DNA from: Ammoniphilus sp. YIM 78166
GTDB lineage: Bacteria > Bacillota > Bacilli > Aneurinibacillales > RAOX-1
Assembly (NCBI RefSeq): GCF_004522215.1
Contig: NZ_SDLR01000005.1
Location: forward strand, 29,086-93,085
DNA length: 64,000 nucleotides
Direction: 5' to 3'
Made by a program: the position numbers and the translations under genes. The notes beneath the pieces are model-generated. The model ran no database searches. It had not been told where the DNA came from and saw only the letters and a list, made by a program, of their open reading frames with translations. Numbering within the stretch: position 1 is the first letter of the stretch; each line of letters opens with the position of its first letter. Of this stretch, positions 1 to 64,000 are shown piece after piece.

Positions 1-54
1 ACAATCCACCATTCTAACACTCTAGCGTCACCTCCATCAGATTAGCCACTCCTG

Positions 55-630
55 TTATTTGCGATTAACCTCATGCCTTTCAGAAGACGCTAATATCGTT
101 AATTTTTGAATGTCGTTATCCATTCTGGATAAAATTTCAATGAGATAAAAAAAGAAGCGCACACAAAGTAAAAAACTTCCAATTGGTATGGGCACCATCA
201 ACAGATACTCCGGCCATGGAATGGAATCCAGTTTGACCGTCCCTCTTTGAAAGCTATCGATTGTAATGTTTAGGCTGTACCAAAAAAAGATAGCCATAAC
301 CATTGTACAGATGGTATAAATCATCAAGTTAAGATATTTTATTTTTCCTTTGTTCAAAGAAGAAATTAAAATATCAATCTTAACATGTCCACCAGCTTGA
401 AGAATCCAGGGGATAGAGAAAAATGTCAAATAAACCATCAAGTAAGCGGCAGCATCATTGGTCCATAAAACAGGAAGGCTTAAAAGTTCTCTTCCTATAA
501 CACCGTAAAAAACAACGAAAACAATGAGAAAAAGACTAACGCAAGCGAAAACTAATAAAAACCACTCACAAAAAGTTAGAATTCTATTCATAGAATGCAA
601 CGCTTTATGAAACAGACGATCTTCTCCCAC
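55..630 (-). CDS. dctQ: TRAP transporter small permease subunit (DctQ-like)
   Basis: 191-aa ORF, 4 predicted TM segments, typical TRAP small-permease length; immediately downstream of a TRAP substrate-binding protein gene on the same strand. Confidence 0.75.
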   Translation of the reverse strand: MGEDRLFHKALHSMNRILTFCEWFLLVFACVSLFLIVFVVFYGVIGRELLSLPVLWTNDAAAYLMVYLTFFSIPWILQAGGHVKIDILISSLNKGKIKYLNLMIYTICTMVMAIFFWYSLNITIDSFQRGTVKLDSIPWPEYLLMVPIPIGSFLLCVRFFFYLIEILSRMDNDIQKLTILASSERHEVNRK

Positions 631-727
631 TCATTTACCCCCTTTTTCCCTTTCTCTTCTCCTTACTGTGACGATTACTACCCCAGAATGAAAGCCTGCA
701 TCCTGGGGTTATCAACCCTGTATTTCC

Positions 728-1729
728 TTATTTCCTAAAATATTCGGCTAGCTTTTCCGGATCCTTCACCTTATTCCCCAACCATTTCCAGGAGGCTTCA
801 CGAGCCGTTTCAATGAATTCCTCTGCATTAGATAATGTCACGACCTGAACTCCAGCATTTTTGAGAACTTCTTTTTCTTTTTCAATGAATTCTTTGGTCG
901 CACCTTCTGTCTCGTAATACGTATCAATGGCTGCTTTTTTCAATATATCTTGAAGATCCTTTGGCAATCGGTTGAATTTATCCAAGTTCATCAAGACAAG
1001 TCCATCTAATGTATTAAAAGCAGGTGCTATTTCGTATTTGATTTGGCTTTCCAGACCGCTGCTTGTGATGCCAAGCTCGGCAAAGGCTAAGCCATTAATT
1101 AATCCTTTTTCTAAGGAGGTATAGATCTCCCCTGCTTCCATCGCTATGGCCTCCGCTCCGAATGCCTCAAGAGTCGGGACATAAGTCGCTGTACCTCGAA
1201 TTCTTTTGCCTGATAAATCTTGTGCTGATTTGACTTCATCCTTTAAATACAACTTATACTTAAAGGGGAGAGTTCGTCCTAAGATTAAGGCATTGATATC
1301 CTTATGCAATTCATTTAAGTAATCAAAGCTCCCCCGTTTTAACTCTTCCTCATAAGTCAGTTCGGTAAAGTTGGCGACTAGAACCTCAGGGACAAGTTCA
1401 GCATAATAGGAACCATAGATCCAGGAAATATCAATTGCGCCTGATCGAACAGCCTCTCCCTGCTTAAAACCTGGAATGGCTTCAGGCCCGCCAATATAAT
1501 TGATCTTTAATCTGCCATCACTATAGGATTCTACTTTTTCTTTAAATATCGGAATCCCTTGCATTTGAATATGGCCTCCATCAATGGAAGAGGCAAGATT
1601 TAAAGTGAACACCTCATCTTTATTGCTGCTATCAGATACGGATGTGCCCGTTTGTTGATTGCATGCAGCAAGAGCGATCAACAGCACAATAGAAAGGATG
1701 ACCCGACTCATTACTTTCTTTGTTTTCAT
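728..1729 (-). CDS. dctP: TRAP transporter substrate-binding protein (DctP family), lipoprotein
   Basis: 333 aa; N-terminal signal peptide with lipobox LAAC; DctP-family length and composition; sigma-54 promoter upstream. Confidence 0.8.
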   Translation of the reverse strand: MKTKKVMSRVILSIVLLIALAACNQQTGTSVSDSSNKDEVFTLNLASSIDGGHIQMQGIPIFKEKVESYSDGRLKINYIGGPEAIPGFKQGEAVRSGAIDISWIYGSYYAELVPEVLVANFTELTYEEELKRGSFDYLNELHKDINALILGRTLPFKYKLYLKDEVKSAQDLSGKRIRGTATYVPTLEAFGAEAIAMEAGEIYTSLEKGLINGLAFAELGITSSGLESQIKYEIAPAFNTLDGLVLMNLDKFNRLPKDLQDILKKAAIDTYYETEGATKEFIEKEKEVLKNAGVQVVTLSNAEEFIETAREASWKWLGNKVKDPEKLAEYFRK

Positions 1730-1878
1730 TTTTTCAATCCCCTTTATATTGTTAATCAGCTTTTAAGACGAGTGCAGAATTCAACGCCTCATTTACAACC
1801 CCTTTCTAACGTGATCTTTTAAATTCGCAAGCGCTGTCATTCTCAACATCGATGTCGTCTTCTCACACCAATATTAAA

Positions 1879-1894
1879 GCAATTTCTATGCCAA
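1879..1894 (-). promoter_or_regulatory. sigma-54 (-24/-12) promoter driving dctP
   Basis: minus-strand sequence TTGGCATAGAAATTGC = TGGCAT-N5-TTGC, exact GG/GC spacing of the sigma-54 consensus TGGCACG-N4-TTGCW; about 150 bp upstream of dctP start and adjacent to a sigma-54 activator gene. Confidence 0.6.
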
Positions 1895-1917
1895 TAATTA
1901 TTCACGAGATTTCCCTA

Positions 1918-1963
1918 GTCCGTTCAGATATTAAACACTTCAATGTTTAATATCTGAACGGAC
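1918..1963. promoter_or_regulatory. 46-bp perfect palindrome (20-nt arms, 6-nt spacer): putative enhancer-binding-protein UAS (also sits 23 bp after the activator stop codon)
   Basis: gtccgttcagatattaaaca-cttcaa-tgtttaatatctgaacggac; lies ~50 bp upstream of the -24 element; no U-tract on either side so not a classical terminator. Confidence 0.5.
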
Positions 1964-1987
1964 ACCCAAACGTTGTTTAAATTTTGA

Positions 1988-3970
1988 TCATCGGAGATAT
2001 TTCCATAATGTAGTTCTACTAACACCTAATTTGAGTGCTAATTCGGTTTTTGTATAATCCATCTTTTCCATCATCTGTCTTACTAAATTGCGCTGCATTT
2101 CTTCCATTGTCCCGATAGACACTTTCAGTATATGGGGATCATCATAATTTAAATTTGACTGGTCCACTCTGGTTTTTACATTCAGGGATTGGGTTTGGTC
2201 GCTTTTCAAGTAACTAGAGTGTTTTAAATAAGTCCTTCCGAATTCATCTTCTAATATTTCTCTTAATATTTCGGAAAATGGATCCGAATGATCTGCCATG
2301 ATTAAGCATCGCTCGATCATATTCTCCAGCTGCCTCAGGTTCCCAGGCCAATCAAACGAGCATAGCTGATTTATAACGGAAGTATCTAGCGGAATATTAT
2401 ATTTTCCATACTTCATCGAATATTTTCTGACCATATAAGAAACCAGGAGTGGTATATCCTCTTTTCTCTCCCTTAAGGGGGGGATGGCTAAAACTAAAAC
2501 TTCCAATCGATAGTACAGGTCTGCTCTAAACTTCTCTTTCTTAATTAAATCATGAATATCATCATTGACGGCAGCAATGACCCTCACATCGATAGGAATA
2601 TTGCGCTGTCCTCCAATCCGACGGATCTCTCTTTCCTGAATGACCCGAAGCAGCTTATCCTGAAGATCCATAGAAACCTTTCCAATCTCATCAAGGAAAA
2701 TGGTCCCCCCATGAGCCACCTCAAACAATCCTGGTTTCCCCTGTTTTTGTCCTCCTGTGAACATTCCTGGTTCATATCCAAATAGTTCACTTTCAAGCAG
2801 CGTATCCGTTAACGCAGCACAGTTAACGGCGACAAATGGTCCATTTTTTCTCATCGGATGTGCGTTATGAAGGCTTTGTGCCATCAGTTCTTTTCCAGTC
2901 CCGCTTTCACCGATAATTAGAGCATTGCAGTCAACATGAGAATATTTTTTTGCTTTTTCAATTAATCTTTCCATGGATGCACTGCTGTGCAGGATATCAT
3001 CAAACGTATATTTGGCCACTAATCCCTTGGAATATAATTCACGCCGGATTCGCTGTTCGGACTCTTGAATCTGAGTCACATCCCGAAACGTAACAATGAT
3101 TCCTTTTTTCTCTCCCGTAACCATGTAAGAAGCTCGGTTGACCAAAAACTTGCTGCCGGATATTTCATGTATTTCTTCCATATTGTTCGCGGGGCCACTG
3201 AACAGCTTTGCCAGTGTGGGTAAGATATCCTTATCCGTCAAGGACATATTTAAGATTTGAGAAGCCTGAATGCCAAATAACTGAGCAGCCTTGGGATTGA
3301 ACACTACGATCTGATTCCGTTCATTCACGGCTATGATTCCCTCATGAGAAAGATCAATAACGGTTCTAATAAATTCAGATGTCTCTTTTTCCTTCGCTCT
3401 GGTGTATAGAATATCAGAGACTCTTATTAAAGCCTGTTCAATCGTCGTTATGCCAGGAATTAAAGAAATATGCTTCATTCCTCGTTCCGCACACATCTTT
3501 TGGCCACGTATGCCTCCGCCGATCATAAGCTCTATTCCGTCATATTTTGCACGATCCACTTGATAGTCAAAGTCAAGCGTATCCTCATAAAAATAATACC
3601 TCACACTCATTTCTAAGATTTCGTTGAGGTGGTCCAATTTAAATCTCATTTCCTCTTCTTTGGACCACAGCAATCCAATCTTTTTTTTCCCCGTCATCTT
3701 CGCTTCATTCAGAACCCGTATGACGTCGAATTCCGTTGCCTCTGCCTTAATCAGCTTCACGCTGGGAAATTCTTTTTCTAAAAGTTTTGCCGTAGCCCCT
3801 CTGCTAATCAGGATGGTATGAACATCTTTCTGAATAAAGGGTCTGACGAGATCTACAGCCTCATTTAATGCGGACTCAAGGATCGTCATTTCCAGATTGA
3901 TTTGTTTAGATACTTCTGAAGCCATGACCGTAATTTCATTATAAGGTGATGTGAAAATAACCGTTGACAA
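1988..3970 (-). CDS. sigma-54-dependent transcriptional activator (PrpR-like N-terminal domain, PAS, AAA+ sigma-54 interaction domain, C-terminal Fis-type HTH)
   Basis: 660 aa; GESGTGKELMAQSLH Walker A, ESELFGYE (GAFTGA-type region), C-terminal HTH TLWKYLR; adjacent sigma-54 promoter. Confidence 0.9.
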   Translation of the reverse strand: MSTVIFTSPYNEITVMASEVSKQINLEMTILESALNEAVDLVRPFIQKDVHTILISRGATAKLLEKEFPSVKLIKAEATEFDVIRVLNEAKMTGKKKIGLLWSKEEEMRFKLDHLNEILEMSVRYYFYEDTLDFDYQVDRAKYDGIELMIGGGIRGQKMCAERGMKHISLIPGITTIEQALIRVSDILYTRAKEKETSEFIRTVIDLSHEGIIAVNERNQIVVFNPKAAQLFGIQASQILNMSLTDKDILPTLAKLFSGPANNMEEIHEISGSKFLVNRASYMVTGEKKGIIVTFRDVTQIQESEQRIRRELYSKGLVAKYTFDDILHSSASMERLIEKAKKYSHVDCNALIIGESGTGKELMAQSLHNAHPMRKNGPFVAVNCAALTDTLLESELFGYEPGMFTGGQKQGKPGLFEVAHGGTIFLDEIGKVSMDLQDKLLRVIQEREIRRIGGQRNIPIDVRVIAAVNDDIHDLIKKEKFRADLYYRLEVLVLAIPPLRERKEDIPLLVSYMVRKYSMKYGKYNIPLDTSVINQLCSFDWPGNLRQLENMIERCLIMADHSDPFSEILREILEDEFGRTYLKHSSYLKSDQTQSLNVKTRVDQSNLNYDDPHILKVSIGTMEEMQRNLVRQMMEKMDYTKTELALKLGVSRTTLWKYLR

Positions 3971-4768
3971 GTTGATTCCTCCTTATCAATCTTTTCATCA
4001 TTTTCTATGGGTTAGTGATTTTTTAACCTAGGTGCATGAGGGAGCAATACAATTGGATCTTTGGTTCGTTCGCAAAATGTGCAAAGTTGAACAAACTTCT
4101 CTAGCACATACAGACATTTACTTACACTATCAGAAAAATAATTTCGACCGGAAAAAAGGATACTTCCTTTTCTGATTCCGTAGTTGCATAAGTTACATCA
4201 ATTCTCGATGTGCACGAATTTAAAAGACACCCCTTGGGTTACTGCGACAATCCATAAGGGCGGTCATCGAATGATACCAAATGAAATTCGTTTTCAAGAA
4301 TAGAATGAACTAGTTTATTCCAAACCAATCTACATTGGTTAAAACCTTGGATAAATAAGAGTGTCTTCCGTTTAGGTTCCCTGTTTCTTCCACGCAAATA
4401 TGGGTTCACCCGCCACCTTCAACAAAATATCGCTTTACTAATTAACAATTATTCATTGTATCTTCTTCATCTTTTTTGTTTTTGGTAAATTATATACATT
4501 TTGAATTATACAACTTAATTTATTAAGTGTAAACATAAGTGAATCTATCAGTGAAATACTATTTGTTCGATCAAGAGTGGAGAAACTGTGGTCAAGATTG
4601 GGGAGTTTCTTATATCCTAGGACTAAGCAGAAGGGATGGACTCAAGAGATTATTTCGCCAGCCATGCGTTCGCCTTCTGGGCGATATCGCTGATTTGGTT
4701 CGCTACGCCCTGCCAGTCAATATCCTTGATCTTTTTTAATAGATCCACAAGAGATGTCAGTTGTTCGT

Positions 4769-5002
4769 CTAAAGAGACTCTTTTTTAATTTCATGGTCTG
4801 CCCCTAAATGCTCTAGGCGCTTTAACTCCTCCTCGATGTTCGTGACACGGAAAGCCAAATGATTAACGAGCCCTTCAGAACTCTCGATGGATGGACCGCA
4901 GACGAGGTCCACTTCAACCTCCGGAGACTCCTCGAAATAAAGAAAGCATTGGTAAGTTAAGTGGAAGGATCTCCATCCCGCCAATAGGGGTTCACTTTCC
5001 AC
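4769..5002 (-). pseudogene. VOC/glyoxalase-family fragment
   Basis: 77-aa ORF with VNHLAFRVTNIEEELKRLEHLGA motif typical of VOC domain C-terminus; no complete gene; surrounded by decayed sequence. Confidence 0.3.
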
Positions 5003-5093
5003 AAGCGGTAAATATGCGTAACAATTACTTTCCCCACGGCATAGATCAGGATAGCGAGGATCATTCCCACAATACCTGCGAATGGTCCTGCAG

Positions 5094-5175
5094 TGTTCGC
5101 CAACGGCAAAGCGCTCCGCACTTTACCTTGTAAAAGGGGTCAGACCTACCTGAGGGGGTATCCCCCGAAGCAAGT
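5094..5175 (+). repeat. ~80-bp three-hairpin intergenic repeat, copy R1 (full)
   Basis: cgccaacggcaaagcgctccgcactttaccttgtaaaaggggtcagacctacctgagggggtatcccccgaag; near-identical to copies at 12191-12275 and 59664-59742. Confidence 0.8.
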
Positions 5176-5703
5176 AAGGGTTGAAAGTAAGATGGAAGCC
5201 TTGACCTCCTCGATTGCCGAGATGACGCAAGCGATTCATGGATGGCAGAAGGTGACTTAGCTGGTGGAGACCCTAACTGAATAAACAAATATAACCCTAC
5301 CCAACACAATATGATGGATAGGGTTTTTAGCTTTTAAGAATAAATTCAGACAAATACTAAAATGTATCTTCTTCCCCTACTTTTTTGCGTTTAAAATGAA
5401 TGTACAAAAATAGGAGGTTATCCATTATGCTTTGATAGAACAGGTCCAGTCAGCATTTCCATTCTAACTTCTAGTAAAACTTTTCGATTACGGGCCTCGC
5501 CCTCGCCCCATTAGCATCTTCCCTGCGCTCCGCTAAACAATCTCTCATTTTAGCTCATCATATTTTCTCACATTCCCAATCCAACGAAAGATTCTCCCTA
5601 ACTACAATCTTCGTTATTTATTTTGAATACGTGTAATTATACGTGTTAATATGTATAATATAAGAAGGAGCGGACAAATGAAGGCATATTCTTCAGTGAA
5701 CTA

Positions 5704-5847
5704 ATGAAGCTAGTTCGGGTAAAAGGTGATCACTACCAGTTCAAACACCCAACGAAGCCTGGACTAGTTACCATCCCTCATCCCCAAAAGGACTTTCCCC
5801 TTAGAACACAGAGAAGTATCTTAAAACAACCTGGAATTCAGGGATAG
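5704..5847 (+). CDS. hicA: HicA-family toxin, N-terminally truncated (47 aa; probable pseudogene)
   Basis: MKLVRVKGDHYQFKHPTKPGLVTIPHPQKDFPLRTQRSILKQPGIQG matches HicA C-terminal consensus (LVR.KGSH..KHP...VT.PHP.KDL..T..SILKQAG); an upstream in-frame-shifted ATG at 5678 gives MKAYSSVN-stop, so the first helix appears deleted; sigma-A-like promoter TTGAAT-17-TATAAT region upstream. Confidence 0.5.
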   Translation: MKLVRVKGDHYQFKHPTKPGLVTIPHPQKDFPLRTQRSILKQPGIQG

Positions 5848-5895
5848 ATTTTTTTCAAGAATGTCAATTTATAGTAACACTGGAGGGTTGTTTAT

Positions 5896-6297
5896 ATGAA
5901 GGATCGATACATTTTTCCCGCATTATTGGCGTATGCCGAGGATGGAATCTCTGTAGAGTTTCCGGATCTGCCAGGATGCCTGACCTACGGAGACTCGGAA
6001 GAAGAAGTACTAAGAAAGGCTAAGGAAGCAATGGCTCTTCACCTATACGGTATGGAGCAAGAAGGCGAGTCGATTCCAGAACCTTCAAAATTCAAACTCA
6101 TTGCAACAGAAAATAATCAGGCCGTATTACTCGTAGAAGTATGGATGCCTCCATTTCGTCACGAAATGGAAAACAAAGCCGTAAAGAAAACATTGACCAT
6201 TCCAAAGTGGCTTGATGATTTAGCCCAAGAAAACAACGTAAATTTTTCCCATATACTACAGGATGCTTTGAAGAAGTATCTTGGAGTGAAGGATTAA
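5896..6297 (+). CDS. hicB: HicB-family antitoxin
   Basis: 133 aa; N-terminal HicB/UPF0150 fold pattern (ISVEFPDLPGCLTYGDSEEEVLRKAKEAMALHL) and C-terminal DNA-binding tail; RBS GGAGGG 8 nt upstream; directly follows hicA remnant. Confidence 0.8.
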   Translation: MKDRYIFPALLAYAEDGISVEFPDLPGCLTYGDSEEEVLRKAKEAMALHLYGMEQEGESIPEPSKFKLIATENNQAVLLVEVWMPPFRHEMENKAVKKTLTIPKWLDDLAQENNVNFSHILQDALKKYLGVKD

Positions 6298-6534
6298 TCT
6301 TCTTAGGGCAAAGAATTTGCCTATACAAGGTTGGTTACTGATTCCAAGATGCATATCTTCGGTAGTCCCATATTCCCAGGTAAGCGGAAGCGATTTCCGA
6401 ATTCCTGCATTATTTAACGGAAAGAGGGACAGTCCTCTTTTATAAGTTTATACAATAAGTGGAAATACTCTAGCAAGATAAGTATGTGAAGACGCTATCC
6501 ACTAAAGCCTACCTTCTATTATTTTTGCATGCCC

Positions 6535-6573
6535 TGTTCGTCAACAGCAAAGTGCTCCACACGTTACTTTATG
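6535..6573 (+). repeat. three-hairpin repeat, copy R2 (5' half, degenerate)
   Basis: tgttcgtcaacagcaaagtgctccacacgttacttt aligns with 5' half of the repeat consensus. Confidence 0.5.
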
Positions 6574-7011
6574 ATGAGGGATTGTTCCTCATTCTGCTGC
6601 TACATCCATGATGGATGCGATGTCAAACAACTGACCAATAGTAACAACAGCATCCATTTGAGTTTTCACGGAAGCAGATGAAGCAGGTACATCAAGCTAT
6701 AGTGTCTTGCCATCAGGCTTGTTGAAATACAGAAAATCACGGATTCGTTCTGTTCACGAACTTCCTTTCGTTAGAGGTCAACTGAGGTTAAGTCTGGGGA
6801 AGCGTATTTTCTTTGAGTTTTTGGCAGTGGCGACATAACGGAGAAATAAAAAATGCTCCCAAAAGTAAGGGAAGTTGCTAGACGCAATGATTTCGAATGA
6901 TATCAACAAGAGTATCGAATGCATATTGTTTGTTTACCATGTGAACAGTGAAATCTTCTGCCTTTGGCTGAGTCATGACGAGCTTTTTGCCATTCATCTG
7001 GAGAAACACGA

Positions 7012-7260
7012 CTAGGGCAGTAAAAGCAGTTCGTTTTTAGCGTTCTGAAAAGGATGATTCTGGCCGAGGGATTCAAACAAGGCTGCAGCCTTACTGAATA
7101 GATCTGCATAAGCATCCTCTCCGAAAACGGACTGCTGGGGTCGCATCACTGCAGAGTTTAATTCATTTCGACTTTTGACGCCAATCATTTCTCCAGGACT
7201 ATATAATTCAATGAGACGACGATTTATCTTTTCGATTTCACTTTCCGTAAGATATCTCAT
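7012..7260 (-). pseudogene. Doc/Fic-family (death-on-curing-like) toxin remnant, truncated and active-site degenerate
   Basis: 82 aa aligns with Doc N-terminus (RPQQSVFGEDAYADLFSKAAALFESLGQNHPF) but the Fic motif HPFxDGNKR is replaced by HPFQNAKNE and the ORF stops immediately after; start overlaps upstream ORF stop (ATGA). Confidence 0.5.
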
Positions 7261-7571
7261 CTCTTAACCAAATTCTTAATCGTTTCTTCATAGTTATCTA
7301 GCACATAATCGAAGGCCTGATCTAAGGCAGGATCCTCAAATAGTCTGTCATTCGAGTTATGGTTTTTCTTTTCATCCATCATACTGGGTGTTGAAAGACG
7401 GTCCTCAGCGACAAAGTCAACTCCAGGGCTGGCCACCATTCGACGGAGCATGTTGTACGCTAACAGTATATCGTGTTCAGAGAGTCTGTCTACAAGATAG
7501 TGGAGCTGTTCTTTGCCAATCTGGATTGGCTTTTCTTTACGTACAACCTTTTTTGTCATTTCTACTAACAC
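7257..7571 (-). CDS. 104-aa ORF upstream of and translationally coupled to the Doc-like remnant; possible antitoxin (position only)
   Basis: 104-aa ORF, 4-nt overlap with the Doc-like remnant in the order expected of an antitoxin-toxin operon; family not recognised from sequence. Confidence 0.35.
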   Translation of the reverse strand: MLVEMTKKVVRKEKPIQIGKEQLHYLVDRLSEHDILLAYNMLRRMVASPGVDFVAEDRLSTPSMMDEKKNHNSNDRLFEDPALDQAFDYVLDNYEETIKNLVKR

Positions 7572-7696
7572 ACCTCCATTTCATATAAACAATCATACTA
7601 ATTTATACTTTACTCTCAAGGAATGAACTGAATGATCTAACGTAGATTGAGGGAAAACACTTGATGACAGTGTGAGTAGTACGGTTCATGCCGGCT

Positions 7697-7728
7697 TCTG
7701 GGATACCCCCCAGGTAGGGGTCTGACCT
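7697..7728 (-). repeat. three-hairpin repeat, copy R3a (3' half, inverted orientation)
   Basis: reverse complement ggtcagacccctacctggggggtatccc matches hairpins 2-3 of the repeat. Confidence 0.5.
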
Positions 7729-7770
7729 CAATGTCATCAAGCTATACTACCAATAAATTTGGTTGTGACA

Positions 7771-7803
7771 GTCAACGGCAAACTACTCCACACTTTACCG
7801 TTA
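7771..7803 (+). repeat. three-hairpin repeat, copy R3b (5' half)
   Basis: gtcaacggcaaactactccacactttaccgtt aligns with 5' half. Confidence 0.45.
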
Positions 7804-8001
7804 GCGGATCAAATAAATGAAAAGAGTATTCATAAATAACGATTACCCTTTAACAGCTTCACGTGGAGTGAGGGACAGTTCCTTGTCGCAAAGTAAAGCG
7901 CGAAGCGCTTTACGATTACGAACAGAAAGCTCCTCGTTTCATTCGTTTTGTTTAATTGCGGCTGTCTTCCTCCCATTGAAATGGCGGGCTTGTATCGTGG
8001 T

Positions 8002-8640
8002 CTAGGACCTGCCCTCCATCAGCTTCACCCGGAAGAGGATGACTCGGTCATACTCAAGGAATTCTGAAGGAAGCTCACCCGTTTCGTCATACTGAGTGAC
8101 GAGCTGTTCTCGAAAGATGATACCCTGTTTGTTGTCCTCTAAAACGGCCATGACCGTGAGCGGTTGATTAAGCTTTATTGGTTTAGACATACTGAGCTGA
8201 TGGGTGACACTCCCTCCACGAGAGCCCTTGAAAATGACGTCTTTTTCGGTGGCGCCGATACTCCCTCCATCGATTACGGATGCCCTCATGCGAAGCCAAT
8301 GCTCTTTTTCATCTTCTTGTTCTTTCCAATCATAAGCAAACAGCAACTGACTTTTTTTTCTAATTTCCATCCCCATATCCAGTTCTTGCTCTTGTTTGAC
8401 CCCTTTTTCAAACCTTTCTACAAATGCATACATCGTCGTTACCAGCTCGGTATTTTTGTCGACATCTAATACCTTTACCTGATCAAGCATTAAGCCCGTT
8501 ATAATGCGCTTCGTTTCATCAGACAGGGAGGCTGGCGCGATGGTTGCCACGTGCTCTGGATTGGGTTGTTGCTGACAACCCAGCGTAAACATGAGAAGGA
8601 ATCCCGTGATAATGGGTCTCAGAAAGTTCTTCATTACCAT
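8002..8640 (-). CDS. hypothetical lipoprotein
   Basis: 212 aa; signal peptide with lipobox FTLGC; no recognisable catalytic motifs. Confidence 0.55.
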   Translation of the reverse strand: MVMKNFLRPIITGFLLMFTLGCQQQPNPEHVATIAPASLSDETKRIITGLMLDQVKVLDVDKNTELVTTMYAFVERFEKGVKQEQELDMGMEIRKKSQLLFAYDWKEQEDEKEHWLRMRASVIDGGSIGATEKDVIFKGSRGGSVTHQLSMSKPIKLNQPLTVMAVLEDNKQGIIFREQLVTQYDETGELPSEFLEYDRVILFRVKLMEGRS

Positions 8641-8821
8641 TCTCCTATCGTAATTAATGATACCTCTTGTATAGACGTTCCAGGAATGGAAGAAGTTTCA
8701 CCCACGACTTTTCAGCGCCGCTGTAATCCCACTTTGTGCTCGTCACCACGAAACAACTGTGGGATGAATCTCCGTATGGAGCCATTCTCTGAGTTAAACG
8801 TTTATTTGGCTTCGAAACGGT

Positions 8822-9010
8822 AAGGAGGCTGCGCGCCGCGTTTCGTTACCGCTAGAGATACTACCCTCTGAGCATAATCAATAGCCTTTTCAAACCCGGA
8901 GCCTTCCGCCCATGCTACCCCTATCCCGGCATTAAACGCATCGCCGGCTGCGGTGGTATCCACTCTTTGACTGGATGCGCAGGTGGATGCCGGACCTGCC
9001 CTGCTTCATA
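8822..9010 (-). pseudogene. PfkB/ribokinase-family carbohydrate kinase C-terminal fragment
   Basis: minus-strand translation ...VDTTAAGDAFNAGIGVAWAEGSGFEKAIDYAQRVVSLAVTKRGAQPP carries the PfkB signature-2 (DTTGAGDAF-like) but only ~55 codons remain. Confidence 0.4.
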
Positions 9011-9274
9011 ATAGCTGACTCCTTTCCGTTGTCTCGCAGCGTTCAGCCCGTTCCCTAGCTAGGATACCCGGGTTGGATTGTATAAGAGATATGATTCTTA
9101 GAAGGCGGATGAGTTTTTCTGACAAGGGAGGTACTCTTTCCTATTACCAAATAACGGAAAAATTCTAGAGGGAGGGTGGGGGATCCTTTTTTGTGTGGAA
9201 AAGAAAAAAAAAACTGCAGGTGGCAGGTCGTGGGAGAATAGAGCCTATACACAAGCCCTTTCGACTACTTTCGG

Positions 9275-9320
9275 CTGGGGTCAGACATTCTACCTGAGCG
9301 GGTATACCCCGAAGCGGGCA
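9275..9320 (+). repeat. three-hairpin repeat, copy R4 (3' half)
   Basis: ctggggtcagacattctacctgagcgggtataccccgaagcgggca. Confidence 0.55.
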
Positions 9321-9827
9321 CTGCTCCAAGTCAGGCAGGGCCATGCTATACTTAGCGGTTTCGTCGTCCCTTCTTTGAAGCGTCTCTCCTAATACAGAAA
9401 GGAAGTAGTTCACCCTCATTGGCTGAAGAGATCCTGGAACTTTTACTTCGATGATCTACCTCTTATTTTCTTTGGTTGCGTCAATGTCAATGCCTCTTGC
9501 CCGCTCCCACGCTACCTTGGTTACCGACCCTTGACTGGCCAAATCGTTGACAGTGCACTCATATTGTTTTCTTGATTTATATGAACCTTTGGAGGTTCTT
9601 TTTTCGGTCATTCTAATGTTCTAGCTTAAAATTACCAATCAAGCCGTATGGTCTCTTTTTTCGAGATAAGAACCCATTGGCAGCTAATGACCTGCATACT
9701 GATTAACCTCTAGTTGTGGGGCAGGTGAACCTAGTAGTTCGTTGTTACTTCTCGATCTGTAAGAACGTTCATTTCTTTTAACAATTCAAGTATTCTTTCT
9801 CTTAATGTGGACAAGGATCCCAACCTC

Positions 9828-10046
9828 CTACGAACACGAACAATTGATAAGGTCGTAATTCGAATACCTAGATTCATAATGTTCCACGGCACCTTCTAAA
9901 CTTTGAAAAGATAACCATCCACCGTCTCTTTTGATCTCACCATCCCCTTTATAGGTGGTTTCTTTTTTTCCCTTTACAAATCGGCACTGAGAAAGGTGAA
10001 GTGTGCATCTTTTTGTTGGCTTATCTACGTTCATCCAAAGCATCAA
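9828..10046 (-). CDS. small hypothetical protein (72 aa)
   Basis: strong RBS GAGGAGGG 8 nt upstream of ATG; KGDGEIKRDGGW motif; no family assignment. Confidence 0.4.
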   Translation of the reverse strand: MMLWMNVDKPTKRCTLHLSQCRFVKGKKETTYKGDGEIKRDGGWLSFQSLEGAVEHYESRYSNYDLINCSCS

Positions 10047-10485
10047 AACCCTCCTCTAAATGGTGTAGTTATATTTTACCATTTTATACGAGTTAGCAGA
10101 GCATAGACTTACTCCTTTCTCCTCGTCTAGGATAGATCTCTCAATTAAAGAGAACCTCTTACTACTAAAACCAGTTCTTAATGGATACCAGTTCTTATCC
10201 AGAAACAGAACCTTTCCCCTGCGGAGAGGTTTTTTGTTTTTATGCTATAGCACCCCTCCCCTCTCCCCATTAAGGGGAATCACCTCAACCAAAACCAGTC
10301 TCCAGTCAAAACCGGTTTCGATTGACCACTCCTCTAATGGAGGTTATCGTAAAGTACTTTCTTGCTTTACTCAACAGAGGGACAGTCCCAGTGGCCTTGC
10401 ATGAATGTTACCAACTGGAACAAGTTCAAAAAATTTACATTTGCACTTTGTACTATATTGAAAAAAGGAGAGTAAGGTATCAAAA

Positions 10486-11811
10486 TGACCTTGTTCCCTT
10501 TTTTTTACTTTTATGAGGTTTTTAGTAATTCCCTATTTTGTTCTCATTCCTTCTCTTTGTTTTGTAAGTTAATTCTTTTACCAAAGCGACAGTTCCGAAC
10601 CATGGTTTTTCCTTTTCTAATGGTATAGGGACCTTTTGTCTTCCCTTTGATTTTTTCTTCTTTCTGTTAAGTTCGGTTAATAGCTTCTTACCAGGAAGAA
10701 ACAAATACGTTTGCAATATCCTAAAGAATACCCAAGGTGTTTCTGTCGACTTGGTGATCAATTTTAGGATAGTTGAGAGTCAGAAGGCGATAAGAGCTAG
10801 AAACATTTGATTCCAGATCCCTTGTGGCTTTGTACTCCAAATCTTGGTTAGCTTTAGATGTTGTTTCACCCATTTGAAGAATAATTCGATCATCCACCGA
10901 TTTCGATAAATCTCCATGATTTGTACGTCTGTAAGATCAAATCTTGTCGTTAGGATTCTAAAGGTTTGATCTTTTTCGTCCTTAAATTCAACATACCTTA
11001 CGGGTGTTTTAGATAAACCATACCTTACTTTGGCATCTTGTATAACAGATGGATGAGTAGTTGGATGGTTCTCTAATGTAATTAACCGAAGGTTTTTGGA
11101 GATTCGAACGACAAAGGAGATGTTCTTCCGCTGCCATTCCATGAGATTGTCTTTTGAAGGATACCCTCGATCCATGACATACGTGGCGTCCGCTTCTTCG
11201 ACGAGGAAACTTGAACTCTCATAGTCACTCACCGTTCCTGTGGAAGGAATGATCTTATCCGGGTAGGCTACGTCTGGTGAAACCACAACTAATCTTGTGT
11301 GTATTTTTACTGCATGATGGTCTTTTGAAATGTATGCCCAGTCGCAGAGTTGTTTTGGTAATCTAATTTCAGTAGAGTCCACAATATTCAGGCGACCAAT
11401 TCCACCTGGAAGTCCTTTCTTATCTTCTGTTAGCTGGTTTATGATGGCGACCACTCGAACAAAGAGCTTCTGAATCCACTCGGTGGGTAGTTCATTGATG
11501 CGCCGACATAATTGAGAGCCACTGATTTTTTCCATCCCAATCTCTTTACAAAGTTTAGGATAGGCTCTTAATTTTTCTTCCATATGTGCATAAGAACTCC
11601 ACTGATCTAATTGGGCAGCTACAAAAACTTTCAATAAAGACTTGGTCGTAAGCTTATACTTTCCATAATCTATTAAAGGGCAGTCAAAATCTTCTGTTGG
11701 GAGAAGGGATAAGCATTGACAAATGAGCATTTCTCGACCTATACTTTTACTATTCAATGGGAAAACTCCTTTGTAGAAGACTTGTTTGTTTAAGGGAACA
11801 AAACAAGGTCA
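10486..11811 (-). mobile_element. IS4-family insertion sequence (~1.3 kb) with imperfect terminal inverted repeats
   Basis: left end TGACCTTGTTCCCTT (10486-10500) vs right end reverse-complement TGACCTTGTTTTGTTCCCTT (11792-11811); encloses an IS4 transposase ORF. Confidence 0.5.
10780..11757 (-). CDS. IS4-family DDE transposase (possibly C-terminally frameshifted; downstream ORF 10522-10761 may be its tail)
   Basis: 325 aa; DRGY motif and YRNRWMIELFFKWVKQHLKL C-terminal signature typical of IS4 transposases; stops short of typical length. Confidence 0.8.
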   Translation of the reverse strand: MNSKSIGREMLICQCLSLLPTEDFDCPLIDYGKYKLTTKSLLKVFVAAQLDQWSSYAHMEEKLRAYPKLCKEIGMEKISGSQLCRRINELPTEWIQKLFVRVVAIINQLTEDKKGLPGGIGRLNIVDSTEIRLPKQLCDWAYISKDHHAVKIHTRLVVVSPDVAYPDKIIPSTGTVSDYESSSFLVEEADATYVMDRGYPSKDNLMEWQRKNISFVVRISKNLRLITLENHPTTHPSVIQDAKVRYGLSKTPVRYVEFKDEKDQTFRILTTRFDLTDVQIMEIYRNRWMIELFFKWVKQHLKLTKIWSTKPQGIWNQMFLALIAF

Positions 11812-11892
11812 ACAACTTCTACAATAGGAGTTTTTTTCTTGTGTGTAAATACTAGATTTTGAAAATATGGGATTTATTTAAAGTCGTGCAAG

Positions 11893-11939
11893 GCCACTGG
11901 GTCAGTCCCCTACCTGAGGGGGTATCCCCGAAGTGAGCA
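11893..11939 (+). repeat. three-hairpin repeat, copy R5 (3' half)
   Basis: gccactgggtcagtcccctacctgagggggtatccccgaagtgagca. Confidence 0.6.
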
Positions 11940-12192
11940 TAAGCACCAAACATACTTCTCTCATATTCCCCGGTCCGGCCCTCCTGATAGACAATGGCAT
12001 CACGGTAACGATGCATCGTGTTGATGTCATCTTCCTCCGGGCCCGGTGAATGATACCTTTCGTAATAGGGTGTCCCTTGGTAGGCCGGATTTAGCCTATA
12101 CTTGGCATCGAAAACATATTTATATACCACATCTGAATCTTGTTTTTTCAGTGTGAAAACATTGTCTGGCCTCTGAGGAAGCGTAGGAAAGT
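11940..12192 (-). pseudogene. duplicated internal fragment (~250 bp, ~90% identical) of the McrC-like gene (matches 18043-18295)
   Basis: ORF 11852-12130 encodes VYKYVFDAKYRLNPAYQGTPYYERYHSPGPEEDDINTMHRYRDAIVYQEGR..., nearly identical to residues of the 825-aa ORF; fragment is exactly bounded by repeat copies R5 and R6. Confidence 0.65.
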
Positions 12193-12275
12193 GTTCGCCA
12201 ACGGCAAAGCGCTCCGCGCTTTACCTTGTAAAAGGGGCCAGTCCCCTACCTGAGGGGGTATCCCCGAAGTGAGCA
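12191..12275 (+). repeat. three-hairpin repeat, copy R6 (full)
   Basis: gtgttcgccaacggcaaagcgctccgcgctttaccttgtaaaaggggccagtcccctacctgagggggtatccccgaagtgagca; hairpins aaagcgc-tcc-gcgcttt / agggg-ccagt-cccct / gggg-tat-cccc. Confidence 0.85.
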
Positions 12276-12429
12276 CTGATTTGGCACAAGGTTATAACAA
12301 TTATTCACTTAAAGTCCAATAGAAGAAATTAGCTATCCTTAATGGATAGCTAATTCTTTGATAGGAACAATTTTTGCTATTTGGTAACGATTATTCGATA
12401 AGCTGGGCTGAACATCGCAGTTCTTTTGT

Positions 12430-13782
12430 TCAGCTATTCCCCAAGAATTCTAGGTACTCAATATTGTAGTAATCTAACATTACCTTCCAATTTGCTTTCT
12501 TGTACCCACGGGCAACAGGATCATAGTTCTCATCAACATAAATTAGCCTAAATTTACGATTATCCTCTATTTGCTCACCGTTATAATCGAATACTAGCTT
12601 TGTTTCAATTTCACTTATAGCAGGTGCGTTATCTGTTACGTTTACCAACTCGTAACTAACTAATTTTTTATCTTTAAATATTTCGCGCAACCTACCTGCT
12701 AACTTACCTACTGTTAAATCCTTATCATAATTCGTAGTCATATTGGCAAGATTGCCATAATTGCCAGCTCCTATATAACTAAGATATTGCATAACGGATT
12801 TTTCAGGAGTATCGTCACCGTATTCAGTTAAACTACCGTTGGCAGGTATATCTTTCCCTACTGTTATTTTACGGGGTTTCCAGTCTTCCATAAACTCCCT
12901 TTGCCGTCTACTTTCTTCCCATAACTCCAACGATTTTGCTAACTGTTCGGTTGTTTCTTCTATTGTAGGCGGTTTATATTCTTTCGTAATACCTTTTTTC
13001 CCCTCTTTTATACTTCTAGCCCAATCCGCTAAAGATAACAACGTAGCTAATGCTTTTGCGGAAACTTGAATGTTGCCGTAGCCTAAATCTCTCCCGTGTA
13101 ATATACCGTTTCTATAAGGTAAAGTAATTTCTTCATTTGTAGTTTTTTTTCGGCTCTTACCGAATATTTTTGCTACTGTACCTATCCCACTTTCGTGAGC
13201 TGCGATTGTATCCCAAACGTTAAGGTCTACCTTTTCTGCAAAGAAACCATAACTTTCAAATTCGTTAACAAAGCCATCTATAAGCATTAAAAATAGCGGT
13301 ACACTTGCGTAGTATCTACCACTAAAATGATCGTCTAATGCGTTTATGAGTAAATCTCTGCGTGGTTTAAATTCTTCGATATTCTTTAGGCGAGCTGCAA
13401 GGAAGTTAACATTTTCCCTCTCCGTAAAAAAGCCAATCAATTCCCGTTCAGCATCATCTGGTTTTCCTTCTTCAGCAAGTTTTACGCACTTTTTCATTAA
13501 CTCATGGTTAAGTGTTTCAAACGCTATCCAGCCTTTTTTAGTGAAGAAATGATTAAACCTATCAACTGTATGAGTAAGTTCCTTAAACTTTTTACTTAAA
13601 GTCGGTACATCCTTAAATAACTCTTGGTTAACGGAAGTACCTAAACCAAATTGTTCAGCAATCGCAAACAATTCTTGTAAACCTTGCATTCCTCTAATGT
13701 TTGTTTCCATCTCTTTAATACTATAGTTATCTTTAATTCTTGGTTTATTATTATTCTTTTTTTTATGTTTCTTTTTGGCCAA
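12430..13782 (-). CDS. hypothetical protein (450 aa), Lys-rich N-terminus; last gene of AT-rich three-gene island
   Basis: long ORF in markedly AT-rich DNA (contrast with flanking ~45% GC); no recognisable family motif. Confidence 0.55.
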   Translation of the reverse strand: MAKKKHKKKNNNKPRIKDNYSIKEMETNIRGMQGLQELFAIAEQFGLGTSVNQELFKDVPTLSKKFKELTHTVDRFNHFFTKKGWIAFETLNHELMKKCVKLAEEGKPDDAERELIGFFTERENVNFLAARLKNIEEFKPRRDLLINALDDHFSGRYYASVPLFLMLIDGFVNEFESYGFFAEKVDLNVWDTIAAHESGIGTVAKIFGKSRKKTTNEEITLPYRNGILHGRDLGYGNIQVSAKALATLLSLADWARSIKEGKKGITKEYKPPTIEETTEQLAKSLELWEESRRQREFMEDWKPRKITVGKDIPANGSLTEYGDDTPEKSVMQYLSYIGAGNYGNLANMTTNYDKDLTVGKLAGRLREIFKDKKLVSYELVNVTDNAPAISEIETKLVFDYNGEQIEDNRKFRLIYVDENYDPVARGYKKANWKVMLDYYNIEYLEFLGNS

Positions 13783-13983
13783 TACACTTCCCCCTCAGAT
13801 ATTCCTTGTATATCTTACAAATTATAACAATTTATTTATTTCCCTTCAATTTTTTAGACAAATAAAAAGACTGCCAGTAGGTTATTTTTTTGTCTAAAAT
13901 CAACTTTAAGTAAAGCTCTATTTAATCCATCACTTCAATAAAAGCAAAAAGAGAAGCAGTATCTCTAGCTCCTCCATGTCTAT

Positions 13984-14697
13984 CTATATAGGCCCGATCT
14001 TTGGAAATGTTAAACTGTTGATTATTTTATAATGCCAATATAAATATTCCTTAATATATCCTAAAATGTAAGAATGTTTTATAAAAATATGATTTATTTT
14101 CCCAGAATAATAATCATCCCAAAAACGAGAAGTATATTTGTGATCTGAATGTTGTAAAATTCCATTATATAAATAGTCAAATTCACTATTTTCAAGTAAG
14201 AATCTAATGGATTTATTTCGTTCATCCAAATATCTTACGAACTCTTGGGTAATGTCTCCTTCCTTTTCGTGCAATACAGTAACTTTCAGTCCAATTGAAG
14301 CATCATTATTAATTAATTTCTCCCTGCATAACTTATGAATCCTTGTATAATATATTGAATCTCTTTGGTTAGCAATAATTGATCTATACTCATTTATTAC
14401 ATGTCTTACAGACTCCATATTTCCAATATAATACTTCCCATTATGTTCAAGTATTTCTACCCGTTCTAGAATGGGTAAATATTCATATTTAAGTACAAAA
14501 CAGACTGATTGCGCCATTTCAAAATCATCTAAAATATCCTTATCTGCTTTCTGTTCAAAACGAAAAGAAATATTCCCTGTTAATTTTGTTTTTTGAAAAA
14601 CTGCAGCCTTTTGTATTATGTTATCCACATCTAATTCGGTCTCAATTATCCTTTTTTCTACATCTTGAGGTAATACTATGCTTTCCCCTGAATCCAT
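13984..14697 (-). CDS. hypothetical protein (237 aa); middle gene of AT-rich island
   Basis: ORF co-directional with flanking island genes; no recognisable motifs. Confidence 0.5.
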   Translation of the reverse strand: MDSGESIVLPQDVEKRIIETELDVDNIIQKAAVFQKTKLTGNISFRFEQKADKDILDDFEMAQSVCFVLKYEYLPILERVEILEHNGKYYIGNMESVRHVINEYRSIIANQRDSIYYTRIHKLCREKLINNDASIGLKVTVLHEKEGDITQEFVRYLDERNKSIRFLLENSEFDYLYNGILQHSDHKYTSRFWDDYYSGKINHIFIKHSYILGYIKEYLYWHYKIINSLTFPKIGPI

Positions 14698-14867
14698 TAA
14701 GTTAGCTCCTTCTTCACAAATTCCATTTCATTATAAGGGCTATTCCAGTAATATTTTATATATAATTTCTTTGTTAATAATAATCTCAACTTTTTGCTTT
14801 ACCATCACTTGTGGTACGGTTCACCGTAACTTATGTAAATGAGGTTTTATCTTCTTAACATTTAAAA

Positions 14868-16742
14868 TTAATCACAGCAATTGTGTTTCTTCTCAGTCGT
14901 CAGATCGCCATCGATGAATCCCTGACATTCTAAACAACGAGGAACAACTGATATAAATTCTTCATAATTTTCCCGAATGTTTTGTTCTTTCTTCGTTAAA
15001 TATTTTCTCTTTCCAAAATCCAAATATGAGAACTCGCTTTCTATCTCTTCAAAATTATTTGATGTACATGCTAAAAGTAAATATTGATAATATTTAGCTA
15101 TTTCTTCATACGCTCTTTTAGCTTGGCGTTTTTTTCTTGCTATTACTTGAATGTGTCCTTCGTTCTCTACTAAATATTCCTCAAAAATCTTTCTGTTTTC
15201 AATAAAAAGGCGATTTAAATTTTCATCTTCATTTAACAATAATGAAAATCTAATAAACCCATAAAAAGAATTCGTTTTATGCTTTTTAGTTGCTCCATAA
15301 AAATAAATTTTTTGTGAAATATTAAGATAATCTTGAACATATTTTAAAAGTCCTAATACTTTATCTGTTAAACTAAGTACATCAAGTTTTTCTCCATTAT
15401 CAATTATTTTCACTACATTATATATTTTAGATATCACAAAATCTTCATTTATTGAACCTGCTAAAGGATAATTATTTAACTCATAAGATAAAAATGGTTT
15501 AAAGAAACGATTAAATATTTCTTTAGTTTTTTCATTTTGACTATTGGAAATTTGGCCTAAACCATGCCCCAGAATCGCCCTACTTAAAATTGAAGTTGGT
15601 AGTTGATCATTCTCAATCAGCTCTTTTTCGTCTTCAGTAATTACTACCCCTTGTTCATTTATCCTAATAAACGATTCTTTTACCTTACTATAATCCCCCG
15701 TAACCCATTGAACAGCAATAGACCTCTTAGCAATTATTTGTTTTTCGGCTTTATACTTCTCGTCTCTAGAACGTTTAATTTCTTCATAACTGCCAATTTT
15801 ATTATTAATATATTCCTCAATAGCAGTATGATTACTATCATTCAGTTCATTTTCTTTACCATAATCTGAGTTTACCCAAGCTATTAATGAACTAATTCTA
15901 TGTGCTCCATCTATAACATATATAGAACCATCTAAGTCTTCCCATAAAATAATAGCTGGAATTAATCCGTCATCTAAAAATGTTAAAATTAGCTTTTCTA
16001 ATCTTTCTACAGTCCATTGATTTGTATCTCGTTGAAAAATTGGCTTTCGCAACTGTTCATAAAAAAACTGACCTTTCTCTAATTCTGTTAAATTAAAACT
16101 ACTTCTTCTATCTGATTGAGAAATAGAACTGTTATTATTATCTTCAACATTACTTCTCGGTATTAGGTGCTCTAAATTACACTTTATATTTGTTTTAAAC
16201 ATTTTTTTCCTCACTTCAAAGTATAAGATTTTTTTAAATTGATCTTCTGTAATTTTTTTTTCTAAATATAATATTTGTGCATCTTGAACAATTAAAATAT
16301 TATAAATATACATATTTGCTAATTTATCTATAAAATCTATAAATAAATTTAAAGCAGTTCTCTTATTACCATCTTCGAATGCATGGATATTATGATGAGA
16401 TATAAATAGATTTACAATAAATTCAAGTTCAGAATCAAAATATACTTTTTTAGCAAAAGATGACTCATAGGAATTTCTTTCAGCAAAGATACCTGGCTTA
16501 AAATCCGAATGTTTAATATTAATTATTTGTGCATGTAGTACATATTCATCTATCTGTTCCTGGGTTATACCAAGTTCAACCGGAGTGTAATTATGTACTA
16601 TATTATTTTCAAATACAATTTTAGAGATTTCCACAGAATGCTTAACTTGATACTCGCCACCATCATAGTCCCTTAGATTTTTATATGCTATTTTTTCTAA
16701 AGGCGATATTGCACGGTTTGTAATAATAATTTTTTTATCCAA
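14868..16742 (-). CDS. Doc/Fic-domain - ParB/DndB-like (DGxHR) nuclease-domain fusion protein with C-terminal Cys-rich motif (624 aa)
   Basis: Fic/Doc motif HAFEDGNKRTALNLF (consensus HxFx[DE]GN[GK]R) at ~aa 120; ParB/Srx-superfamily motif YVIDGAHRISSL (DGxHR as in ParB, DndB, DUF262) at ~aa 275; C-terminal CLECQGF...HNCCD; AT-rich. Confidence 0.7.
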   Translation of the reverse strand: MDKKIIITNRAISPLEKIAYKNLRDYDGGEYQVKHSVEISKIVFENNIVHNYTPVELGITQEQIDEYVLHAQIINIKHSDFKPGIFAERNSYESSFAKKVYFDSELEFIVNLFISHHNIHAFEDGNKRTALNLFIDFIDKLANMYIYNILIVQDAQILYLEKKITEDQFKKILYFEVRKKMFKTNIKCNLEHLIPRSNVEDNNNSSISQSDRRSSFNLTELEKGQFFYEQLRKPIFQRDTNQWTVERLEKLILTFLDDGLIPAIILWEDLDGSIYVIDGAHRISSLIAWVNSDYGKENELNDSNHTAIEEYINNKIGSYEEIKRSRDEKYKAEKQIIAKRSIAVQWVTGDYSKVKESFIRINEQGVVITEDEKELIENDQLPTSILSRAILGHGLGQISNSQNEKTKEIFNRFFKPFLSYELNNYPLAGSINEDFVISKIYNVVKIIDNGEKLDVLSLTDKVLGLLKYVQDYLNISQKIYFYGATKKHKTNSFYGFIRFSLLLNEDENLNRLFIENRKIFEEYLVENEGHIQVIARKKRQAKRAYEEIAKYYQYLLLACTSNNFEEIESEFSYLDFGKRKYLTKKEQNIRENYEEFISVVPRCLECQGFIDGDLTTEKKHNCCD

Positions 16743-17294
16743 TTCACACCAATCCCATCAAAAAATATATCTATTGTTAATTCACTTAAACTTTCCTATA
16801 TAGAAAATGCTTCCATTATGATTTATTTTAACAAAACTCAGATATTTTTTCGATTGTTTACTTTTATAGATAACTCATTTAAACAAATATAATTATTAAT
16901 GATTTGGAATGTTGGATTCTTTGCCTGTTTAAAAAGTAGGGCAAATCTAAAAAACCTATAAACAATAAGATATTATTGAGATGATGTACAATAGACAGAG
17001 GAAGTTACAAAGATATCTAATAAATCCATTCGATTAATAATTGAAGATACTATATTAATTATTGTGTAATTGCAACCATAAAAAGAAGATAGAGAAATAT
17101 TAATAACAATTTAAATAAGAAAATTATGATTAAGAAACAACTTTTGGTTCTAAAGAAGGTTTCATAATGTCTTGGAAATTAAGCGATACTAAAATAATCG
17201 ATAAAAAACAGGCTGTGTCTTTAACCAAAGACACAGCTCTTTTAAACCTCATTTACTTATGGTACGGTTCTCCCCTATTAATCCTTAATCTATC

Positions 17295-19772
17295 TCAATC
17301 CACCACATTAACCCTCAACACCCTCCCCGCCAAATCCACTTCCTCCCGATCCAACTCCACCTTCACCTTCCCTCGTCTTCTCTTCTCCCGCCATTCTATT
17401 AAATCTTCTTCCGTTTCTAACCTTAACTCCGCAATCTCCCTTGCACGGTCTAGCATATACTTCGATGTTAAGAGAAACGTGTACACACCATATCCCCCTA
17501 ACTCAATCGGCTCTTTTCTCTCTTCCCACTTACCAATAGTAAATCGAACATAGAGTTCACCATCTGTTCCCCTTCTCGCCGGTCTTTCATAGATCTCCCC
17601 ACGACGAACCACCTGCCAACTCTCTACTCTCCCCACCCTATGAATACCAGAATTTTGTTCACCAAATAAACGTCTCGATTGACACAACCCAATAAACTCA
17701 AGATTGCTTAGCATATGCTGCTTGTCCATTAGATTCTTGAGAGGCATATAATAGATTCGATTGTCTAAACAGATACCAAGTTGTTCCTTATCTCGCAATG
17801 ACCCAATCAACACGTTCTTCCCACTTAATTTATCCTGGTAGTACTCCTTCGTTCCACGAGGTCTTGTCGCTCTCTCATAGGCTTTTTCAGGACTATCTAA
17901 GATCAGCTCATCTAGAAACCGTTCCATTAGCCTAGTTGAGTTTGGTAGGAATGGTAACGCTCCGATGTTTACCTTCTTTATACTTCCATAGAATTGATGT
18001 TCCTCAAATTTTTCTTCATCAGGATAAGGAAACAAGACATACGCACCAAACATACTTCTCTCATACTCCCCGGATCGCCCCTCCTGATAGACGATGGCAT
18101 CCCGGTAGCGATGCATGGTGTTGATGTCATCTTCCTCTGGGCCCGGTGACTGATATCGTTCAAAGTATGGCGTCCCTTGGTAGGCAGGGTTTAATCGATA
18201 CTTGGCATCGAAGACATATTTATATACCACATCTGAATCTTGTTTTTTCAGTGTGAGTACATTGTCTGGCCTCTGAGGAAGCGTAGGAAAGTCTCGACTA
18301 TCTTCGGACGGCAGGGCATTATAAAACAGAGTAAAGGTCTCTCCATTATGAGGATTTCGGTAGGTAACGCTAGCTTTTTTCGATTTATCTAAGGTAATAA
18401 ATAAACCATGGCGGTGAACCCGAATGATGTCCTGCTTCAACAACTCATATTTTTCCTTTAATAAACTATGAATCTTCAGGAAGCACCAATATTCATATAA
18501 CTGAGCAATATCCTTCATGGACAAGCGGAATAAGTCCCCTTGAATAGACAGACCCTTCATCAAGATCAAGTAACTCCGATAAATATCTCGATAGCCGGGT
18601 GCCATTTGTAATACAAGGGTAACTGACATCTGCTTCATCTCACCTAAATCCGAAAGAAAGTCAAACCGTAATAGCCTTCGAATTTGTCCTCGCATCTGTT
18701 CAATTTGATTATGTAAAAGGGGATCCTGGGTTCGATGCTTATCGTTGAGCCGCTGCTGGATTTGTTTCAATTTCATCTCTATTCTCTCAAGTACCCATCG
18801 TACAAAACGATTCTCGTGGGTGTCGAAGTCTATCCTTCTTTTCATCTCGATCAACTTGGTTGGAGAATAGCCTTGTCCATTGATATTGAACAATCCATAT
18901 TGTTGATTCGGAACAAGTAAATGAGGCTTCTTAGCCAGTGCTGCTACATTTTCTTTTCCTGCCCGTTTTACACGATCGGCCCCCACCCATCTTGTTTCAG
19001 AAGCTAACCGATGATGGGGCGCTATTTGAAGTCTCTCAACTGAATGGACCAATTGTTGAAAGAGCTGCTTTAAGATAGCCAGAAACTCAGTTAAACTTTG
19101 GTTTCTAGTTTCCTTCAAGCCAGTTAGTTGATAGGTTTTTCGAAGAAAATCAAAGGACAAGTTATAGATCTGCTCATTAACGTCTTGGAGGATTAATTGG
19201 TAGTCCTTCTTATAATCCATCTTGGAAGGGAATATTTCCAATCGGATTTCAAGGGCTCTTTGGCCTTCCACAAGGATGATGAGCTCCGTATAACCGACTT
19301 CATTTTGAAAATTTAGGACTCCGGTGAGAAGGTCTTTTCCCAAGGGTTTGATCGCTTGACGCAGCAGCACATTGTCATGGTGGAAACCAATGAGTTTCTC
19401 ACTCTTACGTTGGATAACGAGCTGATAGGATTGATTTTCATAAAAGCACGGGAGGATTCTCTCATCACCAAGTTCTACTAATTGATAATGAATAGGAGAG
19501 AAAAGCTGGATCCTCTCTAGCTCAATGGGATAACCAGCCTTAACTACTTCGCATCTCGCCTCCACCCATTCCTGCGCTTTATCACGATGAAGCTGTAACG
19601 ACTCAACGGTTGGATGAAACGGCTTGCCTTGGATGTACAAATCAAAGAGATTTGTTTCGATCTTCAGGAGCTCGGTTTCCTGTTTAAGATAGCCAGAATG
19701 AAGTGAATCCATCTTCCTCAAACCTCCGAAGCATATAGGCGATTTTTCGGGCACTAAGCGGAAACGGAGCAT
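17295..19772 (-). CDS. McrC-like type IV restriction endonuclease subunit (DUF2357-like region plus PD-(D/E)xK nuclease, extra C-terminal domain)
   Basis: 825 aa; D...DAKYR (PD-(D/E)xK-like) motif in VYKYVFDAKYRLNP; overlaps/abuts McrB-like GTPase gene, the conserved McrBC arrangement; true start may be internal Met (19712) given 89-nt overlap. Confidence 0.65.
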   Translation of the reverse strand: MLRFRLVPEKSPICFGGLRKMDSLHSGYLKQETELLKIETNLFDLYIQGKPFHPTVESLQLHRDKAQEWVEARCEVVKAGYPIELERIQLFSPIHYQLVELGDERILPCFYENQSYQLVIQRKSEKLIGFHHDNVLLRQAIKPLGKDLLTGVLNFQNEVGYTELIILVEGQRALEIRLEIFPSKMDYKKDYQLILQDVNEQIYNLSFDFLRKTYQLTGLKETRNQSLTEFLAILKQLFQQLVHSVERLQIAPHHRLASETRWVGADRVKRAGKENVAALAKKPHLLVPNQQYGLFNINGQGYSPTKLIEMKRRIDFDTHENRFVRWVLERIEMKLKQIQQRLNDKHRTQDPLLHNQIEQMRGQIRRLLRFDFLSDLGEMKQMSVTLVLQMAPGYRDIYRSYLILMKGLSIQGDLFRLSMKDIAQLYEYWCFLKIHSLLKEKYELLKQDIIRVHRHGLFITLDKSKKASVTYRNPHNGETFTLFYNALPSEDSRDFPTLPQRPDNVLTLKKQDSDVVYKYVFDAKYRLNPAYQGTPYFERYQSPGPEEDDINTMHRYRDAIVYQEGRSGEYERSMFGAYVLFPYPDEEKFEEHQFYGSIKKVNIGALPFLPNSTRLMERFLDELILDSPEKAYERATRPRGTKEYYQDKLSGKNVLIGSLRDKEQLGICLDNRIYYMPLKNLMDKQHMLSNLEFIGLCQSRRLFGEQNSGIHRVGRVESWQVVRRGEIYERPARRGTDGELYVRFTIGKWEERKEPIELGGYGVYTFLLTSKYMLDRAREIAELRLETEEDLIEWREKRRRGKVKVELDREEVDLAGRVLRVNVVD

Positions 19773-22389
19773 CAGGCTTCACGTTGAAAAGCTCGGAAGA
19801 GTCACTCAACATTTCCTCAATGTTGGTTCGTTGTCCCGTTGCCAGCTGCATAAATTCGATCAACACTCTTTTTACTGAAGAACTACTCCCTTGAATACGA
19901 GGAAGTATTTTTTGCAGCCATTGTAGGTCAAAGGCTTCTTTTTCGCTCATTAAACCGAATTGTTCATTATAAACCATATAAAAACAGATCGAATCTCGCA
20001 CCCTAAATCCAACATGGGCATGAATCTTTTCTAGAATATTGTTCATTTTTACTAGTCTCTCTGTTGTACGCTTGATGAGCTCTGGATAATTTGAATACGC
20101 ATCTTGAAGCGTGAGATACTCTCGTTTAAGAAAAGAATTTGCCACTCTCATCGGTCTTTGTTCATTCATTTCTATAACATCACCAGGAAAAGAATTGAGA
20201 TTAATATAGTTAAATTCAATCGCTTGTGCCCGGTCCAAGACCTTTTTACTAAAGGGATGCGTGGTCTCATCCATATTAACGGTTCCAATCAAGTACACAT
20301 TATCAGGGATATAGACGCTGCCCAAGTTCTCTTCACCTGATAGTAGGGAATCTGTGAGAATACGTCTTCCTTCCCATCTCTCGGTTTCCATGACGCTTAA
20401 AATATCACTAAAATAATGCTCGACACGGGCTAAGTTCATCTCGTCCAGACAAATAAAATAGATTTGATTCTTATTATGTGGCTGTAAGGCATCCAACAGG
20501 ACTCGGGTTAACCTTCCTTCTCGAAAGTGACCTGATAAATCGCGATAACCAAGAAGATCCGTAGGATCACTCCAGTCTGGGCGAACCGGAATAAGTTCCA
20601 TCTTGGCACCCAGAGCTTCGGCAAATAGCTTAACCAGCTTTGTCTTTCCTGTCCCTGAGATCCCCGCTAAAATTACAAAAGGCTTCGTCTTGAGGGATAG
20701 GTAGAAGTTTTCTATCATGTTATCTGGATAGTAGAATCCTTTTTGCAGGATAAAGGATTTGATAAGGGACAACTGTTCATCGACTTTTACCACATGTTCC
20801 ATTGCTTCTACATCCTCTTTATAAAGATAGATATATAAATTGTCTACTTTTTCTATGTATCCTATTTCTTGAAGCCAATTCAGCATAAACTTTGCCCTAT
20901 TCGCTTGGGTGACGTCTCCCCATTCTGCATCCAGCTCCATAGCAGGAATAAATCGGGCTTGAAATTCGTTTTGGGTAAATTGCTGCAGCTCCTTAGCGAT
21001 GTTGGTTGCCAAGAGGATAACCCTTCTTAAATTACTTGAATCTTGGCTAGTAGTTTGTATCTGATTTTGTAGAATCCCCTTTTGGTTAGGCGTCAGGTTC
21101 CATATGTCTGAACTATCCTGATAAGAATGGCAGTATTGCTGTCCTAGTTCAGTTAATAAATAAGAAGACTTTTCAATTTGAATCAGTCCCAATTCCTCGA
21201 TGGCTCTTCCAATATGCTGGATTCGTTGTTTGGGATGCTTGACCTCATCACCCTTTTTAAGAATAAGAGCTTGCTGAGAAACCAATTCATCCATATCAAC
21301 CATCCTGGGCGATTGACTACCTAAATAGTGAAGGATGCCCTGGATATAATGAAGGTAAGCCATCGTATACTTAAAGCTAACGGGTTGGGCCCCCACCTGT
21401 TTTTGACTACCCTCAGCATAGAGTCGGTAGTTTTCCATCAATTCTCTTAAATCCGAAATGAGTCGATCTTCCTCGGGCATGTGTTCAAGGAAATACCGAA
21501 TATAAGCAACGGTAGATACCTGGTAATCACGTCCGATTCCGCTTGAAGTCAAGTGAATATTGTCATCTTTTTGAAACGACTCTAGTGATAATAAATCTCT
21601 CATTTCACGGACTTTTTGTTCTAAGTAATCGTAGCCTTCTTTTTTCCCTTTATCCTTGAGCGGAACAGTCACGCCTTGAGCTAAAGTTAGATAAACGGAA
21701 CTCATATCCTCTGAGAAAAGATAGACAATATATTCTCCATACTGCGTCGATTCCGTGATCCGTTTGTCCATAATCGCGATCCAGGGAATTGTAGCCCAGT
21801 TCCCTTGGCCTACTGACCCCTGAACCTTATAGTTCTGATCGATAAAAGACAAGGATTGCAGATCCTGTGGAATCTGCTGCCTTACTCTTATGCCTAAGGG
21901 ATGCTCTTTAAACGTTTCTGTTTTGGCTTGTAAATAATGAGATAGGATGTAGGTTAAATGATCTCTTAAAGAAAAAGATTTCGATTGACCAAAATAAGCC
22001 TCAATCTCATCCAAGGCATATTGTTTGAGCTCTTTTCGAACACTTGTACTGAGTTCTTCCAATACATCCGGCCGAAAACCGATCCAGCTTTTTTGAGAGT
22101 CTGTTATGAGTACCGAGGATAAGGCTTGGATAGGGGTCTGGAGTAGATTGATTACTCTAGTAGTTGTCATCTCCCTCCAACTGCTCGCCATGTTTTTAGG
22201 TGCCTCATCTATTGGAAGCCCTTGGTTTTCCCTATCTAAGTAAAACGAAACAAACCGATCTGCTATCCGATGAAGAGGGATTTGGGTCTCAGAAGTCCAC
22301 ATTTCCTCAAGTACGGACAAGATGAGCACCATCTTATATGATTTTTGTCTATTTTTAAAAATGCCTGCTAGTGAAAGTGGTAAAGCCAT
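19684..22389 (-). CDS. McrB-like AAA+ (AAA_5) GTPase subunit with ~560-aa N-terminal extension
   Basis: Walker A LAGISGTGKTKL, Walker B FICLDEMNLARVE, sensor region IGTVNMDETTHPFSKKVLDRAQ resembling McrB; 901 aa, the N-terminal ~560 aa lack recognisable motifs (putative DNA-recognition module). Confidence 0.8.
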   Translation of the reverse strand: MALPLSLAGIFKNRQKSYKMVLILSVLEEMWTSETQIPLHRIADRFVSFYLDRENQGLPIDEAPKNMASSWREMTTTRVINLLQTPIQALSSVLITDSQKSWIGFRPDVLEELSTSVRKELKQYALDEIEAYFGQSKSFSLRDHLTYILSHYLQAKTETFKEHPLGIRVRQQIPQDLQSLSFIDQNYKVQGSVGQGNWATIPWIAIMDKRITESTQYGEYIVYLFSEDMSSVYLTLAQGVTVPLKDKGKKEGYDYLEQKVREMRDLLSLESFQKDDNIHLTSSGIGRDYQVSTVAYIRYFLEHMPEEDRLISDLRELMENYRLYAEGSQKQVGAQPVSFKYTMAYLHYIQGILHYLGSQSPRMVDMDELVSQQALILKKGDEVKHPKQRIQHIGRAIEELGLIQIEKSSYLLTELGQQYCHSYQDSSDIWNLTPNQKGILQNQIQTTSQDSSNLRRVILLATNIAKELQQFTQNEFQARFIPAMELDAEWGDVTQANRAKFMLNWLQEIGYIEKVDNLYIYLYKEDVEAMEHVVKVDEQLSLIKSFILQKGFYYPDNMIENFYLSLKTKPFVILAGISGTGKTKLVKLFAEALGAKMELIPVRPDWSDPTDLLGYRDLSGHFREGRLTRVLLDALQPHNKNQIYFICLDEMNLARVEHYFSDILSVMETERWEGRRILTDSLLSGEENLGSVYIPDNVYLIGTVNMDETTHPFSKKVLDRAQAIEFNYINLNSFPGDVIEMNEQRPMRVANSFLKREYLTLQDAYSNYPELIKRTTERLVKMNNILEKIHAHVGFRVRDSICFYMVYNEQFGLMSEKEAFDLQWLQKILPRIQGSSSSVKRVLIEFMQLATGQRTNIEEMLSDSSELFNVKPDAPFPLSARKIAYMLRRFEEDGFTSFWLS

Positions 22390-22466
22390 GCTGTTCCTCC
22401 TGTGGTAGGAAAATGTTACTAATAGTATAGCAAAAGCCTGACAGGTATTGTCAGGCTAAGTTATTA

Positions 22467-23243
22467 CTATTTTCTTTTATAAGACCCGATCCCAACGACT
22501 TTTCGTTCCTTTACAACGTAGCGGCATTTCGGATAATTAGAACAACCATGAAAAATACCGTATTTTCCCGTTCTTTCTACTAACTCCCCCTCGCATCGAG
22601 GGCAAATGAGTTCGGCCACCTTTAAAGTTTTCACCTTCATGTTTTGGTGGATAGAAGTAACATGTTCTTTTCTCATTTTTCTATCGGTTTGATCCGCTCT
22701 TAAAATTCGTTGTTGGATGGTATGAATATCCTGTTGGTTTAAAACCACTTGCTGATACTTTAGGATAGTAGAAACGAGTTGTGAAGCATAAATCACATGG
22801 GTGTTTGACTCTACTTTCAGTGTCGCTTGATCGCCAAATACGATGATCGAATGATAAGGTACAGTAGGAAAATCGGAGAGGAGATCCTGTAACGCTTTGA
22901 TATGACCCTTGTTTTGCCAGACGGGGTTAAAAAGTTTTTCTTTTCTTTTATATATCGTCTGTGTCCAGTACTGTTGTTGGTCCTTCCCAAAGATCCATCC
23001 TTGATAATTTTTAGTTTCAATCACAAAGATGCCGTAGGATGACAGAATAATGTGATCAATTTGACTGGTCTTCCCTTCTGATATCTGGATCATGATATCG
23101 TGTACAGAAATATATTGATTCGGATCTAGGCTTTTGAGTTTCTTTTGAACTTTTTTCTCCCCAATGTAGCCCTTAACTTTTGGGCTTCTAAGTATAAAGC
23201 TAAATATACTAAAAGCAATTAATATAATAAAATACAGAGTCAT
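22467..23243 (-). CDS. NERD-domain protein with C-terminal topoisomerase-type C4 zinc finger
   Basis: 258 aa; N-terminal TM helix, NERD core (SQIDHIILSSYGIFVIETKNYQGWIFG; D..ExK), C-terminal CPRCEGELVERTGKYGIFHGCSNYPKC. Confidence 0.75.
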   Translation of the reverse strand: MTLYFIILIAFSIFSFILRSPKVKGYIGEKKVQKKLKSLDPNQYISVHDIMIQISEGKTSQIDHIILSSYGIFVIETKNYQGWIFGKDQQQYWTQTIYKRKEKLFNPVWQNKGHIKALQDLLSDFPTVPYHSIIVFGDQATLKVESNTHVIYASQLVSTILKYQQVVLNQQDIHTIQQRILRADQTDRKMRKEHVTSIHQNMKVKTLKVAELICPRCEGELVERTGKYGIFHGCSNYPKCRYVVKERKVVGIGSYKRK

Positions 23244-23281
23244 TTATATTCTCCTTCTTTAATGGTAGATTTAAGGTAAAA

Positions 23282-25732
23282 CTAGTGTGCCCTACCCTTC
23301 CTCTCAAAATGCTCATGAAGCCGATACTCACAGATCTCCTTTGTCCACCGGTAAGCCAATTCCTGATCTTCAGGCGCAATATCAAACTCAAATTTGAAGA
23401 TCCCATCCTTAAAGCTAACCAATCCCTTCGAGCTGCCGCTCCACTTCGTCATGGGCATATCGGCAATGAGATTGGCTACATCTTCTTTATCATACTCCCA
23501 CAAGGCCTTGGTTTTCTTATCGGAGAAGTCGATCCTCTTCCGGTATTCTTTTTCTGTCAGGTAGCGGTGGAAGAATGCTGCTGCTTCTTCTGCTGTGATT
23601 GGTTTCATCCAATGATCCACCCCTTTTTCCAACATATATAAAAGCACAACCATCTTATAGCTCTTGGCCATCCCTGTGCTTTCTACTTCTCTGAGCCAAG
23701 GCTCCATTCGCATAAACGCTTCCTTCTGTTGCTCAGGTAATTCACCAGCCCAATAAAGGAATCCCGGATATGATTTAAATTCCTGTCTGTACCCTTTTGC
23801 ATCCACATTTCCATGCAAATGAAGCTCCAAATAAGTGGGGCGCCTGCCCAGCTCTTGCTTTAATTCAAAATAAGCCTCTCGCAGTTTCTCTTTCCGCGGC
23901 TGTTTTTTCTTGGCCAATTCTTTTAATAGATTGATCGTTTGGATGTCCATTTCCCAATGACATGAATCAGGAATAACCGGTTCTACAAAAGCTTGTCTGG
24001 AAGGTTTGTCCACCACTGAATCGGTCTGGGTATGAAATAATCCAAGTTTCACATCCACATTTCGATAGTTTCCGATTAAATCAATGATGGTACAATGGTC
24101 TTTTCCTTCATATAGTCGAAGGCCTCGGCCAATCTGTTGGGTAAAGATGGTGAGGGATTCGGTCGGTCTGGTAAAGAGCAGCGTATCGACGCTTGGGATA
24201 TCTACCCCTTCATTGAATAAATCGACGGTAAAAATAATCTCCAAACTCCCTTGTTCCAGTCGACGTAAGGCCTCTCCACGGCTCATCTCTACTGTCTTAG
24301 AGTGGAGACTTAAAGCCTGAACTCCTTTTCTTTGAAAATAATCAGCCAAGAAATTAGCCTGCCGAATGGACGAGCAAAAGCCTAAAGTCCGGGTTTGTTT
24401 ATGCTTTTTCCAAGCTGAGAAAATGTTCTCCGCCATGTCTTCTCTTAATTGGACGGTTAAGAGCTCTTCTTCCGCATAACGATTTCCCAACCAGCTGATC
24501 TGGGAGTAGTCGGTTTCATCATAGATGCCAAAATAGTGGAAAGGGGAAAGCCAGCCCCGTTGAATCGCTTCGATAAAATGAAGCTGATAGGCCACATTTC
24601 CTCTGCAAATCGCATAGACGTCCTTCCCATCCATCCGGTCCGGTGTCGCCGTAATGCCAAGCAAGAAGGAAGGCTCAAAGTAATCCAGAATCCTCTGATA
24701 GGTCGGGGCAGCAGCGTGATGAAATTCATCGATAACAATGAGATCAAAGGCTTTGGGAGCAAAGCTTTCCCTATGCTGCTTCATCCCTAATGTATATATG
24801 GAGGCAAACACGAAATCCGCTTCTCCCTCTTTGCGACTTCCGTTATAGATCCCAACCGTTCGATTGGGCATCACGTGTTGAAATGATTTTTGGGCTTGAA
24901 AGAGAATTTCCTCTCGATGAGCCACAAATAATACACGATGAAACCGCTGCGCAAAGAACGCAGCAAGGTAAGTCTTTCCCAATCCAGTGGCCATAACTAC
25001 CATCGCGCTTTGGTAGCCTTCATCCAAGGTTTTTTCCAGTTCCTCTAAAGCTTCCTTCTGAGCAGGCCGAGGTGTTAGCGACAGATAACCGCTTGTCATT
25101 TCTCGGATCTCCGTAGGTTCCTTATCCGCTTTTCCTGAAAACATGATTTCCCTTGCTTCCCGCTCGGTCCACGTTCGAAACAGTTCAGGATGCTGTTGAT
25201 GATAGACTTCGTATTCCTTTTCGTAATGGAAAAGAGTTTCCCTGTTTACGGGGATCGTTTGATCAGCCAAGTATGCTTTCATAAATTGATCGAGAGCCGC
25301 ATCAAACGTAACCGGTTCCGCACCAGCTTGCATAGCTAAATTCCATTCCACCCCATAAGAAAGAGCGGAACGAGATAGATTCGAAGAACCTACGATAAGC
25401 AAACCTTCACCATTTTCAGCATGCATAAGATAAGCCTTCGGATGAAAGGAGATTCCTTTACTGCGCCATAATCTCACTTCAATAGAATCATCGATATCTA
25501 TCAATCTACGAAGACCTTCCGGCTGCGTGACAAACAAATAGTCTCCAGCGAGTATTTTTACCTCAGCTCCACGAAGGATAGCTTGCTTTAATCGACCTTC
25601 TAGGAGGCGAACTCCAGATTCCATTACAAAGGAAGTGATGAAGTAAATAGAAGAAGCTTGTTCCATGGCTTGAACTAAATCTTCTAGTAAATTCTCCGTT
25701 ATCAATTTTATTCTTGTCATTCTCCACCTCAA
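23282..25732 (-). CDS. PLD-like nuclease domain / SF2 (DEAD/DEAH-box-like) helicase / C-terminal DUF3427-like domain fusion protein
   Basis: 816 aa; HKD-like motif FHPKAYLMH...LIVGSSNLS near N-terminus; helicase motifs I (MATGLGKTYLAA), II (VIDEFHHAA), III (ITATPDR), VI (QQIGRGLRL); ~300-aa C-terminal extension. Confidence 0.8.
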   Translation of the reverse strand: MRWRMTRIKLITENLLEDLVQAMEQASSIYFITSFVMESGVRLLEGRLKQAILRGAEVKILAGDYLFVTQPEGLRRLIDIDDSIEVRLWRSKGISFHPKAYLMHAENGEGLLIVGSSNLSRSALSYGVEWNLAMQAGAEPVTFDAALDQFMKAYLADQTIPVNRETLFHYEKEYEVYHQQHPELFRTWTEREAREIMFSGKADKEPTEIREMTSGYLSLTPRPAQKEALEELEKTLDEGYQSAMVVMATGLGKTYLAAFFAQRFHRVLFVAHREEILFQAQKSFQHVMPNRTVGIYNGSRKEGEADFVFASIYTLGMKQHRESFAPKAFDLIVIDEFHHAAAPTYQRILDYFEPSFLLGITATPDRMDGKDVYAICRGNVAYQLHFIEAIQRGWLSPFHYFGIYDETDYSQISWLGNRYAEEELLTVQLREDMAENIFSAWKKHKQTRTLGFCSSIRQANFLADYFQRKGVQALSLHSKTVEMSRGEALRRLEQGSLEIIFTVDLFNEGVDIPSVDTLLFTRPTESLTIFTQQIGRGLRLYEGKDHCTIIDLIGNYRNVDVKLGLFHTQTDSVVDKPSRQAFVEPVIPDSCHWEMDIQTINLLKELAKKKQPRKEKLREAYFELKQELGRRPTYLELHLHGNVDAKGYRQEFKSYPGFLYWAGELPEQQKEAFMRMEPWLREVESTGMAKSYKMVVLLYMLEKGVDHWMKPITAEEAAAFFHRYLTEKEYRKRIDFSDKKTKALWEYDKEDVANLIADMPMTKWSGSSKGLVSFKDGIFKFEFDIAPEDQELAYRWTKEICEYRLHEHFERKGRAH

Positions 25733-25813
25733 GCGATTCCCAATTATTAACTCTCTTTAGTATAGCAAAAGCCTGACCGAATGGGTCAGGCTTCCGTCAT
25801 TTTTTAAGTTTTT

Positions 25814-26188
25814 CTAGGGATAAGGTACCAGATTCGGAATCGCCTTCCGTATTCCCCCACGAGGGTCGTCAATATCCCCCTTATAGCGGGGGATCAAATG
25901 AAAATGAAGATGCATCACGGTTTGCCCCCCATACTCTCCCACATTCACGCCAATGTTGAAACCATCCGGTTGATGAAGATCATCCAGCATCTTTTTCCCT
26001 TGCCGGATTAACTGGTGTATAGCAAGAATTTCCTCATCTGTGGCATCAAAATAAGCTGCTGCATGACGTTTAGGTACTATGAGTAGATGACCTTTTTGAA
26101 CAGGGAATTTGTCATAGAAAGCTTTAGCCCATTCATTTTCCATTACGATTAGTTCCTCAGGCAGTTCACAAAAAGGACAAGTCATCAT
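25814..26188 (-). CDS. HIT-family (histidine triad) nucleotide hydrolase
   Basis: 124 aa; HLHFHLIP histidine-triad motif. Confidence 0.85.
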   Translation of the reverse strand: MMTCPFCELPEELIVMENEWAKAFYDKFPVQKGHLLIVPKRHAAAYFDATDEEILAIHQLIRQGKKMLDDLHQPDGFNIGVNVGEYGGQTVMHLHFHLIPRYKGDIDDPRGGIRKAIPNLVPYP

Positions 26189-26520
26189 TTAACACTCCAT
26201 TGGATTATATTGATGTTTCGTTTTCGTACTTTATTTTAATAATAATACCGCTGTAGGAACGCTCAAACAACTAATTCTTGTCTTCCTCCACCTTAATTAA
26301 AAACAATCTTACCTGGAAGCCTCCCCTTTTTCCGTTTTCTCCTTTCGAAACACTTCTAACTCCTCGATTGAAAAGTCGTGATCCTCTGCCAGAGTATAGA
26401 TAATCGCAGTAGTTAAGCCAATTGTTCGATAGGTGTCACTGATCAGGATTCAATACCCTCATACTGAACTATTAAATCACTATATTTTACATCTCCCTGT
26501 CTCCAAGGTATAATATAATT

Positions 26521-26668
26521 AACAAGTTACAACAATAAAAAAGAGACCGACAGTGCTGTAACACTACCGGTCACGTACAACAGACGTTCCCCAACAGGGG
26601 TCGGCTCAATGCTGAAGGAATAGACCACCGAGTTGTCAGCTCACGGGTGGTCTATTTCTTTTTGGTCA
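26521..26668 (+). ncRNA. putative cis-antisense antitoxin sRNA of a type I TA locus (RatA/SR4-like arrangement)
   Basis: near-consensus promoter TTTACA-17-TATAAT (26486-26514), then ~145 nt, ending in GC-rich hairpin atagaccaccgagttgtcagctcacgggtggtctat (26626-26661) followed by TTCTTTTT; 3' end overlaps the 3' end of the convergent toxin ORF. Confidence 0.4.
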
Positions 26669-26762
26669 TGTATGTCAGAATGGCAATGACGACACCAACG
26701 AATGTTAATGTGAACATGCCTAAGTTCAATGCTAAATCTATTGCATCGTATACTGACACCAT
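26652..26762 (-). CDS. BsrG/TxpA-like type I toxin, small hydrophobic peptide (36 aa)
   Basis: MVSVYDAIDLALNLGMFTLTFVGVVIAILTYMTKKK: M-[ST]-V-Y-[DE]-[AS]-L start, single TM helix, poly-Lys tail as in B. subtilis BsrG/TxpA family; strong RBS AAAGGGGGTG 7 nt upstream. Confidence 0.55.
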   Translation of the reverse strand: MVSVYDAIDLALNLGMFTLTFVGVVIAILTYMTKKK

Positions 26763-26872
26763 TTTCTCACCCCCTTTCTAACAGGGATGAGCCGACCACC
26801 CATGAGGAGCCGATTCTATTGTACTTGTTTATTATATCATGATGTCACAGAAGCAAACATACGTTTTGTTTG

Positions 26873-28816
26873 TTAATACTCCTCCCCCTCTTCCGCCACC
26901 ATGGGTAACGGCTTAAAAAACTCATTCTGCTTATACTGATAGCTGCTTCTACCAAATCTCTCTCTTAAATACTCAGCCAGAGCCGGATCGGTACAAAACA
27001 CAAAGCAGCCTTTTTGCCCGCGGGTCATGAGGGTTCGATAGGTGTTGCGGATGATCTCGTCTGCTAGGCGATGAGCCTCTACCAGATCTTCTTTCTGGAG
27101 TTTTTTCAGACCTTTCAAAGAAGAGTCGGTTTTGGCCCTTTTCGTAGGGTCGGTGATCACCTGCCCATTTACATAACGCATATCATCACCAATAATGACG
27201 CCAACGTAATCAAATTCAAGTCCTTGGCATGTATGAATACAACCAACTTCCTGAACCGATTGTTCGTCAATGGCCCAGGTTTCAGAGTTTGCGAGATTCC
27301 AGCTCATCTTAAATTGATAATCTGGAAGCACGATGTCATACACGTTGGGATTGTTCTTTCCTTCTTTGAGCCAATCCCAGCAATAGCCGGCCACCATGCG
27401 AGACTTATTGTTCTTGAGATTCCGTTTTTGGATTTCTCTTCGGAGTTCGTTTGGATCATCATACACTCGAAAATCATAGTGGCTCCCGATCCAGTCGGTA
27501 TTCGCAGTAGGACGGATTTGCAGCACATCATCCAGCCAAGCGAGGTATCCGTCGGATCCATTACAGCGGAACTGGGAGTCCAGGTTCATGATGTTAATGA
27601 CGGCACCATGTTGTTTCGCGTACTTTTGAATGTCGGCTAGACTGCCGGCATCTTTTAAAGTGACCCGCTGTCGCTCATCGATAAAGAAGATGGAAAGCTT
27701 TGCCGCTTCGATAATCTCCTTCGTTTGGTTTTCTCCTAGGTTTTGAAACATCCCCGACTTCTCATTGAGACGATGGGCTTCGTCCACGATGAGGGCATCA
27801 AACTCGTCGCGAATAGCGTTGATGTAGCTGCCAGACCCCTTAAACAGGTTATCAATATGTCCCTTGCGAAAGTCTTGCTTCAGCTTCGTTGCGTACACGT
27901 TTCGAGGGGCTGCATTTTTAGTGACGTACTGACAGACCATATTTTGTTTAGTGAGTTCGACGAGAAGATTTACTGCTAAAACGGATTTACCCGTCCCCGG
28001 ACCTCCTTGTACGATCAAGACCTGCTTCGTGTGGGTTCGCAAGGCTTCTCGCGCCATGAGGCGAGCCTCCTCATAGACCACTTTCTGGTCATCGATCATG
28101 ACAAACTCTTTATTTCCTTGCAGCATGCGATTCAACGCATCCTGCAAGGATTTAGACGGACGGATACGTCCACTCTCTATTTTATAGAGGTTTTCTTTGT
28201 TATCCCCTATCTTTATGTAGCGCTTAATGAAATCACGCAGATCCTTCGCTTGTCCCTTTACAAAGACAGGCGCCTGTTCCAAGTAATACTCATACATCGG
28301 ATCAGTTAAAGGATCCTCTTCCCCTTGATCTAGATAGTTATGAAGGTAGGCACAAGGATAAAAAGCCATGTCCTCGTTTTGCGCATTTTCGTTATAGTCT
28401 CGTATTAAAGACGCATAGGACCACGCTTGATAGGAAGGATGCGTCGTCTCCATTTTTCCGCGATTCATCGCCGTCTTAACAATGGCTTCTTTTCCCCGAA
28501 CGGCTTCCACCGTCCCCCATTGCTTGAGTTCCACGATGACTACGTTATTTTTCTGTTCGTCTTTACCGGAAATCAGAAAGTCGACTCGCTTCGAGGTATG
28601 GGGAATACGAAACTCAATCGCCACTCCCGAATCTTGGGGAATGGCTTCATCCCCTAACACCCGGTACATATATTGCATCGAAGTGTCCCAAGCCCGAACT
28701 TCTCTTTCGTTAATACGGCCTATTTTCGTGTTGTAGTTCCGGACGATATTGTTGACCAGTTCATCATGAAACACATCTTCCAAAAACTCCGTTTTTGTTG
28801 CTTCATATACAATCAT
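26873..28816 (-). CDS. DUF2075-family ATPase/helicase-like protein with N-terminal PD-(D/E)xK-like nuclease domain
   Basis: 647 aa; N-terminal RVDFLISGKDEQKNNVVIVELKQW (D...ELK); Walker A VLIVQGGPGTGKSVLA, Walker B ALIVDEAHRL; translationally adjacent (16-nt gap) to upstream MazG-like gene. Confidence 0.75.
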   Translation of the reverse strand: MIVYEATKTEFLEDVFHDELVNNIVRNYNTKIGRINEREVRAWDTSMQYMYRVLGDEAIPQDSGVAIEFRIPHTSKRVDFLISGKDEQKNNVVIVELKQWGTVEAVRGKEAIVKTAMNRGKMETTHPSYQAWSYASLIRDYNENAQNEDMAFYPCAYLHNYLDQGEEDPLTDPMYEYYLEQAPVFVKGQAKDLRDFIKRYIKIGDNKENLYKIESGRIRPSKSLQDALNRMLQGNKEFVMIDDQKVVYEEARLMAREALRTHTKQVLIVQGGPGTGKSVLAVNLLVELTKQNMVCQYVTKNAAPRNVYATKLKQDFRKGHIDNLFKGSGSYINAIRDEFDALIVDEAHRLNEKSGMFQNLGENQTKEIIEAAKLSIFFIDERQRVTLKDAGSLADIQKYAKQHGAVINIMNLDSQFRCNGSDGYLAWLDDVLQIRPTANTDWIGSHYDFRVYDDPNELRREIQKRNLKNNKSRMVAGYCWDWLKEGKNNPNVYDIVLPDYQFKMSWNLANSETWAIDEQSVQEVGCIHTCQGLEFDYVGVIIGDDMRYVNGQVITDPTKRAKTDSSLKGLKKLQKEDLVEAHRLADEIIRNTYRTLMTRGQKGCFVFCTDPALAEYLRERFGRSSYQYKQNEFFKPLPMVAEEGEEY

Positions 28817-28831
28817 GGCCGAACCTTCCCT

Positions 28832-29161
28832 TTAGAGCTCAGTGTATTTTTTATTCGATCCGAAGGCTTTCCCCACGGGATACTTCTGCTTATTCTTTTC
28901 GATCTTGCTTTGGATCGCTTCCTGGATATCGATATCCAAATCATGAGCAAGGTATAACGAATAAATTAGGACATCGGCTAGTTCTTCTTTAATCTGTGGA
29001 AGGTTCTGTTCGATTGCGGTTTGGCTATCCTTCCACTGGAAGTTCTCTAGCAATTCACTCGCTTCTAGTGAGATCGAGATCGCAAGATCCTTGGGAGTGT
29101 GGAATTGCTCCCAGTTTCTTTCTTTGCGAAAGGCTAATAATTCATGAATGAGTTCCTGCAC
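28832..29161 (-). CDS. MazG-like nucleotide pyrophosphohydrolase (small all-alpha NTP-PPase)
   Basis: 109 aa; EASELLENFQW...LADVLIY..LA motif typical of MazG/YpjD-type NTP pyrophosphohydrolases. Confidence 0.8.
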   Translation of the reverse strand: MQELIHELLAFRKERNWEQFHTPKDLAISISLEASELLENFQWKDSQTAIEQNLPQIKEELADVLIYSLYLAHDLDIDIQEAIQSKIEKNKQKYPVGKAFGSNKKYTEL

Positions 29162-29328
29162 AGGTTTTCCTCCAGAGGTGTTGTTATGAGATCTATTATA
29201 CAGGAGTAAGTTATATTTTTCTAAAATCTACCTTTATCCGTTATCATCCGTTCTTCTCTCAGTACACGACAATTCCTTAGTGATAACACATCTGGATGAC
29301 TGGGATCCGCTAAAGGTTAGAGCAGACT

Positions 29329-29376
29329 CGCTAAACGGCAAAGCGTCCCCTACCTGGGGGGTATCCCCGAAGCGTT
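29329..29376 (+). repeat. three-hairpin repeat, copy R7 (internally deleted variant)
   Basis: cgctaaacggcaaagcg-tcccctacctggggggtatccccgaagcg. Confidence 0.6.
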
Positions 29377-29505
29377 CAATATAACTACTGAGCCGGACAT
29401 AATCCTTTCATAAACGTTTAAAAGAATTTACTCCATTTGGACATAGTGTGGTTACATTTTCTGGATATATTGATAATGCAAATGAAAACACGTGTTGAAG
29501 GGAGA

Positions 29506-29859
29506 ATGAAAATGAAAAGAAGGATAATCGTTATTCCGATGTCAGCTCTGTTGATTCTAGGGGGGCTTGTTGCTTGCTCTTCCGGAGAAGAAGGGACAGA
29601 GCCAGTGCTTCCCTCCTCGACCCAGCAGCAAGGAGTAGACATGGCTCCTCCTCCGGTGGAAGGGGAAGCTGGAGATGGAATGGATAACGGAACAACTGAT
29701 CCTTCGATGGGCGGTTCAGACGAATCGGCTCCAGACTCCACGATGAGTCATGACGCGGAAACCGATGGCAGTGAAGCTGTTACAGGTGGTGAGCAAGAAA
29801 CGATCAATCCATCCGAACAAACCGAAGGAACCGATCCTTCTGGTACGACAGGGCCATAA
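29506..29859 (+). CDS. lipoprotein with acidic low-complexity (Gly/Glu/Asp/Thr/Ser-rich) region
   Basis: start chosen at MKMKRR (RBS GAAGGGAGA upstream); lipobox LVAC; remainder compositionally biased. Confidence 0.55.
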   Translation: MKMKRRIIVIPMSALLILGGLVACSSGEEGTEPVLPSSTQQQGVDMAPPPVEGEAGDGMDNGTTDPSMGGSDESAPDSTMSHDAETDGSEAVTGGEQETINPSEQTEGTDPSGTTGP

Positions 29860-29983
29860 CCATTAAATACCTACCTAACCTCCAAGACATACAAACCCAT
29901 CATGGTACCACCGTGGTGGGTTTTCCATTCATAACGTCCATTTCTTTTGTATGAAAAAATATTTTCCAAGGAGGAATTAAACC

Positions 29984-30181
29984 ATGTTGTTATTTGATAT
30001 CCATCAATTTAATTATAAAGTGGGTTCGATAGATGATATTAAATGGTTGATTAACAAAAAGGAAACGATCAAAAACGAATTGATGGGAGATGTTAGCTGG
30101 GAAGTGCGGATGATTTTATATAAGCAGGTTCATTTGATCAATAAAAGAATTAATGAATTGAAACAAATAGCTATTTCTTAA
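29984..30181 (+). CDS. small hypothetical protein (65 aa)
   Basis: good RBS AAGGAGGAAT 6 nt upstream of ATG; no known family. Confidence 0.4.
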   Translation: MLLFDIHQFNYKVGSIDDIKWLINKKETIKNELMGDVSWEVRMILYKQVHLINKRINELKQIAIS

Positions 30182-30220
30182 GAGATCTGCGGAAACTTCC
30201 GATCCGATGAGGTTAACACA

Positions 30221-31357
30221 ATGAAATCACGTATCCTACAATTGAGTATCCTCCGTGCTTTTGCGGCCCTGTCCATTATCACGATCCATGTCACTTCCGG
30301 CCAGGTTTTAACCAACGGCTTTGCTTTTATCCTCAACCAGGTGTTTCGTTTTGGCTCCCCGATCTTTGTTATGATTTCTGGGTTCATTCTATACTATTTA
30401 GAAAAAAGAAAGCCGTCGCCGAGTTATTTCTATTTCTTTAAGCACCGCTTTAGCAAAGTTGCCGTCCCCTATCTTCTGTGGACTCTCATCTATTCAATCT
30501 TTGATCATCGCCAGGATTGGCTAACGAATGGGGCGCTGGGCGCTTTCATCGAGGTCACCCCAAACATTGGGCTGCACTTGCTGACCGGAACTGGCTACGT
30601 CCATCTTTATTTTGTATTAATCATGATTCAATTGTATGCGGTGTTTCCCTTTTTTTATCGATGGATCACTTGGTATCCGAAGAGACTCCTGATCGCCTCG
30701 TTTTTCATTCAGGCTGCAGCGGCCCATGCCATTTATTTTCACCAGATAGGGTGGTTCACGCTTCCTTCGATCAAAATTGCCTATACGACACTAGCCCTGA
30801 ATTGGATTTTTTACTTTGTGTTTGGTTTATATGTGGCGCAAAACTATCAGAAGATGATAGACATGAATAAAAAGAATCGGCTGATCCTCTGCTTATCCCT
30901 TGTATGGGTCGGAGCTTTGGCTCTCCATCTTGTTGACGGGTATGTGACTGAAACCTATGCCCATTCTGTCAAACCCAGTACGATGTTCTATTCCGTGGCC
31001 AGCTTCCTTCTCTTCTTCACATTGCTCCATGTTCTTGATGGGGAGCGGCGGGCCCGATGGGAGTTGGCCATCACGCGAGGCATCGAACAGATTGCAGGCC
31101 AATCCTTCCTTCTTTATCTTTTGCATCCGTTGTGCCTAAGTCTTCTTGTCCTTTTCGACCAGCAAATCAATGCGGCTTCCCTTTGGTTAGGAACGTCCGG
31201 AATCCTCTATCTCTGGACGGCTACACTGCTGTCTAGCTCATTAGGGATCTATTTGATCAACCGGGTACCGAAGGCGAGTTGGCTGGGAGGAACAAAACCT
31301 AACCATAAACCTCTGAAATCACTGGCATCCACAACGATTGAACCACGGCGTGCTTAA
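30221..31357 (+). CDS. acyltransferase family 3 (OatA-like) integral membrane protein
   Basis: 378 aa, ~10 TM segments, N-terminal ILRAFAALSIITIHV pattern typical of Acyl_transf_3. Confidence 0.8.
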   Translation: MKSRILQLSILRAFAALSIITIHVTSGQVLTNGFAFILNQVFRFGSPIFVMISGFILYYLEKRKPSPSYFYFFKHRFSKVAVPYLLWTLIYSIFDHRQDWLTNGALGAFIEVTPNIGLHLLTGTGYVHLYFVLIMIQLYAVFPFFYRWITWYPKRLLIASFFIQAAAAHAIYFHQIGWFTLPSIKIAYTTLALNWIFYFVFGLYVAQNYQKMIDMNKKNRLILCLSLVWVGALALHLVDGYVTETYAHSVKPSTMFYSVASFLLFFTLLHVLDGERRARWELAITRGIEQIAGQSFLLYLLHPLCLSLLVLFDQQINAASLWLGTSGILYLWTATLLSSSLGIYLINRVPKASWLGGTKPNHKPLKSLASTTIEPRRA

Positions 31358-31444
31358 TTCAGTTGCCCAAAAACCCACCATGGCTTTTCATGGTGGGTTT
31401 AGTTTTCCTAATGACCCTGGCGGAACACCTTTTGCAGCCGTCTT

Positions 31445-32572
31445 TTACCCTGCTCTCTTCTCTCCTAGCAGAGAGTTCAGTCTCTCTAGCAAATCGCCGC
31501 CGCCCGAGAGTGAGATCGAGCCGATTTTTTCACATATTTTCTCGAGAAACTCAAGCTCTTTTAATCGAAACAACGTCTGGTTCTCGTCCATCAGCTTTGC
31601 CGTATTGAGCAGGCTCCGGGTTGAAGCCGTTTCCTCCCGACGGGTGATCAGGTTCGCCTGCGCCTTTTTCTCCGCGAACAGCACCGTATTCAGAATTTCC
31701 TTCATATCTCCCGGCAGAATAACATCTTTAATGCCCGCACCTATGAACTGTACCCCGTACTCCTCACCCTTCTCAAGCAATCGAGACAAAACAAACGAAG
31801 CAATTTCCTGCTTTCGTTTCAGCAGCTCGTCAAGCTTGAGAGCCCCGATGTATTCCCTCAGGATGAGCTGCAGCTGGATATGGATTTGCTCATCGAACGA
31901 CTTTATTTCTAATGCGCGCAACGGTTGCATGATTTTATACTGGCATACAAAGTTCAGCCGCAGCGTAACTTTGTCGTCGGTCATCATTTCTTGACCTAGA
32001 AGCTCCATCTGTTGCTGACGCAAGTCAATGGTTTTCACCGACACCGAAGTCGGTCCTTTCCAGAAGTAATACTTTCCCGGAGCGAGCTCCCGTTGCATCA
32101 CGTGGTTATAATACAAAACCCCGGATTCAAAGCTTTCGATTTCAAAAGATTGGACGTGTGCTGTAAGCTTCTGCAGAATGGAACGATCCACCTCAGCCGG
32201 CAATTCAGGTTGTCTGATGTCCACACGTAAATAGGTGTGCTTCTTTAGTACGTTCCAGAAGGCGTAGATACCCGCTTTAAGCAGTTGCACGAACTTCCCG
32301 TCCTCGTAATGCAGGACGTATTCATGGTCTTGGATCCGGACAATATCGAGTTGCTTCAACAATTCATCATCATGGAGGAACAGCTGTAAGTCCTTACCTT
32401 CTACTTCAAAAGGCTTCGCAATATTTAACACAATTACCGTATCTTGTGACCACAGCATGAATCGATACGTTCCAGGAATCAACATTTTCACATAACTGCC
32501 TTTATGAAAGAGCAAACCGCGCTCGTCAGCTCGAATCGTTACTTTTCGAAACATCATCTTAGCCCCCCTCAT
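31445..32572 (-). CDS. SPFH/band-7 domain protein
   Basis: 375 aa; C-terminal half matches SPFH core (flotillin/HflK-like coiled region AEKKAQANLITRREETASTRSLLNTAKLM). Confidence 0.65.
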   Translation of the reverse strand: MRGAKMMFRKVTIRADERGLLFHKGSYVKMLIPGTYRFMLWSQDTVIVLNIAKPFEVEGKDLQLFLHDDELLKQLDIVRIQDHEYVLHYEDGKFVQLLKAGIYAFWNVLKKHTYLRVDIRQPELPAEVDRSILQKLTAHVQSFEIESFESGVLYYNHVMQRELAPGKYYFWKGPTSVSVKTIDLRQQQMELLGQEMMTDDKVTLRLNFVCQYKIMQPLRALEIKSFDEQIHIQLQLILREYIGALKLDELLKRKQEIASFVLSRLLEKGEEYGVQFIGAGIKDVILPGDMKEILNTVLFAEKKAQANLITRREETASTRSLLNTAKLMDENQTLFRLKELEFLEKICEKIGSISLSGGGDLLERLNSLLGEKRAG

Positions 32573-32579
32573 TTCATAG

Positions 32580-33050
32580 AACCTTAGGTTTGGAATCCCG
32601 CTGCGATTCCGGCGGAATCTCGTTTAAGAACGGAGTGTCGTGCGATTTCTCCTGCTTTAATGTCCAAGAGGAGGATATGGCCGAACTGCAGCCACAATTC
32701 CATCTCTTCTCATCCAAGCGGGATTTACTAGAGACTCCGTTCGATATCCACGGATTGCAAAGCCTTACCGCAGTGCGCTTATCCTAGCCGCCAGGGATTC
32801 CATCCTTTGGCCTCTTCGTACTGATGTCCTCGATTAAAAGTCGAGTGTTCTACCAGAAATCGCGCCCTAGCGATTGGGGAATCGAACCCCTTCACGGATT
32901 CTTTCCGATCCGGCATGCACAGGATACCGTCGCATATGATGCGCGGCACTGTGGGACGTTACAGAAATCCCAGCCTCGTTACAGCCGTCCGAATAAGAAT
33001 CATAATCTATGATAAAACGTCAATCGACGTCTACCACCAACCCAAATAGA
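32580..33050 (-). ncRNA. candidate structured non-coding RNA / leader between rtcB and SPFH gene, containing tRNA-like T-arm
   Basis: ~470 bp without credible ORF; minus-strand GGGGTTCGATTCCCC (T-stem/loop mimic), adjacent hairpins cgcat-cat-atgcg, ccggat-cggaaaga-atccgg, aatcgc-tagggc-gcgatt, ggaatc-ccgctgc-gattcc. Confidence 0.3.
32896..32948. repeat. 53-bp repeat shared with 42176-42228
   Basis: ggattctttccgatccggcatgcacaggatacc[g/t]tcgcata[t/c]gatgcgcggca; variable positions lie in a hairpin loop. Confidence 0.7.
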
Positions 33051-33057
33051 AAGGGTG

Positions 33058-34578
33058 TTATACTCCTTTGATTGCGGCCATCGGTTTGCATTTGGCTATC
33101 ACATCCGCCAAGGAGGCGCCTACAATACTGTCAATGATGAGATCCACATCTTTGTAAGCCTGCGGACATTCATCCAAGATCGTCTTCAGCGAGCGATGAT
33201 TGACCAAGATCTCCTCGTCGGTTCCGACCTTCATTGATGCTTCAAACTGATCGACGGTAACCAGTTCCTTCGTTGCTTTCCGGGAACGAGCCCGACCCGC
33301 GCCATGACAGATGGAGTAGAAATTTTTCTCACCCTCCGCCCGTCCTCGCATGATATAGGATGAGGTCCCCATCGATCCCGGGATCAGTGCCGGATGTCCG
33401 CTCTCTTTGTAAACCGCCGCGTTTAAGAAGTGCCCAGGCGAAAGCGCCCGCGTCGCGCCCTTCCGGTGAACAAGCATGGGTTCGTTCCGGTGAAACTCCT
33501 TCAGAGCGTAGTTGTGCATGAGATCGTATAGGACGGGCAGCTCCGTCTCTCCACCGAACACATCACGGAAGCCTTGCTGCACCCCGAAAGCAATCATGTG
33601 CCGGTTGCTGACCGCAAAGTTGAGAGCCGAGTACATTAAATGAAGATACGTCTGCCCGACATCACTACCGATCGGGGCGTACAACAGGTTGCGATCCGGA
33701 TTGGTAACACCCCAGCTGTACATCGCTTCGCGGAATATCTTCGTATACGTTTGACCGAGCTTCGCCCCCCACGCCCGGGAACCGGAGTGAATCATGACGA
33801 CGACTTGCCCGTCAAATAATCCCCAGGACGCCGCAACGTCTTTCGCTTCTTCCTCGATCTCTAAATACTGGATTTCAATAAAATGGTTCCCGCCGCCAAG
33901 CGTGCCTAGTTGACCGTGTGCATACTTGCGAATATTTTCTGGCAGCTTCTCGAGGTAGCCGTGGCTGAACGTGAACGTGGATTCTTCCACGTGCGTAAGC
34001 CAGCGCTCATTCGGGACGTAACGCTCCGGCAATCCCTTCAAGCCGCTTCGTACCACGTCCATGATGTCGATGTCCTCATAATGCGTGTTCGTCCGCTCGT
34101 TCGTGGGAACGTATTTTTCAATGGCTTGGATCAATTGCCGCCTTACACCTTTATCCTGTAGATCCCGTTTATGAAGCTGCGTCGTATGCACCCGCATGCC
34201 GCAGCCAATGTCTACTCCTACGATCGACGGCGAGACAAAGCCGTCCTTCATGTTCCATACAGCGGTCGTGCCGATGCAGGTACCGATGCCGACATGTGCA
34301 TCCGGTGTGTAGCTCATATACTGATTGCGGGGGATCCGCAGATTATTGTCCGCCATCTCAAACACCTTGTCTTCAAAGCTTTCCTTGACCTCAGCATTCG
34401 CGAATACATGCAATGCGCCATGCTCAAGTTCTATCTCGTAATGGTTGTTCCCGTGTTTCTTTTCCAATCGTTTCATGTTTCGCTTGCCTCCGTTTCCTTG
34501 TGGCTTAGTTCTATCTTCGCTCATCCGGCAGTAAACGAACATGGTGAAAGTATTACGACCGAATGAAATGTTTCCCAT
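33058..34578 (-). CDS. rtcB: RtcB RNA 3'-phosphate/2',3'-cyclic phosphate ligase
   Basis: 506 aa; conserved metal-binding and GMP-His region ...SICHGAGRARSRK..., typical RtcB length. Confidence 0.9.
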   Translation of the reverse strand: MGNISFGRNTFTMFVYCRMSEDRTKPQGNGGKRNMKRLEKKHGNNHYEIELEHGALHVFANAEVKESFEDKVFEMADNNLRIPRNQYMSYTPDAHVGIGTCIGTTAVWNMKDGFVSPSIVGVDIGCGMRVHTTQLHKRDLQDKGVRRQLIQAIEKYVPTNERTNTHYEDIDIMDVVRSGLKGLPERYVPNERWLTHVEESTFTFSHGYLEKLPENIRKYAHGQLGTLGGGNHFIEIQYLEIEEEAKDVAASWGLFDGQVVVMIHSGSRAWGAKLGQTYTKIFREAMYSWGVTNPDRNLLYAPIGSDVGQTYLHLMYSALNFAVSNRHMIAFGVQQGFRDVFGGETELPVLYDLMHNYALKEFHRNEPMLVHRKGATRALSPGHFLNAAVYKESGHPALIPGSMGTSSYIMRGRAEGEKNFYSICHGAGRARSRKATKELVTVDQFEASMKVGTDEEILVNHRSLKTILDECPQAYKDVDLIIDSIVGASLADVIAKCKPMAAIKGV

Positions 34579-34641
34579 GTTCTAGGGCTCCATTCGTCTG
34601 ATAAAATATAAAGAAAGATATGATAAAGGCGAGGTTGTACG

Positions 34642-35967
34642 ATGGCCAAGGAAAGCTTTGATAAAGAAATACAGTTTCTGCGGATGCTCGTCTTAACGAG
34701 CGGGGCCTACAGCCGTCAACAATACGCGGAACGACTCGGTATCTCCGTGCATACCTTCGATAAGACGCTTCGGCGGCTGAAGGAGGTTATTGAAGCGGCT
34801 TACCAGTACATTGCGGACACGGAACGCAAACAGTTCGCAGACACTCTGCGGTTTAGTTACTACGATTCGACGGATCCGATTCTATTATTTCTGTACCGCG
34901 CGAAGTCGATGAAGGAATCGGAGAGTGTTCGGATTTCATTGTTGCTAGCGGCCATGAATGAACGCCCCCATACGGCTTTAGAATTGTTGGATGTATGCAG
35001 CGAACACCTCGATCCAGCGGCTGCACTGCCGGACGAGAAAACGATACGCTCCGATTTGAAATATTTGGAGCAAGTCGGCGTAATCCGGAAGGAGCCGGGA
35101 CCAAGGCCATACCGCTACCGGGTACATAACGATCTCGTACGCGATTTAACCAACGAGGAATTGTTGGAGCTTTACGACTTTGTGGACATTATGGCTAACA
35201 CGCAAGTCCCTTCCGTTATTGGTTATTTGCTTCGAGATGGACTGAAGAAACAGATTCAACGCCGAAACGATAAGGAGACGCTTGTCGAGCCTTTCTTATA
35301 TAAATATCATTACTACTCACGTATTTTGGACGAGGCGCATCTCTTCACCTTCTTGAAAGCCATTGAGGAGCGTCGGAAGATACGTTTTCTTTACTTTTCA
35401 CCGAAGACGAAGAAGGCTTACGCCTCCAAAAATACGAACCCTCTGTTTGCCCGCGAAATGGAAGGAAAAACAGCTCTCACGCTGCCGCTGAAGGTCATCT
35501 ATGATCATCAATACGGTCGTTGGTATTTAATTGGATTCGATGGACGATTTGGAATCCGCAAATACCGCGTCGAAGGAATCACACAGATTGAAGAAGACGA
35601 GGTCGTACCGGAGGAGTTCTTTGCACAAAAGGTTGCCGAGTTGGACCGAGCACTTGAGCACAGCTGGCTCATCGACACGGGAAATCCGGTTACCGTACGT
35701 GTCCGCTTCTTCCACCCTGAGCCGGGGAAAGCCAATTTTATAAAAGAGCGCGTACGGCTGCAAGGCCAATGGGGTTCTATTATCGAGGAAAATGAGGACT
35801 CGTTCGTATATGAGATCGTCGTGAACGGTACGACCGAAATTCGACCGTGGATCCGAAGCTTCGGCTCGAGCTGCGAGGTCCTTGAGCCTCGTGAATTCCG
35901 GAATGACATGATCGCAGAATGGAAGGGGATTTATTCCTATTATGAATCTGTTCGAGAAGATCTTTAA
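34642..35967 (+). CDS. WYL-domain transcriptional regulator (HTH-WYL-WCX; PafB-like)
   Basis: 441 aa; N-terminal HTH, WYL core KVIYDHQYGRWYLIGFDGRFGIRKYRVEGI, C-terminal WCX-like region; divergent from rtcB with 63-bp intergenic gap. Confidence 0.7.
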   Translation: MAKESFDKEIQFLRMLVLTSGAYSRQQYAERLGISVHTFDKTLRRLKEVIEAAYQYIADTERKQFADTLRFSYYDSTDPILLFLYRAKSMKESESVRISLLLAAMNERPHTALELLDVCSEHLDPAAALPDEKTIRSDLKYLEQVGVIRKEPGPRPYRYRVHNDLVRDLTNEELLELYDFVDIMANTQVPSVIGYLLRDGLKKQIQRRNDKETLVEPFLYKYHYYSRILDEAHLFTFLKAIEERRKIRFLYFSPKTKKAYASKNTNPLFAREMEGKTALTLPLKVIYDHQYGRWYLIGFDGRFGIRKYRVEGITQIEEDEVVPEEFFAQKVAELDRALEHSWLIDTGNPVTVRVRFFHPEPGKANFIKERVRLQGQWGSIIEENEDSFVYEIVVNGTTEIRPWIRSFGSSCEVLEPREFRNDMIAEWKGIYSYYESVREDL

Positions 35968-36751
35968 CTATCAAATCTTGTCGCGGCTAGAGGATTCGGG
36001 GACATCCACAACCACATCTCAAGAGAGAGCTTGGTTGAAGTCGATGATCGAACTCCCTGTCGCATCCGAGGCCCTTTCGCCTGCACTATATTCTAAGCTG
36101 GTAGCCGCTCTTGAAACAGAGGAAGTGGTTGATCTTTCGGCTGCTTTTATCGAGAAAGCCCGCAGCGCCGAAAAACAGCCTTTTCACCCGCATCTTCGAG
36201 CCTTGCGTCAGATCATCGCCAATCAAACAGGACTTCAGTTAACAACCAAATTAAAGGACGGGCGTGTAAAAGAGCGCGAGCCCGCTTTCCCATATAAGCT
36301 TGAGTATTCCATGGTAAAGCGGGAATGGTATTTACTTTGGTATCACCTTCATTATAAAGCACTTCTCTCCACGAGATTGAATCAAATCGATTCATTCGCA
36401 CTTCTCTCCCACCCCCTTCCGCCTGAGCGGATCGAACGGGTTCAAGCGCATATAAAAAATCTGCTGGAACAGCGGAAGCGAACGGCGACGATAGAGGTCG
36501 TGAGGCGGTATAACCGTGAATTATCCCGGATCTTATATGCCTTCTCCTGCTTCGAGAAGGAAGTGGAATATGATGACGCATCAGATCGATACCTCATTCG
36601 GATTACGTTTCAAGGCAACGAGGCCGAATATGTTTTATCCAAAGTTCGCTTTCTGGGGCAAAGGGTGAAGATTATCGAGGGTGAATACTTGCGAAGTCGC
36701 ATGCTGGAAAGCTCAACCAAAGCGCTTGCAAGGTATGGAGAAAACCAATAA
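35942..36751 (+). CDS. WYL-domain protein (PafC-like partner, no obvious N-terminal HTH)
   Basis: 269 aa; WYL-like motif YKLEYSMVKREWYLLWYHL...STRLNQIDS; overlaps upstream WYL gene by 26 nt (operon). Confidence 0.6.
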   Translation: MNLFEKIFNYQILSRLEDSGTSTTTSQERAWLKSMIELPVASEALSPALYSKLVAALETEEVVDLSAAFIEKARSAEKQPFHPHLRALRQIIANQTGLQLTTKLKDGRVKEREPAFPYKLEYSMVKREWYLLWYHLHYKALLSTRLNQIDSFALLSHPLPPERIERVQAHIKNLLEQRKRTATIEVVRRYNRELSRILYAFSCFEKEVEYDDASDRYLIRITFQGNEAEYVLSKVRFLGQRVKIIEGEYLRSRMLESSTKALARYGENQ

Positions 36752-36778
36752 GTTTTTTGTATCCTTTCCCTGCAATCC

Positions 36779-36814
36779 GGATGTCAAGGACGCAAGCTAC
36801 CGTCCTTGACATCC
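36779..36814. terminator. perfect 14-bp-arm inverted repeat between convergent operons (possible bidirectional terminator/regulatory hairpin)
   Basis: ggatgtcaaggacg-caagctac-cgtccttgacatcc; no adjacent U-tract so terminator function uncertain. Confidence 0.3.
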
Positions 36815-36972
36815 ACTTCATAAAAGGATCTAGCGTTACTATTTTTTTGTTCCCCTATTATTTCTACCAAGTAAAAGAACCCGTCATGAGTCTTTACTTA
36901 ACTTCCTGAGAGCGAAGATAGTGGTTAACCAAAAAAAGCAGCTTATAAAAAGATGCTTTTTTCCGTGGGAGA

Positions 36973-37662
36973 TTATTGATAGATTTTGGTCATCCATTCA
37001 ACGATCCCCATGTTTTGTTCACTGCGCAGCCATTCCACGTTATGATGTCCAATAATATGGCCGTCCTTGATCGCAATCACTTCATCAAGAATCGTTTCAA
37101 CTTCCTTGATTTCATGAGTTGTAATCAGCACAATTTGATTCTCAAGATCAATGAATTCAATTAATCCCTTTACAATGGAATCACGAACCATCGGATCGAG
37201 CCCGGAAAGAGGTTCATCCATTAAAATGACAGGGACTTCCCGTGCAAGGGTAAGTACCATTTTTAACCGTCCGCGGTTTCCTTTGGAAAGGTTTTTTAGC
37301 TTAGCGTTCGGATCCAATTTCATGAATGTGCGGATTTCTTCCGCTTTCTCTTTATTAAAATCCGGAAACTGTGATGCATAGAAATCAATCGTTTGACCGA
37401 CATTGTAAAATCCGTAGTATTCATCCGACTCCGATAAATAGGAAACTTGCTTGGCGATACGGCGATCGACTCTGACCCCGTTTACGGTAACACTCCCTTT
37501 AGATGGTTGAATGAGACCCGCTATTAATTTTAATGTCGTTGATTTTCCACTACCGTTTTCTCCGACGAGCCCAACGATTTTCCCCCTCGTCAGCTCAAGA
37601 TTAACATCATCGAGTGCAACCTTGGTCATAAATTTCTTGGTTACCTGATTAAGCTTGATCAT
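36973..37662 (-). CDS. ABC transporter ATP-binding protein
   Basis: Walker A GENGSGKST, signature LSKGNRGRL, Walker B ILMDEPLSGLD. Confidence 0.85.
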   Translation of the reverse strand: MIKLNQVTKKFMTKVALDDVNLELTRGKIVGLVGENGSGKSTTLKLIAGLIQPSKGSVTVNGVRVDRRIAKQVSYLSESDEYYGFYNVGQTIDFYASQFPDFNKEKAEEIRTFMKLDPNAKLKNLSKGNRGRLKMVLTLAREVPVILMDEPLSGLDPMVRDSIVKGLIEFIDLENQIVLITTHEIKEVETILDEVIAIKDGHIIGHHNVEWLRSEQNMGIVEWMTKIYQ

Positions 37663-38042
37663 GGTTTGGCATCCCCTTCATTGTGACGCAAAAATATTTG
37701 GAGTCCGTTTTCAATTTCTTGGTTTGAGAACCCCATGGCCTGCATGCCTTGGACAAATTGTGAGATTTTCTCCTGTTTAAGCCGTTCTCTCATTTGGTTT
37801 AATATGCCTGTATTTTCCGTGACAAACGTGCCTTGCCCTCGTCTCGTCTCTACCGTTCCAATTCCTTCTAATTCTCGGTAGGTTCGTTGTACCGTGTTTT
37901 GATTTACTTTCACCTGAATAGCCATCTCCCGTACGGATGGAAGTTTGTCACCTGGCTTCCTTTCACCGCGCAGAATCTGCTCGTTAATGCGTTCTGCCAG
38001 TTGAAGATAAATAGGGTGTGATGAATGAAATTCTGTCATTTC
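37659..38042 (-). CDS. GntR-family transcriptional regulator (YtrA-like, short)
   Basis: N-terminal wHTH LPSVREMAIQVKVNQNTVQRTYRELEGIGTVETRRGQGTFV; start set at internal Met (MTEFHSS) to remove 77-nt overlap. Confidence 0.75.
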   Translation of the reverse strand, partial: EMTEFHSSHPIYLQLAERINEQILRGERKPGDKLPSVREMAIQVKVNQNTVQRTYRELEGIGTVETRRGQGTFVTENTGILNQMRERLKQEKISQFVQGMQAMGFSNQEIENGLQIFLRHNEGDAKP

Positions 38043-38043
38043 T

Positions 38044-38841
38044 TTACACCTCAACTTTTCGGTCCAATATCCAACAAGCAGCGAAGAAGAGTAAAAGAAC
38101 CATTGCTCCTTCCATGACATAGGTACCCAAATAGAGGCTGAATGGTTCGGTATCCATCATCATTTCTGGGCTATATTCCAAGCGTTGAATAAAATTCATG
38201 GCTTCCATCATGCTCGTGGCTTCAAAGGCACCCCACATTGTAAGCCGTTCATATAGGGGAGACTCTAAAAGCCAGCTATATAATGTTCTTGTTGCAATGA
38301 CAATGATAAACGTGGATAGAATACTTAAAAATGTACCCAGTTTGCTAGCGATGATCCTATAGATTCCCCAGTAAAACAAAAACCAACTAGCCATGCTAAT
38401 GGCAACTAGGAAAAGCTGAATTGCGCTAAACAGTCCGAAATCTATTATGATTGACCAGGGTACTGGTTTGGGGATATTGACTGATAAATGTAATGCCAGA
38501 AGTAAGGTAATTCCAATGATCGCCTGCGTGATGAACATGGAAATAAGTCCAGCAACCACCTTCGATGATAATAGCGAGGAACCTGTCATGGGATTATGCA
38601 GCCATAAATGGAGTTTTTTTCTTTCCGATCGCAAGCTAAAAAACAGGTAATACACTAGGTAAAACGCTTGAAAACCCGAAATAAAAATAGATACACCGAG
38701 AACAGCTTCCCACTGGTACCCATACTGAGAGCCGATGTAATAAGCAACACTTGTAGTAAGAAGAAAGGCGATCAAAGGGAGTAGAAAGGCTAGCATTCCT
38801 AATCGCAGCTCTTTTTTGGTTAGACTTAACCATGCGGTCAT
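38044..38841 (-). CDS. ABC-2-type transporter permease
   Basis: 265 aa, 6 TM segments; upstream in the same operon as the GntR and ATPase genes. Confidence 0.6.
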   Translation of the reverse strand: MTAWLSLTKKELRLGMLAFLLPLIAFLLTTSVAYYIGSQYGYQWEAVLGVSIFISGFQAFYLVYYLFFSLRSERKKLHLWLHNPMTGSSLLSSKVVAGLISMFITQAIIGITLLLALHLSVNIPKPVPWSIIIDFGLFSAIQLFLVAISMASWFLFYWGIYRIIASKLGTFLSILSTFIIVIATRTLYSWLLESPLYERLTMWGAFEATSMMEAMNFIQRLEYSPEMMMDTEPFSLYLGTYVMEGAMVLLLFFAACWILDRKVEV

Positions 38842-39220
38842 TACGGAAAACCCCCTACTAAAAATTGTATGGGGTTAATAGTACACCAATACAGTAGATG
38901 CGCGCAATTGGAATAAGCTGGGACATTGGACTCGCTAACTTATTTTTAGGAGGTACAAGTATGTTCAACAAATTCCTCGGAAGTAAAAAATACACCCTTG
39001 ATGTTTTTTATGACTTACAACGGGACATGGAATAAAGGTTAATGAAATTGACTGTAGAGGTTCTAAGCTCTTGTTACGTGATGGTTTCAAATTATATTTG
39101 GTAGATCTGAAAATATATTAGATAAATTGTTGAAGTAGATTCTAGGAAGCAGGGAAAAACTATTTAGCTTTTCTCTGCTTCTTAATTATTCCCCACTTCA
39201 TCAGCAGGACAAATAACTTT

Positions 39221-41017
39221 TTAATCCAGATAAAACACCGGCCCTTTTGGGATAAACGGTAGATGGCGCCCTTTCGGCAGCAGAAAGGCATGATCCCGTT
39301 TCAATCTCAACCTCTCGCAATACCCATCTGTAATAATGAGAAGAGGCCCCTTTTTTGGAAAATCTTCTGCGTTTTCCAGCAGGTCTATTCCCGGCTGGAG
39401 AATGGTTCCCCCACGCCCTTTGATCCTAACCTTGTCGGCAATCACCTCCGGCGCCAGGTATCCTTCATCATAAGCGGCGGCGTCACAGAACACCACACGA
39501 ACAGCCGGAACATCCCGCGAAAGGCTATAGCTGGAGATTGCACCGAGAGCTTTGGCCAGTATTTTTTTATCCATCGAACCTGATGTATCTAGGACCACGC
39601 CGAACGTCCTTCCGTCATCCGACGCTCCGCTGGGAACCCATCTTGGCCGGGGGATGTCGGGTGTGGAGGACTGCCGTCGGCTCGCCCTCGCGTAGGTTCG
39701 GTTTTGTTCCAGCGGGGCAAAATAGTGGTCAAACCACCTCGCCAACTCCACATCCCACTTGATCGGTGGCTGGCCCAGTGCCCGGATTTCCTCGATGAGG
39801 CCTGCGGGGATAAACCCGCGGTTCTGCTCCTGATGATAAATCAACCCTTGGGTCAGGCAATTCCGGAAAAAATCATCCAATGTCGTCCCTTCCCCCACTT
39901 CCCAGAAACCCGGATTCCCTTTATCCAGCATATCCCCCAACCCGATCCCCCGCAGCGTATAAAGCTTGCGATAGGTTCTTATGTCGGTAACGATCCGGTC
40001 ATAAATGGCTTCCGTGGACAACCCTTTGAGCTCTGGATCCATCAGCCCTCCGACTTTGGGAAACTCACCTATTCCTATCTCCACCAGCCAGCCGTTGATT
40101 ACATAATCACAGGCCACATTCCACAGATAGGGATCTCTTCCCTGGCAGCGTTCATGGTGCCGTAGTCCGGCGTGCAGCAGCTCGTGGGCAATGACGAATT
40201 TGCATTCGTGCTCATCCAATCCGGAGGCCGGGTTCATATAAATTTCCCGGTCTTCGATATCAATCGCGGCAACGGAGATGTCCAACCGGGCACAGATCGC
40301 CGGGTCTTCGATGAGCTTAAAGCTAGCTGCAAGAGACCCCAGCAGAGGATAATGGTCGATGAACCAATTTCGGGCTTTTGCAGCAGGGGTTAATTCGTGC
40401 GTTTCCTCCCCCAAAAAAGCCGTATAACCAGCAGCCACTTTGACCGCACTGGTCACTGCCATCGACAGCCCTTTTCCCAGGCAGGCTTCCCAATCCACAT
40501 CTCGGTTCCAATAATGGTATTTGTCGGAGAACACCAAATCTCCTTGCGAGCCTCCTACTCCCCAGTGACGCAGAGGCTCCGGAATCCCGCGTTCAGAAAA
40601 CTGAAGATACAAATCCTCCTCACTTTTGGAACGAAAATCGAGCATGCCGCTCAATTCCTTGGGAGGAGTCCCCCATTTCATGTCGGAAAGAAATTTGGCT
40701 ATGAAACAGTCACACGCGGTATTCCATGCCACCTTGTTTTCTTTGGCCTGAAAATGACCAAACCCGAGATGCAAAAGACAGTGAGCCAGCACGTACATCC
40801 ATTCGCTCACTTCACCGCGTCGAGTGGGGTGAACATGAATGGCCCCCTGCCGGGTAACAACGGCCCAGCCGTCGTCGGGACATATTTGGCTGTCTTGCCG
40901 GTAAAAACGGGCATGCAAAGCCAACGGGGCAAACATCGGATGCTGATGCAACATCTGCAGCGCTTCCGAGTAATTTTTCAACGCGATATCCAATTCAGGC
41001 TTTTTTCTTTTGCTCAT
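39221..41017 (-). CDS. vWA-domain protein with N-terminal DUF2201-like putative zinc-metallopeptidase domain
   Basis: 598 aa; two HExxH-like motifs (LAHCLLHLGFGH, IAHELLHAGLRHH); C-terminal MIDAS DTSGSMD. Confidence 0.75.
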   Translation of the reverse strand: MSKRKKPELDIALKNYSEALQMLHQHPMFAPLALHARFYRQDSQICPDDGWAVVTRQGAIHVHPTRRGEVSEWMYVLAHCLLHLGFGHFQAKENKVAWNTACDCFIAKFLSDMKWGTPPKELSGMLDFRSKSEEDLYLQFSERGIPEPLRHWGVGGSQGDLVFSDKYHYWNRDVDWEACLGKGLSMAVTSAVKVAAGYTAFLGEETHELTPAAKARNWFIDHYPLLGSLAASFKLIEDPAICARLDISVAAIDIEDREIYMNPASGLDEHECKFVIAHELLHAGLRHHERCQGRDPYLWNVACDYVINGWLVEIGIGEFPKVGGLMDPELKGLSTEAIYDRIVTDIRTYRKLYTLRGIGLGDMLDKGNPGFWEVGEGTTLDDFFRNCLTQGLIYHQEQNRGFIPAGLIEEIRALGQPPIKWDVELARWFDHYFAPLEQNRTYARASRRQSSTPDIPRPRWVPSGASDDGRTFGVVLDTSGSMDKKILAKALGAISSYSLSRDVPAVRVVFCDAAAYDEGYLAPEVIADKVRIKGRGGTILQPGIDLLENAEDFPKKGPLLIITDGYCERLRLKRDHAFLLPKGRHLPFIPKGPVFYLD

Positions 41018-41020
41018 GGG

Positions 41021-42082
41021 CTAGGCTTCCTTCCTATCCACCAATCGGGGCAGATCGCGCACGATTTCCACCATGAACCAATCCGGTAGCGCATTCCCTT
41101 CCCCATGCTTGGCCACCACCATTTGCGCCATTTCCAGACTGATGGAGCTTAACTCCTTAATCAGAGCTTTGGCGCGGTGGGCGAACCGCTTATGGGCATC
41201 CGTCACCTCTTGTTTTTGAGCCGGCAATTCTTTGATGATTTGTGCTCGGAACGATTGGGATAAGAAATACAAAACATCCCGGTCTTCCGGGGCATGAGGG
41301 AAAGACATTTCCCCCTCAATGATTTTATTCAATTGGTATCTTCCGCTCAGCTGCTTATGAAAAGCTTTAAATTGCGATGCATGATGCGGAGTCAAACTGC
41401 CGTGGGCCAGGATACCGACCCACTCGTGCGTGAGATTCTCCCCGAATTCATAGAGGGCATCGCTTAGCATATGCCAGGACCGGGGGGTGGAAAAGGGTTC
41501 CTCCGTTTTAGGGGGCTGGCTCCATAAATGATCCGGGCGTACCTGCAAATATTCCAGCACCAGCGGATGAAGGCCGTTTTCAAAAGCCCAATTCAGCCAT
41601 TCTTGAAAAGAAACCCGCAGTTGGACATGAAACATCCGGTTGATCAGTGCAGAAGACAGCGGTTTGACGATCGCACTATCCTGCGCCCGGTTTCCTGCGC
41701 CAATGACAATGGAGCCCTCGGGAAGCTGATATTCCCCGATTCTTCTTTCATGAATGAGACTGTAGAAAGACTTCTGCACCTCGTGGGAACAGGCATTCAA
41801 TTCATCTAGAAACAGACAATAAGGTTCTTTTCGGGCAATCATGCCCGGTGGGCAAAAGCGGCTCGTTCCGTCAACAATTTGCGGAACACCTAGGATATCT
41901 TCCGGAGCAAGCTGACTTCCCAGCAGAGAGACGCAGGGCAGACCCACCTGCGCTGCAAATTGCTCAACGAGAGAGGATTTTCCGATTCCAGGTGCCCCCC
42001 AAATGAACACGGGTCGAATCACAGCCGTATTTAACAGCAATTCCGTCAATTGCTTTTGGGTTACTGATACAGCACTATTCAT
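41021..42082 (-). CDS. MoxR-like AAA+ ATPase
   Basis: 353 aa; Walker A IWGAPGIGKSSL, Walker B CLFLDELNAC; 4-nt gap to the downstream vWA gene. Confidence 0.8.
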   Translation of the reverse strand: MNSAVSVTQKQLTELLLNTAVIRPVFIWGAPGIGKSSLVEQFAAQVGLPCVSLLGSQLAPEDILGVPQIVDGTSRFCPPGMIARKEPYCLFLDELNACSHEVQKSFYSLIHERRIGEYQLPEGSIVIGAGNRAQDSAIVKPLSSALINRMFHVQLRVSFQEWLNWAFENGLHPLVLEYLQVRPDHLWSQPPKTEEPFSTPRSWHMLSDALYEFGENLTHEWVGILAHGSLTPHHASQFKAFHKQLSGRYQLNKIIEGEMSFPHAPEDRDVLYFLSQSFRAQIIKELPAQKQEVTDAHKRFAHRAKALIKELSSISLEMAQMVVAKHGEGNALPDWFMVEIVRDLPRLVDRKEA

Positions 42083-42175
42083 TCCTTTTCCTCCGAGTAA
42101 TAGGCTTCATTTTATCTATTAACAACTATCATTTTACCATCCTCTTCAGAAAATAGGAGACAAACGGATTCTTTC

Positions 42176-42228
42176 CGATCCGGCATGCACAGGATACCTT
42201 CGCATACGATGCGCGGCATGATCTCGCA
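42176..42228. repeat. second copy of 53-bp repeat (see 32896-32948), upstream of MoxR/vWA operon
   Basis: 94% identical to copy at 32896-32948. Confidence 0.7.
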
Positions 42229-42405
42229 AAAAACTTTATTTTCCAAGACAGGAGGTAAAGCTTTTTGCTTTCTAATCTCATACTTAACTTTTCATGTATA
42301 AAGCCAAAATTCTTTAACAATTTCCCTAATTATGTTAATATTTGGTTGATTAATAGACCGGCCATATTAATGGAATTTATCAGTAGAAGGAGGAGAATTC
42401 TTCGC

Positions 42406-43641
42406 ATGCCTCAATCCATACTCATCGACCATTCGCAAAAAGAATTCCCGGAATTTTTGTATGTGACGCTGGACTTAGAAGGGTATTCTCAAACCATTTT
42501 TAATCACGATATTGATATTTTCAGCTACAGACTTTACATACCTAAAGGTATACGAACCCACTCTCGTGAAAAGCCTGTCCCTCTGGTCATTATGCTTCAT
42601 GGTTGTGGCCAAACTCCAGAGTCGTTTGCAAAAGGAACGCAAATGAACGAACTAGCAGAAAAAGAAAATTTTATTGTCCTATACCCTGAGATGAGTAATG
42701 TTGCGGATTGGTTTGTTTTTAGGACATTGCTTTTTAATCCTTATCTTTTTTATTTCCTAACTCCTTTACAGGTAAGGTTGTTAAGGGATTCTATTCAGCT
42801 AAATGGATCGATGTTAAAAAAGAATGTTCTACAGTCCTATCCGAATTCGTTAGATTGGGTAAGTCAGCATTTAAAGATGAATCCGTTTTTTAGGGACTAT
42901 TATGAGGAATTAAACTCAACCGATTGCTGGAATTGGTTTTTTGATGAAAATCAGCATCGTGAAAAAGGACAACCTCAAATCATCATTGAAATCATCCACC
43001 AAGTAAAAAGCTTTTTAAATAACGAATATCATATTCATATTGATGAGAAAAAGACGTATGCTGCAGGTTTCTCGGCTGGTGCGGCCATGGCGGGCATTCT
43101 CGGAGCCACCTATCCCGATAGATTTAGTAAGATCGCAATCTGTTCTGGTGTACCCTACCATGCAGCGAAGCCACGTAACAAAGCTGATCTTAAACATATT
43201 TTTCACGATGCTGTTTCTGTGATGGAAAAGGGTGTCGAAGATCCCTTTGCATGTGGTGACAAGGCATTTGAGGAAATGAAGAAGGCATTTAAAGAAGTAG
43301 GGAAAAGAACCATGCCTGTCCTTATTTTGCAGGGTACCGATGATAGCATCGTACGTCGAATCAACGGGGATCAGGTGTTTATCCAATGGGCACAAACGAA
43401 TTTTCGCATTGAAGGTGGTCACGGACGAGTGCCTATTAGTTTTCAAAATCCTATCCAAGCGCAGGAAAATGGACGAGAATATAAAGAATATATCTATAAA
43501 GATAAAAGTGGATACCCCTTAGTCCAACTTCGGATGATCGAAGGGCTAGAGCATAAATGGTCTGGTGGAAGTGATGAAGGTTCTTATACCGATCTCCTCG
43601 GTCCAAAAGCAACCGAGCATATATGGAAATTTTTTAAGTAA
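42406..43641 (+). CDS. alpha/beta-hydrolase esterase (PHB-depolymerase / LpqC-like family)
   Basis: VIMLHGCGQTPESFAKGT oxyanion/His region and nucleophile elbow GFSAGAAMAG; start set at MPQSIL with RBS GAAGGAGGAG. Confidence 0.7.
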   Translation: MPQSILIDHSQKEFPEFLYVTLDLEGYSQTIFNHDIDIFSYRLYIPKGIRTHSREKPVPLVIMLHGCGQTPESFAKGTQMNELAEKENFIVLYPEMSNVADWFVFRTLLFNPYLFYFLTPLQVRLLRDSIQLNGSMLKKNVLQSYPNSLDWVSQHLKMNPFFRDYYEELNSTDCWNWFFDENQHREKGQPQIIIEIIHQVKSFLNNEYHIHIDEKKTYAAGFSAGAAMAGILGATYPDRFSKIAICSGVPYHAAKPRNKADLKHIFHDAVSVMEKGVEDPFACGDKAFEEMKKAFKEVGKRTMPVLILQGTDDSIVRRINGDQVFIQWAQTNFRIEGGHGRVPISFQNPIQAQENGREYKEYIYKDKSGYPLVQLRMIEGLEHKWSGGSDEGSYTDLLGPKATEHIWKFFK

Positions 43642-43699
43642 ATATCACGAGACTGCGTGAGGAAAAAGAATGAAAAGGGGATTTGATGCGACCCTCTAT

Positions 43700-43900
43700 T
43701 TTACATCCTCCCTATCTCCAAGGTATAATATAATTAACTAGTCACAACAATAAAAAAGAGACCGACAGTGCTCGAACACTACCGGTCACGTACAACAGAC
43801 GTTCCCCAATTTGGGGGCGGCTCAGTTTAGGAAGAAATAGACCACAGAGTTGTCAGCTCACGGGTGGTCTATTTCTTTTTGGTCATGTATGTCCGTTAAT
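43700..43900. repeat. decayed second copy of the type I toxin/antisense-sRNA module (promoter and terminator retained, toxin ORF truncated)
   Basis: TTTACA-17-TATAAT and hairpin+U-tract conserved; toxin coding region retains only ...TYMTKKK end and fuses into DUF2075 remnant. Confidence 0.7.
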
Positions 43901-43904
43901 GTGA

Positions 43905-44090
43905 ACACGCCTAAATTCATGATGTTAATGACGGCCCCGTTTTGTTTGGCGTACTTCTGAATGTCAGCTAGACTACCGGTATCTTTTAACCTCACATGCT
44001 GCTTCAATGACTTCTTTGGTTTGGTTTTCTCCCAGGTTTTGAAACATCCCTGATTTTTCGTTGACTTCATATACAATCATGGCCGACCCT
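43905..44090 (-). pseudogene. DUF2075-gene remnant (multiple internal deletions)
   Basis: retains segments homologous to 27590-27660, 27700-27760 and 28790-28816 of the intact copy. Confidence 0.6.
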
Positions 44091-44440
44091 TCCCTTTAAA
44101 AGCTCGTTGTATTTCTTATTGGATCCGAAGGCTTTACCCACCGGGTATTTTTGCTTGTTTTTCTCGATCTTTTCTTCGATCGCTTCCTGAATATTGATAT
44201 CTAAATCATGAGCGAGGTATAACGCATAGATGAGAACGTCCGCGAGCTCCTCTTTGATCTTGGGAAGGTTCTGTTCCACCGCTGTTTGGCTATCCTTCCA
44301 CTGAAAGTTCTCTAGCAATTAACTCGCTTCTAGTGAGATCGAGATCGCAAGATCCTTGGGAGTGTGGAATTGTTCCCAGTCTCTTTCTTTTCGAAAGGCT
44401 AATAATTCATGGATGAGTTCTTGCACAGGTTTTCCTCCAG
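44067..44440 (-). pseudogene. MazG-like gene copy inactivated by nonsense mutation
   Basis: ~90% identical to 28832-29161 including upstream region; GAA to TAA at codon 35 (..ISLEAS-stop), downstream ORF 44067-44318 is the out-of-context C-terminal part. Confidence 0.65.
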
Positions 44441-44545
44441 GGGTATGTTTTGATCTATTATACAATCTCTGGAATGTATTCTCACCTTAGGAATAAAGTA
44501 ATAAGGATAAAAAGGGGGGGTGACATGCTTCCTACTGGCTGCTCT

Positions 44546-45295
44546 TTACCACTCAAATTCCTCGGGATATTCCACATTTGGCCTTATCGCAGATATCGGA
44601 CAATTATACTCCCTCGCAACAACGAAAACATGGTTTTTGACTTGCTGATATTCATCCCCAAACTCCGCTAACCTTTTTGCCATGGTAGGTATACTCTTGA
44701 TTCGTTTATCTTTGTCCATGTCCATAAACCTGCAGTTCAGGATGTCAACATATTGCGTCGCATAATGATCAAACCACGTATAGTCCTTATTCATCAGATT
44801 CATCATGCGGGGAAAGGAAGCATCGGAAACGGTCTCTTTAATACATTTTATGACCGATGACTGGAACACTCTCACCATGGCAATGGAAGGGTCCCATATA
44901 TTACGCTTGTCTACCATGACATCATAACTCTTTTTTGCATTCTTCCGAGCATAAAGCTTTACAAAATCATTGAGTGCCATCAATACAAACAGCATTTCGG
45001 GCCAAAAGACATGAAATTTTAAGTATATATTTTTGTCAGGAGCGATAACTCCCAGCCATTTCTTTTTTTCATCATCCAACCCATTCTCCACAAACTCCAT
45101 TTCTCGGTTTCCCATCAACGCATGGCGCATGTCATAGCAAACGCCCAGCACTCTTAAGCGAGCTGTTTCGTATGCGGGGTATTCTTCCTCTTCTCCCACT
45201 ATCGCATGGAGCGCTTCGTAGAGTTCTTCAATATCCAAATAATCCCCATAGACAGCTATGCCCATATTATTCGGGGTATTTTTAGCAAAAATCAT
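44546..45295 (-). CDS. hypothetical protein (249 aa)
   Basis: long ORF, no recognisable motifs. Confidence 0.5.
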   Translation of the reverse strand: MIFAKNTPNNMGIAVYGDYLDIEELYEALHAIVGEEEEYPAYETARLRVLGVCYDMRHALMGNREMEFVENGLDDEKKKWLGVIAPDKNIYLKFHVFWPEMLFVLMALNDFVKLYARKNAKKSYDVMVDKRNIWDPSIAMVRVFQSSVIKCIKETVSDASFPRMMNLMNKDYTWFDHYATQYVDILNCRFMDMDKDKRIKSIPTMAKRLAEFGDEYQQVKNHVFVVAREYNCPISAIRPNVEYPEEFEW

Positions 45296-45369
45296 TTTCT
45301 CAGATCCCTTCTTTAACCACAGGTTTCTTGCCTAGTATAGCCAACAGTAATTCGATCTTTACCTGAATG

Positions 45370-46130
45370 TTACTTCCGGGAAGATGGTTGACGCGGTTCC
45401 TCACCATTCGGATTAGCCAGCAGATAAGGCAAACGGTCATCCTCCGCAACCCTCATTTTAATCTGATCCACCATAGAATCGTGCTGACACAAGAAATTCC
45501 ACAACCCTATTCTAGCCTCTTCGTCTAAAATGATATATTCTTCCACCTCTAGCATACGATCCTTGAACTGATAAAGCACATACCCCCTAGGGTTGTCCTC
45601 ACTGTTGCGATAAACCCCTACTTTATAGTTGAATGGCTTGACATGATAGTCCCACCAGTCCAGCGACCGATCCAGCATACCGCAATAGCTCGAGGCAAAC
45701 CGCTGATACATCTCTTGCAAGAGGCTTGTGCCGCTCCTGTCCGTTAGCCTTTCTACTCTTCCCTTTGTCCTAGTCAGCAGAGTAAGATGTGCTGCGTCAA
45801 GCTTATGAATGTCCGGTTTCTTTCATTGAAACCAGGGCCTGCCTAATCAGCAGACTGGCGCTCCCTTTTCTCCGGTGCTCCGGCCAAGTCGCAACTCCGG
45901 CAACCCCACCCATGCTAAAGCTCTTATGGGCTATGTATATCTTCAGTGGCAAAATATGAAGCTTAGAAATTAATTGCTCCCCCTCATATTCTCCCCAAAT
46001 CTCATGAAGCTTCGCTCGTTCCCTTCTTTCCACCGCTTGCTCTGGGCTCAGCTGATATTGAAAAGCATATTGAGAAAGCGCTAAGCTTTGCTCTATGTCC
46101 TGATATTCTAATTTAACAAAAGCAGCAGTT
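45370..46130 (-). pseudogene. Eis-like GNAT acetyltransferase pseudogene (decayed copy of 60006-61175)
   Basis: ORFs 45370-45720 and 45803-46033 are ~90% identical at the protein level to segments of the 389-aa Eis-like protein; ~70-bp deletion and frame breaks. Confidence 0.65.
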
Positions 46131-46296
46131 TACACGATCTCGAGTCGGCTTAATCGGCTCCTATATCCGGTTGAATGAACCGTTTAGTGGTATATCGTCG
46201 ATCAGCACGATTTTTACGAATGATACACAACGAAATTTGTGTATCATTCAATATCCACAAATAACTAGATAAATAATGTGTATTATATCCTAGCAT

Positions 46297-46563
46297 TTAT
46301 TTCATGACATTTAATGTGAACCACACACAAGTGAATTTTAGGGTTTGATCTTCTTGCATAGCGATCTCCTCCAATATTTGCGTGATTTCCTCATTTTCAG
46401 AGGCTTCAAGTAATAATAACCAACGTACCAAACGATTTTCCCGTGGATTCACTTCCCCATTTCGCCATTTAATTAACAACTTAGGCAGCTCCATGAAATG
46501 AATCTCTAAAGCATCTGTCAACAAATTCATCGAACTACAAAAGATGCAAGATGGCCTCACCAT
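46297..46563 (-). pseudogene. Rpn/YhgA-like (PD-(D/E)xK recombination-promoting nuclease) C-terminal fragment
   Basis: LEIHFMELPK motif characteristic of Rpn-family proteins; only 88 codons. Confidence 0.35.
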
Positions 46564-46682
46564 ATGAAACTTCTAATACCATGATAAAACCCGTGCTTAA
46601 CAAGCGCGGGCCGTTTTTATTCGGTTTCCTGGATTGTTACCCCAAGGATGTAATCAGCTGCTCGCTGGGAGTGGACTTTCTG

Positions 46683-47033
46683 CTACTTCCGCAAAATCTT
46701 CTCCATCTCTTTTCCCTTTGCTAACTCATCGATCAGCTTATCCAAATAGCGAATTTCCTGCATCGTGGGTTCCTCAATGTCTTCAACTCGGACACCGCAT
46801 ACCACTCCTTTAATCAAAGTTCGTAAAGGATTTAGTTGGGGAGCCTTCGCAAAGAAAGTCTCAAAGTCTGTCTCATTTTCCAGTTGTGCTTCGAACTCTT
46901 CCTGGCTATAGCCTGTCAACCAACGGATGATCTCATCTACTTCTGTTTTCGTCCGTCCTTTTCTTGTTGCCTTCGTAACATAATGTGGATAGACACTTGC
47001 GACACTCATGGTATAGATCTTATGTTTAGTCAT
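46683..47033 (-). CDS. DUF2200-domain protein
   Basis: 116 aa; [34 protein letters not shown] matches DUF2200 family signature. Confidence 0.65.
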
Positions 47034-47327
47034 ACATTAACAACTCCTACTCTTCTATTGAGGACTCACTACGAAGAATTCTAATCGGTAATCATATTTG
47101 TATCCATCGGGAGTAGCTTTCATCTCCCCCGTTTTGGTTTGCAAACTCTTTACATTTGGGTGTTCGTCTTCAGTTTGTATTTCATTCTAACATTTTCTTT
47201 ACTGTATGAATGAATGATCAAACAAATTTAATCAATTAATCTTACATCCGTTAAAGAAAAATATTCCATCATTGAAAAAACCCATTCCAACGGAAAGCTA
47301 GAATGGGTTAGGATCCTTGTGTTATTT

Positions 47328-48152
47328 TTATCGAACATTCATCTCACTAGGATGTGGACCTTTACGTCGATTACGATTCAGTTGATTTATCTCGTTCATT
47401 TCATTTGAAGTTAATTCGAAATCAAATACATGATAGTTTTCTTCAATTCTTGATGGTGTTACAGATTTCGGTATGACGATGGTGTTATTTTGTAAATGCC
47501 AGCGCAGCACCACTTGAGCTGGCGTTCTGCTATGTGACATAGCAATCTTTTGAATGACTTCGTCTTGCAACACCTCTCCTCCCTGGTCAAGAGGACTCCA
47601 AGCTTCTACGAAGATATTATGTTTTGAACAAAAATCTTTTAACTCGTTTTGAGCAAGGTAGGGATGACACTCAATCTGATTCAATACGGGTACCACTTCA
47701 CATTCTTTTAAAAGTCGCTCTAAGTGTTCAATTTCAAAGTTACAAACCCCAATTGCTTTTACTCGGCCATCATGATAAAGCTTTTCTAACGCTTTATAGG
47801 TTTCGATATACTGGTCAAATTGCGGAGTAGGCCAGTGGATCAAATATATATCAACATAATCAAGACCTAATCTTTCCAAGCTCTCGTCAAATGCACGTAA
47901 CGTATTTTCAAACCCTTGATCACTATTCCAAACTTTTGTTGTAATAAATAACTCATTACGAGGAACAGATGATTCAGCAATAGCCTGCCCAACGCCCTTT
48001 TCATTCTTATAGATCATCGCCGTATCAATCGATCTGTAGCCAACTTTAATGGCAGTAGCAACGGCTTGTGCGGCTTGATCATCTGCAACCTGCCATACAC
48101 CAAATCCAAGCTGTGGCATTTTTAAACCATTATTCAGCGTAACCAAATTCAT
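47328..48152 (-). CDS. aldo/keto reductase (YvgN/YtbE-type glyoxal/2,5-diketo-D-gluconate reductase)
   Basis: 274 aa; AKR catalytic tetrad context (D..Y..K..H: IDTAMIYKNE, LIHWP) and C-terminal IPKS motif. Confidence 0.9.
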   Translation of the reverse strand: MNLVTLNNGLKMPQLGFGVWQVADDQAAQAVATAIKVGYRSIDTAMIYKNEKGVGQAIAESSVPRNELFITTKVWNSDQGFENTLRAFDESLERLGLDYVDIYLIHWPTPQFDQYIETYKALEKLYHDGRVKAIGVCNFEIEHLERLLKECEVVPVLNQIECHPYLAQNELKDFCSKHNIFVEAWSPLDQGGEVLQDEVIQKIAMSHSRTPAQVVLRWHLQNNTIVIPKSVTPSRIEENYHVFDFELTSNEMNEINQLNRNRRKGPHPSEMNVR

Positions 48153-48182
48153 CGTCCAATTCTCCTTTTATTATTCGAGATA

Positions 48183-49394
48183 TTATTTTGAAACTTGAAC
48201 CCTTAAAGAAGATTTTCCTACTAATCCATAATAAGAAAGGAAAGCCATTAAGCTTGCTAATAAAATAATCATTGCCATGGGAATGGCAGAATATTCTCCG
48301 GCTAATCCTACGAGTGGAGCCGTTAATGACCCTAATACAAAGGGCAGGAGTCCTAATAGTGCAGAAGCACTACCGGCAATATGTCCTTGTGTTTCCATTG
48401 CTAAAGAAAAAGAAGTTGAAGCAATGATTCCTATCGACATAACAAAAAAGAAGATGGGAATCACGACTGCTATAAGCGGTGCTTTTAATAATAGAGCCAC
48501 TAGTAAAACAGCACCTGCTAGATTCGAAATCAATAACCCAATCTTTAAGAAGGTTCTCTCAGCTATGACACCTGTAAAGCGGCCAACCACCTGAGTTCCA
48601 ATGATTAAGGCAACTCCATTCAATCCAAATAATAGACTGAACACCTGGGGCGTTACCCCATAAATATTCTGATAGACGAAAGGAATACCCGAAACATAAG
48701 CAAAGATACCTGCAATGATGAAACCTTGAGTAAGCGCATATCCCATGAACTGGCGATCTTTTAACAAAGTGCCAAAATTCTTCATTATTTGTGAAAAATT
48801 ACTTGGGACGCGTTTTTCCTCTGGTAACGTTTCTTCCAGTTTAGATGAAACAATGAAATACAAAATAATACCTATACAAGCTAGAACAAGAAAAACTCCT
48901 GACCAATTGGTAAACGCCAATACTATACCTCCAGCAATTGGTGCCACAATCGGCCCAAGGTTCCCCACCAACATCAATAAAGCAAAGAACTTGGTGAGTT
49001 CCCTTCCACTGTATAGATCGCGAACAATGGCTCTAGATATAACAAGGCCACCTGCTGCTGCAAAACCTTGTAGAAAACGAGCCCCAATAAAGGTGTAAAT
49101 ATTGGGGGCAAACGCACAAATAACAGAAGCGATTAAATACAGGATGAGGAAAATCCTCATGGGCTTACGGCGTCCTTGAACATCACTCATGGGTCCAATA
49201 ATCAGTTGGCCTAATCCCAATCCTAAAAGGCACGTCGTTAAACTAATCTGGACTAAAGAAGCAGTAGTATGGTATTCCTTTACGATAGTAGGGAATGCAG
49301 GTAAATACATATCAATGGTGAAAGGACCTAAGAGTCCCAGTGAACCTAAGAGTAAAGCAAGTTGTAATCGTTTCTTCCCGGCTAATTTATTCAA
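48183..49394 (-). CDS. MFS transporter, Bcr/CflA drug-resistance subfamily
   Basis: 403 aa, 12 TM; N-terminal FTIDMYLPAFP and motif GPMSDVQGRRKPM typical of Bcr/CflA. Confidence 0.85.
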   Translation of the reverse strand: MNKLAGKKRLQLALLLGSLGLLGPFTIDMYLPAFPTIVKEYHTTASLVQISLTTCLLGLGLGQLIIGPMSDVQGRRKPMRIFLILYLIASVICAFAPNIYTFIGARFLQGFAAAGGLVISRAIVRDLYSGRELTKFFALLMLVGNLGPIVAPIAGGIVLAFTNWSGVFLVLACIGIILYFIVSSKLEETLPEEKRVPSNFSQIMKNFGTLLKDRQFMGYALTQGFIIAGIFAYVSGIPFVYQNIYGVTPQVFSLLFGLNGVALIIGTQVVGRFTGVIAERTFLKIGLLISNLAGAVLLVALLLKAPLIAVVIPIFFFVMSIGIIASTSFSLAMETQGHIAGSASALLGLLPFVLGSLTAPLVGLAGEYSAIPMAMIILLASLMAFLSYYGLVGKSSLRVQVSK

Positions 49395-49599
49395 GTATTT
49401 CTCGCCTTTCTATCAACAATCATTTTCCATTAGGATGTTAAGAGCTTGCTTGATTTTACACTCATATAGGCGCAGGCAGTTTAACTAAAGAAGGAAAAAG
49501 CACTTAACTCTTAAATGTATGTGCATGCATATAAATTAGCATATGACAAAACACTTCGTCAACGATAACATACGGAGCGTTTTAAGTCCTGTTACCCCA

Positions 49600-50043
49600 T
49601 CATGGTCTTAATTGGTCAAATAATCGCTGCAGTTCTTTATGAATCATATCTTGAGAAAAAGCCTTTTCAAGGGTTTCATGAACCGTAACGGTCGCCTTTT
49701 TAAGCTTTTCCTCTCCCTCAGCTGTTAAGGAAGTGTAGATGGCCCTTCGATCGTCTCCGCAAACATATCGCTTTAATGTTCCACAGCCTTTTGCTTCAAA
49801 TCGACTGACCAGTCTTGACATAGCACTTTGACTAAGCCCCACCATACTCTGTAATTGTTGTAACTTTAATTTTTTTTCCGGGGCTTCAGATAAAAATAAA
49901 AGCACGTAGAATTCGTTTAATGATAATTGATGATTTTCTTGAAGTATGATTTCTAATTTATTCGTGATTTTCATTTGAATATGGGTTAATGATATCCAAT
50001 TCGTTATCAATTGTTTATTTTGGTTTGATTCCATTCGTCCCAC
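49600..50043 (-). CDS. MarR-family transcriptional regulator
   Basis: 147 aa; wHTH LSLNEFYVLLFL...LSQSAMSRLVSRFEAKG; adjacent MFS efflux gene. Confidence 0.8.
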   Translation of the reverse strand: MGRMESNQNKQLITNWISLTHIQMKITNKLEIILQENHQLSLNEFYVLLFLSEAPEKKLKLQQLQSMVGLSQSAMSRLVSRFEAKGCGTLKRYVCGDDRRAIYTSLTAEGEEKLKKATVTVHETLEKAFSQDMIHKELQRLFDQLRP

Positions 50044-50362
50044 CTATTCTAGGCACAAGTTAACTCTCGCAATGCTTTATCCCTGCTCATTCATTGGTTT
50101 CCTACTCTATAGTAACAAGTAAACATTTCAAGAGTCAAACGGGACCTTGCTCCCCTACTTTTGAACATGAATCGTTCGATGATCGTACATGGTCAGAAGC
50201 GCTAAGGGGGAACCACACTAATATTAAACTTATTTTAATGGAATCCATATGTTCAATGTCCTTCCTTAATTGACTGATATGTCTGATTCAATAGGCAGCT
50301 GACTCCATAACTCAATAAAATAAAAATAGCCAATGCAACTATTGGAAATTTCACAAAGATTA

Positions 50363-50512
50363 TTATGATTCGTTTTTTTTAATACGTTTAACAAGTAGCA
50401 AACAGAGGAAATAAATCAAAACGAAACAGAGAAGGACGGCACATAACAGTCCACCAAAAACTAGGATAGTTGGAGTGATTCCCGCTTGATTTAATGTTTT
50501 AAGATCTAACAT
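50363..50512 (-). CDS. small hydrophobic protein (49 aa) overlapping the 3' end of gerXB
   Basis: MLDLKTLNQAGITPTILVFGGLLCAVLLCFVLIYFLCLLLVKRIKKNES; 14-nt overlap suggests translational coupling; below ORF-track size cutoff. Confidence 0.3.
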   Translation of the reverse strand: MLDLKTLNQAGITPTILVFGGLLCAVLLCFVLIYFLCLLLVKRIKKNES

Positions 50513-51620
50513 GGATATTACGCCCTTGCTTTTGTTGTAGTTTTATCTTTAATTTGATAATCATTAGGAGCAAGAATGGAAGTATGAACTGATATGGGAG
50601 CATAAGATATGGGTTAATTACGTTGATCGCTACCTCACGATAAAAAGAGAAAGTAGGAAAATACACAAGGATGAACCAATACCATAAAACGCCCATTAAG
50701 ACCATCAACCATTTTTGATTTTTTTTGTTTATAAGTGTTTCCACTGCTAGTCGGGAGGCATTGAAATATAAGGTCATTTTATAAAAGCCACCGATAAAAA
50801 GAATTGCTCCTCCAATGGCATCCAATCTTTGAATGAAGTCCCCTATATTAATTTTTTGTATTATCTTGAAAAGTGGAAATTGTGCCGTAGCAGCTCCATG
50901 AACCCCTAATACAGCTATCATAAAACCCAGCGAAATGGTTAAAAGTATCCCTGAAATACCAACTGCCAATAAAGATATCCTCCGGATTTCTTGCTTATTG
51001 TTTACATAGCACCAATACATGAGAAATACAATCATTTCCCCAAAAGGAAAAGTAATTACTGAAGGTGTTGCTTTCATAATGGGCATGATTCCATTTTCTA
51101 AAGTTGGCGATAATTGTTCAATTTTCCCAATACCTGAAATCAAAGAAAGAAAGTAAATGGACAATATAAAAAACATAAGGTAGGGGAAAACGATTTGGCT
51201 AGAACGAGCCTTGGCTTCAATCCCTAAGAACAGACAGTACATCACAAGCGATATGGTAATAAGTAGGATTGCTTGAATGGGTGTTTCCTGAAAAAAATTT
51301 ATTATCATAAATTGGGCAAATTCATACAAAATGAAGGTTGAGATATAGAAAAAAAAGATCGCATACAAGATAATAAATGGGATTGCGATCCATTTTCCTA
51401 AAACAGAAACTAAAATTTCCATTAAATTTTGATGAGGAAAATGTTTCTGTATTTCAGTATAAAGCCAAGTTAAACCTAACCCAGCGCCAAGAGCGATTAA
51501 AATTACCATCCAAGCATCTTGTTTGGCATCAATCCCCAAAGCAAATAAGGTGGTACTTCCTATTTGAAATATAATAATCAAGGCAAATAATTGATATTTA
51601 TCAATATATTCTTTTTGCAA
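50499..51620 (-). CDS. spore germination protein, GerAB/GerKB-family (APC-superfamily permease)
   Basis: 373 aa, 10 TM; N-terminal YQLFALIIIFQIGSTTLFALG typical of germinant-receptor B subunits. Confidence 0.8.
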   Translation of the reverse strand: MQKEYIDKYQLFALIIIFQIGSTTLFALGIDAKQDAWMVILIALGAGLGLTWLYTEIQKHFPHQNLMEILVSVLGKWIAIPFIILYAIFFFYISTFILYEFAQFMIINFFQETPIQAILLITISLVMYCLFLGIEAKARSSQIVFPYLMFFILSIYFLSLISGIGKIEQLSPTLENGIMPIMKATPSVITFPFGEMIVFLMYWCYVNNKQEIRRISLLAVGISGILLTISLGFMIAVLGVHGAATAQFPLFKIIQKINIGDFIQRLDAIGGAILFIGGFYKMTLYFNASRLAVETLINKKNQKWLMVLMGVLWYWFILVYFPTFSFYREVAINVINPYLMLPYQFILPFLLLMIIKLKIKLQQKQGRNIHVRS

Positions 51621-51984
51621 ATCCTACAGCCCCTTTTACCCCATATCCGAATATCATCTTAGTATTCGGCTTGTTGTCCGTTAACTTTGTGCCATTTTTC
51701 CGTATATAGCTATACCTAACAATAGCAAAGGGAGAAAAAGCCCATACATTAAGGAAAAAGACCCGGAGGAATATAACCGAGTAATTTTTCAACCAACATT
51801 ACCATTCTGGTCATCCTTTTATTTTTTAATTTTCTGTGCTTTTTCAAAAATTAAATGTTCACAGTCCAACTTTTACCTTTCGTTGTATTGTTCACTAATA
51901 GGATTACCAAGTATAAGGTGGTTTTAATCGAATTGTGCTTTTCCATTACCTAAATAAAAAAAGACTGCTGATGCAGCCTTTCTG

Positions 51985-52105
51985 CGCTATCGATTCCCAT
52001 AGCGGAATAATGACTAAACCATGCATACCCCCTACCGGGTATTTTCATAGACATTAATCAGCAAAAGTTCACTCATGGTAGACATGTAATTCTTTAAATA
52101 ATGAT
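51985..52105 (+). repeat. ~120-bp repeat, copy 1 (second copy 56655-56775)
   Basis: ctatcgattccc...ccccctac[c/a]gggtatttt.a.agaca.taat..gcaaaagt.cact.atggtagacatgtaat shared at ~80% identity. Confidence 0.6.
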
Positions 52106-52856
52106 AAAATTCCAAACCCATGGTTTTTTATCATCCGTACAGCAACATTCCACTGATCGATGAGATCAATAAAGAAGGTGCTGTTTTTGGAGTTATACGG
52201 AACTATGAATTTCACGATTCATACTTACTTACTGTAATTCGATTGTATCTTTTTAATCTTTTCATATATGAATCCTTAGTGTATAATCAATTCAAACCTA
52301 ATTCCAAGTATGTTTATAGGAGTAATATTATATGATTTTAGCCAAAATGATTTTATATCTATTAAATCAGCATGAAATCTTGGATACCATTACCTTAGCC
52401 GATGCACTCGAAGATACACGGATCGATGAGCGATTAACATTTTTAAGATCAAGTGGATACATAAATGAAGTTGGAAAGAATGAATATGAAATTACACCCA
52501 AAGGGAGAGTAGCGTTAAGGAAAATATAATCAAGACAGTATGTGTAAGGAGGGGGCATCCATTGAATTCCTTACTGCCAGACACCCTCAAGGAATTTTTA
52601 GATATGGTTAAAACAGAAGATGGATTACAAACATTAATTCAAAATTTAATGGAAGAATACAAAAAGTCCTCATTTCCGAAAGAAGGATGAGGAGTTTTTG
52701 TATTCATATGGTGGTAATACAGAATGATTTGCTTTAATCTTAGGCACTAAAAATATGCACAAAGCGAGCATTGGTATTTCTATAAGAATAACAGCCATCT
52801 TCAAAAAGAGTGTTGTTGCCCGTTTCATAGTTCTCAAATATTCGAATATTCACGTC

Positions 52857-54188
52857 TTAAATTTCCCCTAAAACAGCCGAGAACTGCGGCAAATATTCCC
52901 GATTTTCTTCAAGGATATCGTCTAGCAGCTTTTTTGCCATGTTTGCCGAACCGACTAACGGGTGGATCGATAAAGCTTGCAATGCAGCGTGATAATCCCC
53001 TTTTGCGGCTGCGGTCACCGTCAATTCCTCGTAGGCTTTCACGACTTGCAATAATCCACGAATTTGCGGGGGAAGCGGTGTTTGGATGGCCACAGGATGA
53101 GCCCCGTTCGAATCAATGATGCAGTTTACTTCAATAGAGACGTCATCCGGCAGGCAAGTAATGACTCCATTGTTTTTTACATTCACCGTCTGGATATCTT
53201 TCCTATCATTATAAATGGAGGCCATGAGGTTAACCGCAGCTTCAGAGTAATAGGCACCCCCCCGTTTCTCCAGCTGAGCGGGTTTTTCGGCAAGCTGTTC
53301 ATTCTGATACAGCTCGAACAGCTCTTCCTCTACCTTTTTTACGGCTTCCGCCCTCGTCCCTTTGGCCTTTAAGGACTCCAATTGCTCCTCTAGCATTTTT
53401 TCCTTCATATAATAATAGCGATGATAACTGCAAGGAAGAGCCCCTAAAGATGTAAGGAAATCGAGATTCCAACCAAAATCGGGTATATTTTTCACCGTTA
53501 TTCCCTTGGTTTCGCTAACTTTTTGTAGGATTTCATCCTTTACGTTCTTCCCGTCCACATAAATCTGTGTAGTCCAGTTGAGATGGTTAATGCCGACCAT
53601 TTCAATTTCGACTTTCGATACTTCGGTATCCATTAACGAAGCCATTTGCATTTTGGTTCCGATCGGAAGATTGCAAAGGCCTATTGTTTTCACCTGTGAA
53701 TGCTTGATGACAGCCTCCGTCACGATACCCGCGGGATTTGTAAAATTGATCATATAGGCATTAGGAGCCAATTCCTCGATATCTTTGCAGATATCCAGAA
53801 TGACCGGAATGGTCCGAAGCGCCTTGGCAAACCCGCCCGCACCAGTCGTTTCTTGGCCAATGCATTGATAGCGCAAGGGAATTCTCTCATCACGCGCACG
53901 GGCATCCAGTAAACCCACTCGCATTTGAGTTGTAACAAAGTCGGCATTTTCAATGGCTTCCCGGCGATTTAGGGTTAAATGCAAGTTAATCGGCACATTG
54001 GCCTTTTCTATCATTCGTTTGGCTAGAGCCCCGACAATCTCCAATTTTTGTTTGCCAGCCTCAATATCTACCAAATACAGGTCACTAACAGGCAACTCAT
54101 GGAATCGTTTTATAAAACCCTCTATCAGCTCGGGAGTATAAGAAGATCCACCGCCAATAACCGCAATTTTAAGGCTACCTTTTCTCAC
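52857..54188 (-). CDS. glycoside hydrolase family 4 (6-phospho-glucosidase, NAD+/Mn2+-dependent)
   Basis: 443 aa; N-terminal Rossmann KIAVIGGGSSYTPELI and GH4-length. Confidence 0.85.
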   Translation of the reverse strand: MRKGSLKIAVIGGGSSYTPELIEGFIKRFHELPVSDLYLVDIEAGKQKLEIVGALAKRMIEKANVPINLHLTLNRREAIENADFVTTQMRVGLLDARARDERIPLRYQCIGQETTGAGGFAKALRTIPVILDICKDIEELAPNAYMINFTNPAGIVTEAVIKHSQVKTIGLCNLPIGTKMQMASLMDTEVSKVEIEMVGINHLNWTTQIYVDGKNVKDEILQKVSETKGITVKNIPDFGWNLDFLTSLGALPCSYHRYYYMKEKMLEEQLESLKAKGTRAEAVKKVEEELFELYQNEQLAEKPAQLEKRGGAYYSEAAVNLMASIYNDRKDIQTVNVKNNGVITCLPDDVSIEVNCIIDSNGAHPVAIQTPLPPQIRGLLQVVKAYEELTVTAAAKGDYHAALQALSIHPLVGSANMAKKLLDDILEENREYLPQFSAVLGEI

Positions 54189-55167
54189 CCGCTACCCCTC
54201 CGTAAAGATCAAATTTCCTATATATCTCCGGCCCTACTGGAATCTTCAGATGATCCATCCCAAGCAGGATCGCCCCATAAACAGGCTCCACACTTGGTGT
54301 AACCAAATGAGCCTTTTTATTTTCTTGTAAAATCGTCTCCCGCATGGTTCCCAGGAGATAAGGGTTCTTTCCCTGTTGCAAAACGCTCCCGATCAAAACA
54401 ACGGGAATATCCTCCTCACTGGATAGGCCTAACCTTTTAATGACTGAATTTGCCGAAATCCCCAATTCATACCCTGTATTACGGAGAATGCGAATGGCCA
54501 ATTCATCCCCTAAGTCTGCGGCTTCATGCAAAATCAACGTTAATTGGCCTGGAACCTCTTTCACTTCCCGATCCAAAAAGTGGTTGAGCATTTCTTCCAT
54601 ATTTTTAAATTCAAAGAACTTCGGCACGAGGTCCGTTAAAACAGATGGAATTTCCCGGTAGTCCCACGATCTAACGGCAGATCGGAACGTCTCCAGTGCC
54701 ATCTTTTTTCCGCCTGCCGCATCTCCATATAAGTAACCCTGCCCCCCAGTTTGTACCACCTTGCCCTCCTTGCTCCTGCCCACTGCATTCGTACCGCTTC
54801 CGCAGATCAGAACGACACCCGTATGACTCGGACTGCCTAATCTCAAACCCACCAAGGCATCGCAGACAAGATTCCAGGACCCAAAAGGAAAAAGGTTGAA
54901 TAATGCGGGTTGAAGAATGAGAAAGTCCGATTCCCTGTCCGCCCCTGCAAACCCGTATTGGACGAACGATATGTCAACGTACCTCAGTTGAGCCTTTGCC
55001 AAGGCTTGTTCGATCGATTCCTTCACATGGGTTAGCGCTTTTTCAAGTCCAAAGACCTCATGATTCCCTCCTGCTGAAAGGCCTTCCCCAAGCGTATTCC
55101 CCTGTTCATCGGTGATGACGGTGTAGGTTTTGCTCCCCCCTGCATCAACTCCCATAATGTATCTCAT
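54175..55167 (-). CDS. BadF/BadG/BcrA/BcrD-type ATPase (N-acetylglucosamine-kinase-like sugar kinase)
   Basis: start reassigned to MRYIMGVDAGGSKT (RBS GGAGGAA); ASKHA-fold phosphate-1 motif GVDAGGSKT. Confidence 0.75.
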   Translation of the reverse strand: MRYIMGVDAGGSKTYTVITDEQGNTLGEGLSAGGNHEVFGLEKALTHVKESIEQALAKAQLRYVDISFVQYGFAGADRESDFLILQPALFNLFPFGSWNLVCDALVGLRLGSPSHTGVVLICGSGTNAVGRSKEGKVVQTGGQGYLYGDAAGGKKMALETFRSAVRSWDYREIPSVLTDLVPKFFEFKNMEEMLNHFLDREVKEVPGQLTLILHEAADLGDELAIRILRNTGYELGISANSVIKRLGLSSEEDIPVVLIGSVLQQGKNPYLLGTMRETILQENKKAHLVTPSVEPVYGAILLGMDHLKIPVGPEIYRKFDLYGGVAGEKR

Positions 55168-55645
55168 GCAGATTCCTCCTTTACTCCTCCAGTTGTATAT
55201 CCCGCCTAAGTTATAGCGGTAAAAAAATAAAGCTATGGGCACTGCGGTCTTTCCGATAAACTCCCAAATCGTCACCGCAGCCCACAAGAGAAAACGCTGT
55301 CAAAACACTTATCAGAGTAGAGCTCATAGCTTTGGTGAGCCTAGAGGAAAATGGTAGTAACCTCACTACTAATCTCCCTTATTTTTTAAATATGTTATAA
55401 CATTAACTGAATTGTAACTACAATTGTATACGAAGTCAATAAAAATAAAAAAACCTATAAAAACATCATAATTCAACACATCTTGAATTTGTTATTACAA
55501 TAACATCCTCCAATGATTACTATACCTTCAACATTACCTAGCTATATTCGATACATAGTGGTAATATTATTCTAACTTGTATCAAAATTGGGTACACAAT
55601 CCGAGTGTTGTTACAACCAATTAGTTACCCAACCGGAGGAATTGT

Positions 55646-56374
55646 ATGACAAAAGAAGGTCCTGGAATACCCCTATATTATCTCGTTAAGGAAAAAATTT
55701 TAGAAATGATTCACTCGAACAAGCTGGAGATAGGGGATAAACTGCCTACGGAACATGAATTATGCACAAAGCTGGGCGTAAGCAGGACGACAATACGGCT
55801 AGCTTTGCAACGATTGGAATTAGAGGGCCGAGTACAGAGAATTCAGGGTAAAGGCACCTTTGTAGCACAACCCAAAATCCAGCACACATTCAGTACCATT
55901 AGTAAAAGCTTCTCTGAACAAATAAAAGATATTGGCTTATATCCCAAATCGAAGGTAATCCATTTTGAAGTCATCCCTGCTCCCCTTCCAATTTCTGGAA
56001 TATTGCAAATAGATGAAAAGGATCCCGTGTTTAAATTAGAGAGATTGCGCTTTGCCAATGAAGAACCGCTGCAGTTGCTAACGTCCTTCGTCCCCTGGAA
56101 AGTGGCACCCGGACTCCAGCAAAAGGATTGTTCCGGCTCTTTATTTCAGCTTCTTCGGACCAAATATGGAGTGAATATACACCGTTCAGTCGAATCCGTT
56201 GAACCCTTCTTAATTGATGAGGCCATGAGCAAGCTGCTTCATGTCCCTGCAGGCTCGCCATCCCTTCTATTAAAATCAACAACCTATGACAAGGATGATC
56301 AGCCGATAGAATATTCCATCGGTATTACCCGTGGCGAACAAATTAAATTTGCAATGGAACATTATTATCATTAA
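55646..56374 (+). CDS. GntR/HutC-family transcriptional regulator (UTRA effector domain)
   Basis: 242 aa; N-terminal wHTH LPTEHELCTKLGVSRTTIRLALQRLELEGRVQRIQGKGTFV; divergent from sugar catabolic genes. Confidence 0.85.
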   Translation: MTKEGPGIPLYYLVKEKILEMIHSNKLEIGDKLPTEHELCTKLGVSRTTIRLALQRLELEGRVQRIQGKGTFVAQPKIQHTFSTISKSFSEQIKDIGLYPKSKVIHFEVIPAPLPISGILQIDEKDPVFKLERLRFANEEPLQLLTSFVPWKVAPGLQQKDCSGSLFQLLRTKYGVNIHRSVESVEPFLIDEAMSKLLHVPAGSPSLLLKSTTYDKDDQPIEYSIGITRGEQIKFAMEHYYH

Positions 56375-56654
56375 TTGGGACTATGGACCCTAAAAGTAAC
56401 CACTGGAAAATTTCTGTCGTGAACTTAGAGGTTTATGCATGTAAACCTACGGGATAAAACAACAAAGAGGGCTGCTTAAGAGTAACGGGTTCCATTTAGA
56501 GGTGCAAGCAATGGTATACACAACCGATTTTCAAGTCCGTTTTCAAGGTGTTTTCACCACTATAATCACATCAAACTTCGCAGTTTAAATCACAAAAGCA
56601 GGACTTCTCTCAACTGTTATGTTGGAAGAAGCCCTGCTTTAATTTTATCTGTGT

Positions 56655-56775
56655 TATTGAACTATCGATTCCCGTCGTTTAATAAATGACTAAAATTAAT
56701 ATACCCCCTACAGGGTATTTTTAAAGACAATAATTGGCAAAAGTACACTGATGGTAGACATGTAATAAAACCAAG
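56655..56775 (+). repeat. ~120-bp repeat, copy 2
   Basis: see 51985-52105. Confidence 0.6.
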
Positions 56776-57150
56776 GATGAATAGATGGAAATTCTCCACC
56801 TATGATTAAAAATTAAATAGAAACCTCATCATATAGGTGGAAAAACTCCAACTATTTGCTCTGAAAGCCATATTTATTTGATGTTTTCAAGCATTAGTTG
56901 TTGATTCTCCACTTATTTTGCTTTTTTTCCTCTTATTTTTTCGGATAAGTGGACTTTTTACCACTATTTAAAATCAACTCGATGTATCACAATCTCGTAC
57001 TCCAAACATCCACATCTTCTAATATTCATTGGTACTGTTTCGTTAAACTGCCCGATAGTTCAGCAGGTGCCATTGATCTGGCAGCCTCCTGTCATCAAGG
57101 AACTCTTGTTTCTCAAGCCATAGTGATCTCGAGGTTTTAGTACCAAGATC

Positions 57151-57681
57151 TTATTTTACTGCAAGCCAGATTTGATTCGATGAATCGGCACGATGTGGAT
57201 CAGGATCAATATAGGCTTCTATGGCTGGTATTTCAGCCACGTCATACCTATTTGACGGAATCCATTCGGAAAAAATTTGTTTCCAAGCCTTAGGCATTGC
57301 GATTGGGGTTGGTCCATACACTTCAAAAACGACCCATTTGGATGCGGGAAATTGAATGATCGATAAACCATTTAGCAACTCTCCAATATGTTCTGCAGCA
57401 ATCCAGTAATCAATCGTGTTTTTCTCTGCGTCATAATTGTCAGTAATCCCTAATAAACCTTTAAATTCTCCATTCATTAATTCAACTAACATGTTCGCTG
57501 TTCCATTATTATTTACTTCATCCCAAAGTTCTGGAATACCTTGAGCTCCTGCCTCCGCGCCACAAGAACATTCACGTTTTACACCAACGGCTTGGAAAGC
57601 ATCTCTTTTAACAATCTGATATTTCCTCTGTTCTGCTCCTTCCAGATTTACTTGAAAAAATCTTTCCATTATTTGCATCAC
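57151..57681 (-). CDS. GyrI-like small-molecule-binding domain protein
   Basis: 176 aa; effector-binding-domain pattern (paired beta-alpha-beta-beta halves). Confidence 0.65.
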   Translation of the reverse strand: MMQIMERFFQVNLEGAEQRKYQIVKRDAFQAVGVKRECSCGAEAGAQGIPELWDEVNNNGTANMLVELMNGEFKGLLGITDNYDAEKNTIDYWIAAEHIGELLNGLSIIQFPASKWVVFEVYGPTPIAMPKAWKQIFSEWIPSNRYDVAEIPAIEAYIDPDPHRADSSNQIWLAVK

Positions 57682-57909
57682 TCTGATACCAAAGCATTGT
57701 ATCTCCCGTTATGTTCATAAATCGCATTCAAATTCACCGCGAATCCTTAGAGTAATTCCACTAACATCGACCGAGCGACCACCCGCTCAGGATGGGTGAA
57801 GAAGAAAAACATCATATTTGTCCACTTTAACAAAATCTATTTTTTGGGCAGAGCCAAGAAAAGCCTAATTACATTACTACTTAGAAAGTGGTCGACAGTC
57901 CGACGGCTT

Positions 57910-58335
57910 TCAAATGTTTAGCCTCTCCGTGAGCTCTTTGATTTTCGGCAAGTTCATATCCCAGCCCGCAAGCGCACCGAGGTAACACTCTTCACCATCC
58001 GGTTTTTCCGCAAAATCACCGTGCACAACGGACAATACGGTGTTTCTGTTTCGTTCATCGAGCGTGAGTATGACAATGTCTTGCGGCATCGTGAAGCTGT
58101 AACGGATCATTTTCACCGGCTCGATCCCGAGAATCTTCCCCTCGATGTCGATAGTTCCCTCGGCGGTTTTCCAATACATGGCGCTGCCGACTTTCCAATC
58201 AGATTCCAGTGCACCGAAACCAGGCCAAAATTGCTCGATCCACTGTTTGCTGAGAGCCGGATTCGTCAAAACTTGCCAAACCTTCGCAGCCGGAGCATTG
58301 ATTTCAATTGATTTTTCAACAAGGAGCTTCTTCAT
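57910..58335 (-). CDS. SRPBCC (AHSA1/START-like) domain protein
   Basis: 141 aa; IEINAPAAKVWQVLTNP...WIEQF typical of SRPBCC/Aha1-like. Confidence 0.75.
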   Translation of the reverse strand: MKKLLVEKSIEINAPAAKVWQVLTNPALSKQWIEQFWPGFGALESDWKVGSAMYWKTAEGTIDIEGKILGIEPVKMIRYSFTMPQDIVILTLDERNRNTVLSVVHGDFAEKPDGEECYLGALAGWDMNLPKIKELTERLNI

Positions 58336-58421
58336 TTATACCTCCCGGTAGTCTATCATGTCCTATTATATGTTTTTGCGCAAAACGATGAACCTGAGGT
58401 CTATCGGATATATTTTTTGAC

Positions 58422-58904
58422 CTAGTCTTTAGGGAAGTTCTCGAGAAGCTGTTCATATTTCTCATGCCATATTTTCCATTCGTTTTCACGTGATTGTATT
58501 GCCCTTCCATCCAACAATACGTTAATGACATCCAAACATACATGCCAGCCGGCAAGATCCTTTGAAGTATGGTTTGTTATCTTATTAATCTTTTCAATTA
58601 AGACTAAGCGACTTCCATCGGACTCAGGATATAGCTCAAAACGAACACGGTCTTCGCCCCATGTATATTCCAAAACGGAGTTTGGTTTAAGCTCTATAAT
58701 TTCAAGTTCCTCAAATGTACCATCCTGCATGTCAAACTTAATTATTCCTCCTTCTCGGAGGTCGTCGATCTGTAACTCAGAGAACCACTTCTCCAACTTA
58801 TCATTCTCCGTCAACGAAGACCATATTTTCTCAACTGTGTGCTTTAGATTACGCTCGAACCGAGCAACATATCCATTCTGTACCTGCTGTACAACCGCTA
58901 ACAT
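58422..58904 (-). CDS. SRPBCC (AHSA1-like) domain protein
   Basis: 160 aa; HTVEKIWSSLTENDKLEKWF SRPBCC signature. Confidence 0.75.
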   Translation of the reverse strand: MLAVVQQVQNGYVARFERNLKHTVEKIWSSLTENDKLEKWFSELQIDDLREGGIIKFDMQDGTFEELEIIELKPNSVLEYTWGEDRVRFELYPESDGSRLVLIEKINKITNHTSKDLAGWHVCLDVINVLLDGRAIQSRENEWKIWHEKYEQLLENFPKD

Positions 58905-58929
58905 GCAATACCTCCTTAGGATTTAGTTC

Positions 58930-59170
58930 GATCAGGAGAATCGTGAATCGTATTTTCCACCTCATCAAGCATACTGGTAATCTTGCTTGCGCTAAATTCA
59001 CTGTCCAGGCGATTACCCAAAAACCAGCAGTAACAACTCCAGCCTGCCGACATTCTAAGCTCCTCGGCTTGCGAGTGGCTTCATTTCGCCTGTAGCCACG
59101 TCAGAAAGCGGCTCGTGTGCACCATTGCTTATGTAAGTCTTTTTAATTCGTTCCTTGCCGAGCGCTTTCA
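58930..59170 (-). pseudogene. DNA alkylation repair (AlkD-like HEAT-repeat) gene fragment
   Basis: minus-strand MQELKALGKERIKKTYISNGAHEPLSDVATGEMKPLA then stops; N-terminal ~40 codons only. Confidence 0.3.
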
Positions 59171-59663
59171 GTTCCTGCATAACCTTCCTTTATAATCATA
59201 CCCACTTCATTGTAACCATCTAACTAATATTCTTTATCAAGCAATGCTCTAACTTGATGTAAAAGATCAAAAGTAGTTTGCCATTCGAGAGAAGTTAGAT
59301 CAAATCCATTTTACTTGTGTACTCTTGGTACAATTAAACCTGAACCTAATAAGACTTGTTGAGGTTTTTGAACGAATAAACAATATTTATTACTGAGAAC
59401 GACTCAGTGTTCTGTATCTGATCCAGGAAAACAGAAAGGTCATCCCATATTTTTACTACCTCTTTTCAACATTTCCATCCATCTTCATAAATTCTTGAAC
59501 TTAATTCTGTTATCCTGCTGCCCGTTTATTAAAAAATGAGCTGCATAAACAGCTCAGCGTTCTTCATCGAAAGCGCTCGAAAATTGAAGTGGAATGGTGC
59601 TTTCAAGTAATTAACGGATACGGCCGACAAAACTCGGAAAACGTACACTAAGCGAAATTTTAC

Positions 59664-59742
59664 TCGCCAACGGTAAAGCGCTCCGCGCTTTACCTTATAA
59701 AAGGGGACTGTCCCCTACCTAAGGGGGTATTCCCGTAGCTAG
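59664..59742 (+). repeat. three-hairpin repeat, copy R8 (full)
   Basis: cgccaacggtaaagcgctccgcgctttaccttataaaaggggactgtcccctacctaagggggtattcccgtagc. Confidence 0.8.
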
Positions 59743-59749
59743 CAAAATA

Positions 59750-59860
59750 TCGGTCAGGTACAACAGACGTGCCCCAATCTGGGGGCTGCTCAGTTTAGAA
59801 AGAAATAGACCACGGAGTTTTTGGCTCATAGGTGGTCAATTCCTTTTTGGTCATAAATGT
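59750..59860. repeat. decayed third copy of type I toxin/sRNA module (promoter lost, hairpin degenerate)
   Basis: cggtcaggtacaacagacgtgcccc...agaaatagaccacggagttt aligns with sRNA body/terminator of copy 1. Confidence 0.55.
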
Positions 59861-60005
59861 GAGAAGGGCAATGCTAAAATCTAATACCCTTCCCCCTCTT
59901 TCACACCCTAGGTAACGGGTCTGCTTATACTCTCTCTTAAATATTCAGCAATTTACTACCTAAGAAGGGGCAAAAGCTTACACGTTATCCGCCTAAGTTT
60001 GGATG

Positions 60006-61175
60006 CTAGAAGAAGTCAAAGAGAGCGGTCGCTTGCTTCGGAATGAGGCGCTCCAGCTCGATTACATCGGCGCTCTCCCCTTTCAGCCTACCTAACTCAT
60101 AGAAAAAGCTCGCGCTTTGCACTCCAAGAAAGATGGCGGTTAGGGTACTAATGTCACAAGTTAAGGCTGCCTTCGCGTGTGTGGCATGAATCCTTGACAC
60201 CTGTCCATCTTGGATTTCATAGATACCTTCATTCCACTTGGCCCATGGGTCCTCTACTTGAATGGAAACAGACCCCGCTTGCTTTGCCAGAGGATAATGA
60301 CGCAAAAACACCTCTACATCTACGATTCGAGCCATAAAATAAGGGGTGACTTCCTGCTGGAATTTCGGATTAGCCAACAGATAAGGCAAACGGTCATCCT
60401 CCGCCACCCTCATTTTGATCTGATCCACCATAGAATCGTGCTGACACAAGAAATTCCACATCCCTATTCTAGCCTCTTCGTTTAAAAAGATATATTCTTC
60501 CACCTCCAGCACACGATCCTTGACCTGATAGAGCACATACCCCCTAGGTTGATCCTCGCTGTTGCGATACACCCCTACTTGGTAGCTGAATGGCTTGACA
60601 TGATAGTCCCACCAGTCCAGCGACCGATCCAGCATGCCGGAATAGCCCAAGGCAAACCGCTGATACATCTCTTGCAAGAGGCTTGTGCCGCTCCTGTCCG
60701 TTAGCCTTTCTACTCTTCCCTTTGTACGAGTCAACAAGGTCAGATGGGCTGCGTCAAGCTTATAAGTCTTATAGGAAACAAACCATTCCCACCCATACCT
60801 ACGATAAAAGGCAAAGCTAAAGGGATGAAGCAGACTGATTGAATGTCCGGTTTCTTTCATGGAAACCAGGGCCTGCCTAATCAGCCGACTGACGCTCCCT
60901 TTTCTCCGATGTTCCGGCCAAGTCGCCACTCCGGCAACCCCTCCCATGCTAAAGCTCTTATGGGCTATGTAGATCTTCAGAGGCAAAATATGAAGCTTTG
61001 AAATTAATTGCTCCCCCTCAAATTCTCCCCAAATTTCATGAAGCTTCGCTCTTTCCCTTCTTTCCACCGCTTGCTCAGGGCTCAGATGATATTGAAAAGC
61101 ATATTGAGAAAACGCTAAGCTTTGCTCTATGTCCTGATCTTCTAATTTTCTAATCATTGTTGTTTTTCCTTTCAT
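60006..61175 (-). CDS. Eis-like GNAT N-acetyltransferase with C-terminal SCP2-like domain
   Basis: 389 aa; GNAT motif A (VATWPEHRRKGSVSRLIRQAL) and Eis-family three-domain length. Confidence 0.8.
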   Translation of the reverse strand: MKGKTTMIRKLEDQDIEQSLAFSQYAFQYHLSPEQAVERRERAKLHEIWGEFEGEQLISKLHILPLKIYIAHKSFSMGGVAGVATWPEHRRKGSVSRLIRQALVSMKETGHSISLLHPFSFAFYRRYGWEWFVSYKTYKLDAAHLTLLTRTKGRVERLTDRSGTSLLQEMYQRFALGYSGMLDRSLDWWDYHVKPFSYQVGVYRNSEDQPRGYVLYQVKDRVLEVEEYIFLNEEARIGMWNFLCQHDSMVDQIKMRVAEDDRLPYLLANPKFQQEVTPYFMARIVDVEVFLRHYPLAKQAGSVSIQVEDPWAKWNEGIYEIQDGQVSRIHATHAKAALTCDISTLTAIFLGVQSASFFYELGRLKGESADVIELERLIPKQATALFDFF

Positions 61176-62386
61176 CCATTGATCGCTTTAAACCGTCCTG
61201 TACTTTCTTTATTCTAGACCGCTTAAGGAACTCCTCCGTTATGATATAAAAGAAGAAAGAGTATGTATATCTCCATGATAAAGGGCTTGATCGAACCAAT
61301 GAGCTAACGTCTCCCCGAAAAATGAAGACATAACCGCTATAACAACCAGGGACAGGTAACGCCTTAGGAATGATAGGAATAAGCTTGACCTTGCAACTCT
61401 CTCATTCGCGATAAAGACTCCTCATATACTACTTCCACCTGGTTCCCCCTTTTCCTACTCTCAGGTATATTAAACGCGATCGTAAAGCACTATCGTGCTT
61501 TACTCAACTGAAGGACTGTCCCTCATCATAAGGTAAGGTGCGAAGCCTTTGCCGTTGACGGTTAAGAAGGTGATAACAATAGGAGCGACTGAAAAAAGAC
61601 AGGAGCTTGTAAAACTGATTCAGCATCTATCTGACAAGATATATTCATGGTTCATAGCTTATTGTCTTATCTAAAGAGTAGTAGGAAAAACCGAGTCTTT
61701 CCATGGAGGGTTTACGTAGCCCCTATCTTACATTTCCCTATCTCCCCTATTTATAATGAAATAACTATTCAAGACAATAAAAAGTTCGATATTAACGATA
61801 TGGTCCATCCCCTTAATGTAAACCTTTGTTCATTCTCCGATAGTTGGCCGTAGCGGTATTAACGGAAGAATAGGCTAACCCCTGATAGATTCTTGGTTTC
61901 ATCCCCTCAGCGAGGACAAGAGTGGGCATTTCAATGAACAGGCAGCTGTAGAAATTACGGCTAAATACCCCAATATGCACGGGTCCCCGATCCATATTGG
62001 CGATTCTAAACTTATGGGAATTGAGGATATATAATATCGACTGCTCAAAGAGTCTATGAGAAATGAGGTTAACTTTGTCCCAGGCGGCTTGCTCGGTTCC
62101 CCAACCGGTCATATCCGACTTACCTATGGCCAAGCAGAGACTGAATCCATTCCGGAAGGAATTGTACGATCAAGGCAAGCAGTACTTAAACTTTAAAACG
62201 CACCCAGCCTATCCTTCCTCATATGCAACAACAGGTTGGCAAAAAGCATCGTTCTCTCTTATTTATTCCTAACTAAAACGAAACTCTTTATGCAAATATA
62301 AATAGAGAAAAAGGCAACTGTAGTGACAGTTGCCTTTTTTAGGTCTATTTTTTAGGTCTTATGACACGCCTTATATTCTTACATCC

Positions 62387-63898
62387 TTATTTAATGCTGT
62401 TGAGTAACTCCTCAGCGTTCTTTGGCTTTTCCGTGAATAAACTGACAACAACGGTCACGATTAAAGCAACAAGGAAACCGGGAACGGCTTCATAAGTGAT
62501 GCCGAATAGAATTTTTCCCACCAATGCTTTTACATCAGGCAAGAAGGTAAAGGTCCACTCGGGTTGTTTTTTGACAAGAATAACCGTAACTAATCCTGTA
62601 ATCATTCCGAACAGTACCCCGGCCTTGCTGACACCTTTCCAATAGAGGGTAAGCAAGAGAGCCGGTCCAAAACAAGCCCCTAACCCTCCGAAAGCAAACA
62701 GCACCATCCAAAATACGAATTCCTGAGCGGAGAAGGCAAGCCAAATCGATAAGAGCATAATGGCGCAAATGGACAAGCGACTGTAAAGAACGAGCTTCTT
62801 TGGAGGAATTTCTTTTCCTTTGCCGATTAATTTATCATAGATATCTCTTACAACCGCACTTGCCCCGACTAGAAGTTGGCTGTCCGCACTGGACATAATC
62901 GCCGCTAAGATCGCAACGAGCAAGATGCCCAAGAAGAACGGATGCAGGATTTCGGCTCCTAGCGTGGTGAACAAGGCTTCTTTGTTTGCATTGGGAAGAG
63001 CTTCGATATTCGGGAAATAAACGCGTCCTGCCAATCCGATCATGATGGCCCCCCACCCCATCACAACGTTCCAAACCGTGGCAATGAATGCCGCTTGTCT
63101 CATTTCCTTGACATTTTTAAGCGACATGTAACGGACAAGGATATGAGGATTTCCAGGACTTCCAAAACCAATTCCCAGCAAACCCATGATGGCGCCAAAA
63201 CCAAACGTGAACGGATCGATGAAGCCCGCTTGCTGAGCATTCATCGTTTCAAGAATCGGGCCGAAGCCGCCTAAACCAAAAATGGCGATGATAGGTAATA
63301 CTACTAAGGAGGTAAACATGAAACCCGCTTGCAACACATCCGTTTTACTGACGGCATGGAATCCGCCCAACATCGTGTAAACCAATAAAATAATTGCGGT
63401 TATCAACATTCCTGTGGAGGAAGACACGCCCATGCTTGCGGAAAACGCAGTCCCGCCGGCTACCAACTGACTTCCAACATAGGCAACCATAAAGAAGATA
63501 ATAATACACGCGCTGACAAGCCTTAATATATTGGTTTTATCTTGAAAGCGTGATTCCAAAATGTCGGGAACCGTAATGCTCCCCATCTTTTCGCTATAGT
63601 TCCTGAAGCGTCTGGCGACAAAGAAGAACATGAGAACTTCAACCGTAATGTATCCGGCAATCGACCACATAGCATTAAGACCTGTCGCATAAGCCGTGCC
63701 CGTAACGCCAAGAACGAGCCAAGCGCTTCGTCCGGAACTCACCGCTGACAGGGCAACCGTCCATTTGTTTAAGCTCCTGCCGGCTAAGAAAAAGTCGTCC
63801 AAGCCTCCCGCACTTTTTTTGGAACTGGTAAAAGCAATCACTAGCAGCCCAACTAAATAGCAGACGATGACGCTTATCGCTATCCAACTCGTACTCAT
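62387..63898 (-). CDS. sodium:solute symporter (SSS family)
   Basis: 503 aa, ~13 TM; SSS N-terminal pattern and length. Confidence 0.85.
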   Translation of the reverse strand: MSTSWIAISVIVCYLVGLLVIAFTSSKKSAGGLDDFFLAGRSLNKWTVALSAVSSGRSAWLVLGVTGTAYATGLNAMWSIAGYITVEVLMFFFVARRFRNYSEKMGSITVPDILESRFQDKTNILRLVSACIIIFFMVAYVGSQLVAGGTAFSASMGVSSSTGMLITAIILLVYTMLGGFHAVSKTDVLQAGFMFTSLVVLPIIAIFGLGGFGPILETMNAQQAGFIDPFTFGFGAIMGLLGIGFGSPGNPHILVRYMSLKNVKEMRQAAFIATVWNVVMGWGAIMIGLAGRVYFPNIEALPNANKEALFTTLGAEILHPFFLGILLVAILAAIMSSADSQLLVGASAVVRDIYDKLIGKGKEIPPKKLVLYSRLSICAIMLLSIWLAFSAQEFVFWMVLFAFGGLGACFGPALLLTLYWKGVSKAGVLFGMITGLVTVILVKKQPEWTFTFLPDVKALVGKILFGITYEAVPGFLVALIVTVVVSLFTEKPKNAEELLNSIK

Positions 63899-64000
63899 TG
63901 CACTTCAACCTCCTCTCTGTCTCCTATGCTGACGTAGGATTCCTCCTCATCCTCTCGGGTGACGATGAAACAGTAATAAGCAAGCGCGAGTATGAGCAAG
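63895..64000 (-). CDS. partial small membrane protein (DUF485/YjcH-like partner of SSS symporters), truncated by window edge
   Basis: ...LLILALAYYCFIVTREDEEESYVSIGDREEVEVQ with stop overlapping symporter start (ATGA). Confidence 0.4.
   Translation of the reverse strand, partial: LLILALAYYCFIVTREDEEESYVSIGDREEVEVQ

Follow-up and report, generated by a model that had tools for sequence, protein, structure and literature searches.

We have found that a 64-kb stretch of DNA from Ammoniphilus sp. YIM 78166, a soil member of the Bacillales (the window, by which we mean the whole stretch analysed) carries a real family of non-coding repeats of ~85 bases, each built of three hairpin modules, that are scattered and often lie at the edges of broken genes. 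Profile and covariance-model searches place the family at 11 loci (14 pieces), eight of them between 5 and 12.3 kb (5.09-12.28 kb). A preliminary description of this DNA had proposed at least nine copies, clustered at 5-12 kb and comprising full, half, inverted and internally deleted forms; the searches bear out the number and the clustering, and all of these types are seen among the 11 loci.

Copies in the window

With a profile of the three full copies (5093-5177, 12191-12275 and 59660-59744), nhmmer matched eight more, partial copies at E values from 7.6e-11 to 3e-3, the lowest E value among the 11 loci being ~1e-32, and a three-hairpin covariance model (CM), run with filters off, recovered the same loci again with no extra one in the 64 kb. 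The 5'-module variant at 10346-10389 was picked up, beside the nhmmer set, by a repeat family from self-comparison; together with 11899-11939 it makes up a fourth full copy, which an IS4-family insertion sequence (IS) interrupts. At the remaining loci the copies are halved, inverted or have lost internal sequence. The 85-nt consensus, which is the exact sequence of copy 12191-12275, had no match in shuffles of the window. The pieces, with the interrupting IS, are as follows.

5093-5177 (+): full copy, hairpin 2 shorter by 2 nt and hairpin 3 longer by one C (nhmmer E 1.4e-29; CM 87.9 bits)
6531-6590 (+): 5' module and long-stem hairpin-2 variant GAGGGATTGTTCCTC, without 3' module (nhmmer E 1.2e-6 at 6534-6588; CM 31.8 bits)
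7687-7729 (-): 3' module only, from hairpin 2 (GAGGTCAGACCCC) (nhmmer E 2e-5; 96% complementary to 29347-29373)
7762-7801 (+): degenerate 5' module, hairpin 1 only, the weakest member (nhmmer E 3.3e-3; CM E 0.13)
7868-7928 (-): 5' module and hairpin 2, without 3' module (nhmmer E 6.3e-7 at 7868-7924; CM 38 bits)
9277-9323 (+): degenerate 3' module, from hairpin 2 (nhmmer E 3.4e-5)
10346-10389 (+): left part of the IS-split full copy, subtype-B 5' module (ATCGTAAAG...) to hairpin 2 (86% identical to 61479-61522)
10390-11898 (-): IS4-family IS, 1509 bp, terminal inverted repeat AGTGGCCTTGCA (DDE_Tnp_1 E 4.9e-23; inverted repeats)
11899-11939 (+): right part of the IS-split copy, second duplication copy GGGTCAGTCCC and 3' module (37/37 identity to consensus; nhmmer E 7.6e-11 at 11899-11941)
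12191-12275 (+): full copy, equal to the consensus (CM 109.7 bits)
29334-29380 (+): internally deleted copy, left arm of hairpin 1 fused to right arm of hairpin 2 at TCC microhomology, 3' module intact (nhmmer, 29344-29380)
59660-59744 (+): full copy, ~90% identical to consensus (nhmmer E 4.8e-31; CM 105.3 bits)
61479-61563 (both): composite in which a subtype-B 5' module (+) meets one of subtype A (-) head to head, with a single hairpin 2, GGACTGTCC, common to both halves (nhmmer 61507-61563 on the minus strand; CM matches on both strands)

Every locus has the same sharp ends, and near-identical units occur in unrelated contexts 47 kb apart. The copies are found between genes or where a truncated gene ends; that at 12191-12275 is 155 nt past the stop codon of a gene for a 450-aa product whose function is unknown. 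One orientation is common to eight of the 11 loci, and the GC skew of the region is uniformly negative. Since most copies of the window sit in one decayed 7-kb region, local duplication could explain much of the count. We find no conserved reading frame in the repeat, and its translations match none of 5.8 billion predicted proteins; the earlier view of the repeat as non-coding and not tied to one gene stands, the units being dispersed and sharply bounded.

The IS at 10390-11898, whose frameshifted transposase has 100% identity with the YIM 78166 IS4 transposase, is inserted in hairpin 2 with an 11-bp target duplication on both flanks, the left copy of which is GGGACAGTCCC, the hairpin 2 of 10346-10389. 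If the IS and one copy of the duplication are taken out, a full element is rebuilt, and its 3' module is identical to that of 12191-12275. We note that the target of this IS group is strictly GGGnCnGnCCC, with 11-bp duplications, in nine of nine insertions (that in the window and eight related ones).

Architecture and folding

The ~85-bp unit consists of a 5' module, made up of a leader and hairpin 1 (GGyAAAGCGC-TCC-GCGCTTTACC), a central palindrome, hairpin 2 (GGGGAC-n-GTCCCC), followed by CTAC, and a very conserved 3' module, CCTGAGGGGGTATCCCCGAAGTGARCA. About 14-17 nt lie ahead of hairpin 1 at the 5' end, and about 6-10 nt follow hairpin 3 at the 3' end. The modules are also found apart, joined or broken at hairpin 2, where two 3'-only copies start, just past which three 5'-only copies end, and which is shared in the one composite. 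CTAC directly follows hairpin 2 in all 10 copies with a 3' module, so that the reverse strand reads GTAG and then the palindrome, a pattern recognised post hoc; the stem of hairpin 2 is just 4-6 bp, and the GTAG tag is absent from the three 5'-only variants. Only four copies have (A/C)(G/C)T ahead of GTTCG.

The potential to form the three consecutive hairpins of the preliminary description is real. In the assumed register 86% of cells are paired, against at most 63% after the partner columns are slid. Of the four full copies, two have folds more stable than those of shuffles (z -3.1 and -3.5) and two do not (z -0.24 and -1.2); the copy at 12191-12275 has -39.1 kcal/mol and z -3.1. Stem-preserving changes are seen in hairpin 1, where the same pair is C-G in four copies and T-A in three and A-T replaces G-C in two, and in hairpin 2, with AC..GT in seven copies and TC..GA in three. 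Formal covariation over five full copies was not significant (two pairs changed on both sides vs 0.8 in shuffles, a value equalled by 69 of 500 shuffles), and over its 3' two-thirds the element was folded differently by RNAalifold.

Neighbouring gene fragments and copies elsewhere

Three features of the window were compared with the ends of the element.

11940-12190 (-): McrC-type (PDDEXK_7) gene fragment (Pfam PDDEXK_7 E 1.6e-19; 90% identity with the intact gene at 18038-18292)
43766-43780 (-): terminator-hairpin apex of a BsrG-like toxin RNA, AGTGTTCGAGCACTG (equals the joined outer 8 nt and 7 nt around copy 12191-12275)
59745-59990 (-): truncated BsrG-like type I toxin module (84% identical to 43770-43892)

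At four junctions homology breaks off exactly where an element ends, which fits a role as a recombination hotspot, and at the junctions element ends resemble the native sequence over 2-8 nt. The McrC fragment meets the 3' end of an element on its left and the 5' end of another on its right, within 2 nt on each side (2-nt overlaps in the junction alignment). Its bracketing agrees with what had been described, with two corrections: the left copy starts at 11899 rather than 11893, and it is the right half of the IS-split full element and not an independent half copy. One of the claimed brackets arose as an artefact when an IS inserted. To call the fragment captured is an over-reading, as the pattern is accounted for equally well if an element entered a redundant paralogue and a deletion came afterwards. 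The copy reported ahead of a decayed type I toxin-antitoxin module is found as such: the 3' end of 59660-59744 abuts the BsrG-like module, from which the antitoxin promoter region and the distal half of the terminator hairpin are missing, and homology both to paralogous modules and to a related strain (L003) ends at 59744/59745. The flank upstream of this copy has no significant similarity to the paralogous BsrG-like modules. One duplicated segment, MazG-like and at 28.8-29.2 kb, ends ~130 nt from the nearest copy and is therefore not delimited by it.

Related copies were found in just two other contigs, both from metagenome-assembled genomes (MAGs) of one sample, one labelled Ammoniphilus and the other Bacillaceae; the repeat is therefore not restricted to the window, which the preliminary description had named, together with the copies being parts of a single larger duplicated gene or RNA gene, as the outcome that would count against a dispersed element. 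Among 185,579 species genomes, one contig in each of these two MAGs matched the conserved core, and since only one contig per MAG carries it, the copy number there may be low, even very low. The Ammoniphilus contig (L001) has a full copy at 3062-3151, between convergent genes, and a DUF3231 pseudogene fragment that ends 3-7 nt short of the element and has 86% protein identity to a paralogue 1.7 kb away; in the Bacillaceae contig (L002) a vapBC cassette is flanked by two direct copies of the 3' module. Over 33 nt the 3' module is 100% identical between the window and the copies in the other genomes, the flanks of which share no similarity with the window. We also see strain polymorphism, in that L003 (Logan SRR27869038), 92-96% identical, is without the 59.7-kb copy; no clean pair of filled and empty sites was found. 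There were no copies in 21 kb of another Ammoniphilus species, and the element was found neither in metagenome, viral, plasmid and phage collections nor in the literature searched.

Origin and kinship of the repeat

The family is a new example of a familiar class, the small dispersed bacterial repeats of the REP/BIME, BOX and MITE kind. We think it probable that these are lineage-restricted, non-coding, modular hairpin-forming dispersed repeats of YIM 78166 and a few relatives, REP/BIME/MITE-like in nature and also a substrate for recombination. An enzyme encoded elsewhere in the genome would make new copies by acting on the element ends. A single-strand route (HUH/Y1, REP- or IS200/IS605-like) may be favoured over DDE cut-and-paste because there are no target duplications and no real terminal inverted repeats and the hairpins are subterminal. 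The target-site duplications that the preliminary description proposed to look for are absent at all four full copies: no direct repeat of 2-10 nt flanks those at 5093, 12191 and 59660 or that in L001, even if the boundaries are allowed to move by as much as 3 nt. The terminal inverted repeat is weak, at 7-9 nt (5' AGTGTTCGCC vs the reverse-complemented 3' end AGTGCTCACT, matching at seven of 10 positions in copy 12191), and weaker still in 5093 and L001. Of the characters first proposed, a MITE/REP-like element or a recombination hotspot, the junctions suit the latter; the defining features of a MITE were looked for and not seen. The dispersed copies would then be substrates for homologous and microhomology-mediated recombination; deletion, inversion and joining of DNA at element ends by this means could account for the copies reduced to one half, for the head-to-head composite, and for gene fragments cut off precisely at an element's edge.

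In Proteobacteria, REP/BIME elements and REPINs are mobilised by RAYT, a Y1 HUH transposase; such systems have tens to hundreds of copies per genome, mostly extragenic, and the RAYT gene is typically flanked by repeats. Like them, the family described here consists of short, GC-rich extragenic hairpin units that form mosaics and lack target duplications, and the one head-to-head composite resembles a REPIN. The palindrome is, however, just 13 nt long and accompanied by two further, unlike hairpins and a strongly conserved 3' module, the copy number outside this window is apparently low, the host is a member of the Bacillales, and there is no RAYT in the window (no Y1_Tnp domain among its ~55 proteins, and no other candidate transposase partner). 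The landing of an IS inside a hairpin is a further likeness to REPs, whose hairpins are entered by IS1397 and ISKpn1. ISPpu9 also lands inside REPs (PMC8450116). GTAG REPs have a tag-plus-stem layout (PMC3733652), and hairpin 2 on the reverse strand of our repeat reads GTAG-GGGGACnGTCCCC, with GTAG directly before the palindrome; in that paper's treatment of GTAG and CGTC REPs Firmicutes are not mentioned and Bacillus appears only via the MITE Bcr1.

The BOX elements of Streptococcus pneumoniae are likewise non-coding, intergenic, of ~100-bp scale, found in Firmicutes and predicted to form stable structures, and their distinct modules can be found in incomplete sets as well. They share no sequence similarity with our repeat, and their modules are 45-59 bp each, with boxB tandemly repeated, whereas here modules of 20-35 bp are exchanged at a central palindrome. 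Palindrome-associated transposable elements derive from IS200/IS605 ends, and with these our repeat shares subterminal hairpins near both ends, the lack of terminal inverted repeats and target-site duplications, and a preference for one orientation where GC skew is uniform; it differs in having a third, central palindrome, with no conserved 4-5-nt left-end target seen and no tnpA/tnpB nearby (for background on IS200/IS605 see PMC6006769). The B. cereus-group MITEs bcr1 and MIC231 (PMC3733652, PMC2266710) are also small, non-coding and dispersed, with a defined consensus, sharp ends and 5'-(G)TG...CA-3' termini, but our repeat lacks target-site duplications, its terminal inverted repeat matches at ~7 of 9-10 nt, and the sole IS in the window has ends unrelated to those of the repeat, leaving no parent IS in the window. 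A DDE-dependent MITE would have terminal inverted repeats of at least ~10 bp, a target duplication at each copy and a parent IS with the same ends; none of these was seen, the parent IS having been sought in the window.

It is unlikely, though worth serious thought, that no enzyme is involved and that a terminator-like hairpin cluster, perhaps of BsrG type, has spread only by segmental duplication and illegitimate microhomology-mediated recombination in a decaying region prone to rearrangement. The crowding of eight of the 11 loci in 7 kb full of gene remnants, the abundance of segmental duplications in the window, the short similarities at the junctions, the match of the joined element ends to a BsrG-like terminator apex, and the lack of a target duplication, a strong terminal repeat or a transposase in the window would all suit such passive spread. 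It accounts poorly for near-identical units in unrelated contexts 47 kb apart, for units in two other genomes without shared flanks, for the same sharp ends at every locus, and for a fully conserved 33-nt stretch of the 3' module amid DNA unlike that of the window.

We give little credence to a structured RNA element (a 3'-UTR stabiliser, attenuator or small-RNA module) reused beside several genes. The intact copies are intergenic, the three hairpins may be joined by an 8-bp closing stem that includes G-U pairs (-39 kcal/mol, z -3.1), G4/C4 runs permit two alternative folds in a switch-like manner, and TTTTA after hairpin 2 on the reverse strand has the look of a weak terminator. Yet Rfam 15 has no match on the element even at E 10 (at gathering score it finds only BsrG, at 26548-26823, in the whole window), orientation relative to neighbouring transcription varies (the copies at 12.2 and 59.7 kb are antisense to it, those in L001 and L002 sense), canonical terminators are already present at genes beside copies, no promoter was found, many copies are fragments in junk DNA, and G-T vs A-C asymmetries in the stems favour neither strand consistently. 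Least probable of all are attC-like boundary sites at which a site-specific recombinase would delimit small gene cassettes that are often toxin-antitoxin pairs, even if copies at 5-12 kb alternate with hicAB (5.66-6.30 kb), a phd/doc-like pair (7.01-7.57 kb) and other small units, vapBC in L002 lies between two direct copies, and hairpin 2 is a 6-1-6 palindrome where modules exchange. A 1-bp central spacer is unlike known tyrosine or serine recombinase sites, the consensus has no RYYYAAC/GTTRRRY core sites, the window encodes no integrase or other such recombinase, the cluster at 5-12 kb mixes orientations and holds many fragments, and solitary copies lie elsewhere in the window; for an integron cassette array in particular, the core sites, uniform orientation and integrase are all wanting.

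Lastly, there is an outside chance that the element is the repeat half of a REP/RAYT-like or other hairpin-recognising single-strand transposition system in spore-forming Bacillales, of which, to our knowledge, none has been described, or that it inserts specifically at terminator-hairpin apices such as that of the BsrG-like RNA, where the apex equals the joined ends. If apex-specific insertion were true, the repeat would reshape toxin-antitoxin and defence loci.

A modular hairpin repeat within and beyond the window

Eleven loci of a modular hairpin repeat are found in the window by a profile, a repeat finder and a covariance model, in line with the preliminary description, which had reported at least nine copies and whose 85-nt consensus is the exact sequence of 12191-12275. 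The profile was made from three full copies (5093-5177, 12191-12275 and 59660-59744), and a search of the window with it yielded 8 additional partial copies (E values from 7.6e-11 to 3e-3); a further 5' module, a variant matching 61479-61522, came from the repeat finder at 10346-10389. When the full 64 kb was scanned unfiltered with a three-hairpin covariance model, the same loci were recovered and no others. Eight of the 11 lie between 5.09 and 12.28 kb, and eight are in the same orientation.

The aligned copies begin with a 5' leader, (G/C)TGTTCGCCAACGG, followed by hairpin 1 (GGyAAAGCGC-TCC-GCGCTTTACC), a linker, and hairpin 2, which is a 6-1-6 palindrome of the form GGGGAC-n-GTCCCC. CTAC follows hairpin 2 in every copy that has the 3' module, hairpin 3 lies inside CCTGAGGGGGTATCCCCGAAG, and the element terminates in TGARCA; no conservation is seen among the aligned copies before the leader or past the final CA. 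The 5' module occurs in two subtypes: subtype A consists of the leader and GGCAAAGCGC, and subtype B reads ATCGTAAAGyAC. In a two-hairpin variant the 3' module is missing and hairpin 2 is lengthened to GAGGGAyWGTyCCTC.

Loci of the two-hairpin variant in the window
6531-6590, two-hairpin variant
7868-7928, two-hairpin variant
61507-61563, two-hairpin variant

Two loci are rearranged internally: that at 29334-29380 carries a deletion across a TCC microhomology, and 61479-61563 consists of two inverted 5' modules with one hairpin 2 in common.

With the alignment read as three hairpins, 86% of cells are paired, as against at most 63% when the partners are slid. The three consecutive hairpins proposed in the preliminary description are borne out in part by folding of the full copies against shuffles, two being clearly better than their shuffles and two not. 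Pairing is kept where the sequence varies, since the same pair in hairpin 1 is C-G or T-A depending on the copy and hairpin 2 contains either AC..GT or TC..GA. Formal covariation was not significant in a test on five full sequences, and RNAalifold favours pairing of the G/C runs of hairpin 2 with those of hairpin 3, so that the fold given here for the 3' two-thirds of the element is tentative.

Copies also occur outside the window. A degenerate 3'-core pattern matched only two contigs among species-representative genomes, both from metagenome-assembled genomes (MAGs) of one sample: L001, from an Ammoniphilus sp., has one full copy between convergent genes, and L002, from a Bacillaceae bacterium, has a vapBC pair flanked by two 3'-module copies and shares with the window an identical 33-nt run of the 3' module. 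Both contigs are short and belong to a single assembly, so that their assignment to different lineages is tentative. Metagenome contigs gave no match to the 3'-core or hairpin-1 patterns, viral contigs gave none to the exact pattern, and a BLAST search of plasmids and phages with the element returned nothing relevant. The covariance model detected no copy at the loci of other Bacillaceae that bear relatives of the insertion sequence (IS) described below, nor in the 21 kb of Ammoniphilus sp. CFH 90114 on which it was run. Searches of the literature on the core sequence and on repeats in this group yielded no description. The repeat family is real and apparently undescribed, though of a familiar class.

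An IS4-family insertion and its target site

The half copy that had been placed to the left of an McrC fragment is not independent; it is an artefact of an IS that splits a full element.

Insertion sequence in the window
10390-11898 (between 10389 and 11899), IS4-family element of 1509 bp with terminal repeats AGTGGCCTTGCA and a frameshifted DDE transposase

Its transposase is 100% identical to a protein of Ammoniphilus sp. YIM 78166, and the GNAT protein of the window falls into one cluster with the corresponding protein of that strain. This IS is flanked by GGGACAGTCCC and GGGTCAGTCCC, and a complete element is restored when the IS and one of the two flanking 11-mers are taken out. IS4-family members are known to produce duplications roughly one helical turn long, and target preferences have been described for some of them (PMC2266710). 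Comparison with relatives in Bacillus sp. 1NLA3E, Alkalihalobacterium alkalinitrilicum and Neobacillus jeddahensis (six copies) revealed 11-bp duplications of the form GGGnCnGnCCC at all nine insertions (window 10390-11898; the Bacillaceae loci L004 and L007; and L008-L013 of N. jeddahensis), with GGGTCAGGCCC present at four of the six N. jeddahensis copies. IS231A reportedly prefers GGG(N)5CCC. The comparison shows that an IS4 subgroup spread across Bacillaceae has a near-absolute specificity for GGGnCnGnCCC, which accounts for its repeated hits in GC-rich hairpin repeats and terminators. Since this preference is generic, recognition of the element as such by the IS was rejected; what the hit reveals is that hairpin 2 is a GGG-N5-CCC site, and it is no evidence for recruitment of the IS by the element. 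The target specificity is a practical by-product of the analysis and possibly more useful than the repeat family.

We also note that, in the roughly 60 nt viewed around each target, every N. jeddahensis copy (L008-L013) had inserted into one arm of a GC-rich long palindrome of 55-60 bp, composed of GGGGCCTGTCCCCC, a spacer of about 25 nt containing cgttaacgc, and GGGGGTCAGGCCCC, often with an A-run before it and a T-run after it. These palindromes possibly represent a distinct family of repeats, either REPIN-like or acting as bidirectional terminators, and the covariance model found no relation between them and the Ammoniphilus element.

Gene fragments and toxin modules at the element

The term junkyard, applied earlier to 5-12 kb, is apt for 3971-10345, which is dense with gene remnants, among them C-terminal fragments of VOC/glyoxalase, alpha/beta-hydrolase and PfkB-kinase (sugar-kinase) genes, interleaved with apparently intact hicAB-like and phd/doc-like pairs; a 212-aa lipoprotein-like ORF without a family match also lies there. 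Positions 12430-29161 form a defence island of low GC, falling to 28% in places, that encodes GmrSD-like and McrB/McrC-like proteins, a NERD-topoisomerase zinc-ribbon protein, a HIT protein, a type IV methyl-directed restriction helicase with a PLD domain, a Schlafen/AbiO-like helicase and a MazG-like protein. Neither its 450-aa (12430-13782) nor its 237-aa (13984-14697) protein is matched in Pfam, NCBIfam or PADLOC. The former, a neighbour of the element, was rejected as a transposase on that ground and because no second element end lies beyond the gene. The window holds no transposase besides the IS4 pseudogene and a PD-(D/E)XK 'transposase' fragment (PDDEXK_2, Rpn-like) at 46297-46563, which adjoins a duplicated GNAT fragment.

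The preliminary description held that copies delimit decayed or duplicated segments, and three cases agree with this. An McrC-type fragment of 251 bp (11940-12190), which shares 90% identity with positions 18038-18292 in the intact gene, is bracketed by a 3' end of the element on one side and a 5' end on the other, as had been claimed, and homology stops within 2 nt. In L001, a DUF3231 pseudogene fragment (2738-3055; residues 1-105, with in-frame stops) has a paralogue 1.7 kb away and stops 3-7 nt short of the element, with no remainder of the gene beyond it. At 59.7 kb, the match of a BsrG-like toxin module to its two paralogues and to L003 (Logan SRR27869038, from a related strain 92-96% identical to the window) ends at 59745, one base past the element, and at this position L003 has different DNA without the element.

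Paralogues and toxin modules near the junctions
L001, 4739-5719, two intact DUF3231 paralogues adjoining the pseudogene fragment
Window, 26493-26823, BsrG-like type I toxin module, the only one of the three to reach the Rfam gathering score (106 bits)
Window, 43708-43900, BsrG-like type I toxin module
Window, 59745-59990, BsrG-like type I toxin module

Simple insertion into the 59.7-kb module was rejected, as the upstream flank is not significantly similar to the paralogues (local alignment scores of 10 and 8; mean of shuffles, 9.4). The claim that copies delimit segments fails for a MazG-like duplication, of which the 29.3-kb copy is not the boundary, homology ending about 130 nt before it. 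A break relative to L003 upstream of a GNAT gene lies about 45 nt from the 61.5-kb copy. Comparison of L003 1937-1986 with window 50114-50151 shows a GNAT-toxin block joined to sequence that lies 9.6 kb away in the window, upstream of a MarR gene; the rearrangement is specific to that strain and lies at the toxin terminator. The BsrG-like modules sit inside larger segmental duplications (26.5-29.1 versus 43.7-44.4 kb, and 45.4-46.1 versus 60.4-61.1 kb) that contain fragments of Schlafen-type helicase, MazG-like and GNAT genes.

The ends of the copy at 12191 also match part of a toxin terminator. Eight nt of its 5' end joined to 7 nt at and just after its 3' end (window 12191-12278) give the 15-mer AGTGTTCGAGCACTG, whose only other exact occurrence, 43766-43780, is the apex of a BsrG-like toxin RNA terminator hairpin, and a version with 2 mismatches is present in the paralogue at 26.55 kb. 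The Rfam BsrG model is closed by the same hairpin, which is therefore ancestral to the toxin family, and in the third module, at 59.7 kb, the element stands exactly at the centre of the terminator hairpin. The match could mean that the element targets such apices, that its ends derive from one, or that the junction formed by 7-nt microhomology. General insertion into hairpin loops was rejected, the flanks of full copies not being mutually complementary.

Origin and role of the family

As the preliminary description had proposed, the element does not code for protein, its six-frame translation giving no match in a protein search. It was not scored as an intrinsic terminator, and the neighbouring genes carry their own; neither was it scored as a promoter. 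An origin from a tRNA, or use of one as an integration site, was set aside, there being no tRNA genes in the window. That the family acts as an RNA element seems very improbable to us, and Rfam has no match to it. We also give very little credence to cassette recombination sites: the element differs from attC in core sites, orientation and integrase.

We think it probable that these small repeats form a non-autonomous family in the REP/BIME/BOX/MITE class, copies of which later served as recombination substrates. Two defining features of a MITE are wanting, in that no target duplication is present and the terminal inverted repeat amounts to only 7/10. The lack of target duplications, the subterminal hairpins and a GTAG-plus-palindrome arrangement, which is the reverse-strand reading of hairpin 2, together point towards a putative single-strand HUH-type route rather than a DDE route. 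Dispersed units, however copied, would become substrates for recombination, and insertion into redundant paralogues may have been followed by deletion between copies or beside them. Such a role would explain the half copies broken at hairpin 2, the composite with a shared hairpin and the gene fragments that end exactly at element ends. We regard a purely passive motif spread by recombination as unlikely.

A restriction gene paralogue, a type I toxin module and a DUF3231 paralogue are each truncated where the element lies, which suggests that the element has a part in the turnover of islands of defence and toxin-antitoxin genes. If confirmed genome-wide, it would be a new small-repeat family for Bacillales, where few REP-like elements have been characterised, and would provide strain-typing and rearrangement-breakpoint markers for Ammoniphilus.

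Follow-up and report, generated by a model that had tools for sequence, protein, structure and literature searches.

A candidate single-gene anti-phage protein with Doc-like and DUF262 domains, and two separate neighbours, in a defence island of Ammoniphilus

Three co-directional open reading frames lie on the minus strand among McrBC-related sequences of Ammoniphilus sp. YIM 78166, within the 64,000-nt stretch of DNA analysed here ('the window'):

14868..16742, minus strand: gene A, 624 aa; Doc-like, DUF262 (ParB/Srx-like NTPase) and helical parts, then the zinc knuckle of a vestigial HNH; starts with TTG, in agreement with the N-termini of homologs
13984..14697, minus strand: gene B, 237 aa; orphan family
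12430..13782, minus strand: gene C, 450 aa; helical N-domain and NTF2-like C-domain

Their coordinates, lengths and common direction agree exactly with the original prediction made from this DNA, and so do the flanks. Upstream are a McrB-like gene (MrcB_N plus AAA_5) and a McrC-like gene (DUF2357 plus PDDEXK_7); downstream are a 255-nt McrC fragment, which shares 90% identity with 18038-18292 and has 41-nt repeats on both sides, and an IS4-family DDE transposase. A defence-island context had been proposed, and the SLFN-type helicase, PLD-helicase, NERD protein and McrBC-like pair in the window bear this out: genes A–C are placed in a genuine defence island. The description of the island as AT-rich needs trimming. 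It is AT-rich as a whole (28-36% GC versus about 42% in the flanks), but gene C, at 35.6%, is clearly less so than genes A (27.6%) and B (28.7%), and the three do not therefore form one compositionally uniform block. For comparison, the McrC-like gene has 42.9% GC, the McrB-like gene 40.8% and the whole window 41.8%.

The 12.4-17.3 kb part of the window probably holds three unrelated, separately acquired single-gene cassettes, of which gene A encodes a one-polypeptide candidate anti-phage Doc–DUF262 protein. Each gene would have arrived horizontally and alone, to be stacked with the others at one hotspot of the defence island, downstream of the McrBC-like system. Around gene A, the following signals can be recognized:

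17255..17270, minus strand: direct repeat copy 1 (GAACCGTACCATAAGT), 24 nt past the stop codon of the McrC-like gene and overlapping the inverted-repeat arm 17244-17268
17212..17237, minus strand: strong terminator-like hairpin separating gene A from the McrC-like gene; 11-bp stem with 5 GC pairs, then TTTTTT
16825..16853, minus strand: promoter-like site TCGAAA-17-TAAAAT with extended TG, ~80 nt before gene A begins; a consensus match only
14807..14822, minus strand: direct repeat copy 2 (GAACCGTACCACAAGT), immediately after the inverted-repeat arm 14823-14847

The 16-nt direct repeat pattern occurs twice in the whole window (0.03 occurrences expected in shuffles) and bounds a 2.4-kb cassette, 14823-17254, that contains gene A and its upstream region and nothing else; a 25-nt inverted repeat also brackets the gene. 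None of 93 other loci has the 16-nt motif; the direct and inverted repeats were seen in the Ammoniphilus locus alone. The number of promoter-like sites in the region does not exceed shuffle expectation. Members of the gene A family have 25-31% GC irrespective of the GC of their hosts, and in E. faecalis the gene is part of an integrative element. Recombinases or IS elements adjoin homologs of A, B and C.

Gene A, a 100% match to P0001, the 'DUF262 domain-containing protein' of Ammoniphilus sp. YIM 78166, can be divided as follows:

16203..16562, minus strand: Doc/Fic-fold domain, about residues 61-180
16353-16385, minus strand: Doc catalytic motif H120-A-F-E-D-G-N-K-R-T-A130, by direct translation
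15627..16052, minus strand: DUF262/GmrSD_N domain, residues 231-372; FQRD (16026-16037) and DGAHR (15897-15911) are invariant
14949..15605, minus strand: helices of the middle and C-terminal part, residues ~380-598, also present in ~520-aa DUF262-HNH relatives
14874..14936, minus strand: zinc knuckle C603xxC606...H620xxC623 (CLECQ...HNCC), an HNH remnant with the ~18-residue catalytic core deleted

The motifs on which the original prediction was built—HAFEDGNKRTA, DGAHR and the Cys-rich tail—appear by direct translation exactly where it had put them, and profiles, alignment and fold together uphold the combination of Doc/Fic, DUF262/ParB-like and zinc-binding parts in one 624-aa protein. For the DUF262 domain the profile evidence is direct: gene A scores 49.1 bits against Pfam PF03235 (gathering score 33.2), FQRD and DGAHR are invariant across the 52 aligned sequences, and the domain has a ParB/Srx fold resembling those of BrxU, SspE and DndI. 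For the Doc domain it comes from the family. Gene A's own scores fall short, at 19.6 bits against the Fic profile PF02661 (gathering score 24) and 21.2 bits against NCBIfam TIGR01550, DOC_P1 (cut-off 38.65), but 32 of the 52 alignment members match the Fic profile at E<=0.01, the best at 1.7e-7. Solved Fic/Doc chains give weak sequence-profile matches to gene A (E 0.15-0.3). In the AF2 model (pLDDT 86.9) the domain adopts the alpha-helical Fido core fold, as judged by the six helices of Doc, with all Foldseek E-values >0.05; the model also shows the helices of the middle region. The Doc active-site motif, defined as HxFx(D/N)(A/G)NKR (PMC4177925), is kept in 37/37 Doc-fused homologs. No DUF1524 or HNH Pfam match is found in gene A. 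That the architecture is unlike those of described systems also stands: a PADLOC scan matched no system and returned weak domain-level matches only, and a literature search found no paper on this Doc–DUF262 architecture. Gene A is an undescribed protein in which, to judge by its motifs, a predicted Doc-type toxin kinase stands where a restriction-like DNA sensor would have its DNA-cutting part.

How such a protein might have come about is suggested by the standalone DUF262-HNH proteins, ~520 aa in length, that occur in many phyla, on plasmids, and in Pseudomonas phage pf8 and Burkholderia phage KL3 (gp44). These align with gene A over residues ~187-610 (tblastn, phmmer; 26-34% identity, best E 1e-57, ranging to 1e-46), display the same FQR(D/E), DGxHR and CxxC...HxxC residues and, like gene A, are single genes with no conserved partner. 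They keep the HNH core (PF01844) and have no N-terminal extension, whereas gene A lacks the core and has a 184-residue N-terminal Doc region. Doc and an intact HNH exclude each other. Pfam HNH/HNH_5 matches are confined to HNH-type proteins, as is, in the alignment, the segment '...S(V/I)DH...GG...N(G/A)Q...', and C603, C606, H620 and C623 are invariant in 52/52 sequences, HNH-bearing relatives included. Since the zinc ligands never vary in either architecture, and only the Doc-bearing proteins lack the HNH core, it seems likely that effectors were swapped: the gene A family would have derived from standalone DUF262-HNH restriction-like enzymes by losing the HNH catalytic core and gaining Doc, and a DNA cutter would have become a translation poison. 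One homolog, P0055, carries a DarT1-type NADAR domain in addition.

Gene A is most likely a single-gene abortive-infection defence; it is genomic context and domain logic that point to this role. The defence genes found at other loci are AAA_21 plus RloB with HsdR, an NB-ARC STAND gene, Mrr, Shedu and a reverse transcriptase, and a type I R-M system. A mechanism can be sketched by analogy with SspE, which follows a recognize-hydrolyze-activate logic (PMC13251355), with BrxU and with DUF262-Schlafen proteins. The DUF262 module would bind NTP and recognize a phage signal, most probably DNA that is entering the cell or carries modifications; hydrolysis of the NTP would then drive a conformational switch that frees the Doc domain from autoinhibition; and the freed Doc would phosphorylate EF-Tu or another essential GTPase, so arresting translation and aborting the infection. 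Doc phosphorylates EF-Tu, and lysine at position 8 of the motif, the Doc variant, has been argued to predict kinase activity (PMC4177925). For gene A, it is this Lys-containing motif that suggests phosphorylation of EF-Tu, and the target may be another protein.

Gene A shares something with several known systems and coincides with none of them. The toxin of the Phd-Doc type II toxin-antitoxin module of P1 is accompanied by a Phd antitoxin gene; in gene A, Doc forms the N-terminal part of a longer polypeptide (624 aa) that has no Phd gene, is absent from the phage and plasmid records searched, and scores below the curated family cut-offs. GmrSD, BrxU, SspE and DndI, enzymes of type IV or phosphorothioate-sensing restriction, join DUF262 to a C-terminal His-Me nuclease that acts as a DNase, whereas gene A has no DUF1524 or functional nuclease domain and its putative effector is an N-terminal protein kinase toxin. 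EcoSlfn7, a DUF262-Schlafen fusion and a validated single-gene phage defence (PMC13056530), resembles gene A in architecture: each is a single gene that combines DUF262 with an effector—putative in gene A—attacking translation, a Schlafen tRNA nuclease in the one and Doc in the other (PMC13056530). SoFic, a defence candidate, is likewise a stand-alone Fic-fold gene, and AMPylates switch I of EF-Tu (bioRxiv 10.64898/2026.07.09.737422). It has the canonical Fic GNGR and no DUF262, whereas gene A has the Doc-type GNKR, which predicts a kinase rather than an AMPylase (PMC4177925), and no SoFic model is among the PADLOC matches. Menshen NsnA, PD-T4-2 and PtuX resemble gene A in having DUF262 without a DUF1524 nuclease (PMC12065111, PMC11980606), and PADLOC's NsnA gives a weak match (E 2.9e-4). 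NsnA acts with the ABC ATPase NsnB and with NsnC, however, and PtuX with PtuY and PtuZ; gene A has no conserved partner or neighbour, and the adjoining genes B and C have no PADLOC match that would supply those of Menshen (NsnABC).

Might gene A be selfish instead: an addiction module of toxin-antitoxin type, or 'prophage maintenance killer', in which DUF262 serves as a cis-acting antitoxin or DNA-binding autoregulator, the mobile element that carries the gene is stabilized and phage defence plays no part? The latter name is the one JGI gives to some homologs, Doc is the classic addiction toxin of P1 (PMC4177925), SoFic likewise binds its own promoter (bioRxiv 10.64898/2026.07.09.737422), and the gene travels in small mobile cassettes beside recombinases or IS elements as well as in the E. 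faecalis element. We think this unlikely. No Doc-fused members were found in 50,697 phage and 72,556 plasmid records; no labile antitoxin partner accompanies the gene, the ORFs upstream of it being spurious ones of 20-40 aa, none Phd-like; its neighbours are overwhelmingly defence genes; and the ancestral architecture is that of a restriction-like enzyme.

That ancestry has a reading of its own, in which gene A is an ordinary type IV restriction endonuclease of the GmrSD/BrxU/SspE kind that cuts modified phage DNA, with the Doc-like part as a structural or regulatory add-on. Its UniRef name, 'GmrSD restriction endonuclease domain-containing protein', says as much; the above-threshold GmrSD_N score, the BrxU-, SspE- and DndI-like fold and the homology to DUF262-HNH enzymes over residues 187-610 are in keeping with it; and some ParB/Srx-fold proteins are nucleases themselves (PMC4619093). 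But a cutter built this way would have neither DUF1524 nor the HNH catalytic core, of which the zinc ligands alone are left, and the strict conservation of the Doc catalytic motif in all 37 Doc-fused members argues that Doc is the active effector. This reading strikes us as improbable. Less probable again is a repurposed Doc-like domain, aimed at a non-translational target—a phage protein, DUF262 itself or a nucleic-acid end—and achieving direct neutralization rather than abortive infection. Fic-fold enzymes do act on a variety of targets by AMPylation, UMPylation, phosphocholination or phosphorylation (PMC4177925), and the NADAR domain of P0055 hints at DNA ADP-ribosylation chemistry. The motif in gene A matches the Doc kinase variant exactly, however, with Lys at position 8 and a kinase predicted (PMC4177925), and EF-Tu is the target both of P1 Doc, the one Doc member that has been examined closely, and of SoFic (PMC4177925; bioRxiv 10.64898/2026.07.09.737422).

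In our preferred reading, that of separate cassettes, genes B and C are no part of gene A's business. In and around them lie:

13900-13983: hairpin with a T-run, 3' of gene B
13821..13849, minus strand: promoter-like site TTGAAG-17-TATAAT with TG, lying in the 99 nt before gene C that are conserved in the locus of Bacillus sp. ISL-46
12463-12825, minus strand: NTF2-like domain of gene C, residues about 320-440, with an alpha+beta cone fold
12326..12356, minus strand: strong hairpin downstream of gene C; RNA fold z-score -4.1, 0/200 shuffles folding as well

The original prediction took the three genes for one defence or toxin system, and it was to be given up if they were never found together elsewhere. 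In such a system B and/or C would act as antitoxin, sensor or second effector. None of 24 fetched loci, representing about 14 independent contexts, holds two of the three. No flanking ORF of at least 40 aa recurs beside the gene A family in 10 contexts, and the gene B family has no shared neighbour in 4. The closest homologs of A (88%) and of C (88%) come from two separate genomes, and the matching DNA stops at single-gene limits: blastn homology to one locus (L081) spans 14874-16763 of the window, gene A only, and that to the Bacillus sp. ISL-46 locus (L082) spans 12434-13881, gene C only. The families are unlike in size (>249 matches for A, 27 for B, >470 for C) and in taxonomic range. Never found together, without recurrent neighbours and belonging to such differing families, the genes look like a stack of three one-gene cassettes rather than parts of one system. 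A joint system is very improbable: in its favour are adjacency, common direction, shared AT-richness, a look-alike NGIL(Q)H motif in B and C and the want of a strong terminator between A and B, and against it, besides the distribution, are the direct repeat that encloses gene A alone, the hairpin and T-run after gene B, gene C's own conserved promoter region and different GC, and an hhalign probability of 0.2% for B versus C. A weak hairpin without a T-run lies 3' of gene A, and in the Ammoniphilus genome A and B may therefore share a transcript.

Within the island, genes B and C each stand alone. Both had been said to lack recognizable domains, which holds for B and fails for C, with its NTF2-like C-terminal domain. 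Gene B matches nothing in Pfam, NCBIfam, PADLOC or PHROG. A ribosome-binding site of its own, AAGGAG, precedes it; its motifs are ERAQSVCF, RHxLNEYR, YNGILQHSD (14143-14169) and a C-terminal LTFPKLGPL, and its family numbers 108 representatives among 1.84 billion proteins, all of them ~240-aa single-domain proteins or fragments. Gene C has an invariant PYRNGILHGRD at 13087-13119, within which the Rx4H motif (R224-N-G-I-L-H229), in the helical N-domain of the model, is invariant in 52/52 sequences; the protein may be a HEPN-like RNase whose sensor binds a ligand or a protein.

The three ORFs predicted at 12430-16742 are present, all on the minus strand and with coordinates exactly as proposed:

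14868-16742, minus strand: gene A, 624 aa, annotated 'DUF262 domain-containing protein' in the source genome
13984-14697, minus strand: gene B, 237 aa, annotated hypothetical
12430-13782, minus strand: gene C, 450 aa, annotated hypothetical

Translation reproduces the motifs that had been quoted, and a protein 100% identical to A is the entry for Ammoniphilus sp. YIM 78166. The strong AT bias claimed for the three genes was also borne out: the GC content of A is 27.6%, of B 28.7% and of C, which is less extreme, 35.6%, compared with 42.9% and 40.8% for the two genes upstream and 41.8% for the whole window. The 512 nt upstream of A have 24.6% GC.

Protein A was said to fuse a Doc/Fic toxin to a ParB/DUF262-type domain, and this fusion is real. 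Pfam places GmrSD_N/DUF262 at residues 231-372, with 49.1 bits against a curated threshold of 33.2. Residues ~93-190 are matched by Fic (PF02661), NCBIfam DOC_P1, the PHROG 'Doc-like toxin' profile and two PADLOC candidate families, in every case with sub-threshold or marginal scores; because these scores are weak, the assignment was tested in independent ways. The motif H-x-F-x-(D/N)-(G/A)-N-K-R-T is kept in all 37 of 37 full-length homologs (35-88% identity), drawn from Bacillus, Neobacillus, Clostridium botulinum, C. perfringens, Enterococcus faecalis, Listeria, Vagococcus, Fusobacterium and metagenomes. This is exactly the published Doc consensus, HxFx(D/N)(A/G)NKR, as opposed to the canonical Fic motif, HxFx(D/E)GNGR; with the lysine in place, ATP binding is inverted and Doc becomes an EF-Tu kinase (PMC4177925). 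Pfam Fic matches 32 members of the A-family alignment (best E 1.7e-7), and the family profile finds marginal Fic/Doc matches among PDB chains (E 0.15-0.3), for which fold comparison is needed beyond sequence profiles. The strict conservation of the Doc motif, and of FQRD and DGxHR in DUF262, shows that both activities are under selection. One homolog, P0055 (metagenome, 823 aa), has a DarT1-associated NADAR domain (residues 2-213, E 9e-86) ahead of the Doc-DUF262 core, and its Doc motif is intact; this architecture hints at a link between the A family and ADP-ribosylated DNA.

The distant relatives of A are proteins of ~520 aa in which DUF262 is joined to a C-terminal HNH domain (PF01844). They lack the N-terminal extension, and are 26-34% identical to A over residues ~187-610. 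When the two kinds are aligned jointly, C603, C606, H620 and C623 are invariant across both; ~18 residues with the HNH catalytic 'DH...N' core are confined to the short proteins, with a clean deletion in every Doc-bearing one; and Doc and an intact HNH never occur in the same protein. The 'zinc finger' in the tail of A is therefore a zinc scaffold left over from an HNH nuclease that is now dead. The A family has its origin in standalone DUF262-HNH restriction-like enzymes, which lost the DNase and acquired Doc.

No conserved partner gene of the HNH-type relatives was found in 75 loci; the largest cluster of flanking genes (22/75 loci) comprises generic ABC ATPases and UvrA, and was rejected as a candidate. 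HNH-type relatives are present on plasmids—63 records, 56/63 from Acinetobacter—and in two phages. One is the filamentous Pseudomonas phage pf8 (10 kb; MN710383.1, 319-1533), where the gene is labelled 'putative repressor C protein', probably a misannotation; the other is Burkholderia phage KL3, where it is gp44 (NC_015266.1, 32040-33182). The Doc-fused type was found in 0 of 50,697 phage records and 0 of 72,556 plasmid records.

The original prediction took A, B and C to be one three-gene system, and here it does not hold. Independent contexts were fetched for homologs of A (9), B (3) and C (4). Of the first 99 loci searched by tblastn, in both directions, 24 hold a homolog of one gene, representing ~14 independent contexts, and none holds homologs of two. 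In L100 and L101, the C contexts fetched last, the gene tables list neither a DUF262 gene nor a 237-aa gene beside C. The closest relatives of A (Neobacillus, 88%) and of C (Bacillus sp. ISL-46, 88%) reside in separate genomes, and nucleotide homology to them is confined to 14874-16763 for A and to 12434-13881 for C, the latter including C's own promoter-like region. Among flanking ORFs of at least 40 aa in 10 A contexts, compared all-against-all by blastp, none recurs, and no neighbour of B is shared between the window and three other loci with B homologs (L083, L087 and L094). The families themselves differ: that of A has >249 matches, the HNH type included; that of B has 27 matches, and 108 representatives among 1.84 billion proteins; and that of C has >470 clusters, from Bacillota to Bacteroidota and archaea. 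Absent co-occurrence in these loci, homology that stops at gene boundaries, the lack of recurrent neighbours and the differing families refute the three-gene system. A hairpin with a T-run follows B and a strong hairpin (z -4.1) follows C; a convincing terminator is missing only at the A-to-B junction. The adjacency of A, B and C reflects, instead, single-gene cassettes that have repeatedly inserted at the same hotspot, and the lesson for genome scans is that neighbouring, co-oriented, AT-rich genes in a defence island need not be an operon.

A-family genes have 25-31% GC, in host flanks that range from 28% to 47%, and homologs of A, B and C often adjoin serine or tyrosine recombinases or IS elements. 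In the window, A is enclosed by repeats:

17255-17270: direct repeat copy, 24 nt past the McrC-like stop
14807-14822: direct repeat copy, just beyond A
17244-17268 and 14823-14847: arms of a 25-nt inverted repeat, combined with the direct repeat

The 16-nt direct repeat, GAACCGTACCA(T/C)AAGT, has exactly two copies in the window, where 0.03 matches are expected by chance. The direct and inverted repeats enclose a 2.4-kb unit that holds only A and its upstream region, and this fits a single-gene cassette inserted, by a putative mechanism, between the McrBC-like operon and gene B. If the cassette did insert, an empty site would be expected to have GAACCGTACCAYAAGT just once beyond the McrC-like gene. 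The repeat motif is absent from the other loci searched, and its status as a general attachment site is unsupported. At another locus (L098, Bacillus inaquosorum), an A homolog at 6001-7878 is a lone insertion, 26.9% GC in flanks of 43.8%, that lies directly after groES-groEL, in convergent orientation to an NB-ARC/TPR STAND (Avs-like) gene.

The architecture of A had been put forward as one not recognized from described systems, and this still stands: PADLOC v2 returns only weak domain-level matches, and we found no description of a Doc-DUF262 protein in the full-text literature, a coverage that leaves out most subscription journals. Databases name A 'DUF262 domain-containing' or 'GmrSD restriction endonuclease domain-containing', the second of these names being misleading. 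GmrSD-type enzymes have a nuclease, Phd-Doc modules an antitoxin, and Menshen both NsnB and NsnC; A has none of these, and so belongs to none of the three. The most fitting description is a single-polypeptide defence protein that has a DUF262 sensor and a swapped effector, its role in defence being the part we infer.

Three precedents suggest how such a protein might work. In SspE, recognition of a DNA cue by DUF262 leads to GTP hydrolysis, by which the C-terminal nuclease is allosterically licensed ('recognize-hydrolyze-activate'; PMC13251355); and a DUF262-Schlafen fusion is a validated single-gene defence whose effector hits translation rather than DNA (PMC13056530). Third, the Doc toxin itself phosphorylates EF-Tu (PMC4177925), and SoFic, a single-gene Fic protein, AMPylates it (bioRxiv 10.64898/2026.07.09.737422). 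By analogy, the DUF262 module of A would depend on NTP for sensing a phage cue and would release the attached Doc domain; the freed Doc would phosphorylate EF-Tu, translation would be arrested, and the infection would abort. Less probably, Doc would have a non-translational target. A is also unlikely to be the toxin of an addiction module: no flanking ORF of at least 40 aa recurs beside A in 10 contexts, so a Phd-like antitoxin is lacking there, and the ORFs of at least 20 aa upstream of A, considered as a hidden antitoxin, were judged spurious. That A is a nuclease-type restriction enzyme, as its database names imply, is hard to square with the missing HNH core.

We return, then, to Doc acting on EF-Tu. 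Judging from sequence, fold and context, we consider it possible, rather than probable, that Doc-DUF262 is an unrecognized single-gene abortive-infection protein, in which a DUF262 DNA/NTP sensor that no longer cuts switches on Doc to shut down EF-Tu; that a type IV-restriction-like enzyme has in this way become a toxin suicide system, with the dead HNH knuckle as its fossil; and that B and C are each, perhaps, new single-gene defence proteins. To our knowledge, Doc has so far been treated as a stand-alone toxin always paired with the Phd antitoxin, and DUF262 sensors have been treated as partners of DNases. Doc hard-wired to DUF262 and a gutted HNH would exemplify effector swapping in immunity, from DNA cleavage to translation arrest, and A would be the second case, after the DUF262-Schlafen fusion, for DUF262 as a general-purpose infection sensor. 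The family is conserved, its evolutionary history is clear-cut, the proposed mechanism lends itself to direct testing, and two questions come within reach: what cue DUF262 responds to, and how a fused toxin is silenced without an antitoxin. Since it is found in Bacillus, C. botulinum, C. perfringens, E. faecalis and Listeria, it may influence phage susceptibility in these medically or food-relevant species.

Protein C combines a helical Rx4H domain with an NTF2-like domain, and its genes recur as lone genes in defence islands. In Bacillus and Priestia they adjoin Abi_C and HNH_2 genes; in Pedobacter they lie amid Mrr, Shedu and a reverse transcriptase; in Moorella they follow a type I R-M system. 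The Rx4H motif looks HEPN-like, which we treat as a lead; profile and fold support for a HEPN assignment was sought and none was obtained. A sequence-profile search of the PDB finds only a designed helical protein (E 2.6), and 52 family members searched against Pfam and PADLOC give scattered weak matches only (DUF2612 in 9, MecA_N in 10). In two Bacillaceae loci an Abi_C (HEPN-type) gene follows the C homolog by 0.6-0.9 kb (L082, 9993-10799; L090, 8284-9087; 70% identical to each other); in the window there is none, and the McrC fragment and IS element are there instead. Profile comparison with these neighbouring Abi_C proteins did not yield a HEPN assignment for C (probability 0.1%).

Protein B belongs to a small orphan family of ~240-aa proteins in which several His, Tyr and Arg residues are invariant. 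When 1.84 billion representatives were searched exhaustively with its profile, no remote homologs or fusions turned up; all 108 proteins retrieved are of the same single-domain kind, and ten distant members match no Pfam family. B homologs close short co-directional arrays of unannotated genes in L087 (461-3520; 81/233/264/138 aa) and L094 (4468-6711; HTH/226/188 aa). Because these arrays are mutually unrelated, B seems to have been added at the ends of different small modules. YNGILQHSD in B (14143-14169) and YRNGILHGRD in C (13087-13119) look alike, and each is invariant in its own family; homology of B and C via this NGIL(Q)H motif was rejected (hhalign probability 0.2%).

The surroundings are a genuine defence island, as the original prediction held. 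Upstream lie an McrB-like gene (MrcB_N and AAA_5; PADLOC PDC-M26A, E 2.5e-56) and an McrC-like gene (DUF2357 and PDDEXK_7), and beyond this pair come a NERD/zinc-ribbon protein, a PLD-ResIII helicase and a Schlafen-group-3-type helicase. As listed, the McrB-like ORF shares 89 nt (19684-19772) with the McrC-like one, whose real start codon probably lies internally, further downstream. Downstream of C are a 255-nt McrC-like gene fragment and an IS4-family transposase. The fragment (11938-12192) is 90% identical to a segment within the McrC-like gene (18038-18292) and is flanked by 41-nt direct repeats (11899-11939 and 12235-12275) that resemble the terminal inverted repeats (10379-10431 and 11857-11909) of the adjoining IS4-like element (10379-11909); a second McrC copy seems to have been destroyed and part of it caught between IS ends.

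Nearly 7 kb (3970-10780) hold a single ORF of at least 150 aa, a lipoprotein-like one of 212 aa (8002-8640) without a Pfam match. GC rises to 47-51% at 8.5-9.5 kb, tRNA and Rfam searches of the region found none, and it may consist of decayed genes or an unrecognized element. Between the PLD-helicase and Schlafen-type helicase genes of the island, at 26548-26823 on the minus strand, lies a full-length Rfam match (RF01412; 106 bits, gathering score 55) to BsrG, the toxin RNA of a type I toxin-antitoxin system.

Follow-up and report, generated by a model that had tools for sequence, protein, structure and literature searches.

A probable bsrG/SR4-type type I toxin–antitoxin module and its decayed copies in Ammoniphilus sp. 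YIM 78166

The locus at 26486–26839 of the window, the whole 64-kb stretch of Ammoniphilus sp. YIM 78166 DNA that was analysed, is very probably a type I toxin–antitoxin (TA) module of the bsrG/SR4 type (copy 1), with copies 2–4 as deletion remnants (probability roughly 0.85). This assignment is carried by the homology of both the mRNA and the encoded peptide, by the conservation of an antisense promoter and terminator throughout the family, and by a structural switch of the mRNA seen in silico. The core of a preliminary description of this DNA was thus right, and copy 1 is a previously unstudied, ordinary member of a known family. The features of copy 1 and of the two genes adjoining it are as follows.

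26486..26514, plus strand: antisense sRNA promoter, TTTACA-17-TATAAT, 11 of 12 consensus matches
26521..26666, plus strand: predicted SR4-like antisense sRNA, ~146 nt
26616..26666, plus strand: sRNA terminator, hairpin at ~26616–26659 followed by UCUUUUU
26536..26572, minus strand: intrinsic terminator of the toxin mRNA, 12-bp stem (26572..26545) followed by UCUUUUUU
26536..26823, minus strand: toxin mRNA, bsrG homologue, ~288 nt
26652..26762, minus strand: toxin ORF, 36 aa, MVSVYDAIDLALNLGMFTLTFVGVVIAILTYMTKKK
26767..26774, minus strand: Shine-Dalgarno sequence GGGGGUGA
26831..26839, minus strand: toxin promoter read from the sequence, extended −10 TGATATAAT with a weak −35
26873–28816, minus strand: DUF2075/Schlafen-group-3 helicase gene (Pfam), immediately upstream of the toxin and co-oriented with it
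28832–29161, minus strand: MazG-like gene (Pfam), upstream of the DUF2075 gene

The toxin peptide and its mRNA

The 36-aa ORF to which the preliminary description had assigned a strong ribosome-binding site is present at 26652–26762, with AGAAAGGGGGTGAGAAAATG upstream as a strong Shine-Dalgarno sequence. The ORF had also been said to be missing from the supplied track of open reading frames, which may be so, yet the peptide is annotated in RefSeq as a 'putative holin-like toxin' of Ammoniphilus sp. YIM 78166 (WP_134702983.1). With a GRAVY value of 1.14 and a best 19-residue hydropathy window of 2.22, the peptide is consistent with one transmembrane helix followed by a C-terminal KKK tail. Comparison with toxin families, as proposed in the preliminary description, gave a match to Pfam PF16935 (Hol_Tox), the family named 'putative holin-like toxin' by NCBI, with 28.5 bits against a gathering threshold of 23.3 and with peptide residues 3–36 aligned to profile positions 2–34 of 34. 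The peptide fell below the cut-offs of the PepG1/SprG1 model NF041589 (20.2 bits against 70, E 3e-4) and the ComI model NF052249 (15.7 bits against 55), and any kinship to these two appears distant at best. A tblastn search of the peptide against phages returned marginal S. aureus phage matches alone (E 0.007–0.7). Near-identical peptides are encoded in two other Ammoniphilus genomes and by a second intact copy, a Y31F paralogue (WP_240689305.1), in the YIM 78166 genome.

On the minus strand, the Rfam model BsrG (RF01412) matches 26548–26823 with 106.4 bits against a gathering score of 55 (E 3.4e-24), and the covariance model is covered in full (positions 1–259 of 259). Transcription of the toxin mRNA is predicted to start near 26823, which is where the Rfam model begins. 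The extended −10 at 26839..26831 is preferred as the toxin promoter because it is consistent with the mRNA 5' end in Rfam and with the layout in SPbeta, and its position relative to the 5' end UACAAUA is the same as that of the SPbeta bsrG promoter. A minus-strand promoter returned by the scanner, ATGATA-16-TAGAAT (26840..26813), was rejected for the toxin, as transcription from it would begin inside the conserved mRNA 5' end.

The −35 of the toxin promoter is poor and three of the four copies within the window are wrecks, features that would be expected were copy 1 an intact-looking but silent relic, decaying like its neighbours, with one or both promoters inactive or a peptide that is no longer toxic. 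Such a fate is improbable for copy 1: the toxin promoter of bsrG is likewise normally weak (PMC3834814), all functional elements are intact and located at family-consensus positions, and the peptide persists nearly unchanged in the other Ammoniphilus genomes and in the second copy of the same genome.

The ~288-nt toxin mRNA has a minimum free energy of −112.6 kcal/mol (z = −6.4) and is predicted to form a long helix P1 (nt 1–35 with ~215–247), stem-loops SL1–SL3 and a terminator, SL4. This predicted fold matches the structure of bsrG determined by probing (PMC3834814), with which it shares the P1 pairing of the 5' and 3' regions, a Shine-Dalgarno sequence held in a 4-bp GC helix of SL1, and a terminator located 1 nt after P1. 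When nt 158–288, the part bound by the sRNA, were masked in constrained folding, the Shine-Dalgarno helix lengthened in silico from 4 bp in the free mRNA to 9 bp. Binding of SR4 is known to extend the helix that sequesters the bsrG Shine-Dalgarno sequence (PMC3834814), and the modelled extension matches this second mode of action of SR4.

The antisense RNA and its conservation in Bacillales

The near-consensus plus-strand promoter claimed in the preliminary description was confirmed at 26486–26514, as was the hairpin and U-tract said to end the plus-strand unit. Only four sites of at least this promoter's quality occur on both strands of the 64-kb window, and the sRNA promoters of copies 1 and 2 account for two of these. 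The sRNA of copy 1 (sRNA-1) is complementary to the final ~131 nt of the toxin mRNA (26536–26666), folds with −51.9 kcal/mol (z = −5.1), and forms a perfect duplex of −273 kcal/mol with the mRNA of copy 1. The stem of its terminator spans the toxin stop codon, with the U-tract being the complement of the KKK codons. This terminator was missed by a simple terminator scanner because the loop of the hairpin is long.

The arrangement had originally been likened to both the txpA/RatA and bsrG/SR4 loci. The bsrG/SR4 comparison holds, given the 106.4-bit match and the same antisense geometry, and the two sequences read side by side show the layout of copy 1 to be that of the SPbeta bsrG/SR4 locus; a RatA-like RNA was not detected. 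The proposed Rfam/infernal scan found BsrG on the toxin strand but returned no RatA- or SR4-like match on the plus strand. Between 26300 and 27000, no Rfam family besides BsrG matched either strand at E values up to 10, with inclusion of the RatA model in the release unconfirmed. Because the plus strand is matched by no Rfam family, the SR4 homology of the plus-strand RNA rests on its position and complementarity.

Homologous loci were gathered with a degenerate DNA motif covering the 5' UTR together with the Shine-Dalgarno helix; since the scan required this helix, its conservation does not count as independent evidence. At least 118 homologous loci in Bacillales have the antisense promoter at the same position and share an antisense terminator that covaries. 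Antisense promoters with at least 10 of 12 consensus matches were found at 60 of 111 loci, compared to 2 for the sense strand and 6 in shuffles, each out of 111, and these promoters cluster 47–53 nt beyond the mRNA terminator, the modal position at which that of copy 1 also sits. The antisense terminator lies over the stop codon in 115 of the 121 family loci with an ORF. It covaries among 109 family members, with 158 G-U/U-G pairs against 18 A-C/C-A on the sRNA strand, a strand-specific G-U excess which shows that selection acts on the hairpin in the antisense strand. The bsrG scaffold was present in Bacillus, Brevibacillus, Tumebacillus, Sporosarcina, Paenisporosarcina, Psychrobacillus, Aneurinibacillus, Ammoniphilus and other genera. 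Most loci found through the shared 5'-UTR motif encode peptides of 26–29 aa, presumably BsrE/H-like, that align with the ends of the window peptide at 43–48% identity, and the window peptide itself falls in a long class of 34–40 aa. The scan shows the bsrG scaffold, along with an antisense promoter at a conserved position and a covarying antisense terminator, to be widespread in Bacillales; a 2019 review limited txpA/bsrG-like systems to a few species of Bacillus and a single Paenibacillus (PMC6562991).

These observations bear on a different role for the peptide, as a phage-type holin or lysis accessory, with the plus-strand hairpin acting simply as a bidirectional terminator and no antitoxin RNA being made. 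The Pfam name Hol_Tox and the homologues annotated in the Brevibacillus phages Osiris and Jimmer point in this direction, but a holin function is very improbable here. No endolysin, portal or other phage genes were found near the copy 1 toxin, which is adjoined by restriction and defence genes. Moreover, the toxin transcript continues ~115 nt beyond the hairpin and, like bsrG, ends at a terminator of its own, the near-consensus promoter sits exactly at the position typical of the family, and the G-U excess marks the hairpin as a feature of the antisense strand.

In the TA module favoured here, the weak extended −10 promoter would drive the highly structured minus-strand mRNA of ~288 nt for a single-pass membrane peptide of 36 aa that is presumably toxic, and the much stronger convergent promoter would drive the antisense RNA of ~146 nt; we infer that both RNAs are transcribed. 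By homology with SR4, pairing probably begins at the loop of the sRNA terminator, and the resulting duplex would be a substrate of RNase III, leading to destabilization of the toxin mRNA. Pairing would also unzip P1, allowing the freed GCUCA to pair with UGAG beside the Shine-Dalgarno sequence. In this way the sequestering helix may grow from 4 bp to ~9 bp and translation be blocked.

The repeated cassette and its decayed copies

Copy 1 is set in a chromosomal defence island, with no prophage, where its neighbours encode an HIT protein, a PLD-helicase resembling a type IV restriction enzyme, a NERD protein, McrBC-like proteins, and the DUF2075 and MazG-like proteins. No tRNA genes occur in the 64-kb window. 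Apart from the module, the repeated cassette spans 26873..29161 on the minus strand, for which PADLOC gives AbiO/Nhi-like matches. Among the family loci, a DUF2075 neighbour is shared only by an Ammoniphilus MAG (L065) and Lysinibacillus contaminans (L073). From this setting, we infer that the likely role of the module is to stabilize the adjacent MazG-like/DUF2075 defence cassette or the island. The decayed copies within the window comprise the following features.

43694..43893, plus strand: copy 2, complete orphan sRNA gene, 91% identical to 26480–26676
43858..44076, minus strand: toxin wreck of copy 2, a chimeric 72-aa ORF in which a DUF2075 fragment is fused to toxin fragments (MNLGVFTLT...)
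59748..59873, plus strand: copy 3, 80% identical to 26565–26688
59882..59949, plus strand: remnant of a DUF2075 gene 3' end at copy 3, 60 of 68 aligned bases identical to 26874–26977
61720..61783, plus strand: fourth remnant, 77% identical to 43693–43756 (E 4e-6)

The preliminary description had counted three copies of the module, two of them decayed. Copies 2 and 3 are indeed toxin-less, and a fourth remnant that it had missed was added at 61720–61783. All three are deletion remnants of paralogous cassettes in which the toxin has been destroyed and the sRNA gene wholly or partly kept, and all four copies are parts of a MazG-like–DUF2075–TA cassette that is present repeatedly and is undergoing decay through deletions. 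Retention of the sRNA promoter and/or terminator, claimed for both copies 2 and 3, applies in full to copy 2, whereas copy 3 lacks a promoter and its terminator stem is mutated.

Copy 2 has a promoter with 11 of 12 consensus matches (TTTACA-18-TATAAT, 43700–43729), followed by an sRNA body at ~43736–43884 and the terminator, and retains an intact complement of the toxin-mRNA terminator (43760–43787). Its sRNA folds with z = −4.7, and its BsrG score is weak at 20.7 bits, under the gathering score of 55. Relative to copy 1 it has undergone two deletions, of 27 nt and 856 nt, the larger with a 4-nt TTCA overlap at 43916–43919, and fragments homologous to the DUF2075/MazG-like cassette follow at 43916–44464. 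Copy 3 consists of the 3' two-thirds of the sRNA and a C-terminal toxin fragment (IALLTFMTKKE); no sRNA promoter was found in a search of this region and no Rfam match was obtained there. The DUF2075 remnant at copy 3 has a local alignment score of 82 against a shuffle maximum of 54. The end of copy 3 coincides precisely with a dispersed repeat, and the core of this repeat overlaps the terminal inverted repeat of an insertion sequence (IS) elsewhere in the window. The fourth remnant holds a degenerate sRNA promoter (CTTACA...TATAAT) and only the 5' end of the sRNA.

It had further been suggested that the module itself marks or mediates recombination joints. Every copy does lie at the edge of duplicated or rearranged DNA, and the core of the 81-nt repeat abutting copy 3 recurs ~100 nt past the copy 1 cassette. 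However, homology between the copies runs well into the DUF2075 and MazG-like genes, so that the module does not bound the larger repeat but is carried within it as cargo. Ordinary deletions account for the breaks, with 4-nt microhomology at one of them, and the break at copy 3 coincides with the dispersed repeat and with no feature of the module. Neither a recombinase nor a site-like repeat belongs to the module, and most of the 118 homologous loci have no association with rearrangement. The suggestion is already weakly refuted and is scarcely credible; the copies are instead parts of a larger cassette that has decayed by internal deletions.

A function for copy 2 as a maintained orphan SR4-like antitoxin, acting in trans on intact paralogous toxin mRNAs and representing a recurrent, selected end state across Bacillales, is possible but doubtful. 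Its targets could be copy 1 and the second intact copy in the genome. Copy 2 keeps its promoter, terminator and recognition loop, and its sRNA forms a near-continuous duplex with the copy 1 mRNA (−230 kcal/mol, compared to −273 for sRNA-1). In other genomes, 26 extra 3'-part copies were present in 18 of the 8-kb loci, and of 11 toxin-less remnants examined among these, ~8 (hand count) have both an antisense promoter of at least 9/12 close to the usual position and a terminator-like hairpin. Neutral recent decay explains copy 2 equally well because its sRNA region is barely better conserved than its flanks, with 91% identity to copy 1 against 83–89% for the flanking pseudogene fragments. Were the antitoxin function real, the orphan sRNA would buffer or disarm intact toxins, a form of anti-addiction.

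The series of copies forms a natural test bed for cross-talk between orphan antitoxin RNAs and paralogous toxins, and the one intact and three decayed copies illustrate the expected order of addiction-module decay, in which the toxin is lost first. The locus should be annotated as a bsrG/SR4-type type I TA module with an unannotated antisense sRNA gene, and two neighbouring intergenic 'repeats' as wrecks of such a module. Current understanding of type I systems is unchanged by these results.

Comparison with known type I systems

The closest characterized system is bsrG/SR4 of the B. subtilis prophage SPbeta (RF01412; Jahn et al. 2012; Jahn & Brantl 2013, PMC3834814), to which the window mRNA is homologous over the whole covariance model. 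Both mRNAs have the same P1/SL1–SL3/SL4 architecture, with a 4-bp helix over the Shine-Dalgarno sequence, and in both ~125–130 nt at the 3' end of the mRNA are overlapped by a convergent antisense RNA. In each locus a strong promoter serves the sRNA and a weak one the toxin, the sRNA terminator covers the toxin stop codon along with the KKK codons, and the extension of the Shine-Dalgarno helix upon sRNA binding is predicted for the window mRNA as well. The peptides differ more, with 26% identity between the 38 aa of BsrG and the 36 aa of the window peptide. The window sRNA, at ~146 nt compared to ~180 nt for SR4, is without the ~50-nt non-complementary 5' part of SR4. Furthermore, bsrG resides in a prophage, whereas the window locus is chromosomal and lies within a defence island of an Ammoniphilus host (Paenibacillaceae).

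The long-class window peptide also differs from the 26–29-aa peptides that are presumably BsrE/H-like. The bsrE/SR5 and bsrH/as-bsrH systems of B. subtilis are built on the RNA scaffold of bsrG/SR4, with which they presumably share an ancestor (PMC6562991). SR5 does not extend the Shine-Dalgarno helix (PMC6562991), in contrast to the bsrG-type switch of the window mRNA in silico.

The closest DNA and peptide relatives are 'putative holin-like toxin' loci of Brevibacillus, Ammoniphilus resinae and Aneurinibacillus, none of which has been characterized so far and which have the same architecture including the antisense promoter. Those of Brevibacillus are located on plasmid p1821L02, a B. borstelensis plasmid and the phages Osiris and Jimmer, with the p1821L02 copy showing 69% peptide identity to the window peptide. 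An A. resinae locus (L038) and locus L100 have 78–80% DNA identity to the window locus. Unlike the window locus, these relatives are found on plasmids, in phages or in other chromosomal contexts. More broadly, txpA/RatA of the skin element, where RatA acts solely via RNase III-dependent decay (PMC6562991), and sprG1/SprF1 of S. aureus belong to the same class as the window locus, pairing a small transmembrane toxin with a cis-antisense RNA that overlaps its 3' end.

The intact module and its predicted RNAs

Copy 1, the intact module at 26486-26839, is composed of a predicted minus-strand toxin mRNA and a predicted plus-strand antisense sRNA. The 36-aa ORF with a strong ribosome-binding site and the convergent transcription unit, with a near-consensus promoter and a hairpin plus U-tract, that had been proposed in the preliminary description were all located.

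Features of copy 1 and its upstream genes (window positions)
26486-26514, plus: antisense sRNA promoter TTTACA-17-TATAAT, 11/12 matches
26616-26659, plus: hairpin of the sRNA terminator (from the fold), followed by UCUUUUU
26572..26545, minus: separate toxin mRNA terminator with T-tract, ~115 nt past the stop codon
26652-26762, minus: toxin ORF, 36 aa, with Shine-Dalgarno sequence AGAAAGGGGGUGAGAAAAUG upstream
26839..26831, minus: predicted toxin promoter, extended -10 TGATATAAT, ~8 nt ahead of the mRNA 5' end
26873-28816, minus: DUF2075/Schlafen-group-3 helicase gene, directly upstream of the toxin
28832-29161, minus: MazG-like gene, upstream of the toxin

The peptide is strongly hydrophobic by hydropathy analysis (GRAVY 1.14, best 19-residue window 2.22), carries KKK at its C-terminus and is present in RefSeq as WP_134702983.1, 'putative holin-like toxin'. 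Its 647-aa neighbour is WP_134702984.1, 'DUF2075 domain-containing protein', and the contig encodes, outside the window, a second paralogue of 36 aa (Y31F, WP_240689305.1). The expected similarity to holin-like toxins was borne out by Pfam PF16935 Hol_Tox, which the peptide passed with 28.5 bits against a threshold of 23.3. Matches to NCBIfam PepG1 and ComI were below threshold only, and a PepG1 or ComI equivalog was ruled out on these scores.

Covariance-model scanning of the entire window gave a single above-threshold match, Rfam RF01412 BsrG at 26548-26823 on the minus strand, which covered the whole model and scored 106.4 bits (gathering score 55; E 3.4e-24). A permissive Rfam scan of both strands of 26300-27000 returned nothing besides BsrG, and no RatA-like RNA was detected there. 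Of the two layouts to which the locus had been likened, bsrG/SR4 is upheld by Rfam match, layout and fold, and txpA/RatA is not; the search for RatA/SR4-like RNAs recovered the toxin mRNA and no other family. Only four sites in the window score 11/12 as promoters on either strand, two of them being the copy 1 sRNA promoter and its copy at 43700. The toxin promoter combines its extended -10 with a poor -35, and the sRNA promoter is much nearer consensus. This asymmetry matches that reported for B. subtilis, where the SR4 promoter is stronger than the bsrG promoter (PMC3834814).

The predicted 288-nt toxin mRNA has a minimum free energy of -112.6 kcal/mol (z = -6.4). Its 5' nucleotides 1-35 pair with ~215-247 to form a long helix, P1, from which three stem-loops extend; one unpaired nucleotide separates P1 from the terminator, and the Shine-Dalgarno sequence lies within a 4-bp GC helix. 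This predicted fold is that of the experimentally probed bsrG structure (Jahn and Brantl, PMC3834814). The predicted 146-nt sRNA forms four hairpins (z = -5.1) and is a perfect complement of mRNA nt 158-288. The sRNA-bound state was mimicked by barring nt 158-288 from intramolecular pairing and refolding the mRNA, upon which the freed CUCAUCCCU paired with GGGGGUGAG and the Shine-Dalgarno helix grew from 4 to 9 bp. The predicted growth resembles the second function of SR4, shown by experiment, in which the helix over the Shine-Dalgarno sequence is extended from 4 to 8 bp (PMC3834814). For the copy 1 module itself, we infer transcription, toxicity of the peptide and dependence on RNase III.

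Decayed copies and the repeated cassette

Three decayed paralogues of copy 1 lie in the window, the last of them absent from the preliminary description.

Decayed copies and adjoining remnants
43694-43893: copy 2, 91% identical to 26480-26676
within 43858-44465: chimeric 72-aa ORF of DUF2075 and toxin fragments, product of the large deletion in copy 2
44067-44318 and 44319-44465: 83-aa and 48-aa ORFs of a split MazG-like pseudogene by copy 2
59748-59873: copy 3, 80% identical to 26565-26688
59882-59949: DUF2075 3'-end remnant after copy 3, identical at 60/68 aligned positions (local score 82; highest score among shuffles, 54)
61720-61783: fourth remnant, 77% identical to 43693-43756, keeping a degenerate form of the sRNA promoter, CTTACA...TATAAT, and ~30 nt from the sRNA 5' end

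Copies 2 and 3 had been described as retaining sRNA parts after loss of the toxin, which holds for the toxin in both and for the sRNA signals in copy 2. Copy 2 keeps its sRNA promoter (TTTACA-18-TATAAT, 11/12), sRNA body and sRNA terminator, together with the complement of the toxin-mRNA terminator. Two deletions wrecked its toxin gene. One is internal and took out 27 nt; the other, of 856 nt, begins in the ORF, which has lost its N-terminal half, and runs through the 5' UTR and the toxin promoter into DUF2075, which has lost its 3' third. The junction of this larger deletion has a 4-nt overlap, TTCA (43916-43919), and Rfam BsrG scores only 20.7 bits at copy 2. Copy 3 consists of a toxin C-terminal fragment with a damaged terminator stem, and no promoter was found at it. 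The fourth remnant, a 5' sRNA part, lies downstream of copy 3, a 3' sRNA part, and this order suggests cassettes that once stood in tandem rather than one split gene.

Orphan sRNA genes of the SR4 type might be retained to serve as antitoxins in trans. The copy 2 sRNA is computed to pair almost without interruption with the copy 1 mRNA (-230 kcal/mol vs -273 for the cognate sRNA), and by hand count ~8/11 toxin-less remnants elsewhere combine a terminator-like hairpin with an antisense promoter close to the usual site. Remnants of this kind lie in L023, L032, L055, L065, L074, L086, L103 and L111, 8-kb loci from other Bacillales genomes. The copy 2 sRNA region is scarcely more conserved, at 91% identity, than the adjacent pseudogene fragments at 83-89%. 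Recent neutral decay accounts for the data equally well.

Homology between the copies runs far past the TA module: 27585-27658, 27705-27768 and 28792-29202 match 43916-44464 beyond copy 2, where the MazG-like gene is frameshifted and DUF2075 mostly deleted. Because this homology reaches into both genes, the repeated unit is a MazG-like–DUF2075–TA cassette. Judged from sequence, the TA module is cargo carried by this cassette and does not delimit it. On its left side, copy 3 breaks off exactly at an 81-nt dispersed repeat (59664-59744). The proposal that the module marks or mediates recombination joints is not supported: the homology exceeds the module, the copy 3 break coincides with a dispersed repeat, and nothing was seen to indicate that rearrangement is caused by the module. 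A GNAT/SCP2 acetyltransferase stretch is also duplicated (45407-46114 vs 60364-61148, 93-94% identical). By copy 3 it belongs to an intact 389-aa gene (60006-61175), and near copy 2, where every ORF overlapping it is shorter than 120 aa, it looks like a pseudogene.

A related Ammoniphilus MAG contig (L065, 1819-2456 and 4155-4373) repeats the pattern of the window, with one intact module next to a DUF2075 stub and a second, sRNA-only copy. In Lysinibacillus contaminans (L073, 53-1223), a bsrG-family module lies directly upstream of the C-terminal half of a DUF2075 gene (60% protein identity), and the TA-DUF2075 link thus recurs.

Repeats and insertion sequence
5092-5177, 7695-7727 (minus), 9290-9323, 11859-11939, 12190-12275, 29345-29372, 59664-59747: 81-nt dispersed repeat, ~30-nt core GTCCCCTACCTGAGGGGGTATCCCCG, alternative hairpins possible
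10379-11909: IS element, DDE_Tnp_1 gene 10780-11757 (minus), 53-nt imperfect inverted repeats on both sides
11938-12192 and 18038-18292: 255-nt segment by the IS, duplicated in the McrC-like gene region
32894-32948 and 42164-42218: 55-nt direct repeat, 96% identity, 9.3 kb apart

Besides the one at copy 3, another dispersed-repeat copy lies past the copy 1 cassette, ~100 nt away, and the repeat core overlaps the terminal inverted repeat of the DDE-transposase IS. None of the 118 loci retrieved from other genomes contains the repeat; an IS end, a MITE and a REP-like element are candidates for its nature.

Copy 1 is situated at one margin of a defence island (14868-29161) that takes in the MazG-like gene and the DUF2075/SLFN-g3 gene, the latter with AbiO/Nhi-like matches. 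The module may plausibly have a stabilising role of the addiction type. Membership of a phage lysis cassette was rejected from the gene neighbourhood.

Other genes of the defence island
14868-16742: GmrSD-like protein
17295-19772: McrC-like DUF2357+PDDEXK protein
19684-22389: McrB-like MrcB_N+AAA_5 protein (PADLOC PDC-M26A/B)
22467-23243: NERD+Zn-ribbon protein
23282-25732: PLD+helicase protein, like type IV methyl-directed restriction enzymes
25814-26188: HIT protein, ThsC-like match

The family across Bacillales

A degenerate motif over the conserved 5' UTR and Shine-Dalgarno helix matched once in the window (0 expected by chance) and in at least 118 stretches of GTDB species genomes; the motif itself imposes this helix, so its conservation is not an independent test. 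Almost all matches are in Bacillales, including Bacillus, Brevibacillus, Tumebacillus, Sporosarcina, Paenisporosarcina, Psychrobacillus, Rummeliibacillus, Aneurinibacillus, Ammoniphilus resinae and others. Several of the stretches contain modules in tandem; L008, L025, L030, L061 and L070 have two or three intact ones in a row.

Among the matches listed, a small ORF is correctly placed at 121/133 motif sites, 92 being of 20-29 aa (nearly all 26-29) and 29 of 32-47 aa, with KKK or HKK at the C-terminus of most. Among these same matches, an mRNA terminator is present in 113 of the 121 sites with an ORF, and an antisense-strand terminator over the stop codon in 115 of them. An antisense promoter of at least 10/12 just past the mRNA terminator was found at 60/111 distinct loci among the matches listed, against 2/111 on the sense strand and 6/111 in shuffled sequence, its -35 clustering 47-53 nt past the terminator (copy 1, +49). 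In the alignment of 109 distinct antisense terminators among the matches listed, the stem covaries (for example GC 66 / AU 40 at one pair, and AU 55 / GC 20 / UA 18 / CG 4 at another), and G-U/U-G outnumber A-C/C-A on the sRNA strand by 158 to 18 (57 to 7 in the core stem by hand tally). Since a G-U pair becomes an A-C mismatch in the complementary strand, this excess shows selection for the hairpin on the antisense strand.

Comparison with known systems

The SPbeta bsrG/SR4 locus was retrieved and read side by side with copy 1. On the 5' side both have a -10 element ~8 nt ahead of the 5' end (UACAAUA/UACAUAA for the pair of loci), followed by a conserved 5' segment, then GCUCAUCCC...GGGG(G)UG around the Shine-Dalgarno sequence. 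Both ORFs end in lysines, with the stop codon within a hairpin, and are followed by the 3' half of the long helix, the terminator and a convergent promoter just past it. Copy 1 is a bsrG/SR4 family member by every feature testable here, an uncharacterised member of a well-known kind whose peptide was already annotated. It has long been known that type I modules occur in tandem or multiple copies and that their toxins are overlooked by gene callers (Fozo et al. 2010, PMC2887945). A 2019 review described a common RNA scaffold for bsrG and bsrE, and restricted txpA/bsrG-like systems to a small number of Bacillus species plus one Paenibacillus (PMC6562991); the motif scan shows that this scaffold is far more widespread than stated there.
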